Shown here: positions 1 to 64,000 of the stretch, piece by piece
Position numbering within the stretch: the first letter of the stretch is position 1
Layout: every line of letters starts with the position of its first letter
Assembly: GCF_004010195.1 (NCBI RefSeq)
Contig: NC_057718.1
Coordinates: forward strand, 99,311,470-99,375,469
Reading direction: 5' to 3'
DNA: 64,000 nucleotides
Source: Chiloscyllium plagiosum
Taxonomy: Eukaryota
The notes under the pieces: generated by a model
The model's input: the letters and a program-made list of their open reading frames with translations, nothing else
Told to the model about the DNA's origin: nothing
Database searches by the model: none
Translations under genes and position numbers: made by a program

Positions 1-1078
1 GCTGATAGGAAACAAAGGGTAGTGATAAACGGCTCCATTTTGGAATGGCAGGCAGTGACCAGTGGGGTACCGCAGGGATCCGTGCTGGGACCGCTGCTTT
101 TTACAATATATGTTAATGATGTAGAAGATGGTATTAGTAATAACATTAGCAAATTTGCTGATGATATTAAGCTGGGTGGCAGGGTGAAATGTGATGATGA
201 TGTTAGGAGATTACAGGGTGACCTGGACAAGTTAGGTGAGTGGTCAGATGCAGTTTAATGTGGATAAATGTATGGTTGTCCACTTTGGTGGCAAGAACAG
301 GAAGGCAGATTACTACTTAAATGGAATCAATTTAGGTAAAGGGGCAGTACAGAGAGATCTGGGTGTTCTTGTACACCAGTCAATGAAGGTAAGCATGCAG
401 GTACAGCAGATAGTGAAGAAGGCTAATAGCATGCTGGCCTTCATAACAAGAGGGATGGAGTACAGAAGCAAAGAGGTTCTTCTGCAGCTGTACAGGGCCC
501 TGGTGAGACCACACATGGGGTACTGTGTGCAGTTCTGGTCTCCAAATTTGAGGAAAGACATTCTGGCTATTGAGGGAGTGCAGCGTAGGTTCACAAGGTC
601 AATTCCTGGTATGGTGGGATTACCTTACACTGAAAGACTGGAGCGACTGGGCTTGTATACCCTTGAGTTTAGAAGACTGAGAGGGGATCTGATTGAGACA
701 TATAAGATTATTAAAGGAGTGGACACTCTGGAGGCAGGAAACATGTTTCCGCTGATGGGTGAGTGCCGAACCAGAGGACACAGCTTAAAAATACCGGGTA
801 GACCATTTAGGGCAGAGATAAGGAGAAACTTCTTTACCCAGAGAGTGGTGGCTGTGTGGAATGCTCTTCCCCAGAGGGCAGTGGAGGCCCAGTCTCTGGA
901 TTCATTTAAGAAAGAGTTGGATAGAGCGCTCAAGAATAGTGGAATCAAGGGTTATGGAGATAAGGCAGGAACAGGATACTGATTAAGGATGATCAGCCAT
1001 GATCATATTGAATGGTGGTGCAGGCTCGAAGGGCAGAATGGCCTACTCCTGCACCTATTGTCTATTGTCTATTGTCTA
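1..1078 (+). mobile_element. CR1-clade LINE 3' part (RT C-terminal half, frameshifted near 245-255) with 3' UTR and (CTATTGT)n tail
   Basis: ORF 22-258 has SGVPQGSVLGPLLF and FADDIKL. ORF 236-982 has LVRPH..YCVQFWSP, VQRRFTR and FFTQRVVAVWNALP. Tail ctattgtctattgtctattg at 1054-1078. Confidence 0.95.
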
Positions 1079-1120
1079 TCAGCGTGGTAAGGTTGAATGA
1101 CAGACTTCACCTAACACTAG

Positions 1121-2400
1121 CTCCGAAAGTTAGTGCTTCCCAATGAACCTGTTGGACTATAACCTGGTATTGTGCAATTTTTAACCCTGTAAAAGTTGAT
1201 GAGGGTTCTTATGGACATGCCAAATTTCCTCAGCCTCTGGAGGTTTGGAAGTACTAGCTTATGGAGGACTGTTCCTTCGTCAGGTAGCTAGTGGGGCAGG
1301 ATCATAGGAGGAAAGAGACCTTGGAGTGCAGGTTCATAGCTCCTTGAAAGTGGAGTCGCAGGTAGATAGGATAGTGAAGAAGGCGTTTGGTATGCTTTCC
1401 TTTATTGGTCAGAGTATTGAGTACAGGGGTTGGGAGGTCATGTTGCAGCTGTACAGAACATTGGTTAGGCCACTGTTGGAATATTGTGTGCAATAATGGT
1501 CTACTTCCTATTGGAAAAATGTTATGAGACTTGAGAGGGTTCAGAAGCATTTTACAAGGATGTTGCCAGAGTGGGAGGATTTGAGCTATAGGGAATAGGC
1601 TGAACAGGCTGGGGCTGTTTTCCCTGGAGCATCAGAGGTTGAGGGGTGACCTTATAGAGGTTTATAAAATCATGAGAGGCATGGATAGGATAAACAGACA
1701 AAGTCTTTCCCTTGGGGTGGGGGAGGGCAGAGCTTGAGGGCATAGGTTTAGGGTGAGAGGGGAAACATATAAAAGGGATTTAAGGGGCCACTTTTGCATG
1801 CAGAGGATGTTGCTTGTATAGAATGAGCTGACAGAGGAAGTGGTGGAGGCTGGTGCAATGACAACATTTAAAAAACATCTGGATAGGTATATGAATAGGA
1901 AGGGTTTAGAGGGATATGGGCCAAGTGCTGGCAAATGGGACTAGATTAGGTTAGGATATCTGGTCAGCATGGATGAGTTGGATCAAATGGTCTGTTTCTG
2001 TGCTGTACATCTCTATGACACAGAATTTATAGAAAAAGATCAAAGTGTCATATAACTGATGCAATATATTGAATAAACCAAGATTACTGTTCAGTCTGTA
2101 ATCATTTAGAAAGGGAATGCAGGTTTCGATTGATTAATATGTAAATCCCAGAACTTCGTTCAAGTCTCAGTCCCGAGACCACTTCAGGTTTATCAATATA
2201 AAAGAAAAGGTGACATCTCAGCTCAGACAATGCATTAAAGGTGTGAGGTTAGAGTCTGTCTGTATTCCAATCTTGAGTCAGACAAGTTCTATGTCCAAAG
2301 TAGGAATTTATAAAATGTCACATGGACTGACTGCCTACAGATGTGCACTTTTTGAACAAAACAGAATGTATCTACAAATGCAAATTCACCTCATAGAGTT
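1121..2400 (-). mobile_element. Penelope-like element (family F2) 3' region with inverted terminal piece, split by a CR1 insertion
   Basis: 1121-1186 is the F2 terminal motif on +. 1241-1308 is the same family on - and resumes at ~2017 (gacacagaatttatag), matching the uninterrupted copy at 9705-9900. Confidence 0.7.
1308..2019 (+). mobile_element. CR1 (HER1-like) LINE, 5'-truncated, nested in a PLE
   Basis: Decayed RT C-terminus (RDLGVQVHSSLKVESQVDRIVKKAFG, GLFSLE) and 3' end ...tgtacatctctatga. Confidence 0.92.
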
Positions 2401-2402
2401 AT

Positions 2403-2513
2403 ATGTATGTGTGAGTGTGGGGGGAGGAGAGCGAGAGAGAGAGAGAGAGTGTGTGTGCTTGATAGGGAGTGTGCGTGAATGTGACTGAGTATGTGCCTGT
2501 GAGAGGGTGTGAG
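2403..2513. repeat. (GA)n/(GT)n-rich low-complexity tract
   Basis: gagagagagagagagtgtgtgtg... visible directly. Confidence 0.8.
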
Positions 2514-2697
2514 TCCTACCCAATTGTGTCCTGTGTCCCTTCAAAGAAAAATGCAGTTGTTATAATGTCTGTGACGTGTAAATAGCTGCCACAGTTTCTC
2601 AGGTAAGTCAGTAGTTTAACCACATGTTGCTCAATTTAAGCACTATTTAAGTGAGTGAGTGATAACTTGCACTTAAGCTGTCCTCTTTACCATGTTA

Positions 2698-2826
2698 GGA
2701 GAAAGTGAGGACTGCAGATGCTGGAGACCAGAGCTGAAAAAGTGTTGCTGGAAAAGCGCAGCAGGTCAGGCAGCATCCAAGGAGCAGGAGAATCGACGTT
2801 TCGGGCTTGAGTCCTTCTTCAGGAAT
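2698..2826 (-). mobile_element. Short PLE terminal module (family F1) with CATGTT target-site duplication
   Basis: catgtt|aggagaaagtgaggactgcag...caggaat|catgtt. The same module recurs at 6660, 10961, 31229, 34097, 44492, 49146 and 56757. Confidence 0.85.
2791..2826 (-). ncRNA. Minimal type-I hammerhead ribozyme motif (F1), catalytic core intact
   Basis: Minus strand reads ATTC-CTGAAGA-A-GGAC-TCAA-GCCC-GAAA-CG-TC-GATT. CUGAnGA, GAAA and the UH triplet are present. Stem II has one mismatch. Confidence 0.75.
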
Positions 2827-3067
2827 CATGTTCCAAAGCACTTTGCAACCGGTGGAGTGTATTTAACGTGCGGTCACTAGTTGGAATGTAGGAAGCGAAT
2901 AAGAGACCACAATGTCAGCAAACACTCATAGTTATTTTTGGCAGAGGGAACATTTATCCTCTTTGGTAAAATAATGGGTGGTAGTGAGTGGCTCACTACA
3001 ACCTAAAGAGAGCTGTTGGCAGCCCTGGCAATGTTACAGACACCGCTCCATTTGGCATTAGTGCCCG

Positions 3068-3402
3068 GACACACACACCCACACACACACTCTCATACAT
3101 ACACACACACGCACTCTCTCACACATACGCACACATGCACACACACTCACACTCTCTCACACATACACACACACATACACACAGACATACACATACACAC
3201 ACGCACACATGCACATGCACACACTCACGCACACACACTCTCTCACACATACACACGGACATACATACACACGGACATACATACATACACACTCACACAT
3301 GCACACATACACAGATACACACATATTCACACGCACACACAGACACCCACACACAGACACCCACACACAGACACAGACACACACACAGACTCACACACAC
3401 AG
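3068..3402. repeat. Degenerate (CA)n-rich microsatellite
   Basis: cacacacac/catacacac/cagacac runs over ~335 bp. Source of the His/Thr-rich spurious ORFs. Confidence 0.97.
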
Positions 3403-3759
3403 AGTGAGCTGTAACAGTATGCCTTTTATGGGGTAATGAATGGAGCTTAGTGCCCTGGGAAACAATGCACCAGCTCAATTAACAGCTCGACACCTCTCGC
3501 CAGTGTGGGCTGCAATAGGGAATTAGCTGTGTCATTATTGACTCGTGATAGAGCAGGCTTTTTCACAGCGGCAGCTGCTGCTTGTACAATGCTTCATTGT
3601 GGCACTCCTAATCACATTAAGACTGCTTCATGCTGCACACCATCTGAAATATCTGAGGTCTCAGAATCACCTGGGTACGACTGAGTGGTGCTTTATGTAC
3701 ACCCCCATTTGCTGCCCATATCCAAGTGTTGCAGACTGGAATGGTCTGATGTCCAGGAC

Positions 3760-4128
3760 GATACAAGAACTAGGAGCTGGAGGAGGCCATTCAGCCCCTC
3801 GAGCCTGCCCCGCCATTTAATACCATCATGGTTGATCTCATCTCGGCCTGAAATCCACTTCCCTACCTGCTCTCCATGACCCTTCAATCCATTACTAATT
3901 AAAAATCTGTAACTCTCCTCCTTAAAGGTACTCAATTATGCATACTCATTTATTTACCCAAGCAGAAACATGTTACAGTATTTAAAAGACATTTGGATAA
4001 GCACATGAATCAGGAAGTTTTGTGGGGATATGCGCCAGAAGCAGGCAGGTGGGACTAGTTTAGTTTGGGACTATGTTCGGCACAGACTGGTTGGACCCAA
4101 GGGTCTGTTTCCATGCTGTATGACTCAA
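3760..4128. mobile_element. Two CR1 3'-end fragments (- then +)
   Basis: ggccattcagcccctcgagcctg (-) and tttaaaagacatttggataag...gggtctgtttccatgctgtatgactc (+). Confidence 0.75.
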
Positions 4129-4272
4129 TGTCACAAATTGTATGGAAGCACCTCAGACTGGAATGTGTTCCATGGAGAAAGCTTGTTTCCATCCGTTATT
4201 CAGTGTCAAATCTAAGACTTTTTTGGAAGGCACTTCTAAATATTTTGTGAATGGGTGTAATTTTTGGGGAAG

Positions 4273-5210
4273 ATAGAATCATAGAATCAGACAGCACGGA
4301 AACAGACCTTTTGGTCCAACTCTTCCCCACAGACTAAACATCCAATTTTCCAGCACTTGGCCTATATCCCTCTATTCTTCCTATTCATATACCCACCCAG
4401 ATGCCTTTTTTAACATTTTAAATGTACCAGGCTCCACCACATCCTCTGGCAGCTCATTCCATGCATAAACCACCCTCTACTTGAAAAAGATACCCCTCAG
4501 GTCCTTTCTATATCTTTCCCTCTCACCTTAAATCTATGCCCTCTAGTTTTCCAACCTGGGAAAATACCTTGGCTATTCACCCTATCCATGCTCCTCATGA
4601 TTTTATAAACCTTTATGAGGTCACCCCTTAGCCTCCCGATGCTCCAGGGAAAACAGCCCCAGCCTATTCAGCCTCTCCCTATAGCTCAAACACTCCAGTT
4701 CCAACAACACCTTGTAGATCTTTTCTGCACCCTTTCAAGTTTAACAACATCCTTGTTATAGAATTGAACGCAATCTTCTAAAGGTGGCCTCAGCAATCCC
4801 TGTACAGCCTCAACATGACATCCCAAATCCTATACTCAATGTTCTGACCAATGGAGGCAACTATGCCAAATGCCTTCTTCTCTATCCTGTCTACCTGTGA
4901 CTCCACTTTCAAGGAACTATGCACCTGCACCCCTCGGTCTCTTAGTTAGGCAACACCCTCCAGGACCTTACCATTAAGTGTATAAGTCCTGCTCTGATTT
5001 GCCTTCCCAAAATGCAGCACCTCACGTTTATCTGAATTAAACTCCATCTGCCACTCCTTGGCTCATTGGCCCATCTGGTCACGGTCCCATTGTACTCTGA
5101 GGTAATCTCCTTCACTGTCCACTATAGCTCCAATTTTGGTGTCACCTGCTAACCATACCTCCTATATTCATATTCAAATCATTTCTATAAACGATGAAAA
5201 GCAGGGGACC
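4273..5210 (-). mobile_element. CR1 (HER1-like) LINE, 5'-truncated, decayed
   Basis: Colinear with the copies at 59212-60203 and 61128-62563. Starts with the reverse-complement tail atagaatcatagaatc. Confidence 0.92.
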
Positions 5211-5378
5211 CATATTTAAGGCTGAGATAGATAGATTTTTAACCAGTCAGGGAATCAAGGGTTATGGGGAAAGGGCAGATAAGTGGCTGTGAGGATCAGC
5301 TGTGATGCTATTGTATGACATAGCAGGCTCGAGGGGCCGAACGGTCTATGCCTGTTCCTCATTCCTGTGGTTATATGG
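5211..5378 (+). mobile_element. CR1 3' UTR fragment
   Basis: ggaatcaagggttatgggg...gcaggctcgaggggccgaa resembles 940-1050. Confidence 0.75.
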
Positions 5379-6544
5379 TCCAGAGCTCCCACTTTGTTTG
5401 GATATTGAGGTGCGATGCAGTGTCTTGCGTTGCCAATGGTAACCAGCAGCTTTGATTCATCTCATGCATCCCAGGGCAACTGCAGACTTCCCAGCAAATG
5501 ACGGACACCCGTCAATCACACGTTGACAGCCTCTGTGCATAAAAACGCCCATTGGACCCTGGTCAGGCCCAATGTTGAAATTTAGCATGTTCACATCTGA
5601 GAAACAAGAGAGTTTTCCATTGAGATCTAATCCCCGGGCTTTACAGAGGGAAGTTCAGACAGGACCCCAGCACTGACGTCTTGCAACGCTAACAGAGCAA
5701 GTCCAAATAACAGTTACATATTTTTATTAATCATTTACTTGAAGCAGGTGCCAATACACTCCTTGTGTATCATGATGATGGCATGGATAATACTTGCTGT
5801 GAACCTTATGTATTTATCAAGAAACACACATGCACAGGAACGCTGAGCACGAGTTTATAGCCTGCATTTGGCAATGGACCAACTGCAAAATTAAATGCTC
5901 AATAAATAATTGACTATTTACTAGTTTTGAATGCACTATGTGTGGATAGTGGGCCAAGCCTAACTGCACAGACCTCATTGAAAGTCACGCATGACACAGT
6001 GCAGAGCACTGGGGAGCTCATAAACTTAGTCAAAATGACCGAGATTCCTCCTGTTTGACTAAGGCAGACTTGTTTTAACAGTCATTTCGGGTGAACTTGC
6101 AAACCTTCTGTACATGCGTGCGGTTTGCCTAACCCAGTTGTCAGGGAAAAGGCGATAACGATTCAGAAAAATGTTCCGCAAGGAAATGAAGAGGCAAGGG
6201 TTGGGGCTTTGTGGGTGAGAGAGAGGGTGTTAAGCAGATGGACGGAAGCTCTGCAAGTTGGATGGACAGTAACCTTAGACTAGCCAAAGAGCAGGTGAAA
6301 ACCATATATCAGACTACTCCCAGTGAAGCTGAGTACGTGAAATTTCTGTCTTCTTGTACAAAACAAAACTTGATCTAACTTTTGGATTGGGACTGGGATT
6401 CATTGTTTAGTCATTAGGCTGTCTTAATATGTGCCCTCAGATTTCAAGACCATTTCTGTTGCAACACCTGCCCTTACCATGACCTGAAACAAGGACATCC
6501 AAAGTTCAAAATGATTGGAAAAGAGCAAATTCAGGTTAAAAAAT

Positions 6545-7285
6545 GATGTGATTTGATTTTTTATTGTCACGTGTACTTAAGGTGCAATGAAAAGTTTTGT
6601 TTTGAGTGCAGCATGAGCAGATCATACCTTACAAAGTGCGTTAGGGTAACAGAACAGAATAAGTAAAAACAAGGGCTGCAGATGCTGGAAACCAGATTCT
6701 AGACTAGAGTGGTGCTGGAAAAGCACAGCAGCATCCAGGGAGCAGGAAAATCGACCTTTTGGGCAAAAGCCCTTCATCAGGAATTGAGGTACAGAATACA
6801 GTGATACAGCTGCAGAGAAGGTGCACAGAGTGCAAGATCAACAATAGATTTGAAATTTGAGAGGTCCATTCAGAAGTCCAATAACTGCGGGGAAGATTCC
6901 ATGTTTTTGAATCTGTTGGTTCTTGGGTTTAAGCTTTTGTATCTTCTGCCTGATGGAAGAGGTTGGAAGAGATTATAACCGGGGTGGGAGGGCTCTTTGA
7001 ATATGATGGCTGCCCTTCCAATGTAGCAGGAAGGATAGATGGAGTCAATGGGTGGAAGTTTGATTTGCATGAGCTGTGTTCACAACTCCCTAGTTTCTTA
7101 CCGTCCTGGGCAGAGCAGTTGCCATATCAGGCTGTGATGCATCTGGATAGAATGCTTTCTGTGGTGCATCCACTAAAATCGGTAACTGTCTTTATGGTCA
7201 TGTTACACTTCCTTAGCCTCCTGAGGAAGCAGAGGTGTTGTTGTGCTTTCTTGGCTGTCACATCAATGTGGGTGGACCAGATGAA
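6545..7285 (-). mobile_element. Rex1/Babar-type LINE 3' end, interrupted by an F1 PLE module (6660-6784)
   Basis: ORF 6870-7070(-) has LPPIDSIY...EPSHPGYNLFQPLPSGRRYKSL. (ATTTG)n-like tail. ACAGAATA is duplicated around the F1 insert. Confidence 0.85.
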
Positions 7286-7442
7286 ATAATTTTATATTGA
7301 TCCGATTTCAATGCAGAGTCAGGGTCATTTCATTGAGTTAACGTTTCGCCAGAACTTGTGTTCAGATTGCAATCAAGACTGATCCAACAGGCAGTTTTGA
7401 ACAATTTGGAAGAGGAGCACTGTACTAGACAATTGGCTTTAC

Positions 7443-7525
7443 AATGAAGGGCTCCTGCTCGAAACGTCGATTTTCCTGTTTTTCGGATGCTGCCTGACCT
7501 GCTGTGCATTTCCAGCACCACTCTA
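7443..7525 (+). mobile_element. F1 PLE module, truncated within the hammerhead core
   Basis: atgaagggctcctgctcgaaacgtcgattttcctg...ggatgctgcctgacctgctg. Confidence 0.75.
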
Positions 7526-7570
7526 AAATTGGCTTTATGAGGGCAGTTCTTGTTGTTCAAGACAGTCCTG

Positions 7571-7858
7571 TGGGCGGCACGGTGGCACAGTGGTTAGCAC
7601 TGCTGCCTCACAGCACCAGAGACCTGGGTTCAATTCCTGCCTCAGGTGACCCACTGTGTGGAGTTTGCACATTCTCCCCGTGTCTGCGTGGGTTTGCTCC
7701 GGTTTCCTCCCACAGTCCAAAGATGTGCAAGTTAGGTGAATTGGCCATGCTAAATTGCCCGTAGTGTTAGGTAAGGGGTAAATGTATGGGTGGGTTGCAG
7801 GTCGGTGTGGACTTGTTGGGCCAAAGGGCCTGTTTCCACACTGTAAGTAATCTAATCC
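7571..7858 (+). mobile_element. HE1-like tRNA-derived V-SINE
   Basis: A box tggcacagtgg, B box ggttcaattcc, core gtggagtttgcacattctccccgtgtctgcgtggg, CR1-like 3' end and (TAATC)n tail. Confidence 0.93.
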
Positions 7859-8139
7859 TCTGGAGCAGATAATGATTTTCATTCTGACAAGATAAATAAG
7901 GAATGAATATATTTCATTTTCCTTACATTCCTTATGCTCATGTTTGTCCGAGTTGTGAACCTGTTACTGGCACATCACTAAGTCCAGCCTGGTCCACATC
8001 CCTCAGCCCTCGCTCTGTGTTTCCACCAGGTAAGGCTAAGTGGCCCAAGCTTTTCTGAAAACAGAAACTGTTTCCTTAAAACATTGTCTATCACTATACA
8101 TTGTTTTTAAAGTCTAAGTGGATTTGTCAGGCCGTAGTT

Positions 8140-8795
8140 AAGTGCTGGAGAAACTCAGCAGGTCTGGCAACATCTGTGGTGAGAGAAACAGAGTTGACAA
8201 TTCAAATCCAGCAATCCTTCTTCAAAGTACCAGAGAAATATCAGATTGGACTTGATGTTTCTCTCACATCAGATGCTGCTGGATGTGCTGGTCTTTTCTA
8301 TATTTATTGTGGGTGTCATTGGCTGGGCCCAGCATTTATTACCCGTCCCTAGTTGCCCCTTGAGAAGGTAGGGTTGAGCTGCCTTCTTGGACCGCTGCAG
8401 TCCATGTGCTGTGGGTTGACCTACAATACCATTAAGGAGGGAATTCCAAGATTGTGACCCAGCGGCAATGAAGGAACGGTGATATATTTCCAACTCTGGA
8501 TGGCGAATGGTCCTGGTGGGGTCTTGCAGGGGGTGGTGTTCCCATGTATCTGCTGTCCTTGTCCTTCTAGATGGGAGTGGACATGGGTTTATTAGGTGCT
8601 GTCTGAGGATTTCTGGTGAATTTCTGCACTGCATCTTATAGATAGTACACACTGCTGCCACTGAGCGTCAGTGGTGGAGGGAGTGGATGTTTGTGGATGT
8701 GGTGCCAGTCGCGTGGGGGCTGCTTTGTCCTGGATGGTGTCAAGAAGCTTGACTGTTTTTATTTCAAATCTCCAGCATCTGCAGCATTTTCATTT
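8140..8795. mobile_element. Degenerate F4 PLE inverted pair (8140-8295, resuming ~8752) with a nested LINE
   Basis: gctggagaaactcagcaggtctggcaacatctgtgg is mirrored by cagatgctgctggatgtgctgg. Continues with ttcaaatctccagcatctgcag after the LINE. Confidence 0.55.
8305..8750 (-). mobile_element. Second LINE family (CR1/L2 group, here 'family C') 3' end
   Basis: LDTIQDKAA and IHSLHH.RSVAAVCTIYKM motifs on -. 3' end ...taataaatgctgggcccagcc. Repeated at 17685, 30710, 42315, 49990, 53245 and 54795. Confidence 0.8.
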
Positions 8796-8842
8796 TATAG
8801 CAGTTAGTTATTTTAGTTTAGACTCTTTTAAAAGTCTAAAAG

Positions 8843-9142
8843 TGGGCTGCATGGTGGCACAATGGTTAGCACTGCTGCCTCACAGCACTAGCAGACCTGG
8901 GTTCAATTCCTGCCTCAGGCAACTGTCTGTGTGGAGTTTGCACATTCTCCCCGTGACTGCGTGCGTTTCCTCCGGGTCCTCCAGTTTTCTCCCACAGTCC
9001 AAAGATGTGCAGGTTAGGTGAATTGGCCATGCTAAATTGCCCATAGTGTTAGGTGAAAGGGGGAATGGGTCTGGGTGGGTTGCTCGTCGGTGTGGACTCA
9101 TTGGGCTGAAGGGGCTGTTTCCACACTGTAAGTAATCTAATC
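8843..9142 (+). mobile_element. HE1-like SINE, full length
   Basis: A/B boxes, V-core, TAATC tail. Confidence 0.93.
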
Positions 9143-9657
9143 TTATTAAAACTAGTTATGGTGTGTCACTGAAATGAAATCAAAATGGATTGCTCTTATA
9201 ATTAATTCTGCATGGTCCACCTCTCTCAACCGAAACTCTGCATTTCCATCAGGTAAGGCTAAGTGGGCCAAGTCTTCTGAAAAGCCTTACCTTTTCCTGC
9301 AATGATCTCCCTCCCCATGTTCGCCTCAGTCACACTTAGGTGTTGAATGCATTTTTTTTCAATTGCTTGTAACAGAGCGCATATATTCCACAGTCCTACA
9401 GTAATGTGTTCGCATCTCGCCTGATGTGGGGACTTCAGCTGCAAAGGAAGGCATTAGAAAATGTTGACAACTTTCCCTGGCACCCAATGGTCCAGTTCCA
9501 TCACAATAATCGCTACAACTGCTGCTGCTATCCTTTGCTACATCCTCTCTTTCCCTTCCATCCTTCCAGTTTAAGCTCCTATGTTCCATTGGTAGTGTTC
9601 CTAACTGGAGACCTGGTGTCACCTGCTCAGGAGGAGTATAATGACGTCTCTGAACAG

Positions 9658-10000
9658 AGTTAAAAATCACACAACACCAGGTTATAGTCCAGCAGGTTTA
9701 TTTGGAAACACTAGTTTTTGGAGCGCTGCTCCTTCATCAGGCGGTTGTGGAGAATAAGATTGTAAGACACAGAATTTATAGCAAAAGTTTACAGTGTGAT
9801 GTAACTGAAGTTATAATACTGAAAAAGATGGGGATTGTTTAAGTCTCTCATCTTTTAGAATGACCATGTTGGTTTCAGTTCTGTCATATGTAAATCGCAA
9901 ATCCTTTTTTGCTTCCAAATAAACCTGTTGGACTATAACCTGGTGTTGTGTGATTTTTAACTTTGTACACCCCAGTCCAACACCAGCATCTCCAAATCAT
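9658..10000. mobile_element. F2 PLE insertion: minus-strand 3' region joined to a plus-strand terminal copy, TSD TCTCTGAACAG
   Basis: gttaaaaatcacacaacaccaggttatagtcc (9659) is the reverse complement of ggactataacctggtgttgtgtgatttttaac (~9930). tctctgaacag flanks both sides. Confidence 0.85.
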
Positions 10001-10297
10001 CTCTGAACAGGTTGCTGAGAAAATGTGAACTTCTGGATCTGAACAGTACTCTTTTTCCCGCTTCAGGCAACTGTCTGTATGACCATGTTGGTTTCAGTTC
10101 TGTCATATGTAAATCGCAAATCCTTTTTTGCTTCCAAATAAACCTGTTGGACTATAACCTGGTGTTGTGTGATTTTTAACTTTGTACACCCCAGTCCAAC
10201 ACCAGCATCTCCAAATCATCTCTGAACAGGTTGCTGAGAAAATGCGAACTTATGGATCTGAACAGTACTCTTTTTCCCGCCTCAGGCAACTGTCTGT
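9860..10297. repeat. 219-bp tandem duplication (9860-10078 / 10079-10297)
   Basis: atgaccatgttggtttcag...caggcaactgtctgt occurs twice with about 3 mismatches. Confidence 0.95.
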
Positions 10298-10511
10298 GTG
10301 GAGTTTGCACGTTCTCCCCGTGTCTGCGTGGGTTTCCTCCGGGTGCTCCTGTTTCCTCCCACAGTCCAAAAATGTGCAGGTTAGGTGAATTGGCCATGCT
10401 AAATTGCCCATAGTGATAGAGGAATGGGTATGGGTGGGTTGCTCTTCGGAGGCTCGGTGTGGACTTGGTGGGCCGAAGGGCCTGTTTCCACACTGTAAGT
10501 AATCTAATCTA
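10277..10511 (+). mobile_element. HE1-like SINE, 5'-truncated
   Basis: V-core and TAATC tail; no tRNA head. Confidence 0.9.
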
Positions 10512-10892
10512 AACTGTACTCTTCTCCTGAAGGATAGGCTGACTAACTTTGATGTAAATAACTCCGTGGTGCTTCAATGTTCTGAAAACCTTAAGAAATC
10601 GGAGCAGGAGTACCCTGATCTTTGCACCCTCTGGGTGGGAAATTTCTCCACATCTCAGTCCTCAATGTAGATCCCTTACTTTGCGACCCTGTGTTCTGCA
10701 CACCTCAGCAAGAGGGATTCTCAATGTCTACCATGTCAGGCCTCTTATCAATCTTATATGTTTCAGTTCAGTCATCTTTCATTCTTCTAAATAACTTAGA
10801 AACAATCACTTACCACAGCGGACTCCCTTCAAAAAATGAGCCCGTCTAGTGAGGCTTCATTACACTCCCTCCAGGGTCTTCCTTAGGTAATA

Positions 10893-11285
10893 AAGATGTG
10901 GAGTTACTGGTGTTGGACTGGGGTGGACAAAGTTAAAAAATTACACAACACCAGGTTATAGGAGAAAGTATGGGCTGCAGATGCTGGACATCAGAGTTGA
11001 GAGTGTGGTGCTGGAAAAGCACAGCAGGTCAGGCAGCATCCGAAGAGCAGGAGAGTCAAGTTTCAGGCACAAGCCCTTCATAAGGAATCCAGTTGAAGGG
11101 CTTATGTCTGAAATATCAATTCTCCTGCTCCTTGGATGCTGCCTGACCTGCTGTGCTTTTCCAGCACTACACTCTCAACACCAGGTTATAGTCCAACAGG
11201 TTTATTTGGAAGTATTAGCTTTTGGGGCATTGATCCTTCATTAGGTAGCTGTTGGACTATAACCTGATTTTGTGAGATTTATAAC
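10893..11285. mobile_element. F2 PLE module containing a nested F1 inverted pair (10961-11178)
   Basis: caacaccaggttatag is duplicated at ~10946 and ~11176. The insert arms ~10995-11080 and ~11094-11179 are reverse complements. Confidence 0.85.
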
Positions 11286-11724
11286 TCAGGTGATGAAACC
11301 ATAGCTGCAAATGATACAACATGCATGGCGTCACCAATGCTCTACAGTTGTATTAAGATATTTTGCTGTTAATTGCCAAACCCTTTGTAATAAAAGCAAA
11401 CAACCTGTTTGCCTTGCTAATTGCTTGTTATTGTTCAGGAAACAGAGTGTCAAAAAGTGGATCCCCGTAGCTGTGAAGAAAATTAGCAAAGAGTATCAAA
11501 GTTCTAATGTGTAGATTCAATAGGATTGACTTTCTTTGTCCAAATGGCAGAATACTTTCCACTGGCTTGTGTTTTCATCACTCTCAAAGATGGCATGAAC
11601 CATGTGACCATATCTGGGCTAAATGGCCTGCAGCAACTTCCTCTGTCTCCAATAATAGGTGTTCAGGAAGATGTCACCTCAGCACTGTCCCAATAGCACT
11701 TTTGTTCAAATCGTGACTATTGCA

Positions 11725-11992
11725 TATGGTGGCTCAGTGGTTCGCACTGCTGTCTCCGGGGCCCAGGTTTGAGTATAGTCCTGGGTGACCGTCTGTGTGG
11801 AGTTTGTATGCTCTCCCCATATCTGTTCCCTCTGGGTGCTGCTATTTCCTCCCCAGTCCAAAGATGTGCAGGTGAGGTGAATTAGCCATGGGGAAATATC
11901 GGGTTAGGGTAGGGGAATGGGTCTGGGTGATATGTTTTTCAGAAGGTCGGCATGGATTGAAAAGCTTGCTTCCACACTGTTGGGATTCTATG
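11725..11992 (+). mobile_element. HE1-like SINE, diverged
   Basis: ggtggctcagtgg head and ccaaagatgtgcagg core. Confidence 0.85.
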
Positions 11993-12588
11993 AACCAATG
12001 GTGGTGCTGGTGTCAGCAGAGAATTGTCCTTACAGTCTCTGTATGAGTGGCTGAAATTTGTCAGAAAGGTTTTGGAAGATGAAAGTCATCAGGTGAACTG
12101 TCAAAGGGCCACAACTCCCATCATTCCATTGCTGATGGCCTCCATTGTCCTTGCTTTCAAACTGAAATAACTCAGACCACTCCTGATGGCGGAAAAGCCC
12201 CTCAGTCCCACTGCAGCACTGCCACTGTCACAGAGATCACAAAGGGCCCTTTGGCCCATCCAATTTGCTCTTAGACACCATTGGCATCAGTTGAGGATCG
12301 CCGAGGCTTGACCCTATCAGGAACAGCCTAAAGGTGGGCGATAATCTCATTGGGAACTCTTCATTTGGGAGGACTAGCATTCAGCTTCCTCCCCACTCTC
12401 AAAAATGAAGCCGTTAGTCTTAAAGTTTTCAACGTTTTTTGAGGGACCTCCAGATCTAGACAGACAGAAGGGAAACCTGTCCACTAACTACCTCCATGGT
12501 TTAGATCTTATTGAAATTAGAAGCTGTTTGAGCAATTGTTTAAACCAGAACGTAGGAGCATATTACAGCAGGTGTTGGAATCTGTACT

Positions 12589-12778
12589 GAAACCAACCAA
12601 TGTTGGAGATCCCAGCGGGTCAGGCAGCATCCATGGAGAGAGAGCAAGCTAAGGTTTCAAGTCTAGATGACTCTTCATCAGAGCATGACGTGACGTCACC
12701 GAGACTGGAAACGTTAGCTTGCTCTCTCTCCATGGATGCTGCCTGACCCGCTGTGACCTCCAGCATTTGTTGTTTTCA
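12589..12778. mobile_element. F3 PLE terminal modules as a head-to-head inverted pair
   Basis: cagcgggtcaggcagcatccatggagagagagcaagctaa is mirrored by ttagcttgctctctctccatggatgctgcctgacccgctg. Confidence 0.85.
12648..12684 (-). ncRNA. Minimal type-I hammerhead motif (F3), core and stems I/II intact
   Basis: GCT-CTGATGA-A-GAGTC-ATCTA-GACTT-GAAA-CC-TT-AGC. Stem I is GCT/AGC and stem II is GAGTC/GACTT. The mirror arm shows the palindromic form GAAACGTTAGC. Confidence 0.75.
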
Positions 12779-14085
12779 ATTGTTTAAGCCACATAATCTT
12801 GTTGTTGTGCTTTCCTACATCACAGCAGTGACTATAAGTCGGAAATGATTAATTTGCTTTAAGGGTCATCCTGGGACTGTGAAAGATGCTATTTCATTCA
12901 TTCCCTTACACCCCATTCTTCTGCTGTGCCTTGCCATTGAGGACAAAACCGACCTGCTTATTATAAAGTATTCCATAGTGCCATTGATGACACAACATGT
13001 TTAATATCGAGATTGTGTTACCATCATTAAGGTATTCACCAAGATGTCAAATACATGAAAAGACATAATTACTTCATTGTAGCATGCAAAGGGCTCATTT
13101 TATTCATGCTTAATGGATGAAATGGTTATTTAAAATCAACAATTTACAAAGATTCAATTCCCTCTGCAGCAGTTACAAGTATGTTGTAACTCATGCATTA
13201 ATGTGGAACTTTGGTGCTTAGAACAGGAAACTTGCAACCTCCAACTTCAAACTTGCACTGTCCTGCTGACCTGAGACGCTATAAGCTCTTGACAGTGGCT
13301 TTTATCGTAGCATGGACCAAGTCCTTAGCACATAATTCCAGCCACATGCTAGGGATCTGAGGGGGAATTTCTTCAAAATAATTCCATGGTTTCCTTACTG
13401 ATTATTTTTCCGAACATGTACAGTACACTAAGTTTGGAATTGCATGCTTTCAGTTAAAAACACCAAACCCAGAAGCATGTCAAGTACTCTGTTAATAATT
13501 TCAGATCATGCCCTTCTATTCACTTTCCATTTATGTAATTATACAGTTGACATATGGACCACCTGCCTGTTCTGAATCACTACATCGTTTTGTAACACCC
13601 ACATGCCACTCAAAGTAATTTAAAGCACACAGGGGCTGATTGCCAATAATTTATTAAAGTTCAGAATCAAAGTAAGGTTGATACAAAAAAAAACCCTGAT
13701 GGCGTGACTTTAGTTTAGCTTTAGCTATAGAGTCAATTGAGTGTCTGATGGTTGACTAGATATCTGTGACATTAAATAGTCCTGTACAATGCCACTCCAT
13801 GAATCCCACAGTGTGATTAAACTATGCACGCATAGCAGAGAGTCATGTCATGTACTGATTAACCCTGAATGTGAGCATATAATTCACATAGGATTTACAA
13901 TGAGCAGCTTTCTAAACAGGCAGTGAGAGAGAAAAATGTGAAGATCTGGCCTGACTTTATGCAGGAGTTGGAGTAGGCCATTTGGCCCTTTGAACCAGTA
14001 CCTTCATTTGTGGTTATGGGCTGATCTGCAGTTCTATTTTGAGAAATAAATTACAATCAAGGGTCTGGAGGATAAAGCAGGAATC

Positions 14086-14410
14086 ATAGAACCCTACAGT
14101 ATGGAAGCAGGCCATTCAGCCAATAACAACCCTCTGAACAGCATCCCATCCCATTCCTGGATCCTTGCATTTCCCATGGTCAATCAAGTTAGCCAGCACA
14201 TCCCTAAATTGCACTATAGGCAACATAGCCTTGCCAATCCACCCTAACTTGCACATCTTTGGATTGTGGGAGGAAACCGGAGCACCCGGAGGAAACCCAC
14301 ACAGACACAGGGAGAATGTGCAAACTCCACACAGACAGTCGCCTGAGGCTGGAATCGAACCCGGGTCCCTGGTGCTATGAGGCAGCAGTGCTGACCACTG
14401 AGCCGTCCTG
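14086..14410 (-). mobile_element. HE1-like SINE
   Basis: Reverse complement of head (ggaatcgaacccgggtccctggtgct) and core. Confidence 0.92.
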
Positions 14411-15097
14411 TCCCCCTCTGAGTCACTATACCAGAGATTGGCATTTAACGAGCAATGCAGGCATGATGGGATGGATGGCCCCCTTCTGTCCTTCTCTGTG
14501 ATTCTCATTCCTTTAATTGGTTTTGACTCATACCATTCAACAATTGTAACTATCAATTATAGTCTTTGATTGACCCATCAGCATTCACAGGTTCTTCTTG
14601 TCTAGGGTGAGGTGAGGGGGAGAGAGGTTTCCACCACTCTCTGGGTGACAATAGTTACTGATTTCTATTCTAAATGGCTTCACTTTCCTGGTTACCTGAC
14701 AGCCACTGCTCTGGATCTTTCAGTGTCTCTCTCCCTATCCAATCTCGACAAACATTTCTGTCCGATCATTTTTCAACTGTATAAAGTCAGGGAAATGCTC
14801 ACCAATGTTCTGAATCAAACAAAGAACTGCAGAAATCTGATACAAAATCAGAAATTGCTGGAGAAAGGCAGCAGATTTGGCAACGTCTGTGGAGTGAATC
14901 CTCTGAAATCAGTCTCAATAAGTAAGCCCCTCTATCAATGGTAAATATACATTTTATATTTACCTTCCTTTCCCATGGCTCACTCTCCAGAAATGAACAC
15001 AGTTCTCCAAGTGAGTCCAGACAAAGCCATGCTCAATGAAGGCATCACTTTGTCATTTTTACATTATAAAGCCTTCAGATAAAGGCTAATAAGGATA

Positions 15098-15745
15098 ACT
15101 CAGTGGTTAGCGCTGTCTCACAGTGCCAGGGACCCACTCCCCGTGTCTGCAATGGTTTCCTCCGGATGCTCCAGTTTCCTCCCACAGTCCAAAGATGTGC
15201 AGGTTAGGGTGGATTGGCCATGCTAAGATGATTAGGGGTTTAGATAGGGTTGACCATGACAACCTTTTTCCACGTATGGAGTCAGCTATTACGAGGGGGG
15301 CATAGCTTTAAATTAAGGGGTGGTAGGTATAGGACAGATGTTAGGGGTAGATTCTTTACTCAGCGAGTCGTGAGTTCATGGAATGCCCTGCCAGTAGCAG
15401 TGGTGGACTCTCCCTCTTTATGGGCATTTAAACGGGCATTGGATAGGCATATGGAAGATAGTGGGCTAGTGTAGGTTAGGTGGGCTTGGATCGGCGCAAC
15501 ATCGAGGGTCAAAGAGCCTGTACTGCGCTGTATTCTTCTATGTTCTATGTTCTAAGTTGGCCATAGTGTCCAGGGATGTGTTGACTGGGTGGATTGGCCA
15601 TGGGAAATGTGAGGTTAGGTGGATTGGCCCATAGTGTGTGGGATAGGTGGATTAACCACGGGAATTATTGGGTAGGGGGAGTGAGTCGGGGTGGGGTGCT
15701 CTTTGGAGGGTTTGAGTGGACCTGATGGGACAAAATGGCCAGACC
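15098..15745 (+). mobile_element. HE1-like SINE interrupted by a CR1 3' end (15228-15556, TSD CTAAG, (TATGTTC)n tail)
   Basis: ggccatgctaag|atgattagggg...ctatgttctaag|ttggccatag. The insert encodes GRFFTQRVVSSWNALP. Confidence 0.88.
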
Positions 15746-16062
15746 AGAAAGGTAGTGTATCTTTAACACAGTTACATGACATGGTGACATTTGATGTTTC
15801 AGTATAAAGGTGACATTTAGTCAGGCTCACAGTGCAATGGAGTCAGTCAGTTGTATTTATGTAATGTACAGTAACATTTAAAAAAAACTGACAATATTTA
15901 AGTCTGTGGTATTATAGTAATTTAAATTGCATTGTTAATAAACCTCAAGATATCTGTCTCAACAGTCATTGTGGTATATATTACATGAGCTAACATAATG
16001 GGCAGCACTTGGACTATCATCAATCCAGCAGTGGTGTTTAACCCCTGAAGCCACATCAAGTA

Positions 16063-16378
16063 CCCCTGGGGTCAGGGAGTCCAGAACGAGAGGGCATAGG
16101 TTTAGGGTGAGAGGGGAAAAATATAAAAGAGATCTAAGGGGCAACCTTATCATACAGAGGGTGGTACGTGTATGGAATGAGCTGTCAGAGGACGTGGTGG
16201 ACAATTGCAACATTTAAGAGGCATTTGGATGGGCATATGAATAGGAAGGGTTTGGAGGGATATGGGCTGGGTGCTGGCAGGTGGGACTAGATTGGGTTGG
16301 GATATCTGGTCGGCGTGGACGGGTTGGACCGAAGGGTCTGTTTCCATGCTGTATATCTCTATGACTCTATGACTCTAA
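16063..16378 (+). mobile_element. CR1 (HER1-like) 3' end with (CTATGACT)n tail, TSD AAGTAC
   Basis: aagtac precedes and follows the element. Tail ctctatgactctatgactct. Confidence 0.9.
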
Positions 16379-17139
16379 GTACGACCGTGACTAAGTATTA
16401 AAGATGTATCAGAATGTTTCTCAAGATTGCTGGATAAACAGTCATGCTCTCTTGTGCTTGTTCCCTTACCGAACAACAGAGATTGATCAGATCAGTTAGG
16501 GTCAGTTCTCTACACGGTCAAGATCCTTAGATATTTCTCTTGATTACTCTCTGCAAGTTATGGAACAACAAAGACCTTTAAGCTGTATTCCTCCATTCTT
16601 TGTTATTTCTGCCGTTGCATCGTTATTGGATCCCTGACTGGTGGGGGCAGGGGTACCATGGCTTGCACAGAATAAAGTCATGCACCGTTGGGAACATGTC
16701 AGGAGCAACCACACACCCTCCTCCCTCTAACTCCCACGCATTATTTTAATAACCTCCTAACTTGCTTTCACCAGCCGGACTGGATGGGTTTAAAGTGCAG
16801 CACGAAGTAGCTTCCTTAACTCGATCCCTCAGAAAATGCATGTTCTCTGAGTTCAGGGGACGTGATAAGAGCTACAGCAACGGTCCTTGTTGTTTGGTTT
16901 TCATGAGCAATTGGACAAATAATGCCTCACACACTGAGAAACCAGCAAATAAAAACGCCTTTCCAAATCTGAGTGTTACACAAACAATGATATTTATCAA
17001 TGAATAATATTGGCAGAGCCTCATCCAGTTTGAATTATACACTTGCGGCCAGATATTTTTAATAACTTTAGAGCCAAACAGAGGGAACATTATGAGGGGC
17101 ATCTCTACTATTATTCTCTTCTGGGGACGGACAATGATC

Positions 17140-17475
17140 TGTGGTGGTATTATTGCTGGGCTAATAATCCAGAGACTTGGATAATGTTCTGGGGACCCAG
17201 GTTCGAATCCCACTGCGGCACATGGTGGAATTTCAGTTCAATAAATATCTGGAATTAAGAATCTAATGATGAGCATGAATTCATTGTCAATTGTCGGAAA
17301 AGCCCATCTGGGGCACGAATGCCCTTTAGGGAAGGAAACTGCCATCTTTACCTGGTCTAGCCAACACGTGACTCATGACACGCAGTAACGTGGTTAAATC
17401 TTAAGTGCCCTCTGGAATGGGTAATAAATGCTGGATTAGCCAGCAATACCCTCATCCCATGAATGCATAAATAAA
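17140..17475 (+). mobile_element. Second tRNA-derived SINE family with family-C LINE tail
   Basis: B box ggttcgaatcc. Ends taataaatgctggattagccagcaataccctcatcccatgaatg, like the family-C LINE end. Other copies near 20168(-), 24300(+), 43600(-) and 62570(+). Confidence 0.8.
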
Positions 17476-17684
17476 AGTACACCCACAACCCTTTCCGTTA
17501 GACCATAAGACAGAGGAGCAGAAATTAGGCCATTCAGCCCATTGAGTCTGCTCCACCATTCAATCATGGCTGATAAGTTTCTCAACCGCATTCTCCCAGT
17601 TTCTCCCTGTAACCCTTGATCCCTTGATAATCAGTTCCTGAGGTGCCCACAGGTCACAGAAGACTCTAAAAATGGACATGTTTC

Positions 17685-17950
17685 ATTTATGGGGCATGGT
17701 CACTGGTGAGGCCAGTGTTTATTGCTCATCCCTAAATACCCCTTTGAGAAGGTGGTGGTGAACCACTACAGTCTGTCATATGATGAAACACCCCCAAAGG
17801 ACTGTTAAGGAGGGATTTCCAGGATTCGGAGCCAGCTATAGCACAGGGACAAAGATATATTTCCAAGTCAGGTTGGTGTGTGGCTTGGAGGAGAACCAGC
17901 AGGGGGCGATGTTCCCGGGTGAAAGTGCCCTTTTGAAGGATGGGGGTGCT
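17685..17950 (-). mobile_element. Family-C LINE 3' end
   Basis: Similar to 8305-8530. Confidence 0.75.
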
Positions 17951-18040
17951 GTCAAGGTAATGCCCCATCTTTAAGACTGCCCAGCCACATGCAAAGTTAC
18001 AGAAGAGAGGGTGGCAGTTTGAGGGACTTGTGGCAGAAAT

Positions 18041-18992
18041 TCATAGAGTCAGAGAGATGTACAGCATGGAAACAGACCCTTCAGTTTAACTTGTCTGTGC
18101 CGAGCAGATATTCTAAATTAATCTCGTCCCATTTGCCAGCATTTGGCCCATATCCCTTCAAACACTTCCTATCATATCTCCATCCAGATGCCTTTTAAAT
18201 GTTGCAATTGTACCAGCCTCCACCACATCCTCTGGCAGCTCATTCCATACACACACCACCCTCTGTGTGAAAAAGTTGTCCCTTAGATCCCTTTTAAATC
18301 TTTCCCCTCGCACCTCAAACCTATGCCCTCTAGTTCTGAACTCTCCCACCCCTGGGGAAAAGACTTTGTCTATTTATCCTATCCATGCCCCTCATGATTT
18401 TATAAACCTTTATACGTCACCCCATAGCCTCTGACGCTCCAAGGAAAACAGCCCCAGCCTGTTCAGCCTCTCCCTATAGCTCAAATCCTCCAATCCTGGC
18501 AACATCCTTGTAAATCTTCTCTGAACCCTTTCAAGTTTCACGGCATCTTTCCTACAGTAGGGAGACCTAAATTGCAAGCAATGTACCAAAAGTGGCCGAA
18601 CCAATGTCCTGTATAGCCACAACATAACCTCCCAAATCCTATACTCAATACTCTGACCAATAAAGGCAAGCATACCAAACACCTTCTTCATTATCCTGTC
18701 TACCTGTGACTTCACTTTCAAGGAGCTATGTACCTGCACTCCAAGGTCTCTTGGAGTCACCTTGGCCCATTGACCCATCTGATCAAGATTCTGTTGCAAT
18801 CTGAGGTAACCGTCTTTGCTGCCTACTACACCTCCAATTGTGGTGTATTCTGCAAATTTACTAACTATACCTCCTATGTTCGCATCCAAATCGTTTATAT
18901 AAATGACGAAAAGCAGTGGACCCAGCACCAATCATTGTGGCACTCCACTGGTCATATTCCTCCAATCTGAAAAACAATCCTCCACCACCACC
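18041..18992 (-). mobile_element. CR1 (HER1-like) LINE with internal deletion
   Basis: ORF 18410-18931 has VLGPLLFVIYINDLD...KLERVQRRFTRMLPGL. Confidence 0.93.
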
Positions 18993-19429
18993 AGTGAGAT
19001 ATCTTCTTGCTTCTAGGATATAGCAGCCTTTTTACTGTGTGTTAACGGTGCCCTCCTGATGTTTTGACATGAGGAAGAGTGGCTCAAGTAGTTCCTACCA
19101 CTGGCTTCTAAGCACTGGCAGTATCTCTTTGGGTCCAGTGAAGAGAATGCATGTGTTGTCAATGGAGGCCACGGATTTACACAGTCAATGAATCAGTGTG
19201 ACAGAATGCTTGTAACCGGGGCCAACCTTACTTAGTCACACGCCTAATATTTGCTCAACCTGTCAGCCAGAGCTAATTAAGATCCTCGCGACACTCCTCA
19301 ATATGGGTTACTTCACTGTTCAGATATTCATATTTGACCTACTTTACGTTGACTGCCTTCTCCGTGTTGAATCTTCAAAGACAATTTATTTATCTTGGTG
19401 AGCTTCAGAAAGTGGTGTTGATGGTAGCC

Positions 19430-19556
19430 ATGATGTGGAGGTGGCTGAGGAAGGAGCAGCACTAGTGCTTCCAAGTAAACCTGTTGGACTATAACCTGGT
19501 ATTGTGTGATTTTTAACTTTGTCCACCCCAGTCCAACACCGGCTCCTCCACTTCAT
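19430..19556 (+). mobile_element. F2 PLE module (hammerhead internally deleted) with short inverted end
   Basis: ctgaggaaggagcagc-actagtgcttcc...ccccagtccaacacc. Upstream atgatgtggaggtg is an inverted terminus. Confidence 0.75.
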
Positions 19557-19629
19557 AAAGTGAAGCGCTGAAATGTAATCTATTATTATGATATGTAAAC
19601 CAAATAAAAATTAAATTTTGTTTGACTGT

Positions 19630-20040
19630 ACAAATACAGTGATGGAGTACAAAGCAAGGATATTATGTGAGTCCTTTATTAAACCCAGTAGGCCTGAATT
19701 GGGGTCCAGTTCTGAGCACTGCACTTTAGGGAGGATGGCAAGGGCTGGGAAAGATTACAGATGAGTTGCCAAATTTGCACACACAGAGGCTGCAGAAAGC
19801 ACGATTCCAGCAGAGAAGGTCAAGTGGAAATGTAATCAAGGTGTTCAAAGTCATAATGGGTTTGGCTGAATCAATAAAGAGAAACTGTTTCCAAGACTCT
19901 GAGATTCGGTAAACAACGGCCCTCACAATCCGTCGTAGATGCAGTGACATGCCTTTTACTAGCAGCAGGGTGTTTGTACCCGATGTGGCAATACTTATTA
20001 CATGTAACATAAGAACCAGATGTGGCTAATGTGGTACTGA
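19630..20040 (+). mobile_element. Old, diverged CR1 fragment
   Basis: gatggagtacaaagcaagga...gtccagttctg...gtgttcaaagtcat resembles the CR1 RT end. Confidence 0.55.
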
Positions 20041-20167
20041 GAGACTCAATAGACACTGATTATATGCATTACATGTCTGGGCAGGTACTGAACAGTCTGG
20101 TTAGAAACTGGAGCTCAGTGTGAGGCAAGTGGTCGCAGTAAGATGGAGACTGAGATCTTTGTTGTTT

Positions 20168-20380
20168 CTTATTCATTCATGGGGTTGTGGGCAATCCTGA
20201 GTGGGCCAGCATTTAACACCCAAGGGGGCAATTAAGGGTCAATTAATGGACGCTGACTTCCAGATTTTTTTGTTGATTTACAAATTCCATGATCTGCTGC
20301 AGCAGGATTTGAACCTGGGTCCCCAGGACATTGCCTGGATCTCTGGATTAATAGTCTCACAATGATATCATTAGGCCATA
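20168..20380 (-). mobile_element. Second SINE family copy (internally deleted)
   Basis: attcattcatgggg tail and ggatttgaacctggg B box, both as reverse complement. Confidence 0.7.
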
Positions 20381-20414
20381 ACCTTCTCTGCGTACTGTTA
20401 GGTCACATACAAGA

Positions 20415-21240
20415 CAGTGGTTAGGCCACTTTTGGAAGACTGCGTTCAGTTCTGGTCTCCCTGCTTTGAGAAGGATGTTGTGAAACTTGAAAGGGTTCAG
20501 AAAAGATTTACAAGGATGCTGCCAGGGTTGGAGGTTTTGAGTTACAGGAAAAGGCTGAATAGGCTGGGGCTGTTTTCCCTGGAGCGTTGGAGGCTGAGGG
20601 GTGACCTTATAGAGGTTTATAAAATCATGAGGGGCATGGATAGGGTAAATAGACAATGACTTTTCCCTGGGGTAAGGAATCCAAAACTAGAGGGCATAGG
20701 TTTGAGGTGAGAGGGGAAAGATTTAAAAGGGACCTAAGGGGCAACCTTTTCACACAAAGGGAGATGTGTGTATGGAATGAGCTGCCAGAGGAAGTGGTGG
20801 AGGCTAGTACAGTTACAACATTTAAAAGGCATCTGGATGGGTTTATGAATAGGAAGGGTTTAGTGAGATATGGGCCAAATGGGACTAGATTAATTTAGAT
20901 TCCCTACAGTGTGGAAATAGGCCCTTCGACCCAACAAGTCCACACCAACCCTCTGAAGAGTAATCCACCCAGACCAATTTCCCCCTTGACTAATATACCT
21001 AATACTGTGGGCAATTTAGCACAGCACAATTCACCTAATTTGCACATCTTTTGGACTGTGGGAGGAAACCGGACCACACCCACACAGACATGGGGCGAAT
21101 GTGCAAGTTCCAAACAGACAGTCGACTGAGGCTGGAATCCAACCCGGGTTTCTGGTGCTGTGAAGCAGCAGTGCTAACCACTGAGCCACCATGCTGCCTC
21201 TATTTAGCATATCTGGTCAGCATAACAAGTTGGACTATGC
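20415..21240 (+). mobile_element. CR1 3' end with an antisense HE1-like SINE (20899-21200) inserted in its 3' UTR
   Basis: ORFs VRPLLEDCVQFWSP and RGNLFTQREMCVWNELP. atttag is duplicated at 20893 and 21202. Confidence 0.9.
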
Positions 21241-23027
21241 GATGATGATTTCATGAGCATGTCCCTTAAAGGTATATTATGTACTAACTGTGTGACAATG
21301 CAACATAAATTTCAGACGATTAGCCAACGTCAACAGTAGAAGAGATGAGGAACTATTTATTTATTTATTACACAGTGACTTCTGTTAGTCTGCAGTGCAC
21401 TGACTGAAAGAGTGGTGGAAGGAGATGCAAGAATAACTCATAAATAACCATTGAAGGATAATCGTCAAACTCATTGCTGATTTTCCCACTGGATCTTTTG
21501 ATAAAGGCTGTTCTGTCTGTGGACAACAATTAGTGTGGTTAGAAAAGGTCACACAATTTGTAGAACTTTCTTTCCCCAATACATAGTAGGCCCCATGGTG
21601 GACAATTCTAATGCAATTCATTTGATAATGAATAACTTCCAAAATTAAACTCTTCTAGTATCATGAATGACAGCTCCAGTCAAACGATGGAATCAATATT
21701 CCTTCTTCCGGATTGAATTCATTCCGCAGGCATATTTATGGTTTAGAGACCATTGTGTTCCACAGATTATTTCTGGCTCTCCAATCTGTCCCTGGCTTTT
21801 AAGAAATAAGATTACATCGAGACCTTGCATGATGCCATTCTGTTTGACGCCACTCACTCTCTCGTTCCAGCCTCAAGATATAATTCCCATCTCACAAATA
21901 GATTGCAGTGCAAAGTTGGTCCTGTCATTCTCAAGATATGTTGGTGTCTAGTTTCTCCTCTGTATAATTTATAAACCCACTGCACTGCATGTGGTCTGTT
22001 GACTGGTAACCATTGGGGATAAATAAGCAGTACCAAGTTATAATTAGCTTAGAGAGAGTACAGGAAGCGAGATGGAAATTAATATAGACACTGAAGGAAT
22101 TTTGTACACATTTCACTTTCATGCACCCCTCTGCCTATTCATTCAAATGTAAACCAAATAAATTCAATGAGAAACATGTTGCATTTTGCTCTGTTTGTTG
22201 ATTTTGTACAATAGCTCTGTTAGTAAACTGTTATTTCTCTTACAGAAACATAAATTAAAGCCTGTGCCTCTCTCTGTTTTACTGTTTTCGCATGAAGGTA
22301 AATAAAATCCAAAGAAGCGAATGAAATTCACTTACTGGTGCACATTCCAGTCGAACCTCATTGCCCCACAGTGTTAAAAGCAATACCTTATGTCAGGGGA
22401 TTTGCCTTACCCTCATTTGACCAGAGTGCTCATACGATTTCAGTCAAACTGGGAAAAGGTTTGGTCACAGCAATGTTTCTTATAAAGTGATTCAGCTGTG
22501 TTTACATTTGCCTCTACTGTCTGAAAGTGGAGATTAGATGCTTCAATTTGGAAACATAGTTGAGATCCCAGGAGAGATGGGTACAGTACAATATGCAATC
22601 CTGTGCATAATTTGCAAGTGCACTGAGATTTAATGAGTTTTTCAGCCCGTTTATCCAACTTGAATGAGTAATCCCGTGCATTTCCCAGCATATCAGCATC
22701 CTGCAAATCAATGTATATTAGATTTGGGAACTTTGCTTGTAACCTACACGGTCATTCCCACTTTTGTACCCAGTCTGTTACTGGTACGTTCAGTCGCTGG
22801 CGTTTATCATGACTTCTCTCAAAGTTTAAATATTTCAATAGAACACTTAATAATGTAATATTTATTGAAGTGAAACTATTGAAGTGGTTGATACCTTAAT
22901 CATTCACATTCTTGGGAAGTTCTACATCAATTCTTCAGAGATGAGTAACAATGACAGCTGACTCATGCAATACATAAATGCTAGTACAGAAATGATGGGC
23001 TGAAAGACATACTGTGTTGTACATTTC

Positions 23028-23790
23028 AATTTGATTTGATTTCTTATTGTCATATCTACCTCAGTAAAGTGAAAAGTTTTGTTTTGCATGCAGTACCAGC
23101 AGATCATACCATACAAAGTGTATTGGGGTAATAGAACAGAGCCAGGAATACAATGTTACAGCTGCAGAGAAGGTGCATAAAGAGCGAGATCAACATTCAA
23201 ATTTGAAGTTTGAAAGGTCCATTCAGCAATCTAATGACAGCGGGGAACAAGCTGTTCTGGAACCCGTTGATACGTAAGTTTATGCTTCTGTATCTTCTGC
23301 TTGCTGCAGGAGGTTTGAAGAGATTAAAACGGGGGTGGGAGGGGTCTTTGATGATGTTGGCTGCCTTTCTGAGGTAGTGAGTAGTGTAGATGGAGTCAAT
23401 GGGTGGAAGGTTGGTTTGCGTGATGGTCTGGGGCGTGTTCATGACTCTCCGCTGTTTCTTGCGATCTTGGGAAAAGCAGTTGAGGCATCAAGCTGTGATA
23501 CATCGGATAGGATGCTTTCTGTGGTGCATCTGTAAAAATTGGTAAGAGTCTTTATGGGCTTGCTGAATTTCTTTAGCCTCCTGAGGAAGTAGAGATGTTG
23601 TTGTACTTTCTTGACCGTCACATCAATGTGGGTGGGCCAGAACAGCTTGTTGGTCACTCCTAGGAGCCTGATGCTCTCAACCATCTCCACCGCAGCTCCG
23701 TTGGGGTGTACCCTCTACCTTGCTTCCTGAAGGCAGTAAGCAGCTCCTTCATTTTGCTGGCACTGAGGGAGAGATTCTCATCTTTACACC
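23028..23790 (-). mobile_element. Rex1/Babar-type LINE 3' end
   Basis: ORFs KKVQQHLYFLRRLKKF..LTNFYRCTTESILS and KAANIIKDPSHP..RRYRS..FQNSLFPAVIRLLN. (ATTTG)n tail. Confidence 0.9.
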
Positions 23791-25184
23791 AAGCACTCTA
23801 TCCCTTTCCTGTATTCTGTCATGTATCCTGTACTTATACACGTCCTGCTGTGCAATTCGACTCCAACCTCATACTGGGATTGAAAAACGATTTCTTTATG
23901 CATCTCGTTTGAAGTGATTTCTTTTGCGTTTCTCCACTGAAGTAATATCAAAAGAATTAGAGGAAACATTTGTTGGGTTTTTTAATATCACGATTTCAAC
24001 TATTTATAGGACCAAATCTCTTCGGAATATCTAATAAAGCAATTGGACATACATTTGGAGAGGAGTAATTTTGCAGGGTTTTGGCAAAAAGCTGGAATGT
24101 GGGATACGTTGGGCAGCTCTTTCAAATGTCTGGCATGATGGGCTGAATGGTCCTCATTTGTGCCATAGAACCTCATGATTCGATCTAATGTTCTTCACAT
24201 CCACTGAGACCATTTTAATTCCCATTTATCCTCCTCGTACTCCCAGCCCAGCCATCCTGAAGGAGGTATACTCCTGACAGAACCCCATTGTGCTTTTGTG
24301 CTACAGGGAAACAATGTGCTTAAATCCCACCAAAGCAGCTGGGGTAATTTAAAGTCAATGAATAACTTTGGGATTCGGAAGCGGAAGCTAGCTTCAGTAA
24401 TGGTAATCATGAAGCTTATTTGTGTGTTGACTAATGTCCTTTAGGGAGGGGAATCTGCTCTCCTTCACCAACAATATATAAGAAAGAGAAGCCTCATGTT
24501 ATGAAAGGGCACAATACACGGTGTCTTTTGATGAGGGACAGGTATTGTGGGAAGGTCTTCAGAAAAGTGTCACACTTACCACTCTGGACTCTTTCCACCG
24601 CTTTTATAGTTTGTGACTCCTGACCCACAGCAATGTGGTTGACTCTAACTGCCCTCTGAACTGACTGAGCAAGTCATTCATCTCAAGGGGCAAATAGGAA
24701 TGGGCAGCGAAGTCGGCGATGCTCACGTCACGAAAGAATCAATGCAATGGCAAAACATTGAATTGAAAACAATTGAAGGTGCAACAAAATGCAACTTGCC
24801 TCCATACATTTCATTACATGTTTAGGTGCCTCAATATAATTGCAGTAGTCATCATTTTTTGCAACATACATTGTGTGCCAGACACACATTCCAAGGTGAA
24901 AACCTCAGCTGCAATGTTCAGGCTGCTTCTGATCCTCCTTACTCTCTCAAATTTCCTCCTGCCTCAAGATGGGTAAACATCACAACTCTAGTCATTGATC
25001 CAAGATCCCTTTTCCAATAAGTCAAAGTAAACGTTTGCACATTTCTGTAGCTAAATTGTACTGTTTGATCTACATGAACTTTGAGTTTAATGTCAACCGT
25101 TCTGCATTTTGCAGTGTTAGATCTGGAACGTGTTCATAATCAAGCCCCACCAATGCCCCAGTCACATCATTACTGTCAATAAAA

Positions 25185-26088
25185 TCTGAAAAAAACAGCA
25201 GATGCAATAAATCGGAAACAAAACAGAAATTGTTGGAAAAGCGCAGCAAGTCTGGCAGCATCTGTGGAGAGAAATCAGAGTTAATGTTTTGGGTCCAGTG
25301 ACCTGTGTTCTGAGGAAGGGTCACTCAATCCGAAAAGTTACTTACTCATGCCCCCCCTACACAGTAACAGCACTGAGGTGGAACGAGTGGAGAGTGTCAA
25401 GCTCCTGGGAGTGGTCATCCACAACAAGCTTTCTTGGACTCTTCATGTGGACGCACTGGTTACAAAGGCCCAACAACGTCTCTTCTTCCTCAGGCAGCTG
25501 AGGAAATTTGGCATGACAGCGAATACCCTTGCCAACTTTTATAGGTGCGCCATCAAGAGCATTCTATCTGGATGTATCACTACCTGGTATGGCAACTGTA
25601 CCATTGAAGGTCGGAGACAGTTACAGAGAGTGGTGAACTTGGCCCAGACAATCACAAAGGCCAACCTCCCATCTACAGAATCCATCTACCAGGCCCACTG
25701 TCAAGGAAAGGCCGCCAGCATTCTCAACGATCCATCCCACCCTGGCAATGTTTTTCTACAACCTCTACCATGGGGAGAAGGTACAGAAGTCTGAACACAC
25801 GCTCCAGCCGGTTTCATAACAGTTTCTACCCTACTGTTGTTAGAATATTGAATGGACTTACAAACTCTTAACATTCACCTGTACCTGTGTTTTTGTTTTT
25901 ACCGCTGTTTACCTATTATTTATTTATCTATGCTATTTAACTCTGTGATCTGCCTATTGCTCGCAAGACAAAGCTTTTCACTGTGCCTCGGTACACGTGA
26001 CAATAAATTCAATTCAATTCAATTAACTCTGATTTCTCTTCACAGGTACTGCCAGACTTGCTGAGCTTTTCCAGTAATTTCTGTTTTT
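25185..26088. mobile_element. F4 PLE inverted pair whose plus arm is split by a Rex LINE
   Basis: aaacagaaattgttggaaaagcgcagcaagtctggcagca...gagaaatcagagttaa is mirrored by ttaactctgatttctc...tgccagacttgctgagcttttccagtaatttctgttt (26023-26088). Hammerhead-like gttctgaggaagggtcactcaatccgaaa at 25307-25335. Confidence 0.8.
25342..26022 (+). mobile_element. Rex1/Babar-type LINE 3' end with (AATTC)n tail
   Basis: ORF 25348-25794 has VERVESVKLLGV..LSW..KAQQRLFFLRQLRKFG..FYRCAIKSILSGCITTWYG..DPSHP. Confidence 0.93.
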
Positions 26089-26454
26089 CTTAGTGTAACT
26101 ATAGTGACCAAAATGGCTAATTGCTTCTCTTCTGTACTATTGTTCAGGATAAAAGTAATACAAACCAATTCTTTATTGAACTCAAGGTTATCCGTTTATT
26201 ATATTAAAAGACTTATTCTTAAAGCAAGAAACAATTACTGGTGAGCGGCTAAGCTCTGATACAGAATTGATATTATATCCCCTCAATCCCATATACTAGT
26301 GCACTCACACAACAGAAAAAGTCAAGTGTCTGTGGAGATGATGGTCTTTCCAGTGGTACTCACATCCTGTGGAAAGATTTAAAAAACAGCACTGGAGTCA
26401 GTAGGATCTCTCCATTCATGCCAAAGCACTCTGACAATGTATTTAAAATATTTA

Positions 26455-28206
26455 ATTCTTTGAGTTTGAGATTAATTTATTGTTGTCACATGTGCCAAGA
26501 TACAGTTAAAAGTGTGCTATACAGGCAGATCATATCACAAAAGGTGTATCTGTGTAACAGAACCGAGTGCAAAATACAGTGTTACAGTTGCAGAGAAGGT
26601 GCAGAGAGAGACAGGTCAGAACTAACATTTGAGAGGTTCATTCAAAAATCTAACAGCAGTGAGGAAGAAGCTGTATTTGAATCTGACAGCAGTGGGGAAG
26701 AAGCTGTATTTAAATCTGATGGCAGTGGGGAAGAAGCTGTATTTGAATCTAACAGCAGTGGGAAAGAAGCTGTACTTCAATCTGACAGCAATGGGGAAGA
26801 AGCTGTATTTAAATCTGACGGCAGTGGGGAAGCAGCTGTACTTCAATATGACAGCAATGGGGAAGAAGCTATATTTGAATCTGACAGCAATGGGGCAGAA
26901 GCTGTATTTGAATCTAACAGCAGTGAAAAGAAGTTCTTTTTGAATCTGATAGCAGTGAGGAAGAAGCTGTATTTGAATCTGACAGCAGTGGGGAAGAAGC
27001 TGTACTTCAATATGACAGCAATGGGGACGAAGCTGTATTTGAATCTGACAGCAATGGGGAAGAAGCTGTACTTCAATCTGACAGCAATGGGGAAGAAGCT
27101 GTATTTGAATCTGACAGCAGTGGGGAAGAAGCTGTATTTAAATCTGACGGCAGTGGGGAAGAAGCTGTATTTGAACCTGACAGTAGTGGGGAAGAAGCTG
27201 TATTTAAATCTGATGGCAGTGGGGAAGAAGCTGTATTTAAACCTGACGGCAGTGGGGAAGAAGCTGTATTTGAATCTGACAGCATTGGGGAAGAAGCTGT
27301 ATTTGAATCTGACAGCAGTGGGGAAGAAGCTGTATTTAAATCGAACGGCAGTGGGGAAGAAGCTGTATTTGAATCTGACAGCAGTGGGGAAGAAGCTGTA
27401 CTTAAATCTGAACGGCAGTGGGCAAGCAGCTGTATTTGAATCTGATAGCAGTGGGGAAGAAGCTGTATTTGAATCTGATAGCAGTGGGGAAGAAGCTGTA
27501 TTTAAATCTGACGGCAGTGGGGAAGAAGCTGTATTTGAACCTGACAGTAGTGGGGAAGAAGCTGTATTTAAATCTGACGGCAGTGGGGAAGAAGCTGTAT
27601 TTGAATCTGACAGCAGTGGGGAAGAAGCTGTATTTGAATCTGACATCAGTGGGCAAGAAGCTGTATTTAAATCGGACGGCAGTGGGGAAGAAGCTGTATT
27701 TGAATCTAACAACAGTGGGGAAGAAGCTGTACTTCAATCTGACAGCAATGGGGAAGAAGCTGTATTTGAATCTAACAGTAGTGGGGAAGAAGCTGTACTT
27801 CAATATGACAGCAATGGGGAAGAAGCTGTACTTCAATATGACAGCAATGGGGAAGAAGCTGTATTTGAATCTGAAAGCAGTGGGGAAGAAGCTGTATTTG
27901 AATCTGAAAGCAGTGGGGAAGAAGCTGTATTTGAATCTGATAGCAGTGGGGAAGAAGCTGTATTTAAATCTGAAAGCAGTGGGGAAGAAGCTGTATTTGA
28001 ATCTGATGGCAATGGGGAAGAAGCTGTATTTAAATCTGACAGCAGTGGGGAAGAAGCTGTATTTGAATCTAACAGCAATGGGGCAGAAGCTGTATTTGAA
28101 CCTAACAGCAGTGGAAAAGAAGCTGTACTTCAATCTGACAGCAATGGGGAAGAAGCTGTACTTGAATCAGTTTGTACATGTATTTAAACTTTTATATCTT
28201 CTGCCC
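26455..28206 (-). mobile_element. Rex1/Babar-type LINE 3' end hosting a 33-bp array
   Basis: 26470-26646 matches the 3' UTR of the copies at 6560-6870 and 23040-23225. 28169-28206 resumes the element (tttaaacttttatatcttctgcc). Confidence 0.85.
26647..28168. repeat. Minisatellite, 33-bp unit (GAATCTGACAGCAGTGGGGAAGAAGCTGTATTT), ~46 copies
   Basis: Contiguous units without spacers and 11-aa periodic translations. Single-base indels near 26925 and 27410. Confidence 0.98.
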
Positions 28207-28722
28207 TCACAAAGAGAGAGACATTTCTGCATGAAACTAAGATAGATTTGGATAATATTCTGCGTTATGGTTGGCTTTCTCACCGTGCTGCCAATTGAGG
28301 TCAATAAGTATCATCTAAAGGTCCTTGCCCCATCCCCCCTGGCAATAATCCAGCTGCAGTTGGGCCTGTTAACATGTCACCTACCCAGGACAGGCTTCCT
28401 GGCGGGTGTGGGGGTTCATGATCGAAGGTACTGGTTAAGGGTGTGGACTGGGGGCAGCAGATGTAGCTGATGTTCCCCATCCCAGCATGGCCCCCACCCT
28501 TACATTGCTGATGTGGTTCCTGGATCTTAAAGTCATACAGTCATAGAGTCAGAGAGACGTACAGCATGGAAACAGACCCTTCGGTCCAACCCGACCGTGC
28601 CGACCAGATATCCCAAACCAATCTAGTCCCACCTGCCAGCACCTGGCCCATATCCCTCCAAACCCTTCCTATTCATATACCCATCCAAATGCCTCTTAAA
28701 TGTTGCAATTGTACCAGCCTCC

Positions 28723-28756
28723 NNNNNNNNNNNNNNNNNNNNNNNNNNNNNNNNNN
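28723..28756. other. Assembly gap (34 N)
   Basis: Run of N. Confidence 1.
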
Positions 28757-29184
28757 TTCCATACACGTACCACCCTCTGCGTGAAAAAGTTGCCCCTTAG
28801 GTCTCTTTTATATCTTTCCCCTCTCACCCTAAACGTATGCCCTCTAGTTCTGGACTCGCCGAGCCCAGGGAAAAGACTTTGCCTATTTACCCTATCCATG
28901 CCCCTCATAATTTTGTAAACCTCTATAAGGTCACCCCTCAGCCTCCGACGCTCCAGGGAAAACAGCCCCAGCCTGTTCAGCCTCTCCCGGTAGCTCAACC
29001 CTCCAACCCTGGCAACATCCTTGTAAATCTTTTCTGAATCCTTTCAAGTTTCACAACATCTTTCCGATAGGAAGGAGACCAGAATTGCAGGCAATATTCC
29101 AACAGTGGCCTAACCAATGTCCTGTACAGCCACAACATGACCTCCCAACTCCTGTACTCAATACTCTGACCAATAAAGGAAAGC

Positions 29185-29588
29185 NNNNNNNNNNNNNNNN
29201 NNNNNNNNNNNNNNNNNNNNNNNNNNNNNNNNNNNNNNNNNNNNNNNNNNNNNNNNNNNNNNNNNNNNNNNNNNNNNNNNNNNNNNNNNNNNNNNNNNNN
29301 NNNNNNNNNNNNNNNNNNNNNNNNNNNNNNNNNNNNNNNNNNNNNNNNNNNNNNNNNNNNNNNNNNNNNNNNNNNNNNNNNNNNNNNNNNNNNNNNNNNN
29401 NNNNNNNNNNNNNNNNNNNNNNNNNNNNNNNNNNNNNNNNNNNNNNNNNNNNNNNNNNNNNNNNNNNNNNNNNNNNNNNNNNNNNNNNNNNNNNNNNNNN
29501 NNNNNNNNNNNNNNNNNNNNNNNNNNNNNNNNNNNNNNNNNNNNNNNNNNNNNNNNNNNNNNNNNNNNNNNNNNNNNNNNNNNNNNNN
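29185..29588. other. Assembly gap (404 N)
   Basis: Run of N. Confidence 1.
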
Positions 29589-30709
29589 ATGTACATCCTG
29601 TCCCTCAGGATTCCCTCCAACAACTTGCCCACCACCGAGGCCAAGCTCACTGGTCTATAGTTCCCTGGCTTGTCTTTCCACCCTTCTTAAACAGTGGCAT
29701 CATGTTTGCCAACCTCCAGTCTTCCGGCATCTCACCTGTGACTATCGATGATACAAATATCTCAGCAAGAGGCCCAGCAATCACTTCTCTAGCTCCCCAC
29801 AGAGTTCTCAGGGGCACCTGATCAGGTCCTGGGGATTTATCCACCTTTAATTGTTTCAAGACATCCAGCACTTTCTCCTCTGTAATCTGGACATTTTGCA
29901 AAATGTCACCATCTATTTCCTTACAGTCTACATCTTTGGGAGTAAGGCAGGAGAATGAGGTTGAGAAATATATCAGCCATGACTGATGGGTCGGATGTCC
30001 TTTGTCTGTTCCTATATCTAATGGTTTTATGAATCAAGAGACCCTTACAGCATTGGTTTCTCACTAGCTCTCTAGGTAACAGACAAGACCCATATTGGTC
30101 AATGGAAGATCTTGGACATTATAGCTAAACTAGGATGGAGTCATTGAATAACACAGCAGAGACGCAGAGTGGGATGTTGGGGATGTATTAACCCATTTGA
30201 ATCATAGAAGCATAAAGTCACAGAGATCTATAGTACATGAAAGACCATTCTATCCATCGTATCTACACTGGTCAAAAACAATCACTTGAGTATTCTAATT
30301 CCAATTTATCTCCACACTCCATCATTGATAAAGGATTTAAAAATAAGATTTAACAATCTCAGTCCTCTGGCATTACATCTCTACTTCTCAATCAGACCAT
30401 GTGGTATGAATCTTGATAAATATTTAGCACTGAGTCGGATTCGGAGTTTCTTTCATTTGTACCTCTGCATTTCTGAGATTTCTAACCCCCCTGATTAGGT
30501 CATGTTTCCCCTTTGGGATGATTTCATCTATTTGCTTGAATTTTGATAAGCTGAAGATCCAAACTTCAAAGTGGAGGCTTGGAAATGCATGGTATGTTGC
30601 CATTTGTCGAGCGCTCTCATTAACCATTTCACAGCAGCCATTCCTCAGAGAAGGAGATGGTGAATTCTCCTGTTTCATGAGCGTGAGGCATCTGCTTCTT
30701 TTGCATTGT

Positions 30710-31225
30710 TAACGGGGTATGGGCATCACTGGCTGGGCCGGCATTTAATGTCCATCCCATAATTCCCCTGGAGAAGATGGTGGTGAGCTGCCTTCTGGAA
30801 CCATTTTGACACCGAAGGAATGGCAGTGCATTTCCAAGTCAGGATGGAGAGTGGCTTAGAGAGGAACTTGGTGGTGCTCCCATGAATCTACTGCCCTTCT
30901 CTTTCTGCATGTTTAAGGTCACAGGTAGGAAGGTGATGTCGATGGAGTCCTGGTGAGTTGTTGCAGTGACCTCAGAGTTGATACCCACTGCTGCCACTCA
31001 GTGTGAGTGATGGAGGGAGTGAGCATTTATGGTGGTGGATGTAATGCCGATCAAGCAGCCTGCTTTGTCATGAATGGTGTCGAGCTTCTTGAGTCTTATT
31101 GGAGTTGCACTCATCCAGTACTCTATTCCATTCCACTCCGGGCTTGTGCCTTGTCAAAGGCAGACAGGCTTTGGGTAGTGAGGAGGTGAATTGCCCTCAA
31201 CAGGACTCCCAGCCTCTGACCTGTC
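30710..31225 (-). mobile_element. Family-C LINE fragment
   Basis: Colinear with 8305-8750. Confidence 0.75.
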
Positions 31226-31228
31226 CTT

Positions 31229-31352
31229 GAGAGAAAGTGAGGGCTGCAGGTGCTGGCAAGTCAGAGTCGAAGAGTGTGGCGTTGAAAAAGCACAGAACAT
31301 CAGTCAGTATCCGAGGAGCAGAAGAATCCATGTTTCAGGCATAAGCCCTTCA
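31229..31352 (-). mobile_element. F1 PLE module with ~15-bp TSD (TCTGAyCTGTCCTTG)
   Basis: tctgacctgtccttg precedes and tctgatctgtccttg follows. Decayed hammerhead gtttcaggcataagcccttcatc. Confidence 0.8.
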
Positions 31353-31569
31353 TCTGATCTGTCCTTGTCAACACAGTATATCTGTGGCTGTAACTGTTGG
31401 GTTGGACATGGACGCTTCCTCTCTAGATCCCAATATACTTGCTGCTGTGCAAACCTTGTTTATTATAGACAGCATCTGCATCTGGCAAAAATAACTGACA
31501 GATCATGGAATATCCCTTGGGACTTCTAGATCATGCTCAAAGCTTGGTAGTACAATCTCTTTGCAGGTA

Positions 31570-32020
31570 TGGAATCATACTGCGTAGAAAAGGCCTTTTG
31601 GCCCATTGAATCTTGGCTGACTCATTCACGATCCCCACATTCCAGCACTAGCTCTATAGCCTTGAATGTTGTTTCTCGGGCTCATCCCAGTACTTTTTAA
31701 AAGTTAAAAGTCACACAACACCACACTTACCAGTGTTGTGTGTGATTTTTAACTTTGTCCACCCCAGTCCAACACCAGCACCTCCACATCATTTTGAAAA
31801 GTTGCGAGGTTTCCCACATCAACTGCCCTTCCCAGGCACTGCATTCCAGATTCCCACCATCCTCTGGGTGAAAAATGTTTCCCTCAAATCCCCCCCGGCC
31901 AAACCTCTGCATTTCACCTTGAAATGATGCCCCCTCATTGCCGACCCTTCAGCATAGGGGAACACTCCTCTCTCTCCACGCTAACCGTTCCCCTCATAAT
32001 TACATACACCTCAATCAGTT
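31570..32020 (-). mobile_element. Old CR1 3' end with a nested F2 hairpin-like terminus (31700-31792)
   Basis: aaagttaaaagtcacacaacacc is mirrored by gtgttgtgtgtgatttttaacttt, inside CR1-like ttccagattcccaccatcctctgggtgaaaaa. Confidence 0.7.
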
Positions 32021-32069
32021 TTAATGTCTTGTTTGATTGGCTGTTTGTTTGCAACTGTGAGTTGGAGGA

Positions 32070-32185
32070 GATTTATTTGGAAGCACTAGCTTTTTGGAGT
32101 CCTGCTCCTTCATCAGGTAACTACTGAAAGCTAGTGCTTCCGAATAAACCTGTTGAACTATAACCTGGTGTTGTGAGATTTCAGT
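32070..32185. mobile_element. F2 PLE inverted pair
   Basis: tttatttggaagcactagcttt is mirrored by aaagctagtgcttccgaataaa. Confidence 0.75.
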
Positions 32186-32805
32186 TTGTAACTGGGTTTT
32201 GCAGTAATCCAAGTCTCCCAGGGATTGCCTGGGAGTTTCGGCAGTGCCAGATGCGATTGTGACAAAAAAAGATTAGCCACAGCTTCATATCCAGTTGCAT
32301 TCCCTACATTTAATGCTAAACCCCTTTCTTGTTCATGGATAAACTGAGTGAGTGCTCAGCGAAAGAGCTGCACACTGTTTCAGCAGAATGCATTGTGATA
32401 TTAACCTAGGTGTATTTGCTGAGATTGAGTATGTGCGCAATGTATTGCAGTGTTTGATACAGGGCTGTAAGCAAGTCTTCTCTTTCTGCCAAACAGTCCA
32501 CTTGTGAACTCTAAGACTCATTTATATTCCCTCATATTGGGGAGACAGATCCCAAGCTGTCACATCTGACCGCAAACCGAGTTGCTCTTTCACTTGGCAT
32601 GTTGCCATGTTCATCGCTGTGAGGATTTGAATGTGGATGTCCTCATTTGTATTTATTCCTGGTGTGGGCTAACCGTGTTTTTGGAGATTGTGACCGAGGA
32701 GTACCCAGAGGTTTGGCTGACTCACAGATCACACTCCAAGCGTTGGAAGGAAACAGCAAAAGGATTTGTTATCTTTCTGCTCTCTGACACAATGGGGTTG
32801 ACTTA

Positions 32806-33123
32806 TTTAGATTAGATTCCCTACAGTATGGAAACAGGTCCTTCGGCCCAACATGTCAACACTGACCCTCCGAAGAGTAACCCACCCAGACCCATTCCCC
32901 TACCTTATATTTACCCCTGACTAATGGACCTAAGACTATGGGCAATTTAGCTTGGCCAATTCACCTAATCTGCGGGAGGAAACCGGAGCACCGAGAGGAA
33001 ACCCACACAGACACGGGGAGAATGTGCAAACTCCACACAGATAGTCGCCCGAGGCTGGAATCGAACCTGGGACCCTGGTGCTGTGAGACAGCAGTGCCAA
33101 CCACTGAGTCACCGTGCCGCCCA
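32806..33123 (-). mobile_element. HE1-like SINE
   Basis: Full head-core-tail on -. Confidence 0.92.
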
Positions 33124-34096
33124 CAAAGTGGCTCTTACGCCCAGGTTTCACGATGTCATAGTGAAGTGACCTCTGTCCCCTTACTCCCCCCACCCATCCT
33201 CCTCCCCTCCCCGCCCCCACACCCCACCGACTCTGCTGCATTTTCATTGTGTTGGGGGAGGTGAATGTGACTGGGCAGGGCCAGCTTTTATGGCCAATCT
33301 CTAGCTGCTCCCTCCACACCCCTGAGCTGTACAGCGCCACTTGACAACGTGCCCCCCCGACCGATGACAAGCTGCCTGGCATTGTGCCAGGGCTAAATTG
33401 CAGCGGCAGTAATGAGAAGCTTTAAAGTGGGCAAAGTGCACAAACAAGTGGCAAGGCAGGGAGGGATGCTGTGAGCGTCCAGGGATGCGCTGAGCGAGTG
33501 CAAGCCCAAGGGCGTGGCCTGATCCAACCGGTAAGCTGGGCCCCTATCCTTGAGTGGATGGTGTCCCACGTGGGCAATACAGAGGGGTCTTGGAAATGGA
33601 CTGGAGATGGGCCACGAGGGTGCAGGTAGGCTGGTACATGTCTGATGTCAATGTCCATGTGAGCGGGTAGCACGTGGTTGCTCTGAGACGGAGGTCCGAG
33701 GGTGGTGGGAGGGGTGTGCAGGCGGGGAGCAGGAGTCGCTCAAATTGGAAATTCTCTGCATCAGGATGTGAGGTCCAAGGCTGTCGAAAGGAGACTGCAG
33801 ATCAGGGAGGCGAGCTGAGGCTGATACTGAACTGAGTGATGATCATCTCCTGCTGCCCACACACACGAAGGTCACCTCACTACCTGGAGGGAAGGGCCGT
33901 TGTTGTTTCTGACATTGAGCAAAGCCTTGCTCTTACGCCTGTGTGGTTCTCTCCAACCTCTCACCAGACCCCACATCATCCAGGGCCCTTGGGGCAACTC
34001 TGCCTGACAAAACCATCACTGCTTCCTCTAAGATCCCATCCAGAGACTCTTAAGGGGAGAAATCTGCCATCTGTATCTGGCTGTACCTTCCCATCA

Positions 34097-34210
34097 GAGT
34101 CGAGCGTGTGGCGCTGGAAAAGCACAGCCGGTCAGGCAGTATCCAAGGAGCAGGAGAATCAACGTTTTGGGCATGAGCCCTTCATCAGGCAGTCCTCACT
34201 TTCTCCAAAC
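34097..34210 (-). mobile_element. F1 PLE module with short inverted terminus, TSD TTCCCATCAG, nested in a second-family SINE
   Basis: ttcccatcag flanks both sides. gcagtcctcactttctcc is the inverted 3' end. Confidence 0.8.
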
Positions 34211-34479
34211 ATTCCCATCAGCCTCAGCATTGTGGCTCGTTCTTAACTTCCCTCTGAAATGGCCATTCGCTTCAAAGGCTATCAGGTTGTAGGTGACCAA
34301 TGCCTGCCTTGTCCTAGAACCCATCAAATAAGAGGAAATGAGGGGGCGCTAATTTCAAAAAGTTGGCGGAAGAACCAGAGGTGATGTGGAGGAACAATTT
34401 TCAACACAGTGATGTGTTGGGGTCTGGAATGCACCGAATGTATCTGAGATTTTTAAATAATTAACCTATTTTCCTGAGA

Positions 34480-34575
34480 AACTTGTTCACAGATGTTATT
34501 ACACACTTCTGGAGCAGGTGGGAATGAAACCCAGGCCTTCCCTTCCAGGGGCAGGGTCACTACCACTGTGCCACA
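34480..34575 (-). mobile_element. Short tRNA-derived SINE head
   Basis: Minus strand has tggcacagtgg (A box) and ggtttcattcc (B box). Confidence 0.55.
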
Positions 34576-34694
34576 AAAAGGTCCCCTTTCACAGGGTAAC
34601 CCCAAGGGATTTCTAACCCGTCACCTTGGATGGCTACACTCTCCTGAAAGTCTCTGTGAACTAGACTGAATAATTACTTTTGATGCTCAAAGAA

Positions 34695-35398
34695 TCATAG
34701 AATCCCTACGGTTTGGAGGCAGGCCGTTCGGCCCATCAAGTCCACACCGAACAGCATGACAACCAGGCCCACCCTGTCCCTCGAACCCTGCATTTCCCCT
34801 GGCCAATCCACCCAGCCTGCACATCTTTGTACTGTGGGGGGAAACCAGAGCAAAAACACACAGACACAGGGAAAACCTGCAAACAGGCAGTCACCTGAGG
34901 CTGGACTCGAACCCAGGTCTGTAGTGTTGTGAGGCCACAGTGCTAACCACTGAGTGACTGTGCCGTCCCTAGAGACAGACTGATGGGGATGCTGCACTAA
35001 TGGGCTCATGGAGATAAGCCAAACACAATGGACGTAAGGTCTCTGTGGTGGATCACTCCCTGGCTTCATGTGAAATAAGCAAATAGAACATAGAATCTCG
35101 ACAGTGCGGAAACAAGCCATTCAGACCAACAATTCCATACTGGCCCTCCAAAGAGTCACCCACGCAGACCCATTCCCCTACTATTCTACATTTACCCCTG
35201 ACAAATGCCTCTAACCGACACATTCCTGAACAATTGAGTGTGACCAATTCACCCTAACCTGCACATCTTTGGATTGTAGGAGGAAATCCACGCGGACACG
35301 GGGAGAATGTGCAAACCCCACCCAGACAGTCGCCCGAGGGTGGAAACGAACCTGGGTCCCGGGCGCTGTGGGGTAGCAGTGCTAACCACTGAGCCACC
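34695..35398 (-). mobile_element. Two HE1-like SINEs (34695-34968, 35089-35398)
   Basis: Each has cctgcacatcttt core and gtgctaaccactgag head as reverse complement. Confidence 0.9.
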
Positions 35399-35999
35399 AA
35401 ACCTTAAGACAATCCCAGACTCAACTGAAGTGGTCAAGTAAAACAGAGTAAGCTTGTTCTTTTGGAGCTTATGAACTCAAATGGATTGTAATTTTTGAAA
35501 GAAGAAATCAACTTTACACCAGCTACGATCTTTGTTTGTATTGTAGAGACACCATCACTAACTGTCGAGTAACTATGGACTGTACTGTGTTTATCAAAAC
35601 TCTTATGTTCTCTGCCTTTGGAAACAATGGAAGCCCACGCAGGACACAAACCGTGCCATACATACTGACCGGTCAATATGACTTTTACATGCGCAGAAGA
35701 GCTCCAATTGTTTACAACTCCCAGAAACAAGCGCAAACTAAACCCACAGAAAAGGTCAAACAATAAGATCAAAGAGCCCCATTAAAAATGTGGCAAACAG
35801 CAAAACCAGTATGGAAAAATGTTTTCCCTCCTGCAGTTTTTAACTGAAGGGTTCTAACCACCGACTCCGTACACCCCTGCTTGACCAACCAAAGATGTTG
35901 AGGGAAATGGTTTTCTGTTATATACCCAGTGACCAACTTGTGATTTTTTTCTGATTTGGACTTTCAAGAAAGAAAATTTGCATTTGTAATTACTTACGA

Positions 36000-36673
36000 T
36001 ATACATTACTGACTTGGACGATGGAAGTGAACGTACCATTGCCAGGTTTGTGGGTGATGCAAAATTGGTGGGAGAGCAAGCAGTGAGGATGAGCCAGAGA
36101 GTCCTCAGAGGGATCTAGGCAGGTTAAGCGAGTGACCGATGAAAGATAATGTGGGTTTCTGTGAGGCTATGGAAATACAGAAGCGCTGAATATTATTTAA
36201 ATAGAGTCATAGAGCTGTACAGCACGGAAACAGGCCCTTCGGTCCTACTCGTCCAGGCCAACTAGATATCCTAAATTACTCCAGTCGCATTTGCTAGCAA
36301 TCAGCCCATTTCCCTCTAAACCCTTCCTATTCATATGCCCATCCAGATACCTTTTAAATGCTGTAATTGTACCAGACTCCATCACTTCCTTGTTCCGTAC
36401 ATGCACCACCCTCTGCGTGAAAACGTTGCCCCTTCGGTCCCTTTTTCAGCTTTCCCCCTCACATTAAATCTATACCCTCTAGTTTTGGACTCCCCTACCC
36501 TTGGGAAAAGCCCTATGCTATTCATCCTATCCATGCCCCTCATGGTTTTATAAACCTCTACAAGGTCACCCCTCAGCCTCCGAAGCTCCTGGGAAAATAG
36601 TCCCATCCTATTCAGCCCCTTCCTATCGCTCAAATCCTCCAACCATGGGAAAATCCTTGTAAATCTTTTCTGA
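36000..36673. mobile_element. Old CR1 RT fragment (+, 36000-36200) and CR1 3' end (-, 36201-36673)
   Basis: ORF 36382-36726(-) QKRFTRIFPWLEDL..LRGDLVEVYK. The plus fragment resembles the FADDxK region. Confidence 0.8.
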
Positions 36674-36996
36674 GACTGCGGGAACATTGTGCCATTTCTA
36701 TCTCCAGTCACGAGATCATACATCACATCCCATCTCCTAGTGAATGCAGACTTGCGGCAGTTTAGGTCTACACCCTTAAAGATTCATGAACATCACATCA
36801 AGGGTCACCATAATGGGCTTGACATTATATCCTTGCAATCAGCTCTTTGTGCGTATATATTCTGCATGTACCACTTCATAAAACATAGGCTGTAGATAAC
36901 GCAATTGATTAAAGCTCACCAGGATTGCCAAACATGTATTATTCTCTTTTGGTTCCAACTACAGCCACATCTTGGTTTTAAAATTCCTTCTCTTTA

Positions 36997-37185
36997 CCAA
37001 AGATGTGCAGGTTGAGTGAATTGACCATGCTAAATTGCCCCATTGTGTCCAGGGATGTGTAGATCAGGTAGATTAATCATGGGAAATGCAGGGGTTTGGA
37101 GTTAGTGTGGGATGCTCTTTAGAAGGTCGGTGCAGACGTAATGGGCCAAATGGCTTCCTTCCGCACTGTCGGGATTCTGTGATTC
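36997..37185 (+). mobile_element. HE1-like SINE 3' half
   Basis: ccaaagatgtgcagg...catgctaaattgccc. Confidence 0.8.
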
Positions 37186-37189
37186 TTCC

Positions 37190-37500
37190 CGGATCCCTCT
37201 CCGGCCTCACTGTCACCCCTATCTCAGCAATCTCCTCCAAGCCTCCCAGACCAAATCTGGTCTCTTACACATCCCTGACCGTAATCAATCCTCCATTGGT
37301 GACTGTGCCTTCAGCTGCCAAGCCCCTTCCTACAGCTCTCCCCCCTCGCAACCTCCCTCTCCTCCCTCAGGAACCTTAATAACCACCTCTTTGCCAAGGT
37401 TTTGGACCTTGGACCGCGGTCACTCAGTGTTGACTATAGCTTGATAACGAGCACCTGGAAATGTTTCCCCAGGTTAAAGGTGCTATTTAAATGCAGGGTT
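37190..37500 (+). mobile_element. L2-type LINE 3' end, diverged
   Basis: ccctatctc..aatctcctcca, ccattggtgactgtgccttcagctgcc, and tail aaaggtgctatttaaatgca. Confidence 0.55.
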
Positions 37501-38765
37501 TTGCTGTTGCTCTTTAAAGTGGGAAGCTATTGCTTCTGAAGCGATGAGATGTGGAACCGCAGCGATTTAGTTAAAGAAAGGTACAACTGTGTCTAAGATA
37601 CACAAAACCATGGCCTACATTCGACCAGCATTCTTTCCATTGCAAGTATTATTGATCCAGAACAGTATGTAGGTGCAGCTCCAGATTAGAAAAAGAGTTG
37701 ATGCAAGGAAGCAGTTGTTCCAACATGTGCACGGGGATCATTGTAGCATTCATTCTATTAAAGCCACAACCTGCTGCTTCTTCCCTTCATGTTGACGTCG
37801 AGAGGCAATGCCACGATCATTTTCAATCTTGTCATAACCTTTAGAACTCTTTCACTAATAACCACGCCCTTTCCAAACCCTGGCAAACTGCACAATCAAA
37901 GCATCATCGCAGAGACTGAAAAGGCAATTACAATCTTTCACAAAGCTGCCGAGCAATCACGGTGGACGAGAAAATCTGATTTTCTTTTAAAGAAAGGATC
38001 TTTCCCCGTCTTCAAAAAAAGATATATATAAACAGAGACGGTTCAGTGGTAGCACAGATGGAGTTACTAGTAATGGCATCGTGTTGCAGTCTGTTATCCC
38101 ATTATCGTAAATGGGACCATCTGTGTTTACTGTGCATTTCAGCATTCCTGAATATAGAAGGACCGGCTATTTCCTATTCGCCTGAGTGTTCGGGCACACT
38201 GTTGCAAACTCAAGACACTGTGTGAGGGACCAATGTTGTACAGCAGAGGCAGGTAGACAGCGATGTCTGTGATTGCTTCCCCCCAAGTTGTGTCGCAGCC
38301 ATTGTATTATCGGAGAGATAGACTTTCATTTCTGTTACCTGTACAGGGTTAAACCGCTAACCTTGCTCTCTTACTGTCTGAACGAAAACAGATAGGACTT
38401 TGTTGACTGGCTGAGGAAAGTAGAATGCGTTTTATCCACCACCTGGTATCGGGTTACAGCAGAATCCCATTAGGCTGCTAAGTCAGGGGGAAAACAGGCT
38501 GCACGTTCAGCAGGGGAAGATTCAGAGGTGTGTGAAACCAGTGATGGTTCTGATAAAGCAAATAAAGAGAAACTGTTTCCACTGGCATGCATAACCAGAA
38601 GATGCAAATTTTAACCTGATTGGCAAAACAATCAGGAAGATTCATTGTTTTACACATTACGATCTGGAATGTGGAGCCCAAAAGGATGGTGGATACAGAC
38701 TTGGCAGCAGCTTTCAAAAGGGAATCGGCCACATCCTTGAATCATCTGCAGGGCTGTGGGGAAGA

Positions 38766-39045
38766 TTTAGATTCCCTACATTATGGAAACAGGCCCTTCG
38801 GCCCAACAAGTCCATACTGACCCTCCAAAGAGGAGTAACCCACCCATTCCTCACATTCATCCCTGACTATGGGCAATTTAACGTGACCAATTCACCTGAC
38901 CTGCACATCTTTGGATTGTGGGAGGAAACTGGAGCAAACCCACGCAGATATAGGGAGAATGTGCAAATTCCACACAGTCACCCAAGGCAGGAGTCAAAAC
39001 TGGGTCCCTGGCACTGTGAGGCAACAGTACTAACCACCGTGCCAC
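38766..39045 (-). mobile_element. HE1-like SINE within an old CR1 tail (38480-38765)
   Basis: Core and head on -. Confidence 0.88.
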
Positions 39046-40649
39046 CTGTAAGAGAGTAGGATATGGGACTGATTGGTTAGCGGTCTCAGAAAGCCATACA
39101 AACAAGGCACAAGGGGTGGGTCAGTAAGGCCTTCAAACCCAGCCGGCTACTCATTAAGCTCATGGCTGATCTGATTTCACTTCAACTCTACATTCCCGCC
39201 CGATAGTCTTTCATGCCCTTGGTCATCGTGAATCGAGCACCTTCCGCCTGAAAAAAATACTTAATCCAGAGCCTTTTGAGGAAGATCCACACATCCCTCA
39301 GAGAAAAAGAGTCAGCACAGGTTCAGGGAGGGCCAAATGGACTCTTTCTGTGTTGTGCCATTCTATTATTCTACTCGAGAGCTGGAAGGGCAAAGTGCAA
39401 AGTGACCATCTCCTGCAGTGCTCTGCCAACAAGAGGAATATTCGATAAACAAAGGGGTTGAGATTTTCACTTCGAAAGCTGTGGTTAGGTCTCATAATGT
39501 CATGATACTCCCCGTGTCACCCTTGAATTCAGCGGAAAAGAGCAAATCTCATCAGTCATCAGAAATAGAAAGCTCGGTCACAAATGCAACAGAATAGAAT
39601 GCCAAAGGAGTTGAGATGGATGCAAAAACTGAGAGGAGACAAAGACATCTTAAATTACTCAAAATTAATAATCTCAACGGAAGAACAATATACTGAGCAG
39701 ACTGCTTCCATATTATTTAACAATGTGCTTCTCATTTAGTCCTGGCACCATTACATTCTGCTGGGACTCCTGCACCTGAGGAATCCGCTGAACTGGCTCA
39801 TATGGGGCTGGGTGGAGAGGCTGTCCCTGGCCATTGAGTGTGAGAACACGCTGACCCTTCTGCAATTGTCGCCCACCTCTGCAAACGCTGGGCCCGATAC
39901 TCTGGCTTTTCTGGCAACTCTCCGGAGAGAGAGATTCCAGCATGTTCCCTCTGCCCTCGTGCAGGCGTCCTTTATCAAAAACATTCCCATCTGACCGCCT
40001 TCTACTCAGCGCAGCTGGCTGTTTGAGGTTGGCATCCAGTCAGCATCGGTCTCTTTAGGGAAAGGGTTTTGGTTGGCCAAGTGTCCACTCTCTTTCCCCC
40101 AGCTGTTGACCGAGGCTTTTACTAGAATCGCTGAGTGGCACAACTCCAAAGGAGGCTATCAACTTCAAAGTTACTCAGTTCAATAACGTGAGTCCGTTTA
40201 CTTTTGATGCTCACTGTGTTCGATTGTTTAACTTTGGATGTGGACTCTTTCAAAGCTGTTACAAGAGCTGGGAAGACAGAACGGCAGTGTAAGCAGACAG
40301 TTAAAACCCTGTGAATAAATCTTATTGCTTACTTAAAATCCAGAGGCATCTTGGTGTAGCTCTGAGATATCAAATACAAATAGAGGCTATGTGGTCCACC
40401 ATGCTGTTGGAAGTACTCTTAATGTCACTTTCTGCTCTTTCCCCAGAGCTCTGAAATATTTCACTCTTCAAGTACCCTTTCAGACTGATCATTCCAGATC
40501 TTAAAATTCCCTGTAAAGTTTCTCCTTCATTTGTCCCTTAGTCTTTTGTTTATCATTTTAATTTGAATTCTTGGTTACTGATAATTGCAAACAACTTTTC
40601 CTTTATTGTTTTGGCTTTGAACAGCTCTGTCAAATCACCCCATAATCTT

Positions 40650-41150
40650 ATCCAATCATATAGTATGGAAATAGACCCTTCAGTCCAACCAGTCCATGTC
40701 AACCATGCTCCCAAACTAGACGAGTCCCACCTGCCTGCTCCCGGCCTCTCTCCCTCCAAACCTTTCCTATTCATGTACTCATCCAAATGTCTTTTAAATA
40801 TTATAACTGTACCCACATCCACCACTTCCTCAGGAAGTTTGTTCCACATGCAAACCAGCCTCTGCATAAAAAAATTGTCCCTTGTGTCTTTTTTAATTCT
40901 CTCTCCTCAAAAATGTGCCCTCTCGTCTTGAAGTCCTCCATCCTAGGGAAAAGACACCTCCCATTAACCTTATTCATAACCCTCATGATTTTTTCAACTT
41001 TTATAAGGCCACCTCTTAACCCCGTACACTCCAGTGAGAAAAGTCGCAGCCTCTCGATGTAACTCAAAGCTTCCATACCCAGCAACATCCTGGTAAATTT
41101 CTTCTGAACCCTCTCCACCTTAAATTAACAGGGCAGCTAGAACTGGACAT
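40650..41150 (-). mobile_element. CR1 3' end
   Basis: ERVQKKFTRMLLGME..RGGLIKVEKIMR and QRLVCMWNKLPEEVV. Confidence 0.88.
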
Positions 41151-41715
41151 AGCACTATAGGTCTGTTAAGTATCAGGAACTTAATACCTTGTGACACCCA
41201 GCTTGGGACGTCCTCTGTTGTAAAAAGACATGATGGGTGCAAATTGTTGCTTTCTCCACCATCAATTCTTTTATGACAGAAATGTATTGATGATTTCAAA
41301 ATAACATCAGTGATTGCCAGTTATTTATCAGTTCAGAAGTGCATTGGAAACCTAAATGTCAGATTAGATTCATTCAAAATTCATCACAGCACTGAAATGC
41401 CAGATCAGAGTTGATTGTATGTATATCATATTACAAGTGATGAAAAGGGCTGCCTATTTTTAGTTTTGTTTGACTAGATTTTGCCTTAAATGGGTGCTGT
41501 TTTAGCAGTCTGGACTTGCTTCCTCACATATAACTGCGGATTTTAATACTGCAAAGAAGCATAAACATATCATTTCTGGTGTGTTCTTAATGCAAAGGGC
41601 CTGTCAGTTACAAGGGTCTCCTTGACTGTATTCTGCTGATGCAGAGTGAATACATACTGGATTATGAGAGATAGAGGCAGATACAGAACACCATGCTTGT
41701 TTGTGTGAAGCAGAG

Positions 41716-42068
41716 GAGGGGGGTGGGGGGTGGGGGTGTGTGGGGCTGGGGTGAAGTTTGCGGGAATGCAATAGGTAGATGAAGATCGGGTGAGGGGGAG
41801 GTGATGGTGATAGGTTAGAGAGGAGGGTGGAGCGGATAGGTGGGAAGGAAGATGGACAGGTGGGACCCGTCAAGAGGGTGGTCCCCAGTTGAATGCTAGG
41901 TTAAAGTGGGAGGGAGGGGAGATTGAGGAAACTGGTGAAATCTGCATCGATCCCTTGTGATTGGAGGGTCCCAAGGCGAAAGATGAGGAGCTCTTCCTCC
42001 AGGCATCGGGTGGCTAGAGTTTGGCGATGGAGTTGGCCCAGGGCTTGGCGGAGTGGGAGGGGGAGTTA
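41716..42068 (-). mobile_element. Penelope-like element fragment encoding a GIY-YIG endonuclease C-terminus plus C-rich 3' UTR
   Basis: Manual minus-strand translation of 42067-41925 gives NSPSHSAK/LGQLHRQTLATRCLEEELLIFRLGTLQSQGIDADFTSFL, resembling the PLE E..I..L.TL.P.G.N motif. The UTR matches 49285-49700. Confidence 0.8.
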
Positions 42069-42536
42069 ATGTTTTTGATTTGTTCAGGGGGTATGAGTAT
42101 CACTGACCAGGCCCAGAATCACAAAATTATTATGGTGTAGAAGGAGGCCATTCGGCCCCTCATACCTGTACCGGCATCGTTGGCCTGTCCCAATCTGCTT
42201 TTGCCCCCATACCTTTGCTCATTATTTCTATCCAAATAAACAATCAATACCCTCTTGAATGCCTCATTTGAACCTGCCTCTGCCACAATTCCTTCTGTAA
42301 CTGCATGAAAAGGTTTATGGCCATTTATTGCCCATTCCTATTTGCCCTCGAGAAGGTGCTCGTGAGCTGCCCTCTTGTTTTGCCACAGTCTACGTGGTGT
42401 AGGTAGGCCCACAGTGTTGTTCAGAAAGGAGTTGCAGGATTCTGACCCAGCGACAATGAAGGAATATATATCCGAGTCAGGATGGTGAGTAGCTTGGAGA
42501 GGAACCCGCAGATGAGGGCGCTGCCATGCAGCTAGA

Positions 42537-43058
42537 ATCAGAGAACCCTTACACTGTGGAAGTAGGCCATTTGGCCCTTTGCATCCATGCTGCCCCACCC
42601 AGACCCACCCCTATTCCTATAACTATTTCCCATGGCTGATCCACCTAGCCTGCACATCCATGGACAGTGTGGGCAATTTAGCTTGGCCAATCCACCCAAC
42701 CTGCACATCTTTGGACTGTGAGAGGAAACCCATGGGGAGAACATACAAACTCCACACTGACAGCCACCTGAGGCTGGAATCGAACCCGAGTCCGTGACGC
42801 CGTGAGGCGACTGACTGTGTGGAGTTTGCACATTCTCCCCGTGTCTGCGTGGATTTCCTCCGAGTGCTCCGGTTTCCTCCCACAGTCCAAAGATGTGCAG
42901 GTCAGGTGAATTGGCCATGCTAAATTGCCCGTAGTGTTAAGTGAAGGGGTAAATGTAGGGGTATGGGTGGGTTGCGCTTCAGCGGGTCGGTGTGGACTTG
43001 TTGGGCCGAAGGGCCTGTTTCCACACTGTAAGTAATCTAATCTACCCACTGAGCCACT
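42537..43058. mobile_element. HE1-like SINE (-) with a 5'-truncated HE1-like SINE (+, ~42803-43043) inserted in its head
   Basis: The minus copy head resumes at acccactgagccac (43044). Both lie inside a family-C LINE. Confidence 0.88.
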
Positions 43059-43599
43059 CATTGGGACGGTGCCCATTGGCATCTAGTTGGTGGAGGTCAG
43101 GGGTTGGGAAGCTGTTGCTGAAGGAACCTGGGTGAGTTGCTCTGGAAGGTCTGCTGCATAGGTAGTGCATATCAGAGCTGTGACCATTATCTACGGAGCT
43201 GGGAGCTTTATATAGGTTGTGGCAATTTGCTGCCAGAGCTCCGACAAGTATCTGGAACAGTTACCAAGGAGCTGTCCAAGCTCAGGTTGTGTTGGGTAGA
43301 TCTTCTACCCACAATTTAAAAGGGAAATGGCAGAGGCAGGAGTGGAGGAGAACTTTAAGTTGCTGCTGAGCTTCAGTGAAGACCCAGGTGCCCATTGGAG
43401 ACTACAGTACTCAATCATTCTAGGTTTGATAGTGGGAGTTTGCCAACCATTGATGCTCATGAGGCGTCTGCACAGAGCACACAGTGCGGATGGAAGGATT
43501 ACAAATTGGAGGTCACCAATTAAAGATAACTAGCAAAAGAAGCAATTGTGATTGGGTTAAGGGTAGGCAATGAGTGGTCAATATCTGAAATTTTTGTTT

Positions 43600-43830
43600 T
43601 GTTCATTCACGGGATGAGGGTGTTGCTGGCTAACCCAGCATTTATTGTCCATCCTTAATTACCCAGAGGGCAATTAAGAGCCAACTACATCGCTCTGGGT
43701 CTGGAGTCACGTGTATGCTAGACCAGGTAAGAGTGGCAGTTTCCTTCCCTTGAAGGACTTTAGTGATCCAGGTGGGTCTTTCCAACAATCAGCATTGGAC
43801 TCATGGCCATCATTAGATTATTAATTCCTC
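43600..43830 (-). mobile_element. Second SINE family, 3' half
   Basis: ttcattcacgggatgagggtgttgctggct...cagcatttatt and ggcagtttccttccct. Confidence 0.75.
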
Positions 43831-44344
43831 TTCCTGTGAGGTGGAGGCACCTCCCATCTTGGCTTTCAACAGAATAATTATCCGAAGAAGAGATATTTGC
43901 AGGACGATGGGGATAAGCCGGGGAATGGGTGCAGCTCAGCTGCCCTTGCGGAGACCCAAGCTAAGAAAAGGGCCGAATAGCCTCCTCCCGTGCTGTATCC
44001 AGTCTGTATTCCTCTGATAATGCCTCATGGTGTATTCGCAATATCATCCCAAACCCGACTCGATTAGCTTAGAGCATCATGACCTCGCTCAGATTATAAC
44101 TGTGCTCAAACCCACACATTCTCTCACTCAGCAAAGGGGTTTCACTTTATAATGTCTACCACAGAATAATACATCGAAAAACATTCTCAACTTCTTTGTG
44201 AAGGTAGCTTAAATGGTTAATTAAACACTCAGCAAGGCAACGTTTGTCAATCAGACAGTGTGACGTAATATCAAACTAATCTGCTGTGTGCAGACATCTG
44301 AAGATACAGACCAGAGTTTCAAATGACTAGAACCTATATTGTAT

Positions 44345-45055
44345 ACTGCACCTTCACTGAGAGTGTTTGATGGAGACAGTGTGGAGGATTCTTTACTCTG
44401 TATCTACAGCTGCGCTGTACCTGCCCTGTGGATGCTGGATAGGGATACAGTTAAGGGAGCTTTACTCTGTATCTAACTCAGTATCTAACCTATTCCTGAT
44501 GAAGGGCTTTTGCCTGAAACATCGATTCTCCTGCTCCTCGGATGCTGCCTGACTCGGTGTGCTTTTCCAGCACCACACTAATCTTGACTCTAACCCAGTG
44601 CATACCTGTCCTGGAAGCATTTGTTGGGGACAGTGTAGAGGGATCTTTACTCTGTATCTAAATCTATACTGTACCTGCCCTGTCGATACTGGATAGGGAC
44701 ACTGTACAGGGAGCTTTACTCTATATCTAAACCTATACTGTACCTGCCCTGTGGATACTGGATAGGGACACTGTACAGGGGGCTTCACTCTGTATCTTAC
44801 CCAGTGCATACCTGTCCTGAAAGTGTTTGATGGGGATGGTATAGAGAGAGATTTACTCTATATCTAACCCTGTGCTATACTTGTCCCGAGAGAATTTGAT
44901 GATGCTATTATAGGTGAAGCTTTACTCAGTATCTAACTGGAGTTTTAATGAGACTACATGAAGGGGGATTTACTCTATATTTAAACTGGGTTGTCCTAGG
45001 CCAGTGGGTGTTTGCAGGGATGGCATGAAAGGAGGTTTCTCTTCATCTAAACCCT
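44345..45055. repeat. Degenerate 69-bp tandem repeat (~8-9 units) interrupted by an F1 module
   Basis: (c)tttactct anchors at 44391, 44460, 44645, 44714, 44783, 44851 and 44920. Confidence 0.9.
44492..44527 (+). ncRNA. Minimal hammerhead motif (F1) at the 5' end of PLE module 44492-44592
   Basis: ATTC-CTGATGA-A-GGGC-TTTT-GCCT-GAAA-CA-TC-GATT. Confidence 0.7.
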
Positions 45056-46007
45056 GAGCAAGTTTGAAATTCCAGCGGGAATTTCACTGTTCATTTATGC
45101 GCTGTGTACATCACATCATGAAGTTATTTCAGTCAAGCTCACTCTCTTCAATGTAATGGATTGGCGATTCAAGACAACAATCTCCCTGGGCTCCAACAGT
45201 CCCAGTGATGAAATTGGGAGGTTGCCAGAGATAAGATATGTAGCATTCTATGTTGATAAAACTATCTCTACTGTCAAAAACAAACTGACCAGGCAATTCA
45301 TTAGTTAGTATAGACAAATTTTGAGTAACAGTTGTAATTGGAGGCTACTGAAGCATTCATACTGAGTGAGTCGATGCTGCAGAGAGATCATTCAGCCGCA
45401 CAGGTCATTGCTTGTGTTTATGCTCCACCTCTTGCCATATTCAAGAAAGAGATTGAGAAAGTTTAAGATTTTAAAGGCATCAAGGGGAACAGGGAGAACG
45501 TAGGGACGTGGCATTGAGATAGTGGACCAGCCATGATCAGATTGTATGGTGGAGCAGGCTAGATGGGCTGAATGGCCTTCCCCTGTTCCTAATCACATTC
45601 ACAAAGGACATGTGTCTCTTTTAAAAGAGAAATCTGTCAATGCTCTTGAAACCTCCCCCTCTCCGCAGACCCCCTCCTTTCCTTTGTTAGTTTAGTATGT
45701 GGATATGAGTAACCTCCCACATCCCTGCACACAATCTGATCATATCCCCTCACCTGGTCTTTGAAAGCAATGCAGCTACAATGCAAGGCCCACCTTTCAG
45801 CCTGTAACAGTCCACAATTGATTCCAAAGTTTATCCCGTGCTGATTGAATTCACGTACCGTAAGAAAAGTGAAAAGACACCACACTCCTAGTCCTTGTGG
45901 CCCCACCCCATGCCATTTTGGTTCATTCACTGATGAAACAGCTCAGTACATTAGTTGCCGTGTGTAACCATCATTCCTTTAGATACAGGGAACATTTGCT
46001 CAAGACA

Positions 46008-46220
46008 GTGGGTGGCTCAGTGGTTAGCATCAGTGTCTCATAGTGTCAGGGACCTGGGTTCAATTCCAGCATTGGGTAAGAGACGGTCTGTATGGGTCTC
46101 TTCCTACAGTCCAAAGATGTACAAGTTAATCGCCCCTAGTATCCAGGGGTATGTAAGGTGAATTAGCCATGGGGGTACGGTGGGGTTTGGCCTCTCTCTG
46201 CACTGCAGAGTTCTGTGATT
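46008..46220 (+). mobile_element. HE1-like SINE, deleted and diverged
   Basis: ggtggctcagtggttagca and gggttcaattcc. Confidence 0.75.
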
Positions 46221-47000
46221 GGTGATAGTTCTCATTGGTCACCATTACTGAGGCTCGCTTCCAATTCCAGATGTCATTCATTAAATGCAAATTTCCCTAA
46301 CTGCAAGGATCTGAACCCACATTAACCTGGGCCTCTGGATTACTATTGTGTCAGCATCTCACCTGACACATGGAAGAGAATCAGGTTGTTGGCAAGGTTG
46401 GAGTGTCCTCCTCAGAGGCTATGGAGAGAAGGAAATTGGAGCGTGTTCTGCTATTGGACATGATCAGGGCTGACCATCCAAATCAGTCTCCAGCCCCTTT
46501 GATCCCTTTTAGCCCTTAGAGGTGTTGAAAATCATCAGGGTTGGTAATAATGACCAAGAGAAGAACACCCATTTAAAGAGAATAGAGAAAAAAATCACGG
46601 GAAGAGTGCAGAGAAAAATGTCTTTAATACAATGATTGGCAAGGATCTGAAACAGACTGTCTGAGAGAAGTAGATTCTGTTGTTGGCTTTCAAAATCATT
46701 GTCTGAGGAGAAATAATTTGCGAGACTACATGGAAAAGCTATAGGAGTGGGACTCAGTGAGTTGTCCCTGTGGATTGAGAGCCCAGACGGACATGTGGGA
46801 TTGGTATCTTCTTTCTGTGTGCTATAACCACGGCTCATTTCTGTTTAAACCCAGACACAACGCGGAAGCTGTCTTCAGGCTTATTTTCAATCAAGGTGTC
46901 GTTCATCCTCTCGCCTTGTCTGGTCGCTGGAATAACGGACCACCCTCAATCCTCCATTACCTCTTAATGCCCCTTCCTCAGTCAAGAACCAGAAGAGCTG

Positions 47001-47200
47001 TGATGTGGAGGTGCTGGTGTTGGACTGGGGTGGACAAGGTCAGAAGTCACATGACACCAGGTTATCGTCCAACAGGTTCATTTGAAGTCGCAAGCGTTCG
47101 GAGCGCTGCTCCTACGTCAGGTGAAGTCTCCCGTGCTCCAAAAGCTTCCGATTACAAATAAACCCATTGAACTATAACTGGTGTTGTGTGACTTCTGACT
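47001..47200. mobile_element. F2 PLE inverted pair
   Basis: gtcagaagtcacatgacaccaggttat is mirrored by ataactggtgttgtgtgacttctgac. Confidence 0.8.
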
Positions 47201-47244
47201 TAGAAGGACCAGAGAAAGGAGAACTGTTCAACAGAACGCGGTAT

Positions 47245-47750
47245 CGTCCCACTCTCTCATTAGAGAGAACGATGGGCCGTGGTTTAACCTGAGGGTCACC
47301 ACTCCTCAGGCAGGGAGGGATTTTGAGAAGGAGAGTGCATTGTGGTAACCTCAGCCGGTGCAAGAGGTGAACCCACGCTGTCGGCATTACGTTGCATTGC
47401 AAGCTAGCCGTCTAGCCAACTGAGCTAACCAGCTCCAAACAGAGGCATGTGGCAGCCTGTGTGCTTCTGTCCAAGGTGAAGCGTGGAAGAGGCTGTCAGA
47501 CAAGGGAAGCAACAAACATTCCAACTCTCCATATTGGCTCCCAGGAAACCTTCATAATCTTACGTGTAAATATGCCTGTGCGGGGATCGGTTAGTTCAGT
47601 TGGTGGGCAGGTGACAGCGTGGGTTCAATTCCTTTACCAGCTCTAGTTGCTATGAAGGTTCAGTCTTTTCAGCCTGGTCTGCGGTGATACCCAGGTAAAC
47701 CTAGGTTGTGTGCGTCTTTCTAATGAGCGAGCAGGACTATTGTGACCCTA
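47245..47750. mobile_element. Two divergent copies of a third tRNA-derived SINE family (47245-47435 -, 47580-47750 +)
   Basis: Both read ggttagytcagttgg...acagcgtgggttca...ctaatgagmgag. Confidence 0.7.
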
Positions 47751-47940
47751 CACTTAATTAAGTCAATACCTGAATTGTAGCTGCAGAGATCGGCAGTTTG
47801 CTGACTCAAGGCAGGTATCGGGGATTTTTGGGGGTGTGTAATAATGTGGCCCAGATGAATTAGTAGCAGCAAACAGGTTGGGATAGAGCTCTCACACAGG
47901 ACTTCAGTTTTACACATGACACGTTGACATCATTGAATGA

Positions 47941-48090
47941 AGTTAAAAACTCTTATTCTCCACAACCACCTGATAAAGGAGCGTCGCTCCGAAAGCTAGT
48001 GCTTCCAAACAAACCTGTTGGATTATAACCTGGTGTTGTGTGATTTTTAACTTTGTCCACCCCAGTCCAACACCGGCACCTCCACATCAT
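47941..48090 (+). mobile_element. F2 PLE module, TSD ATTGAATGA, near-intact hammerhead
   Basis: CAC-CTGATAA-A-GGAGC-GTC-GCTCC-GAAA-GC-TA-GTG. G8>A; stem I is CAC/GTG. Confidence 0.85.
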
Positions 48091-49145
48091 AATTGAATGA
48101 GACAGCTTTTGTTTCAATTGTAAATAGTGTGAACCATATGTGAACCAGAAGCAGCCAACCGACTGAACAAAGGGAAGATTTGCAAATGCCTAAAGTCTGG
48201 CTGGGGCTGTGATGGTGGGAGAGGTGGGGGGGGGGATAAAAGAGCAGAAATTCTGGCCTTTTGTTTTGTTTTCTAATAGTGTGGTCAGATTGCAAGTGAC
48301 ATAATTCATAGCGTCGCACTCCCTTTGTTCCTGACGAGAGGTGCAGATGTCAGCATGTGCTGGCACTGATGCTGCAAGCACACAGGCATCTGACGGTGCA
48401 GATGCAGAAAGATGGAGTGGTTAACAAGATGTATTCACTGCATCCCTTTCCCCCATATAGCTGACCCAAGCAGGGTTACTCATCTGCAGCGCAAGGCACG
48501 TTTCATGTGCAACTTGGAAAAGACGCTGCACATTTTTAAAAGGAAAGAAATCTCAGATTGGAAAGGCTTGTAGCAGCCAATGATTTTCTTGTTAGAATTA
48601 CGGTTGCTAGGAAAGGTCAGAGGTGCCTACTTTAGTTTTGCACTATATCATTGTCACTGGTTTGGGAGCACGGTGTATCTATGTATAGTCAAAATGTTAG
48701 CAGGTTTCTTTCAACCTCTGGGTACGTCAAGGGAGCCACTTTGTTGGTATCAGTTCAGTGGTGGGAGCAGGTTCAATACTAAATCTTAAACAGGAATTGT
48801 CATGGGAACAGGATTAGGGCCATTCAGCCCCTCGAGCCTGTTCTGCCAATCCCGCAATTCAGCAGGGCTGGGCTGGGAACTAATTGGTCAGCTCGTGAGG
48901 AGCTGGCACGGGCAGTGTGGACAGAGTGGCCTCCTCTGCGCGGTATAACTCCCTGATTCTGTGGCACCCAAATCCCACCTATACCACCCTCACCTACAGT
49001 ACTAAAGTTGGCAACTGCAGAGACAGTCGACCTCGGCAGTGAGTTCCATGGACATACCTCCAAACCCATTTACCGTCACAGGCCAGCACCAGGGTAGGAT
49101 GGGCAGCAAGAGGAGAAGGACCTTTCCCTTAGCCTTACTGGATGG

Positions 49146-49703
49146 AAGTCAAAGAGGGTGGTGCTAGAAAAGCACAGCAGGTCAGACAGCAGCCGAGGAG
49201 CAGGAGAATCGACGTTTCGGGCAGGAGCCCTACATCAGGAATGAGGGGGTGCCATAGGGGGCTGAGGGATGAATGGAAAGGGGGTGGGGCTGGGGGGAAG
49301 GTAGCTGGGAATGTGATAGGCAGATGAAGTTGAGGAGTGAAAGTTAATTTTTAAAAAATCTTGTAAACTCCAGCCAATGTAATCCTAACTGATTCAACCC
49401 CTCCTCATACATCAGTCCCAACCAATCCTGCCCATTTGCTGCACACTGTGGCAGCCCAGGTCCAGTGGAAGTGGGTTGGAGTCTGAAGGTGATATTAAGA
49501 GAGTGAGTGATCAGGAGCTGATTGGACTACAATCTGCTGGCATACACTCCTCTTGAAGTTGAGGGGTGAAAGTGATAGGTCAGAGAGGAGAGTGGAGCAG
49601 ATAGGTGGGAAGGAAGATGGACAGGTGGGACAGGTCAAGAGGGCTGTGCCGAGTTGGAAGGTTGGATCTGGGATGAGATGGGGGGGAGGGGAAATTAGGA
49701 AAC
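49146..49703 (-). mobile_element. F1 PLE 3' end with upstream UTR, interrupted by an inverted templated insertion
   Basis: The hammerhead module 49146-49242 continues into sequence shared with 41740-41932. Confidence 0.85.
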
Positions 49704-50000
49704 CCTCCCTTGCTGGATGAAAGCCGGGAGGTTGATAATGTTTATAAAATGGTCATGGGGTAAAGGTAACTGCCCAGCCAGGATTCCCCAAACTCAGGGC
49801 TGTATGCCAGCAGATTGTAGTCCAATCAGCTCCTGATCACTCACTCTCTTAATATCACCTTCAGACTCCAACCCACTTCCACTGGACCTGGGCTGCCACA
49901 GTGTGCAGCAAATGGGCAGGATTGGTTGGGACTGATGTATGAGGAGGGGTTGAATCAGTTAGGATTACATTGGCTGGAGTTTACAAGATTTTTAAAAATT
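49346..50000. repeat. ~200-bp near-perfect inverted repeat (49346-49546 / 49801-50000)
   Basis: aatttttaaaaaatcttgtaaactccagcc...ctggcataca versus tgtatgccag...ggctggagtttacaagatttttaaaaatt. Confidence 0.97.
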
Positions 50001-50825
50001 TCATTTTGTGGTATGTGGGCTGGGTCAGCATTCATTAAACATCCCTAGTTGCCCCCTTGAGAAGGTGGGGGTGAGCTGCCTTCATGAACCGCTGCAGTCC
50101 ACCTGCTATGGGTTGACCCACAATGCCCATAGGGAGGGAATTCCAGGATTTTGACCCAGCGACAGTGAAGGAACAGTGATATATTTCCAAGTCAAGATGG
50201 TGCGGGGCTTGGAAGGGAACTTGCAGAGGGGTAGTGTTCCCATGTATCTGCTACCCTTGTCCTTCTAGATGGAAGTGGTCGTGGGTTTGGAAGGCACTAT
50301 CTGAGGGTCTTTGGTGAATTTCCACAGTGCATCTGGGAGCTAGTACACACTGCTGCTACTGAGCGTTAGTGGTGGAGGGAGAGTGGATGTTTGTGGATGT
50401 GGTGCCAGTTAAGTGGGGGTTGCTTTGTCCTGGATGATTTCAAGAATGAGGGGGTTCACATAGAAGCCAATAAAAGGACTAGACAGGGTAGATACAGGAA
50501 GGATGTTCCTGATGACTGGGAGTCTAGAACTAGGTGTCACAAACCTAAGTACATGGGTAGGCCATTTAGGACTGAGATGAGGAGAAACTCCTTCACCTGG
50601 AGAGCGGGGAGTTGGAGAAATTCTCTGCCACCTGAAAGCAGTTGAGGCCCAAACATTGAATGATTTCAAAAAGAAGTTAGATACAGCATTTGAGGGCAAA
50701 GGGATCAAAATATGTGGGGGTAAAGTAGAAACAGGCTATGGATGATCAGCCATGATTGTAATGAAGATGGAGCAGACTCTTGGGGTGAATGGCCTAATCC
50801 TGCTCCTATTTTCTATCTTCCTATG
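49915..50825. mobile_element. CR1 3' end (+) interrupted by a family-C LINE (-, ~49990-50437)
   Basis: GRPFRTEMRRNSFTWR on +. The insert is colinear with 8305-8740. caaga is duplicated at the junctions. Confidence 0.82.
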
Positions 50826-51939
50826 AAACGTGCTATGACCTGCCCCAAGTACTATTGCCCAAGGTTATCTGACAACTCCAGCCAAAGGGGAGGAAAATAG
50901 GATAAGAAAGCATTAAAAATAGTTCTACAAACTCTTCTCTCTCTCTGGGCTCCTTGCGTACCTCACAGCTGCCTCTTTCTGCCTGTTATGGTGCCAGCCT
51001 TGAGCCACCATTTTATTCACCCTTGGCGATGAAGTCCCATCTTCAAAATGTCTTCCCAGCGCCCACTGTCGGGTGGCCAGCCAACTGCCTGTTGAGCACC
51101 CCCCGCCCCCCCCACCAAACTATCCCCTGGGCAAAACATAACTCTCAACACCTGAGGCAGGCCTCGTAAAAGAAAAATAATCAAAAGGTGCAGATTTTTA
51201 GACAGGGTTTGCATCTTATCCGTACATTTTTATTTAACGATGGAACCAAAGTATTCAGTGAGGGCTAGCTGTCCATTAATTGTTCCAGCATCAAACAGGC
51301 TTCATTTTGGGCCTACTAACAACAATGCAAAGAGATTCCCAGGGGTCCAAACACCTGCTGCCCACAGAGACTGAGGTAATTAATTCTGACAGTTAATTGT
51401 GCTCTTTGCATTCCTCAATTGGTGAACAGACTGGAGGGCAGGGTTGAAAGATTGACCTGCTCACCCATCATGAGCCACACTCCTGACAAGTGTCCCTTTA
51501 CCCTTTCATTAGGCAGCAGTTCCTCTCTATTCATTGATCGGTGTTCAATCAATCGGTTTCCACATTTGTGCAGAATTTCCCTGCCTCCAAAGCAGACAGG
51601 GCACTGAATCCAGTCTATAATTATTCACCGCGGTCAATTGTTGTTGAACAAAATGTGACACTATTCACTGCACAAAGCAAACAGACTGGCTTGCTCACGT
51701 GCGGAGCCTATGGAAGACAAGAGCACAATCAGACCCGTCTTTGAAAGCATCCTGATTTCGCAGGGAATGCAAATCTGACTGCCTGAGCGTGTCAGGGGGG
51801 ACTGTGGCCATCCCCAAGCTTCTCCAGAAACTTGTCCTCACCGTCATGAGTTGAAGTAGCAGGCTGATAACTTCAATGGAGATTGAGGGATATAATATTG
51901 GCTGCGGGGGGAGTCTGTGTCCTATCATGATCCCCATTG

Positions 51940-52190
51940 CAGTGCCAGGGACCCGGGTTCAATTCCACCCTCAGGCGACTGTCTGTGTGCATTTTGCACA
52001 TTCTCCCTGTATCTGCTTGGGTTCCCTCCTGGTGCTCTGGTTTCCTCCCACAGTCCAAAGATGTGCATGTTAGGTGGATTGGCCATGGAGAAATGCAGGG
52101 TTACAGGGATAAGGTGAGTCTGGGTGGGAAGCTCTCCAGAGGGGCTGGTGTGGACTCGATGGGCTGAATGGCCTGCTTTACACAGCAGGG
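51940..52190 (+). mobile_element. HE1-like SINE
   Basis: gggacccgggttcaattcc and V-core. Confidence 0.88.
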
Positions 52191-53443
52191 GTCCCGTGAA
52201 CAAATGCTGGCCTTGCCGGTTATGCCCTCATCTCACGACAAAATTTTTAAAATTGTCTAAAGTGCTGTGACAGGGATGGACAAGAAACACTGAAATATAT
52301 CACAAGTGAATTTCGCACCTTCTCAGTTCCATGTTGAGCTGCAATACTGGGAGGTGAAGTCAGACAGTGAGATGTGGTGTCTTTGGGAAGAAAGAGAACA
52401 GTAATCTGGTGCTTCATGTGTCCAGACGATAGAGATTTAGGACAATTAAATCCTGTCCCATCAGCAACAGGGTCTTCGATTTTTCATAGTTTGCTCTGAC
52501 AACATTTTATTGAGTACATGTGTAGTCGGTGCCCCATTATGTAAGGTGGTTGTAAATAGCTAATGGGGAAGTGCTGTCATTTGGGTGGGAAACACGGTGT
52601 ACTATTACCTATTCAAATACCATGTCCTTTGATGCTTGAGAGTTAATTGAACCCATTTGCCTCTTTCTCCTCCTGATTACTAGGGCCTTACTGTGCCCTC
52701 CTTATCTGTCCTCCTAATCGGGCAGTTTTAAAAGGACTGCAGTTCTCAGTAAGTTAGCAAGCCCGTCTTTCCTCTTCCTCCGTCTTGCACTCCCACACGT
52801 TTCTTCCCTCCCGGGTCAAAAAGGGTGCGTCTGGTCAAAGCGTAAACCTTCAAACGCAATGCGCCGTACCATCAGCTGATTAGTAAAGACTGCCACACAT
52901 TGTAATGGCGCTGGCTGTTCACTGTGACAAATATACTGAGGCTGTTGGGTAAATGGGAAGAAATTTAGAGGGAGAATTATGTGCGCAGGTCTAGGGAGAA
53001 CACAACTCTCCCACCTACCCTTGTTGGAAATTCTCACCACGCTTTGGTGTGTCGGGGGGGTGGGCTGGTTCTGTCACCATCTCCCCACCACCTGGGAGAG
53101 AACTTGAGGAGGGTACACATACCTCTGGGTAGGCCCCACTCCGCAAAACTGGGGCCTACAGCCACAAATGCCCCACCCCACACCCCGAGTCACCACACCA
53201 AACCTCCAAGGCCAACAGACTCCATTGTGGGGCAGGCTCCCTCAACACCAGCAATCCTGAGACTCCCTCCCGAACGGCGTTGTGGGTCTAGCTATCGCAC
53301 ACGGACTGCGGCCCTTCACGAAAGCAGCTCAGCACCATCTTCCCCAAGGGCAGCTAGGGACCAATGATAGGTCGCTGGCCCAGCCAGCGATGCCCACGAA
53401 TGACTGAAAAAAAAACAGCCACTCTTTGTACAGTTTCAAACTC

Positions 53444-53569
53444 TGATGTGGAGGTGCTGGTGTTGGACTGGGGTGGGCAAAGTTAAAACTCACACAACAC
53501 CAGGTTATAGTCCAACAGGTTTATTTGAAATCACAAGCTATCGGAGCGCTGCCCCTTCGTCAGGTAGCT
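53444..53569 (-). mobile_element. F2 PLE module with 12-bp TSD AGTTTCAAACTC
   Basis: TSD at 53432-53443 and 53570-53581. Minus strand reads TAC-CTGACGA-A-GGGGC-AGC-GCTCC-GATA-GC-TT-GTG. Confidence 0.9.
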
Positions 53570-53737
53570 AGTTTCAAACTCAGCATCTTGCTGTTGATGA
53601 ACCCCAAATACTGGCCAGGAATGCACTGGGGTAGAGTGACAGGAGACAATAAGGGAGGTCTTCTGAGTGGATATCAATGGCATGGGTGAGACATCACTGG
53701 AAATGTGCTCACATTTCAAAATGCATGTTGAGTGAGT

Positions 53738-54590
53738 AGATTAGATTCCCTACAGTGTGAAAACAGGCCCTTTGGCCCAACAAGTCCACACTGACCCTCC
53801 AAAGAGTAACCCAGACCCATCTCCCTCTGATTAATGCACCTAACACTATGGGCAATTTAGCATGGCCGATTCACCTGACCTGCACATCTTTGGACTGTGG
53901 GAGGAAACAGAGCATCCGGAGGAAACGCACGCAGACACGGGGAGAATGTGCAAACTCCACACAGTCAGCCGAGGCTGGAATCGAACCCAGGTCCCTGGCA
54001 GCAGTGTGAACCATTGAGCTACCGTGCCACAAGTACATTCTAACTGCAACTACAGCATCAAGGGTATAGAGCCTCATCATCCTTAACACACTGACCCAAG
54101 GTGTGAAGTGAGCAGATCCCCCACCAGGTACAGGTAATGGCTAAAACCAGATGACTGCTCTTTTGGCAACTAGGGTCAATGTCTGCAGTTATCAAACTAT
54201 TGCTGGTATGTCACAGCCAATAGTGGGATCGATTCAAGGTGTTAAATCATGGGGGTTGTGAGTGCTTGGGATTGAGAATGCACCTGGTAGGGTTAGTAAT
54301 AGAATCCCTACAGTGCGGAAGTAGGCCATTCAACCCATCATGTCTGCACCGACCCTCCAAAATGCAACCTTGCTAGATCGGCTCCCCTACCCTACAACCC
54401 TGCATTTCCCATGGCAAATCCATTTAACCTGCACATCTTTGGACTGTGGGAGGAAACCAGAGCACTCGGAGGAATCCCACACAGACACAGGGAGAACGTG
54501 CAAGCTCCACACAGACAGTCACCCGAGGCTGGAATCAAACCCAGGTCCCTGGTGCTGTGAGGCAGCAGTGCTAACCACTGAGCCACTGTG
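53738..54590 (-). mobile_element. Two HE1-like SINEs (53738-54029, 54299-54590)
   Basis: Head, core and tail on -. Confidence 0.9.
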
Positions 54591-56142
54591 CAGTCCTGAT
54601 GCCTACCGTTCACACTGCACATAGTGCCCACACCTCGGTTTCCATTTCAGTGAATAGTAGTCTGTATAACACTGTCGCTCTTTGAAGGCCCTCACATTCT
54701 CCCTCACAGGATGAACACTCATCCCACTGGTGTAAGTGTAGCTCACAGCCATGTTCACCTTCAATTCACGCGTGTTATTCATGACACAATGGATGGTGAA
54801 ATCCTGGAACTCCCTCCCCAAAAGGCATTGTGGTTCTACCTATAGCACACGGACGGCAGCATTTCAAGAAGACACCTCAGCACCACTTTCTTCAAGGGCA
54901 ACTAGGGCCCAGCCAGTGATGAAAACCACCCCATGAGTGAATAACACATAAAGCAGTCACTCTTTGAACAGTGAGGTTCAAACTCGGCATCTTGCTGTTG
55001 GTGAACACTCAAATGTGACCATTCCTTTCTTGGTAGCTGTCCATGTCTACCCTAGTCCTTCAATGTCACCATTTGTCCACTTTGCGCACCACCCCCAGCC
55101 CCAGCCCAAGGCATATGAAGTAAACAGACCAGATCTAGTCATTCAGTGTTGCCTCACGGATGACAGAGTGCTGCTTACAGCCAACAGACTCCTTGCCCTC
55201 CTCTGATCTATCATCTCCCCACTTAGATATTGAGTTGCCCCACCATTCACTATTGCAATGCCCTCTGCATTCCAGCAGGTTATCTCCAAGCTCCACAATT
55301 CAGTTGCTCGTCTTCTCTCCCACAGCAATGGTCCGGACAGCCCCTCCCTGACCCTAAGTGAAAAGACCCCCAAGGATGGTCTCTCCACCTTGAGCGACTT
55401 GGCTGGATTGCTGTGAACAATGAGTGGCTGGACCCCTGACTGGCGTTGGACTGGTAATACTGGATATAGTTGCACAGTATTGACCTGGGGGTGTTGTATT
55501 CTTTTGGAGACCCTGTCACTGACTGCTACTGACAATTGTCTCAGCTCATGGGGCGATATCAGACGCTGCCCCTCACTTACTGTGCTGGGGACCTCCTGCC
55601 AGAATACTTTCATCCTGGACACAACTGAGCCCTAATCCCCTTAGATTTGGAGACCCGGCTCTTTAGGTCACAGCGAAAATTAAGGGGTTTCCCCCATTTC
55701 AGAAGAGTTGAGAAACATCTTGTCTTGGAGATGGTTATGAATCTTCAGCAATTCGCTTCCTCAAAATGCAGTTGATGCAGAATCTTCAAAACTTTTGAAG
55801 GCAAAGATAGATTGATTCTTGATTCCCAAGGGGATAAAAGATTATTGGGGTTTATGCAAAATGTAGAGTTGAGAGTAAGATCAGGTCAGGTCACAATCTT
55901 ATTGACTGGAGGAGCAGGCTCGAAGGGCTGAGTGGCCTACTCCTGTTCCTTGTTAGTATGTTTGCTGGAAACTAAAGTGGTAGTGGTCAGACACTGGGCG
56001 AGTAACCCTGAGATGTTCCTGGTCCAATGAATGAGCTAGGGATCTATCCTGCATTCTCTTCCTCCTGCAGCCCAGATAAGATGAGGTCATTAAGATCACT
56101 TAGTCGACTTAATTGGCAGTGGGTCAGGAAGATTGCCCATGG

Positions 56143-56962
56143 GTACAACACGGAAACAGACCCTTCGGTCCAACTCATCCATATCCTAAATTAATCTAGT
56201 CCCACTTGCCAGTATTTGGCCTATATCCCTCTAAACCCTTCCTATTCATATATCCTTCCAGATGCCTGTTAAATGTTGTAATTGTACCAGCCTCCACCAC
56301 TTCCTCTGGCAGCTCATTCCATACACATACCACCCTTTGCATGGAAAAGTTGCCCCTGAGATCCCTTTTTAATCCTTCCCCTCTCACCTTAAGCCTATGC
56401 CTTCTAGTTCCGCACTCCCCCCCCACCTGGGGGAAAATACTTTGTCCATTTGCCCTATCCATGCCCCTCATAATTTTGTAAACCACTATAAGGTCTCCCT
56501 TCAGCCTCTGACACTCCAGGGAAAACAGCCCCAGCCTGTTCAGCCACTCCCTGTAGCTCAAATCCTCCAACCCTTGGAAATCTTTTCTGAACCCTTTCAA
56601 GTTTCACAACGTTCTTCCTATAGTAGGGAGATCAGAATTACACGCAGTGTTCCAAAGGTGGCCTAACCAATGTCCTGTACAGCCGCAACATGACCTCCCA
56701 ACTCCTGTACTCGATACTCTGACCAATACTCTGACCAATAATCTGACCAATACTCCTTCCTGAAGAAGGGCTCATGCCCGATACGTCGATTCTCCTGTTC
56801 CTTGGATGCTGCCTGACCTGCTGCGCTTTTCCAGCAACACATTTTCAGCTCTGATCTCCAGCATCTGCAGTCCTCACTTTCTCCTACTCTGACCAATAAA
56901 GGAAAGCATACCAAACGCCTTCTTCACTATCCTACCCACCTGCGACTCCGCTTTCAAGGAAC
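56143..56962 (-). mobile_element. CR1 3' end interrupted by an F1 module (+, 56757-56885)
   Basis: ORF 56196-56600 LGLFSLECQRLKGDLI..QRVVCVWNELP. tactctgaccaata is repeated at both junctions. Confidence 0.92.
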
Positions 56963-57674
56963 ATGAGGAACGAATTTCTGCAGGAAAATAGATAGATGTT
57001 TTGAAGGAATTAAGGGTTATAGTGAGCGGGTGGGTTAGGGGAGCTGAGTTCATGTAAAGATCAGCCATGATCTTATTGAATGGTGGAGCAGGCTCAATGG
57101 GCCACTCCTGCTCCTAGTTTTTATGTTCAATTTACTGACACTGTGATGGCTCCTGACCCAAAAGCACTGATGTTGTAGTAAAAGTTATTTTAATATTCTG
57201 GCGCAAAAAATCAAGAGGACATTGGTGTTTCAGTGCAGCATGGTCCACTTTTACATTATGCTGTGCTGCCATTACAGACGCCTGAACTCCATATTCTTTA
57301 AATTAGTCCTTATCTTAATTAAATCCCATTTAGATTCTTTCGAGCAGTGTTTCAGAATCTCCTCCAGATATTTTACCAAGGCAGGAACATGCATGCATTA
57401 GGGATTGTTGTTATCAGAAATTCACCTCTCTTGTGCTAATTGATTCCAGGCTGATTGCATTCAGATAAACCTCTTTACAACCACATACTTTGCAATGCAA
57501 TAACGAAAATGAGGCACTTTGTAAAAACAGCTAAAGCCTTGTTGAACCCAGATGAAGGCAGTTCATCAAAAAAAAATGGCCAGTGGGCCTTTTGTTGTGA
57601 AACTAAGGGGGAAAGTAAAACCGTGCAGCAGTTCGAGCTGAGTTTGGGTCCGATTGCTCACAGTTCACGTACCC

Positions 57675-58160
57675 TCTGGAGGGCCAATATTTACCTCTCA
57701 GTGCACATTTGACTTCTCCAAGGCAACTGGGGATGGATGATAAATACTGGACCTGACTAGCGTTGCCTGAATGAATTGAGAAAAAAAGATTACTGAAACG
57801 TATCAGCCCAGTGGGATCTTGCTGTGTGCAGACTGGTGGCTGCATCGTCCACACCACAACACGGGCTGCACGTCAGAAAGGACTACACTGTGAAAGAGGT
57901 TCACATAGGCCAGTAACCCATCACCCTTTAGTTACATGCAAACAGCCCTTTGCCTATAGTACTGCCTCATCCAGTCAGGCACCAGGGTAGCAGTGTCTCT
58001 GATACTGTCAGCCAGGGCTCCCTGATTGGGCCAGGTTAACAGCCCAAATCGGGGACCTCCATAAGGTCCAACAGGGCTGACTTCCTAACAATCACTGCAC
58101 GTTGGTTTGAGAGTGCTGTGAGCCGTTTGGTGGATGTGACATGCGCTTTTTAAATGCGAT
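57675..58160 (+). mobile_element. DeuSINE-like (SacSINE1/AmnSINE1-type) remnant, interrupted
   Basis: ggccaatattttacctctca, gtgggatcttgctgtgtgca and tail gtgacatgcgctttttaaatgc resemble the Deu domain and tail as I recall them. Confidence 0.55.
57891..58099 (-). mobile_element. Probable solo LTR
   Basis: TG...CA termini. Flanks cactg / cgttg are consistent with a decayed 5-bp TSD. CCAAT box (ccaatcagggag) on -. Splits the DeuSINE-like element. Confidence 0.6.
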
Positions 58161-58898
58161 TCAATTCGAAAGCAGATTCAGCCTTGTGAACAGGCATCAT
58201 CGAACCCCCCAAGGGGGAGACATGATGTCATATTACGGCACTTTGATCCGCACCAGCATTGATTCCACTACAGCCAGGTGTGAAGACCAACGTAATTACT
58301 TTGGGGGACATTCAAATTCCATCTGTAAAGGCTGGAAATGCTAACTAGGGCCAGACAATCGGAGCATCTGTGTCCTCATGTTACCTGTGATGCAATACTC
58401 CTGTTTCCTCATCCTCTTGAATTACATGAGGAAGGTTTATATGTGCGCCCTGACTTCATTGAAAATTGAGCTAATTTCGATCAATTGACCAGCTATTAGT
58501 TAAAAGATTCATCTCCATCTCAATCAGGGTCAGGGGTAATCTGTTGCAGAGTGAATATGCAGGAGATGCTTCTCAAATGTCATGTTGTTTCACAAGGCAA
58601 TCTCCTTTTGTTCTTTACACACGATGTGGCACAATGAGTTTTCAGTGAGTCACTGTATTGTACGCTGCGGTGTGAAACGGAGTTTGGCTGTGTGTGAGTG
58701 GGCGTCGGCAGCCCCAGGATAACCCACTTCTGGGTGGCAAGGCACAAAACGCAAAGTAGGTCACAGCCAAGTGCCCACGCAGAGGGAAAAACCAGCACAG
58801 ACCAGTACGGAACCTGTATGAAACCAGAGCAAGATCTACTGACGTATACTGGCTTTGATCCAGTGGATTCATTCTGGAGGTGACCACAAGTCCTCGAG

Positions 58899-59212
58899 TC
58901 ACGGTGGCACAGTGGTTAGCACTGCTGCCTCACAGCGCCAGAGACCCAGGTTCAGTTCCCACCTCGGGCAACTGTCTGTGTGGAGTTTGCACATTCTCAC
59001 TGTGTCTGCGTGGGTTTCCTCCGGGTGGTCTGGTTTCCTCCCACAGTCCAAAGATGTGCAGGTCAGGTGAATTGGCCGTGTTAAATTGCCCATAGTGTTA
59101 GGTGAAGGGGTAAGTGTAGGGGAATGGGTCTGGGTGGGTTGCTCTTCGGAGGGTTGATGTAGACTTGTTGGGCCGAAGGGCCTGTTTCCACACTGCAAGT
59201 AATCTAATCTAA
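58899..59212 (+). mobile_element. HE1-like SINE, tail-to-tail with a CR1
   Basis: Full head-core; the (TAATC)n tail abuts catagagatgtacagc. Confidence 0.93.
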
Positions 59213-60203
59213 TCATAGAGATGTACAGCATGGAAACAGACCTTTCGGTTCAACTCATCCATGCCGACCAAATATCCTAAATTAGTCTTGTCCATTTGCC
59301 AGCACTTGGCCCATATCCCTGTAAACCATTCTGATTCATATATCCATCCAGATGCCTTTTAAATGTTGTAATTGTACCAGCCTCCACCACTTCCTCTGGC
59401 AGCTCATTCCATACACGCACCACCCTCTGTGTGAGAAACTTGCCCCCTAGGTCCCTTTTATATCTTTTCCCTCTCACCCTAAACCTATGTTCTTTAGTTC
59501 TGGACTCCCCCCACTTGGGGGAAAAGACCTTGCCTATTTATCCTATCCATGCCCCTCATAATTTTGTAAACCTCTATAAGGTCATCCCTCAGCCTCTGAC
59601 ACTCCAGGGAAAACAGCTCCAGCCTGTGCAGCCTCTCCCTGTAGCTCAAATCCTCCAACTCTGGCAACATCCTTGTAAATCTTTTCTGAACCCTTTCCAG
59701 TTTCACAACATTCTTCCTCTCGCAGGGAGATCAGAATTACACGTAGTATTCTAAAGGTGACCTAACCAATGACTTGTACAGCAGCAACGTGACCTCCCAA
59801 CTCCTGTACTCAATACTCTGACCAATAAAGGAAAGCATGCCAAACGCCTTCTTCACTATTCTATTCATCTGCAACTCCACTTTCAAGGAGCTATGAACCT
59901 GCACTCCAAGGTCTCTTTGTTCAGTAACTCTCCCCAGGACCTTACCATTAAGTGTATAAGTCCTGCTAAGATTTGTTTTCTCAAAATGCAGCACCTTGCA
60001 TTTATCTGAATTAAACTCCATCTGCCACTTCCCAGCCCATTGGCCCATCTGGTCAAGATCCTGTTGTAGTCCGAGGTAACCTTCTTCGCTGTACACTACA
60101 CCTCCAATTTTGCAGTCATCTGTAAACTTACTAACTATGCCTCCAATGTTCATATCCAAATCATTTATATAAATGACGAAAAGCAGTGGATCCAGCACTG
60201 ATC
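59212..60203 (-). mobile_element. CR1 (HER1-like) LINE, 5'-truncated
   Basis: GSVLDPLLFVIYINDLD..FTDDCK..WQMEFNSDKCKVLH. Confidence 0.94.
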
Positions 60204-60399
60204 CAACGATCATTCTGAATTTTCTCGATTACTCCACGGTTAGAGCCGAGACTGCCCCTCATCAGAGCTTTCTGTTCATCATCACATTTGTCTTCATTTT
60301 AGTTTCAGTATGTTCCTTCTCCACAGCGACCACTATATCTTCCACCTTTATAACTGTAGTGATAAACCCTTGATAAAAACACATCATGCTCATTAAAAT

Positions 60400-60515
60400 G
60401 ATTGAATCTCAGCAGATCTGAAACATATATGGGGAGAAAGCAAGAGTTAACCCAAAAGTTGAGTTCTGAAGAAGGGTGATTAGACTCGAACTGATAAATC
60501 TGCTTTCTCTCCACC
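60400..60515. mobile_element. Decayed F4-like PLE inverted pair
   Basis: ggggagaaagcaagagttaa is mirrored by tgctttctctcc. Decayed hammerhead gttctgaagaagggtgattagactcgaa. Confidence 0.5.
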
Positions 60516-61127
60516 TCATCTTCATTTTCATGTTGTTACAGAATGAGTGGATTCACACACATGTGATGACTCATGTTTCTCTGTTAATCCTTGCCACTAC
60601 CATCAGTACTTCCAAACTCTCAGCGTAGTGGTGTTATCAGTAACAGGCACTCAGCAATGCAGTGAACTATATATGGTAAGTACAGCGTTTCAATAGACTA
60701 TTCAGCCCAAAGATTCCATGCTAATATTTATTCCCTATGTAAGTGTTCTCCCACTTCCCTTCATCTAACCCCACCAATGTACTTTTTTATTCCTCTCTCC
60801 ATCATGTGGGCATCCAATTCCTGCTTAATGTGAATAGATATTGCTTCGAAACTGTAGTGACAGAAATGCCTTGTTTGAAACCAATGGAAATACTGACAAT
60901 CTGTTTTCCCAGAACAGAGAACTACATTAGAGCACTGACTGTCTCCAAACAGAGCTCCCTTAGCAAGGCACTGTTTTTATGTTGCCTGGATGTTGAGCAG
61001 TGAGGAGGAAGACTCATCTTAAGGGACTTCAGTTTGAGACAGGGCACCATTTCACCTTTCACCTGTTCCTTCCATACCATTGCCTGGGGCGTATGGTACC
61101 ATCGTAGCAAAGACACTGGATTAGTAA

Positions 61128-62563
61128 TAGAGTCATAGAGGCACAGAGTTGTACAGTACGGAAACAGACCCTTTGGTCCAATTCATCCACGCTGACAAGA
61201 TATCCCAACCTAATCTAGTCCCATTTGCCAGCACTCGGCCCATATCCCTCTCAAACCTTCCTATTCATATACCCATCCAGATGCCTGTTAAATGTTGCAA
61301 TTGTACCAGCCTCCACCACTTCCTCTGGCAGCTCATTCCATACACGTACCACCCTCTCCATGAAGAAGTTGCCCCTTAGGTCTCTTTTATATCTTTGTCC
61401 TCTCACCCTAAACCTATGCCCTCTAGTTCTGAACTCCCTGACTCCAGGGAAAAGACCTTGTCTATTTATCCTATCCATGCCCCTCATGATTTTATAAACC
61501 TCTACATGGTCACCCCTCAGCTTCCCACGCTCCAGGGAAAACAGCCTCAGGCAGTTCAGCCTCTCCCTTTAGCTCAAATCCTCTAATCCTGGCAACATGA
61601 CCTCTCAACTCCTATATTGAATGCTCTGACCAATAAAGGAAAGTATGTCAAATGGCTTCTTCACTATCCTATCTACCTGCGACTCTACTTTCAAGCAACT
61701 ATGAACCTGCATTCCAAGGTCTCTTTGTTCAGCAACATTCCCTAGGACCTTACCATTAAGTGTATAAGATTTGCTTTCCCAAAATGCAGCACCTTGCATT
61801 TATCTAAATTAAACTTCATCTGCCTAATCTCATTGGCCCATCTTATCAAGATCCTGTTGTAATCTGAGGTAACCTTCTTCACTGTCCACCAAACCTCCAA
61901 TTTTGGTGTAATCTGCAAACTTACTAACTGTACCTTTTATGCTCACATCCAAATTATTTATATAAATGATGAAAAGTAGCGGACCCAGCACTGATCCTTG
62001 TGGCACTCCACTGGTTACAGGCCTCCACTCTGAAAAACAACCCTCCACTACCACCCTCTGTCTTCTACCTTCGAACCAGTTCTGTTTCCAAATGGCTAGT
62101 TCTCCCTGAAATCCATGCGATCTAATCTTGCTAACCAGCCTCCATGGGGAACCTTGTCGAACGCCTTACTGCAGTCCATATAGATCACGTCCACCACTCT
62201 GTCCTCATCAATCCTCTTTGTTACATTTTCAAAAAACTCAATCAAGTTTGTGAGACATAATTTCCCACACACAAAGCCATGTTGACTATCTTTAAGCAGA
62301 TCTTGCCTTTGCAAATACATGTACGTCCAGTCCCTCAGGATTCTCTCCAACAACTTGGCCACCACCAATGGCAGGCTCACCAGTCTATTGTTCCCTGACT
62401 TTGTCCTTACTACCATTTTAAAATAATGGTACCACGTTAGCCAACCTCCAGTCTTCTGGCACCTCACCTGTGACTATCGATGATACAAGTATCTCAGCAA
62501 GGGGCCCAGCTTCCCACAGAGTTCTAAGGTACACCTGATCAGGTCCTGGGGATTTATCCGCCT
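61128..62563 (-). mobile_element. Longest CR1 (HER1-like) copy, RT core pseudogenised
   Basis: KSPGPDQ, GEVPEDWRLANVVPLF, DVIYMDCSKAFDKVPH, SGVPQGSVLGP and FADYTK spread over several frames. Confidence 0.95.
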
Positions 62564-63069
62564 TTATGCGTTCAGTAATCTGGAGGTCCAGGCTGATACT
62601 TTGAGGACATGAGTTTGACTCACACAGTGGCAGCTGATGAAATGTAATGGGGACCATAAAGCAAGCATAAGAAGTAAGAGGAGGCCATTCAGCCCCTCAA
62701 GCCTTCTCTGCCCCAGGCCTGAACTCCCCTTTTGTGCCAGCTCCTCACGGTCCTCAACTCCTCAATATTTCAGAATAGGACAATTACATAAGAAATCGGA
62801 CATCAAATGTTGTAAAAACGCATCAGTTTCACAAGTGCCCCTAAGGAAGGAAGTCTCCTATCCTACATGTGACTCCAGACCCACAGCTATATGGTTGACT
62901 CTTAACTGTCCTCTGAAATGGCCCAACACGTAATTAAATTCAAGGGAAAATCAAAGATGGGCAACATTGCATTAACGAATATATTTTCTTAAAACTAACA
63001 AGATGTTATGAACTGACAATGTGTCAAGGGAAGTTATTGGATGCTTCCTGTCTTTGTCAGGTCTTTGAA

Positions 63070-63480
63070 AGATTAACTAATTAGTCCCAACACCCCCAAC
63101 TCTATCCCCATAACCCTGAAAATATTTGAAGTATTTATCCAATTCTCTGGTGGAAGTGATGATAGAAAATGCATCTCGTGTCCTTTCAGGCAGCAAATTC
63201 CCGACCACAACAACTTGCTGCGTAAAGTTATTTTGCTTAAATATTTTAAGTCTGGGCTTCCTCTGACTCTTCTGCGAGTGGAACAATTTTCTATCAAAAC
63301 CCTTTAGGATCTTGAACACTTTAATCAAATCTCTCCTTATCATCCCCAGCTGGCAGGCAAACAACCTACATAACTGAAGATACGTTCTGGGTATCATCCC
63401 ACTCTCTCTCCTCTGTATTCTCTGTAAAGGCTTAATGACCTTCCTAAAGTGTGGTGCTTGGAATCGTTCAGCCTAATCTT
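63070..63480 (-). mobile_element. Old CR1 3' fragment
   Basis: RRDLIKVFKILKGFDR..FTQQVVVVGNLLP. Confidence 0.7.
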
Positions 63481-63813
63481 AATATGTGTTCCATTATGAG
63501 AGTTAGGGAACCCGTGATTTGAAATTCCTCTGTTGCTCTCTCCTGTGTACTCGAGTGTTCATATATCCCTGCACTCCGCCAATCCGGAACTCTTTAACAA
63601 CTCCTGTTATTATCTCTTTACCATTGGATTCTGTGACTTCAGTTGCCTGTGGAATCTCTGTCCTGAAGTTCTCAATCTCTCTTTCCCGATTCCCTCCTTT
63701 GGAGTGCTCCTTATAATGTAGCAACACAGGAGCATAGGATCTGGGAGCAGATATGGGCCATTTGGCCCTTCCACGTGCTCCCCCATTCAACAAAGTCATG
63801 GCTGGTCTGGTTA

Positions 63814-64000
63814 GGGTGGCATGGTGGCTCAGTGGTTCACACTACTGCCTCACAGCAGCAGGGACCACGGTTCGACTTCAGCCTCGGGCAACTGTCTGTG
63901 TGGAGTTTGCACATTCCTCCCACAATCCAAAGATGCGCAGTTTGGGTGAATTGGTTATGCTAAATTGCCCTATAGTGTTCAGGGATGTGTATGCTGGATG
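63814..64000 (+). mobile_element. HE1-like SINE (runs off window)
   Basis: ggtggctcagtgg head and V-core. Confidence 0.9.

Follow-up and report, generated by a model that had tools for sequence, protein, structure and literature searches.

The short repeats dispersed through this stretch of the Chiloscyllium plagiosum genome are probably inactive remnants, copied into DNA, of the end region of Penelope-like elements (PLEs) with a minimal type-I hammerhead motif, for which self-cleavage is predicted only as a dimer or together with the element's protein. Motifs of this kind are known from other animals and are reported here in a new genome. The window, that is, the whole stretch of DNA analysed, comprises 64,000 nt of contig NC_057718.1 (GCF_004010195.1; positions 99,311,470-99,375,469, forward strand).

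BLAST with family references recovered 32 fragments in the window (F1, 10; F2, 15; F3, two; F4, four; and one flank-only match to the F1c reference), and adding an F4 arm at 25310-25345 and a decayed F4 pair at 60430-60515 brings the set to at least 34 module fragments. A first-pass annotation of this DNA had proposed about 20 modules in four families. The families stand but the count was too low: one F2 copy (1120-1185) precedes the range that it gave, and two further families with the same architecture, F5 and F6, were found in the window's flanks. Its proposal that dissimilar families share one architecture extends to all six, which have the common layout stem I - CUGANGA - 1 nt - stem II - GAAA - NN - U - H - stem I, where NN is a CG or GC palindrome. 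The density it suggested, about one per 3 kb, is correct or slightly low, as F1 and F2 alone account for 371 fragments in 1.01 Mb of non-N sequence.

Searches of sampled genomic sequence with a descriptor and a covariance model, which had been put forward as a check, both recover the motif. A strict descriptor, which required CTGANGA, a gap of 0 or 1 nt, a stem II no shorter than 4 bp, a loop of 3-10 and GAAA, matched 51 times in 464 kb against 0-3 times in 10 shuffles, and 100 times in 1.064 Mb sampled from four chromosomes against 0-3 times per region in five shuffles each. The extra base after A9 that had been noted is found in 97 of these 100 matches, and the reduction of helix III to a palindrome (15.2-16.2) is likewise present. 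The covariance model (R1) gave 14 matches in the window at E<=1, two of them seeds, and 143 in 1.054 Mb at E<=0.01, of which 12 are seeds.

The six families share the core, and in their sequences stems I and II stay paired through compensatory changes: C3-A9, G12-A14, U16.1 and H17 are invariant across all six, and the stems vary. When family-majority sequences are compared, 23 of 24 stem II positions pair against a mean of 13.6 and a maximum of 17 in 265 re-pairings of the families, as do 12/12 of the first two stem I positions (re-paired mean 5.6, maximum 7; slid controls, 1-2/12). In alignment A3, 81.6% of cells are paired against 75.4 +/- 0.4 after shuffling and there are 69 double-sided changes against 15.0 +/- 3.3, values that were each reached in 0 of 500 shuffles; with slid partners 8-68% of cells pair. 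The covariation between families that had been claimed goes beyond the re-paired-family and shuffle controls, and because copies inside a family share descent, it rests on about six independent families. Helix I is short (2-4 bp), and in F1 its third pair is U.U, with 101 of 137 rows unpaired at that column. Minimum-energy folds did not produce the hammerhead junction, and for F1 dimers they predict that G12-A14 would be tied up in a quasi-palindromic duplex of 13 nt. The modules show every sequence feature listed for the minimal hammerheads (min-HHRs) of metazoan PLEs in PMC4209133.

Module positions are numbered here from C3 of the hammerhead, and bit scores and E values of individual copies are those of R1 in the window search. 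Three cores had been called intact; all three retain CUGANGA, GAAA and U-H, but their helices carry one or two defects each. The first (C3 at 2822) lies in an F1 module at 2697-2826 (-) that spans -4 to +125 and scores 37.5 bits; its boxes and GUC are intact, and stem II has one A.C mismatch (GGAC/GCCC). The second (C3 at 44496), in the F1 module at 44492-44621 (+), is the top non-seed match (39.1 bits), with intact boxes, a G.U at 10.1-11.1, and ACAU in place of ACGU in helix III, that is, CpG decay. The third is the (-) arm, with C3 at 12681, of an F3 head-to-head pair at 12560-12778 (38.8 bits, R1 seed); it reads CUGAUGA-A-GAGUC/GACUU-GAAA-CCUU, with a G.U at 10.1-11.1 plus ACCU and with the catalytic boxes retained, and the (+) arm at 12695-12778 retains GAAACGTT. 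The F4 arm at 25310-25345 (+), head-to-head with 25198-25296 (-) in a pair that is also an R1 seed, is a fourth copy in which both boxes survive. This pair (25198-25345) is followed by a fragment of a LINE-type ORF.

Among the remaining F1 copies, G12 is altered in the modules at 6694-6784 (-), where GAAA has become AAAA, and at 34107-34189 (-); the 5' part of the hammerhead has decayed at 7444-7537 (+; E 0.14); and a head-to-head inverted pair at 10960-11088 (-) and 11088-11173 (+) contains two decayed cores and has a weak miRNA-like hairpin match. The module at 31260-31356 (-) has a decayed core (CAGAUGA) and is flanked by a 9-nt duplication, CAAGGACAG, and that at 56753-56885 (+; -7 to +125), in which A13 is replaced by U, is flanked by an 11-nt one, TCTGACCAATA. 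The copy at 49155-49242 (-) has pLTR-like sequence upstream and A9 changed to U.

Among the F2 copies, the module at 47951-48090 (+; -26 to +120) has an altered G8 (CUGAUAA), with stem II GGAGC/GCUCC, GAAA, GCUA and stem I CAC/GUG all intact. G12 is altered at 9654-9746 (-; -6 to +86), A13 at 53438-53565 (-; -2 to +125; E 0.13), and the module at 19445-19556 (+) has an internal deletion in its hammerhead. Head-to-head pairs occur at 11176-11246 (-) with 11249-11286 (+), 32069-32118 (-) with 32126-32181 (+), and 47001-47123 (-) with 47135-47201 (+). The other F2 pieces are partial: 1120-1185 (+; +16 to +81), a 3' fragment at 10895-10961 (-; +53 to +118), a tail fragment at 31739-31792 (+; +67 to +120), and two fragments at 9910-10000 and 10129-10219 (both +) within a local 219-bp duplication, both of which start at +30, 1 nt beyond the predicted cleavage site. 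F4 is further represented by a decayed module at 8140-8228 (-), by fragments at 14833-14889 (-; +47 to +103) and 26023-26091 (+; +27 to +95), and by the decayed head-to-head pair at 60430-60515 (25.3 bits), at the end of the range annotated earlier, whose (+) arm at 60466-60515 reads CUGAAGA-A-GGGUG..GACUC-GAA with a deletion.

The Penelope-type identity assigned on first reading is supported for F1 and F2 by their longer copies, whose sequence continues on the upstream side into the part of a retroelement ORF that encodes its C-terminal GIY-YIG endonuclease. Fourteen of 19 F1a loci extend into a common ORF end, with variable truncation points, and this end matches Pfam GIY-YIG at 23.6 bits (cut-off 22.6); when it was searched against its own genome, 150 of the 137,872 first-look candidates were scored and showed 92-100% identity. 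The RT part of the young F1a element lies in a stretch given as N. Over 92 aa the F2 ORF remnant shares 33% identity with the F1a endonuclease part (E 1e-9), and it shares 51% with residues 581-859 of a public protein of 881 aa, which has an RVT_1 domain at 370-559, upstream of the matched region; Pfam detected no GIY-YIG in this decayed F2 remnant. The 3' ends of the 19 F1a loci fall at about +125 in 12 and about +88-93 in seven, and those of F2 cluster at 76-86 (41 HSPs) and 117-121 (35 HSPs), two alternative end sites 35-40 nt apart that correspond to the optional PLE 'tail'. Target-site duplications of 11-17 nt, read by eye, flank five of the 19 F1a loci, and some solo copies have exact flanking repeats of 9-14 nt. 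Eight head-to-head pairs lie within the window; a strict test classed 31 of 140 F1 copies and 12 of 47 F2 copies as head-to-head, and about 20 more were recognised by eye among the 53 copies that this test scored as 'long'. ORF continuity, variable 5' truncation, target-site duplications, an optional tail and inverted pairs are all PLE hallmarks.

The 5' ends, read from sequence motifs and from BLAST end points that are accurate to 2-3 nt, suggest how the stubs arose. About half of the copies begin 2-6 nt upstream of C3: 141 of 272 F1 HSPs start at -12..+4, with a mode at -4 (35), as do 48 of 99 F2 HSPs, with modes at -6, -3 and -2. Diverged long F1 copies carry TTATCT at about -36..-29, long F2 copies carry TATAAAT at -40..-34, and the F1 modal start coincides with an Inr-like TCATTCC. 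A pseudo-LTR with a promoter would fit this arrangement, its TATA-like box lying 30-35 nt upstream of the modal start and, in F1, its initiator at the start itself, which would place the 5' strand of helix I at the start of the element RNA. By analogy with the in vitro behaviour of the anole element PAc, the reverse transcriptase likely initiates internally, at a site about 85 nt or one about 125 nt downstream; it would then reach the 5' end of the RNA and run off, leaving a stub of 90-130 nt. Head-to-head pairs likely come from a strand switch or from extension of both nicked DNA strands. The stubs are thus likely to be short cDNAs of the uncut 5' end of element RNA, and because they retain the whole hammerhead, the template was likely mostly uncut when copied. 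Around the predicted cleavage site (+26..+31) only 11 of 272 F1 and 4 of 99 F2 HSPs start and there is no peak; therefore nothing in the copies points to cleavage ahead of reverse transcription. Among RNA reads across one F1a copy, neither starts nor ends pile up; 92% extend beyond the copy into unrelated flanking sequence and the reads come from both strands, a pattern consistent with read-through of dispersed copies. Helix III of the RNA would be a single A-U pair around CG or GC, and two RNAs would pair via ACGU or AGCU, completing a ribozyme whose cleavage would follow GUC, CUA or GUU, 28-29 nt from C3.

Could the shared 5' end instead mark a point, such as the folded hammerhead or the near-palindrome TTCCTGAAGGAA, where the reverse transcriptase preferentially stops or switches template on a longer RNA? 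The starts are scattered over about 10 nt with no single preferred base, copies with an exact flanking duplication have leaders of 0 to 16 nt and in some cases a short duplication of the initial bases, and the palindromic start of the motif is often used at head-to-head junctions. However, the TATA-like box precedes the modal start in two unrelated flank contexts (F1 and F2), the Inr-like motif sits exactly at the F1 start, and an enzyme that moves 3' to 5' along its template should run into the structure from the 3' side (+31) and not 4 nt past its 5' side; this explanation is rather doubtful. It is also unlikely that the hammerhead shape has been kept for a role other than cleavage, such as a protein-binding or positioning structure at the RNA 5' end, with cleavage lying outside the life cycle. 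The stubs hold the whole motif and seldom start at the cut site, helix I is very short, min-HHRs have low in vitro activity and other functions for them are not ruled out (PMC4209133), and in the anole PLE hammerhead mutants had no effect on in vitro insertion and the cut site coincides with neither the start nor the end of any RNA-seq read (PMC11167929). Yet invariant catalytic positions combined with compensating stems are the pattern expected of a ribozyme, and the anole motif does cleave in the presence of protein, with C3G/G8C rescue as expected of a hammerhead (PMC11167929).

Two other readings were weighed. Non-LTR retrozymes, small non-autonomous tandem hammerhead repeats that spread by circular RNA, derive from PLE pseudo-LTRs and, according to the available part of the report, occur in the single Chondrichthyes genome sampled (bioRxiv 10.64898/2026.07.22.740005), and the modules are likewise short and non-coding. 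But the 211 recognisable cores in 1.064 Mb include no regular tandem array, the 19 same-strand neighbours within 1 kb are irregularly spaced and often belong to different families, the units do not start and stop at the cut site, whereas a circle-derived unit would, and F1 and F2 are continuous with the ORF, all of which makes retrozymes very improbable. A chance resemblance within ordinary SINE or MITE repeats, with the inverted pairs as terminal inverted repeats of a DNA transposon, can hardly be entertained. In the window alone the bare motif barely exceeds chance (3 against 1.27 expected, with 3 reached in 15 of 100 shuffles; 8 against 3.75 in a second count), no Rfam hammerhead family matched the window sequence at the gathering score or at E up to 10, and the inverted pairs resemble hairpins. 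This resemblance is nevertheless contradicted already by the covariation and ORF evidence: the same core occupies the same place in six families with differing stems, longer copies continue into the GIY-YIG ORF, the duplications that flank the copies vary in length, and there are two alternative 3' end sites.

A dead PLE end region thus remains the preferred reading, and its closest counterparts are the min-HHRs of metazoan PLE pseudo-LTRs, for which Cervera and De la Pena (2014) described consensus families with compensatory changes (PMC4209133). The modules share with them the type I layout, the single base between A9 and 10.1, G10.1-C11.1, a helix III of one pair around a palindrome, a short helix I, the occurrence in one genome of many consensus families with compensatory changes, and mostly solitary copies together with opposite-strand pairs about 100 bp apart (PMC4209133). 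They differ in a helix II of mostly 4-5 bp (7 in F6) against 6-8 bp in Schistosoma, in a shark-type host genome outside the coverage of that text, and in a density of about one fragment every 2-3 kb, which greatly exceeds the thousands per genome given there (PMC4209133).

The likeness to PAc, a PLE of the Poseidon clade from Anolis carolinensis (Frangieh et al. 2024; PMC11167929), extends to the proposed organization of the element: the transcribed unit opens with the hammerhead, and the pseudo-LTR promoter is upstream of it; about 60-100 nt beyond the cut site come two neighbouring end points separated by 30-40 nt (the 'tail'); extension is possible on both DNA strands, in keeping with the head-to-head pairs; and the main template is uncut RNA. 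The end points of PAc come from in vitro assays, whereas those here are read from genomic copies. Unlike in PAc, the ORF start lies outside the hammerhead, the AUG in CUGAUGA of F1b opening just 17 codons, and the mass of stubs comprising the first 90-130 nt alone is seen here but is not described for PAc in the available text of PMC11167929.

As far as the available text of Craig et al. (2021; PMC8557442) describes general PLE anatomy, the modules also agree in strong 5' truncation, a 30-40-bp tail, an inverted 5'-truncated copy adjoining the 5' end, and a hammerhead within the pseudo-LTR; the new clades Naiad and Chlamys are described there as having no canonical hammerheads and an N-terminal endonuclease. 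The endonuclease here is C-terminal, as in Penelope, Poseidon and Neptune types. Canonical type I hammerheads of animal satellites and the Rfam hammerhead families have the same catalytic boxes and cleavage after H17 as the modules, which differ from them in having neither loop-loop contacts between helices I and II nor a closed helix III. Metazoan non-LTR retrozymes were reportedly treated by Cervera and de la Pena in 2020 (PMC7229834). In the available part of Li et al. (2026; 10.64898/2026.07.22.740005) they resemble the modules as short non-coding hammerhead repeats akin to PLE pseudo-LTRs, but they are arranged in tandem arrays, carry canonical type I hammerheads and have circular RNA, whereas the modules are dispersed or head-to-head and carry the minimal motif.

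On their sequence, the CUGANGA/GAAA modules scattered through the window can be classed as minimal hammerheads (min-HHRs), with both boxes, the bulged base, a G10.1-C11.1 closing pair, the characteristic helix III and stems that have changed in a compensatory manner. CUGANGA, GAAA, U16.1 and an H17 (not G) occur in all six family-majority sequences. From the 5' strand of stem I through the core and positions 15.2-17 to the 3' strand of stem I, the F1 majority (n=72 copies) reads ucauuc, CUGAUGA-A-GGGC-uuau-GCCC-GAAA, CGUC and GAUUCU, and the F2 majority (n=28 copies) reads aaccac, CUGAUGA-A-GGAGC-agc-GCUCC-GAAA, GCUA and GUGCUU. Stem II is GAGUC/GACU in F3 (n=4 copies), GGGUC/GACUC in the 1 intact copy of F4, GGGU/ACCC in F5 (n=10 copies) and GUUACCU/(A/G)GGU(G/A)A(C/U) in F6 (n=4 copies), where the bulged base is U. 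At the level of single copies, U16.1 is kept in 70/72 F1 and 24/28 F2 copies and H17 in 70/72 and 28/28, respectively.

The finer details of the motif reported in the first-pass annotation hold up well. The extra base after A9 is present in 97 of 100 matches to a strict descriptor (CTGANGA, 0 or 1 nt, stem II of at least 4 bp, a loop of 3-10, GAAA) and is A in every family but F6, which has U. Helix III is indeed reduced to a palindrome, with A15.1-U16.1 around a palindromic 15.2-16.2 in the family majorities: ACGU in F1, F4 and F5, and AGCU in F2. F6 has AUGU, with a G.U pair, in 3/4 copies and ACGU in 1. The 10.1-11.1 closing pair has a G-C majority in five of six families (F3 comprises 4 copies only). 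Much of the decay has hit the motif's two CpGs, C11.1-G12 and the CG of ACGU. In hammerhead alignment A3 (137 rows) the closing pair is GC in 94, GU in 33, AU in 3 and something else in 7, and the G.U pairs fit CpG decay of C11.1-G12. Positions 15.2/16.2 pair in 52/72 F1, 26/28 F2 and 1/4 F3 copies, the F1 losses being mainly CA or TG, as CpG decay predicts.

That stems I and II keep pairing via compensatory changes between families, as was originally claimed, is also confirmed. At the family level 23/24 stem II positions pair, against a mean of 13.6 and a maximum of 17 when families are re-paired, and the first two pairs of stem I are formed in 12/12 cases with three pair types each, against a re-paired mean of 5.6 and 1-2/12 in slid controls; at the third position of stem I, F1 has U.U. 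Across A3, which was fitted to the model and in which rows within a family share descent, leaving about six independent families, 81.6% of cells pair versus 75.4% after shuffling, and 0/500 shuffles reach the observed value. Cells changed on both sides number 69 versus 15 shuffled (again 0/500), and slid partners pair at 8-68%.

The descriptor and covariance-model searches put forward in the first-pass annotation were run, and they find the motif in excess. The bare motif CTGANGA..GAAAC is weakly enriched in the window (3 matches vs 1.27 expected). The strict descriptor returns 51 matches in the 464 kb around the window, compared with 0-3 in ten first-order shuffles, and 100 matches in 1.064 Mb from four chromosomes, compared with 0-3 per region in shuffles. 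Because a handful of families account for most strict matches, what counts as independent evidence is how many families have the motif at the same place. Covariance model R1 was built from 12 copies of five families (alignment A2, made without F2; a MAFFT alignment of all six families, A1, was dropped with F2 one column off). It gives 14 matches at E<=1 in the window, two of them seeds, and 143 at E<=0.01 in 1.054 Mb. Rfam hammerhead families gave 0 matches in the window at the gathering score, and the 13 matches obtained with E relaxed to 10 include none of them.

The window (C9:99311470-99375469, in an assembly of 3.56 Gb and 101,977 contigs) was originally thought to hold about 20 modules in four families. 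Families F1-F4 are borne out, but the count was too low: BLAST with family references finds 32 module fragments, one of them merely the flank of the F1c reference, and adding an F4 arm at 25310-25345 and a decayed F4 pair at 60430-60515, where the range given in the first-pass annotation ends, brings the number to at least 34, split into 10 F1, 15 F2, 2 F3 and 7 F4. Two extra families, F5 and F6, were found in the flanking 400 kb. Head-to-head inverted pairs occur at 8 sites in the window. The three cores described as intact, at 2791-2826(-), 12648-12684(-) and 44492-44527(+), have the reported sequences and both boxes, but each has one or two helix defects. In all, four window copies (44496+, 12681-, 2822- and 25310+) keep both boxes, with 1-2 helix defects each; more widely, 33/72 F1 and 7/28 F2 copies are fully intact. 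The window also contains a local duplication (9816-10000 and 10035-10219, at 219-bp spacing) with an F2 fragment starting 1 nt past the predicted cut site, a single event counted twice.

Some F1 copies are longer on the upstream side, and an own-genome search with that additional part returned copies that are 96-98% identical. In 14 of 19 loci of the young subfamily F1a, the sequence runs upstream into one common reading frame, broken off at different points, whose end (...GLLYIGETGRLLAERFREH...LGTLQPQGMN) matches Pfam GIY-YIG (PF01541) at 23.6 bits (cut-off 22.6, E 6.4e-5). The F1a hammerhead lies ~160 nt past the stop of this ORF. An own-genome search with the F1a ORF end gave 137,872 first-look candidates, 150 of which were scored. 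The seeming open frames of 1,200-1,470 codons in long F1a copies L082 (C12) and L083 (C13) proved to be N stretches in the ORF bodies. F2 upstream sequence is common to the best own-genome matches for up to 1.5 kb, and 1.5 kb or more of upstream element, with an ORF remnant in it, runs unbroken up to the F2 hammerhead. One old F2 copy, broken off before the reverse transcriptase (RT), contains a 396-aa open remnant. This remnant is 33% identical to the F1a endonuclease part over 92 aa; against residues 581-859 of a public protein of 881 aa, which has an RVT_1 domain at 370-559, before the aligned part, its identity is 51%. Pfam GIY-YIG itself found no match in this decayed remnant, and a search of the genome with the same profile returned one match, on a 1-kb contig, which is uninformative. 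The elements have a C-terminal GIY-YIG endonuclease part, F1a by the Pfam match and F2 by homology to F1a, and in both the min-HHR sits in the pseudo-LTR of a Penelope-like element (PLE).

Two candidate PLE coding regions were rejected. An RVT_1 match in locus L174, considered as the RT of the old F2 copy, lies 2.5 kb further on with no common sequence between, so it probably belongs to another element. The ORF at 25285-25791, which has its start at an F4 hammerhead, matches Pfam ALKBH8_N and is a fragment of LINE type. Together with 59740-60228 (-) and 61833-62473 (-), 25285-25791 (+) makes up a set of LINE-type RT fragments (Pfam ALKBH8_N, RVT_1) that are unrelated to the Penelope modules, though one adjoins an F4 pair. 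The closest named public protein match to the ORF remnant is from the shark Chiloscyllium punctatum. In public protein P0004, a shark gene model named PPP1R12A-like, one stretch is 86% identical to the Penelope ORF remnant; the gene prediction probably includes a piece of transposon.

Other repeats share the window. Two abundant short families are D20 (14322, 21105, 33028, 34874, 35313, 54502) and D9 (7695, 8977, 10344, 42865, 59026 and others); one of them has a tRNA-like segment (GGCTGGAATCGAACCC...) and is therefore probably a SINE. A 33-bp tandem array at 26271-28184, with >40 units and one frame open for 638 codons, is unrelated to the modules. An inverted repeat, I6, has 212-nt arms that are 97% complementary and 244 nt apart (49340-49551 and 49796-50007).

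How did so many short copies arise? Counting from C3 of the hammerhead, 141 of 272 F1 BLAST match segments (HSPs) in 1.064 Mb start at -12..+4, with a mode at -4, as do 48 of 99 F2 HSPs, with modes at -6, -3 and -2. No peak of 5' ends is seen at the predicted cut (+28/+29), +26..+31 accounting for 11/272 F1 and 4/99 F2 HSPs. At the other end, 12 of the 19 F1a loci stop at ~+125 and 7 at ~+88-93; 41 F2 HSPs end at 76-86 and 35 at 117-121. TATAAAT stands at -40..-34 in long F2 copies, and long copies of diverged F1 subfamilies keep TTATCT at ~-36..-29, the start lying in TCATTCC. A proposal that falls a little short of an even chance is that most of the genome's ~1 million copies are run-off mini-cDNAs, for which the PLE enzyme starts ~85 or 125 nt from a capped RNA 5' end, copies an uncut hammerhead, falls off and often flips strand. 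A pseudo-LTR promoter probably sets the RNA start a few nucleotides ahead of the hammerhead, and the reverse transcriptase probably begins at one of two internal sites, by analogy with an anole element for which internal initiation at two sites was found in vitro (PMC11167929), and runs off the RNA 5' end. Head-to-head pairs, which by a strict test include 31/140 F1 and 12/47 F2 copies, would then come about when both nicked strands are extended or when the enzyme changes strands.

The shared 5' end could instead be a pause or switch site on a longer RNA, not an RNA start, a reading I consider unlikely. Several solo copies carry an extra G, a proposed cap signature, directly ahead of where the match begins, at a boundary not objectively definable across subfamilies. 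Target-site duplications of 11-17 nt flank 5/19 F1a loci, and an exact-repeat search recovers duplications in 14/56 solo F1 and 3/20 solo F2 copies, too few to fix the 5' junction. A 2026 preprint (10.64898/2026.07.22.740005) reports retrozymes in the sole Chondrichthyes genome it sampled. A non-LTR retrozyme reading does not fit, because the 211 recognisable cores in 1.064 Mb include no regular head-to-tail tandem array; they include 14 head-to-head pairs with both cores readable.

The run-off proposal has the enzyme copying an uncut ribozyme. A monomer, with one A-U pair for its helix III, is expected not to cleave. Two such RNAs could join through ACGU or AGCU; dimeric PLE hammerheads are reportedly the topic of Lunse et al. 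2017. Minimum-energy folds of monomers and dimers did not return the hammerhead junction and are not decisive. Cofolding pairs two F1 RNAs along all 13 nt of a quasi-palindrome, GAAACGUCGAUUC (+20 to +32), which suggests that such a duplex would compete with the catalytic core. In the class-defining paper, min-HHR dimers had only low in vitro activity (PMC4209133), and the anole PLE motif cleaves only with the element's protein (PMC11167929). In single-cell poly(A) run X19, the module is covered on both strands, 92% of reads enter unrelated flanks and no pile-up of read starts or ends occurs over the F1a module, which fits read-through of dispersed copies.

F1 and F2 alone contribute 371 fragments in 1.01 Mb, or ~1 million when extrapolated to 3.56 Gb. 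This scale is worth keeping, as is the sharp 5' end that the copies have in common, located a few nucleotides ahead of the ribozyme and almost never at the cut site. If the shared 5' end is the RNA start, the copies map the PLE promoter, the RT start sites and the uncut ribozyme, all three of which are hard to reach experimentally. Should the run-off proposal be true, the genome is a million-fold record of the PLE transcription start, two RT start sites and an uncut ribozyme, and a poorly known copying mechanism becomes testable from sequence alone. For annotation, head-to-head pairs fold into long hairpins that may pass for miRNA precursors or MITEs, and they are a likely source of false calls of either kind. 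Those at 11009-11165 and 12616-12750 draw weak Rfam matches to plant or animal miRNA families (E 0.01-0.5).

The minimal hammerhead stubs are a known class, correctly recognised: min-HHRs in PLEs have been in print since 2014 (PMC4209133). My literature search (Penelope, shark, ribozyme) found no specific description of such modules in the C. plagiosum genome. Internal initiation has likewise been published, as have the tail and the inverted copies. Copies here are heavily and variably truncated at the 5' end, and the long F1a copy L082 has a piece of pseudo-LTR in inverted orientation on its upstream side. Published PLE insertions (PMC8557442; PMC11167929) are marked by truncation at the 5' end, by a 5'-truncated inverted copy next to them and by a tail of 30-40 bp, and the modules resemble these insertions in their variable 5' truncation, their optional tail with two ends and their inverted 5'-truncated neighbour.
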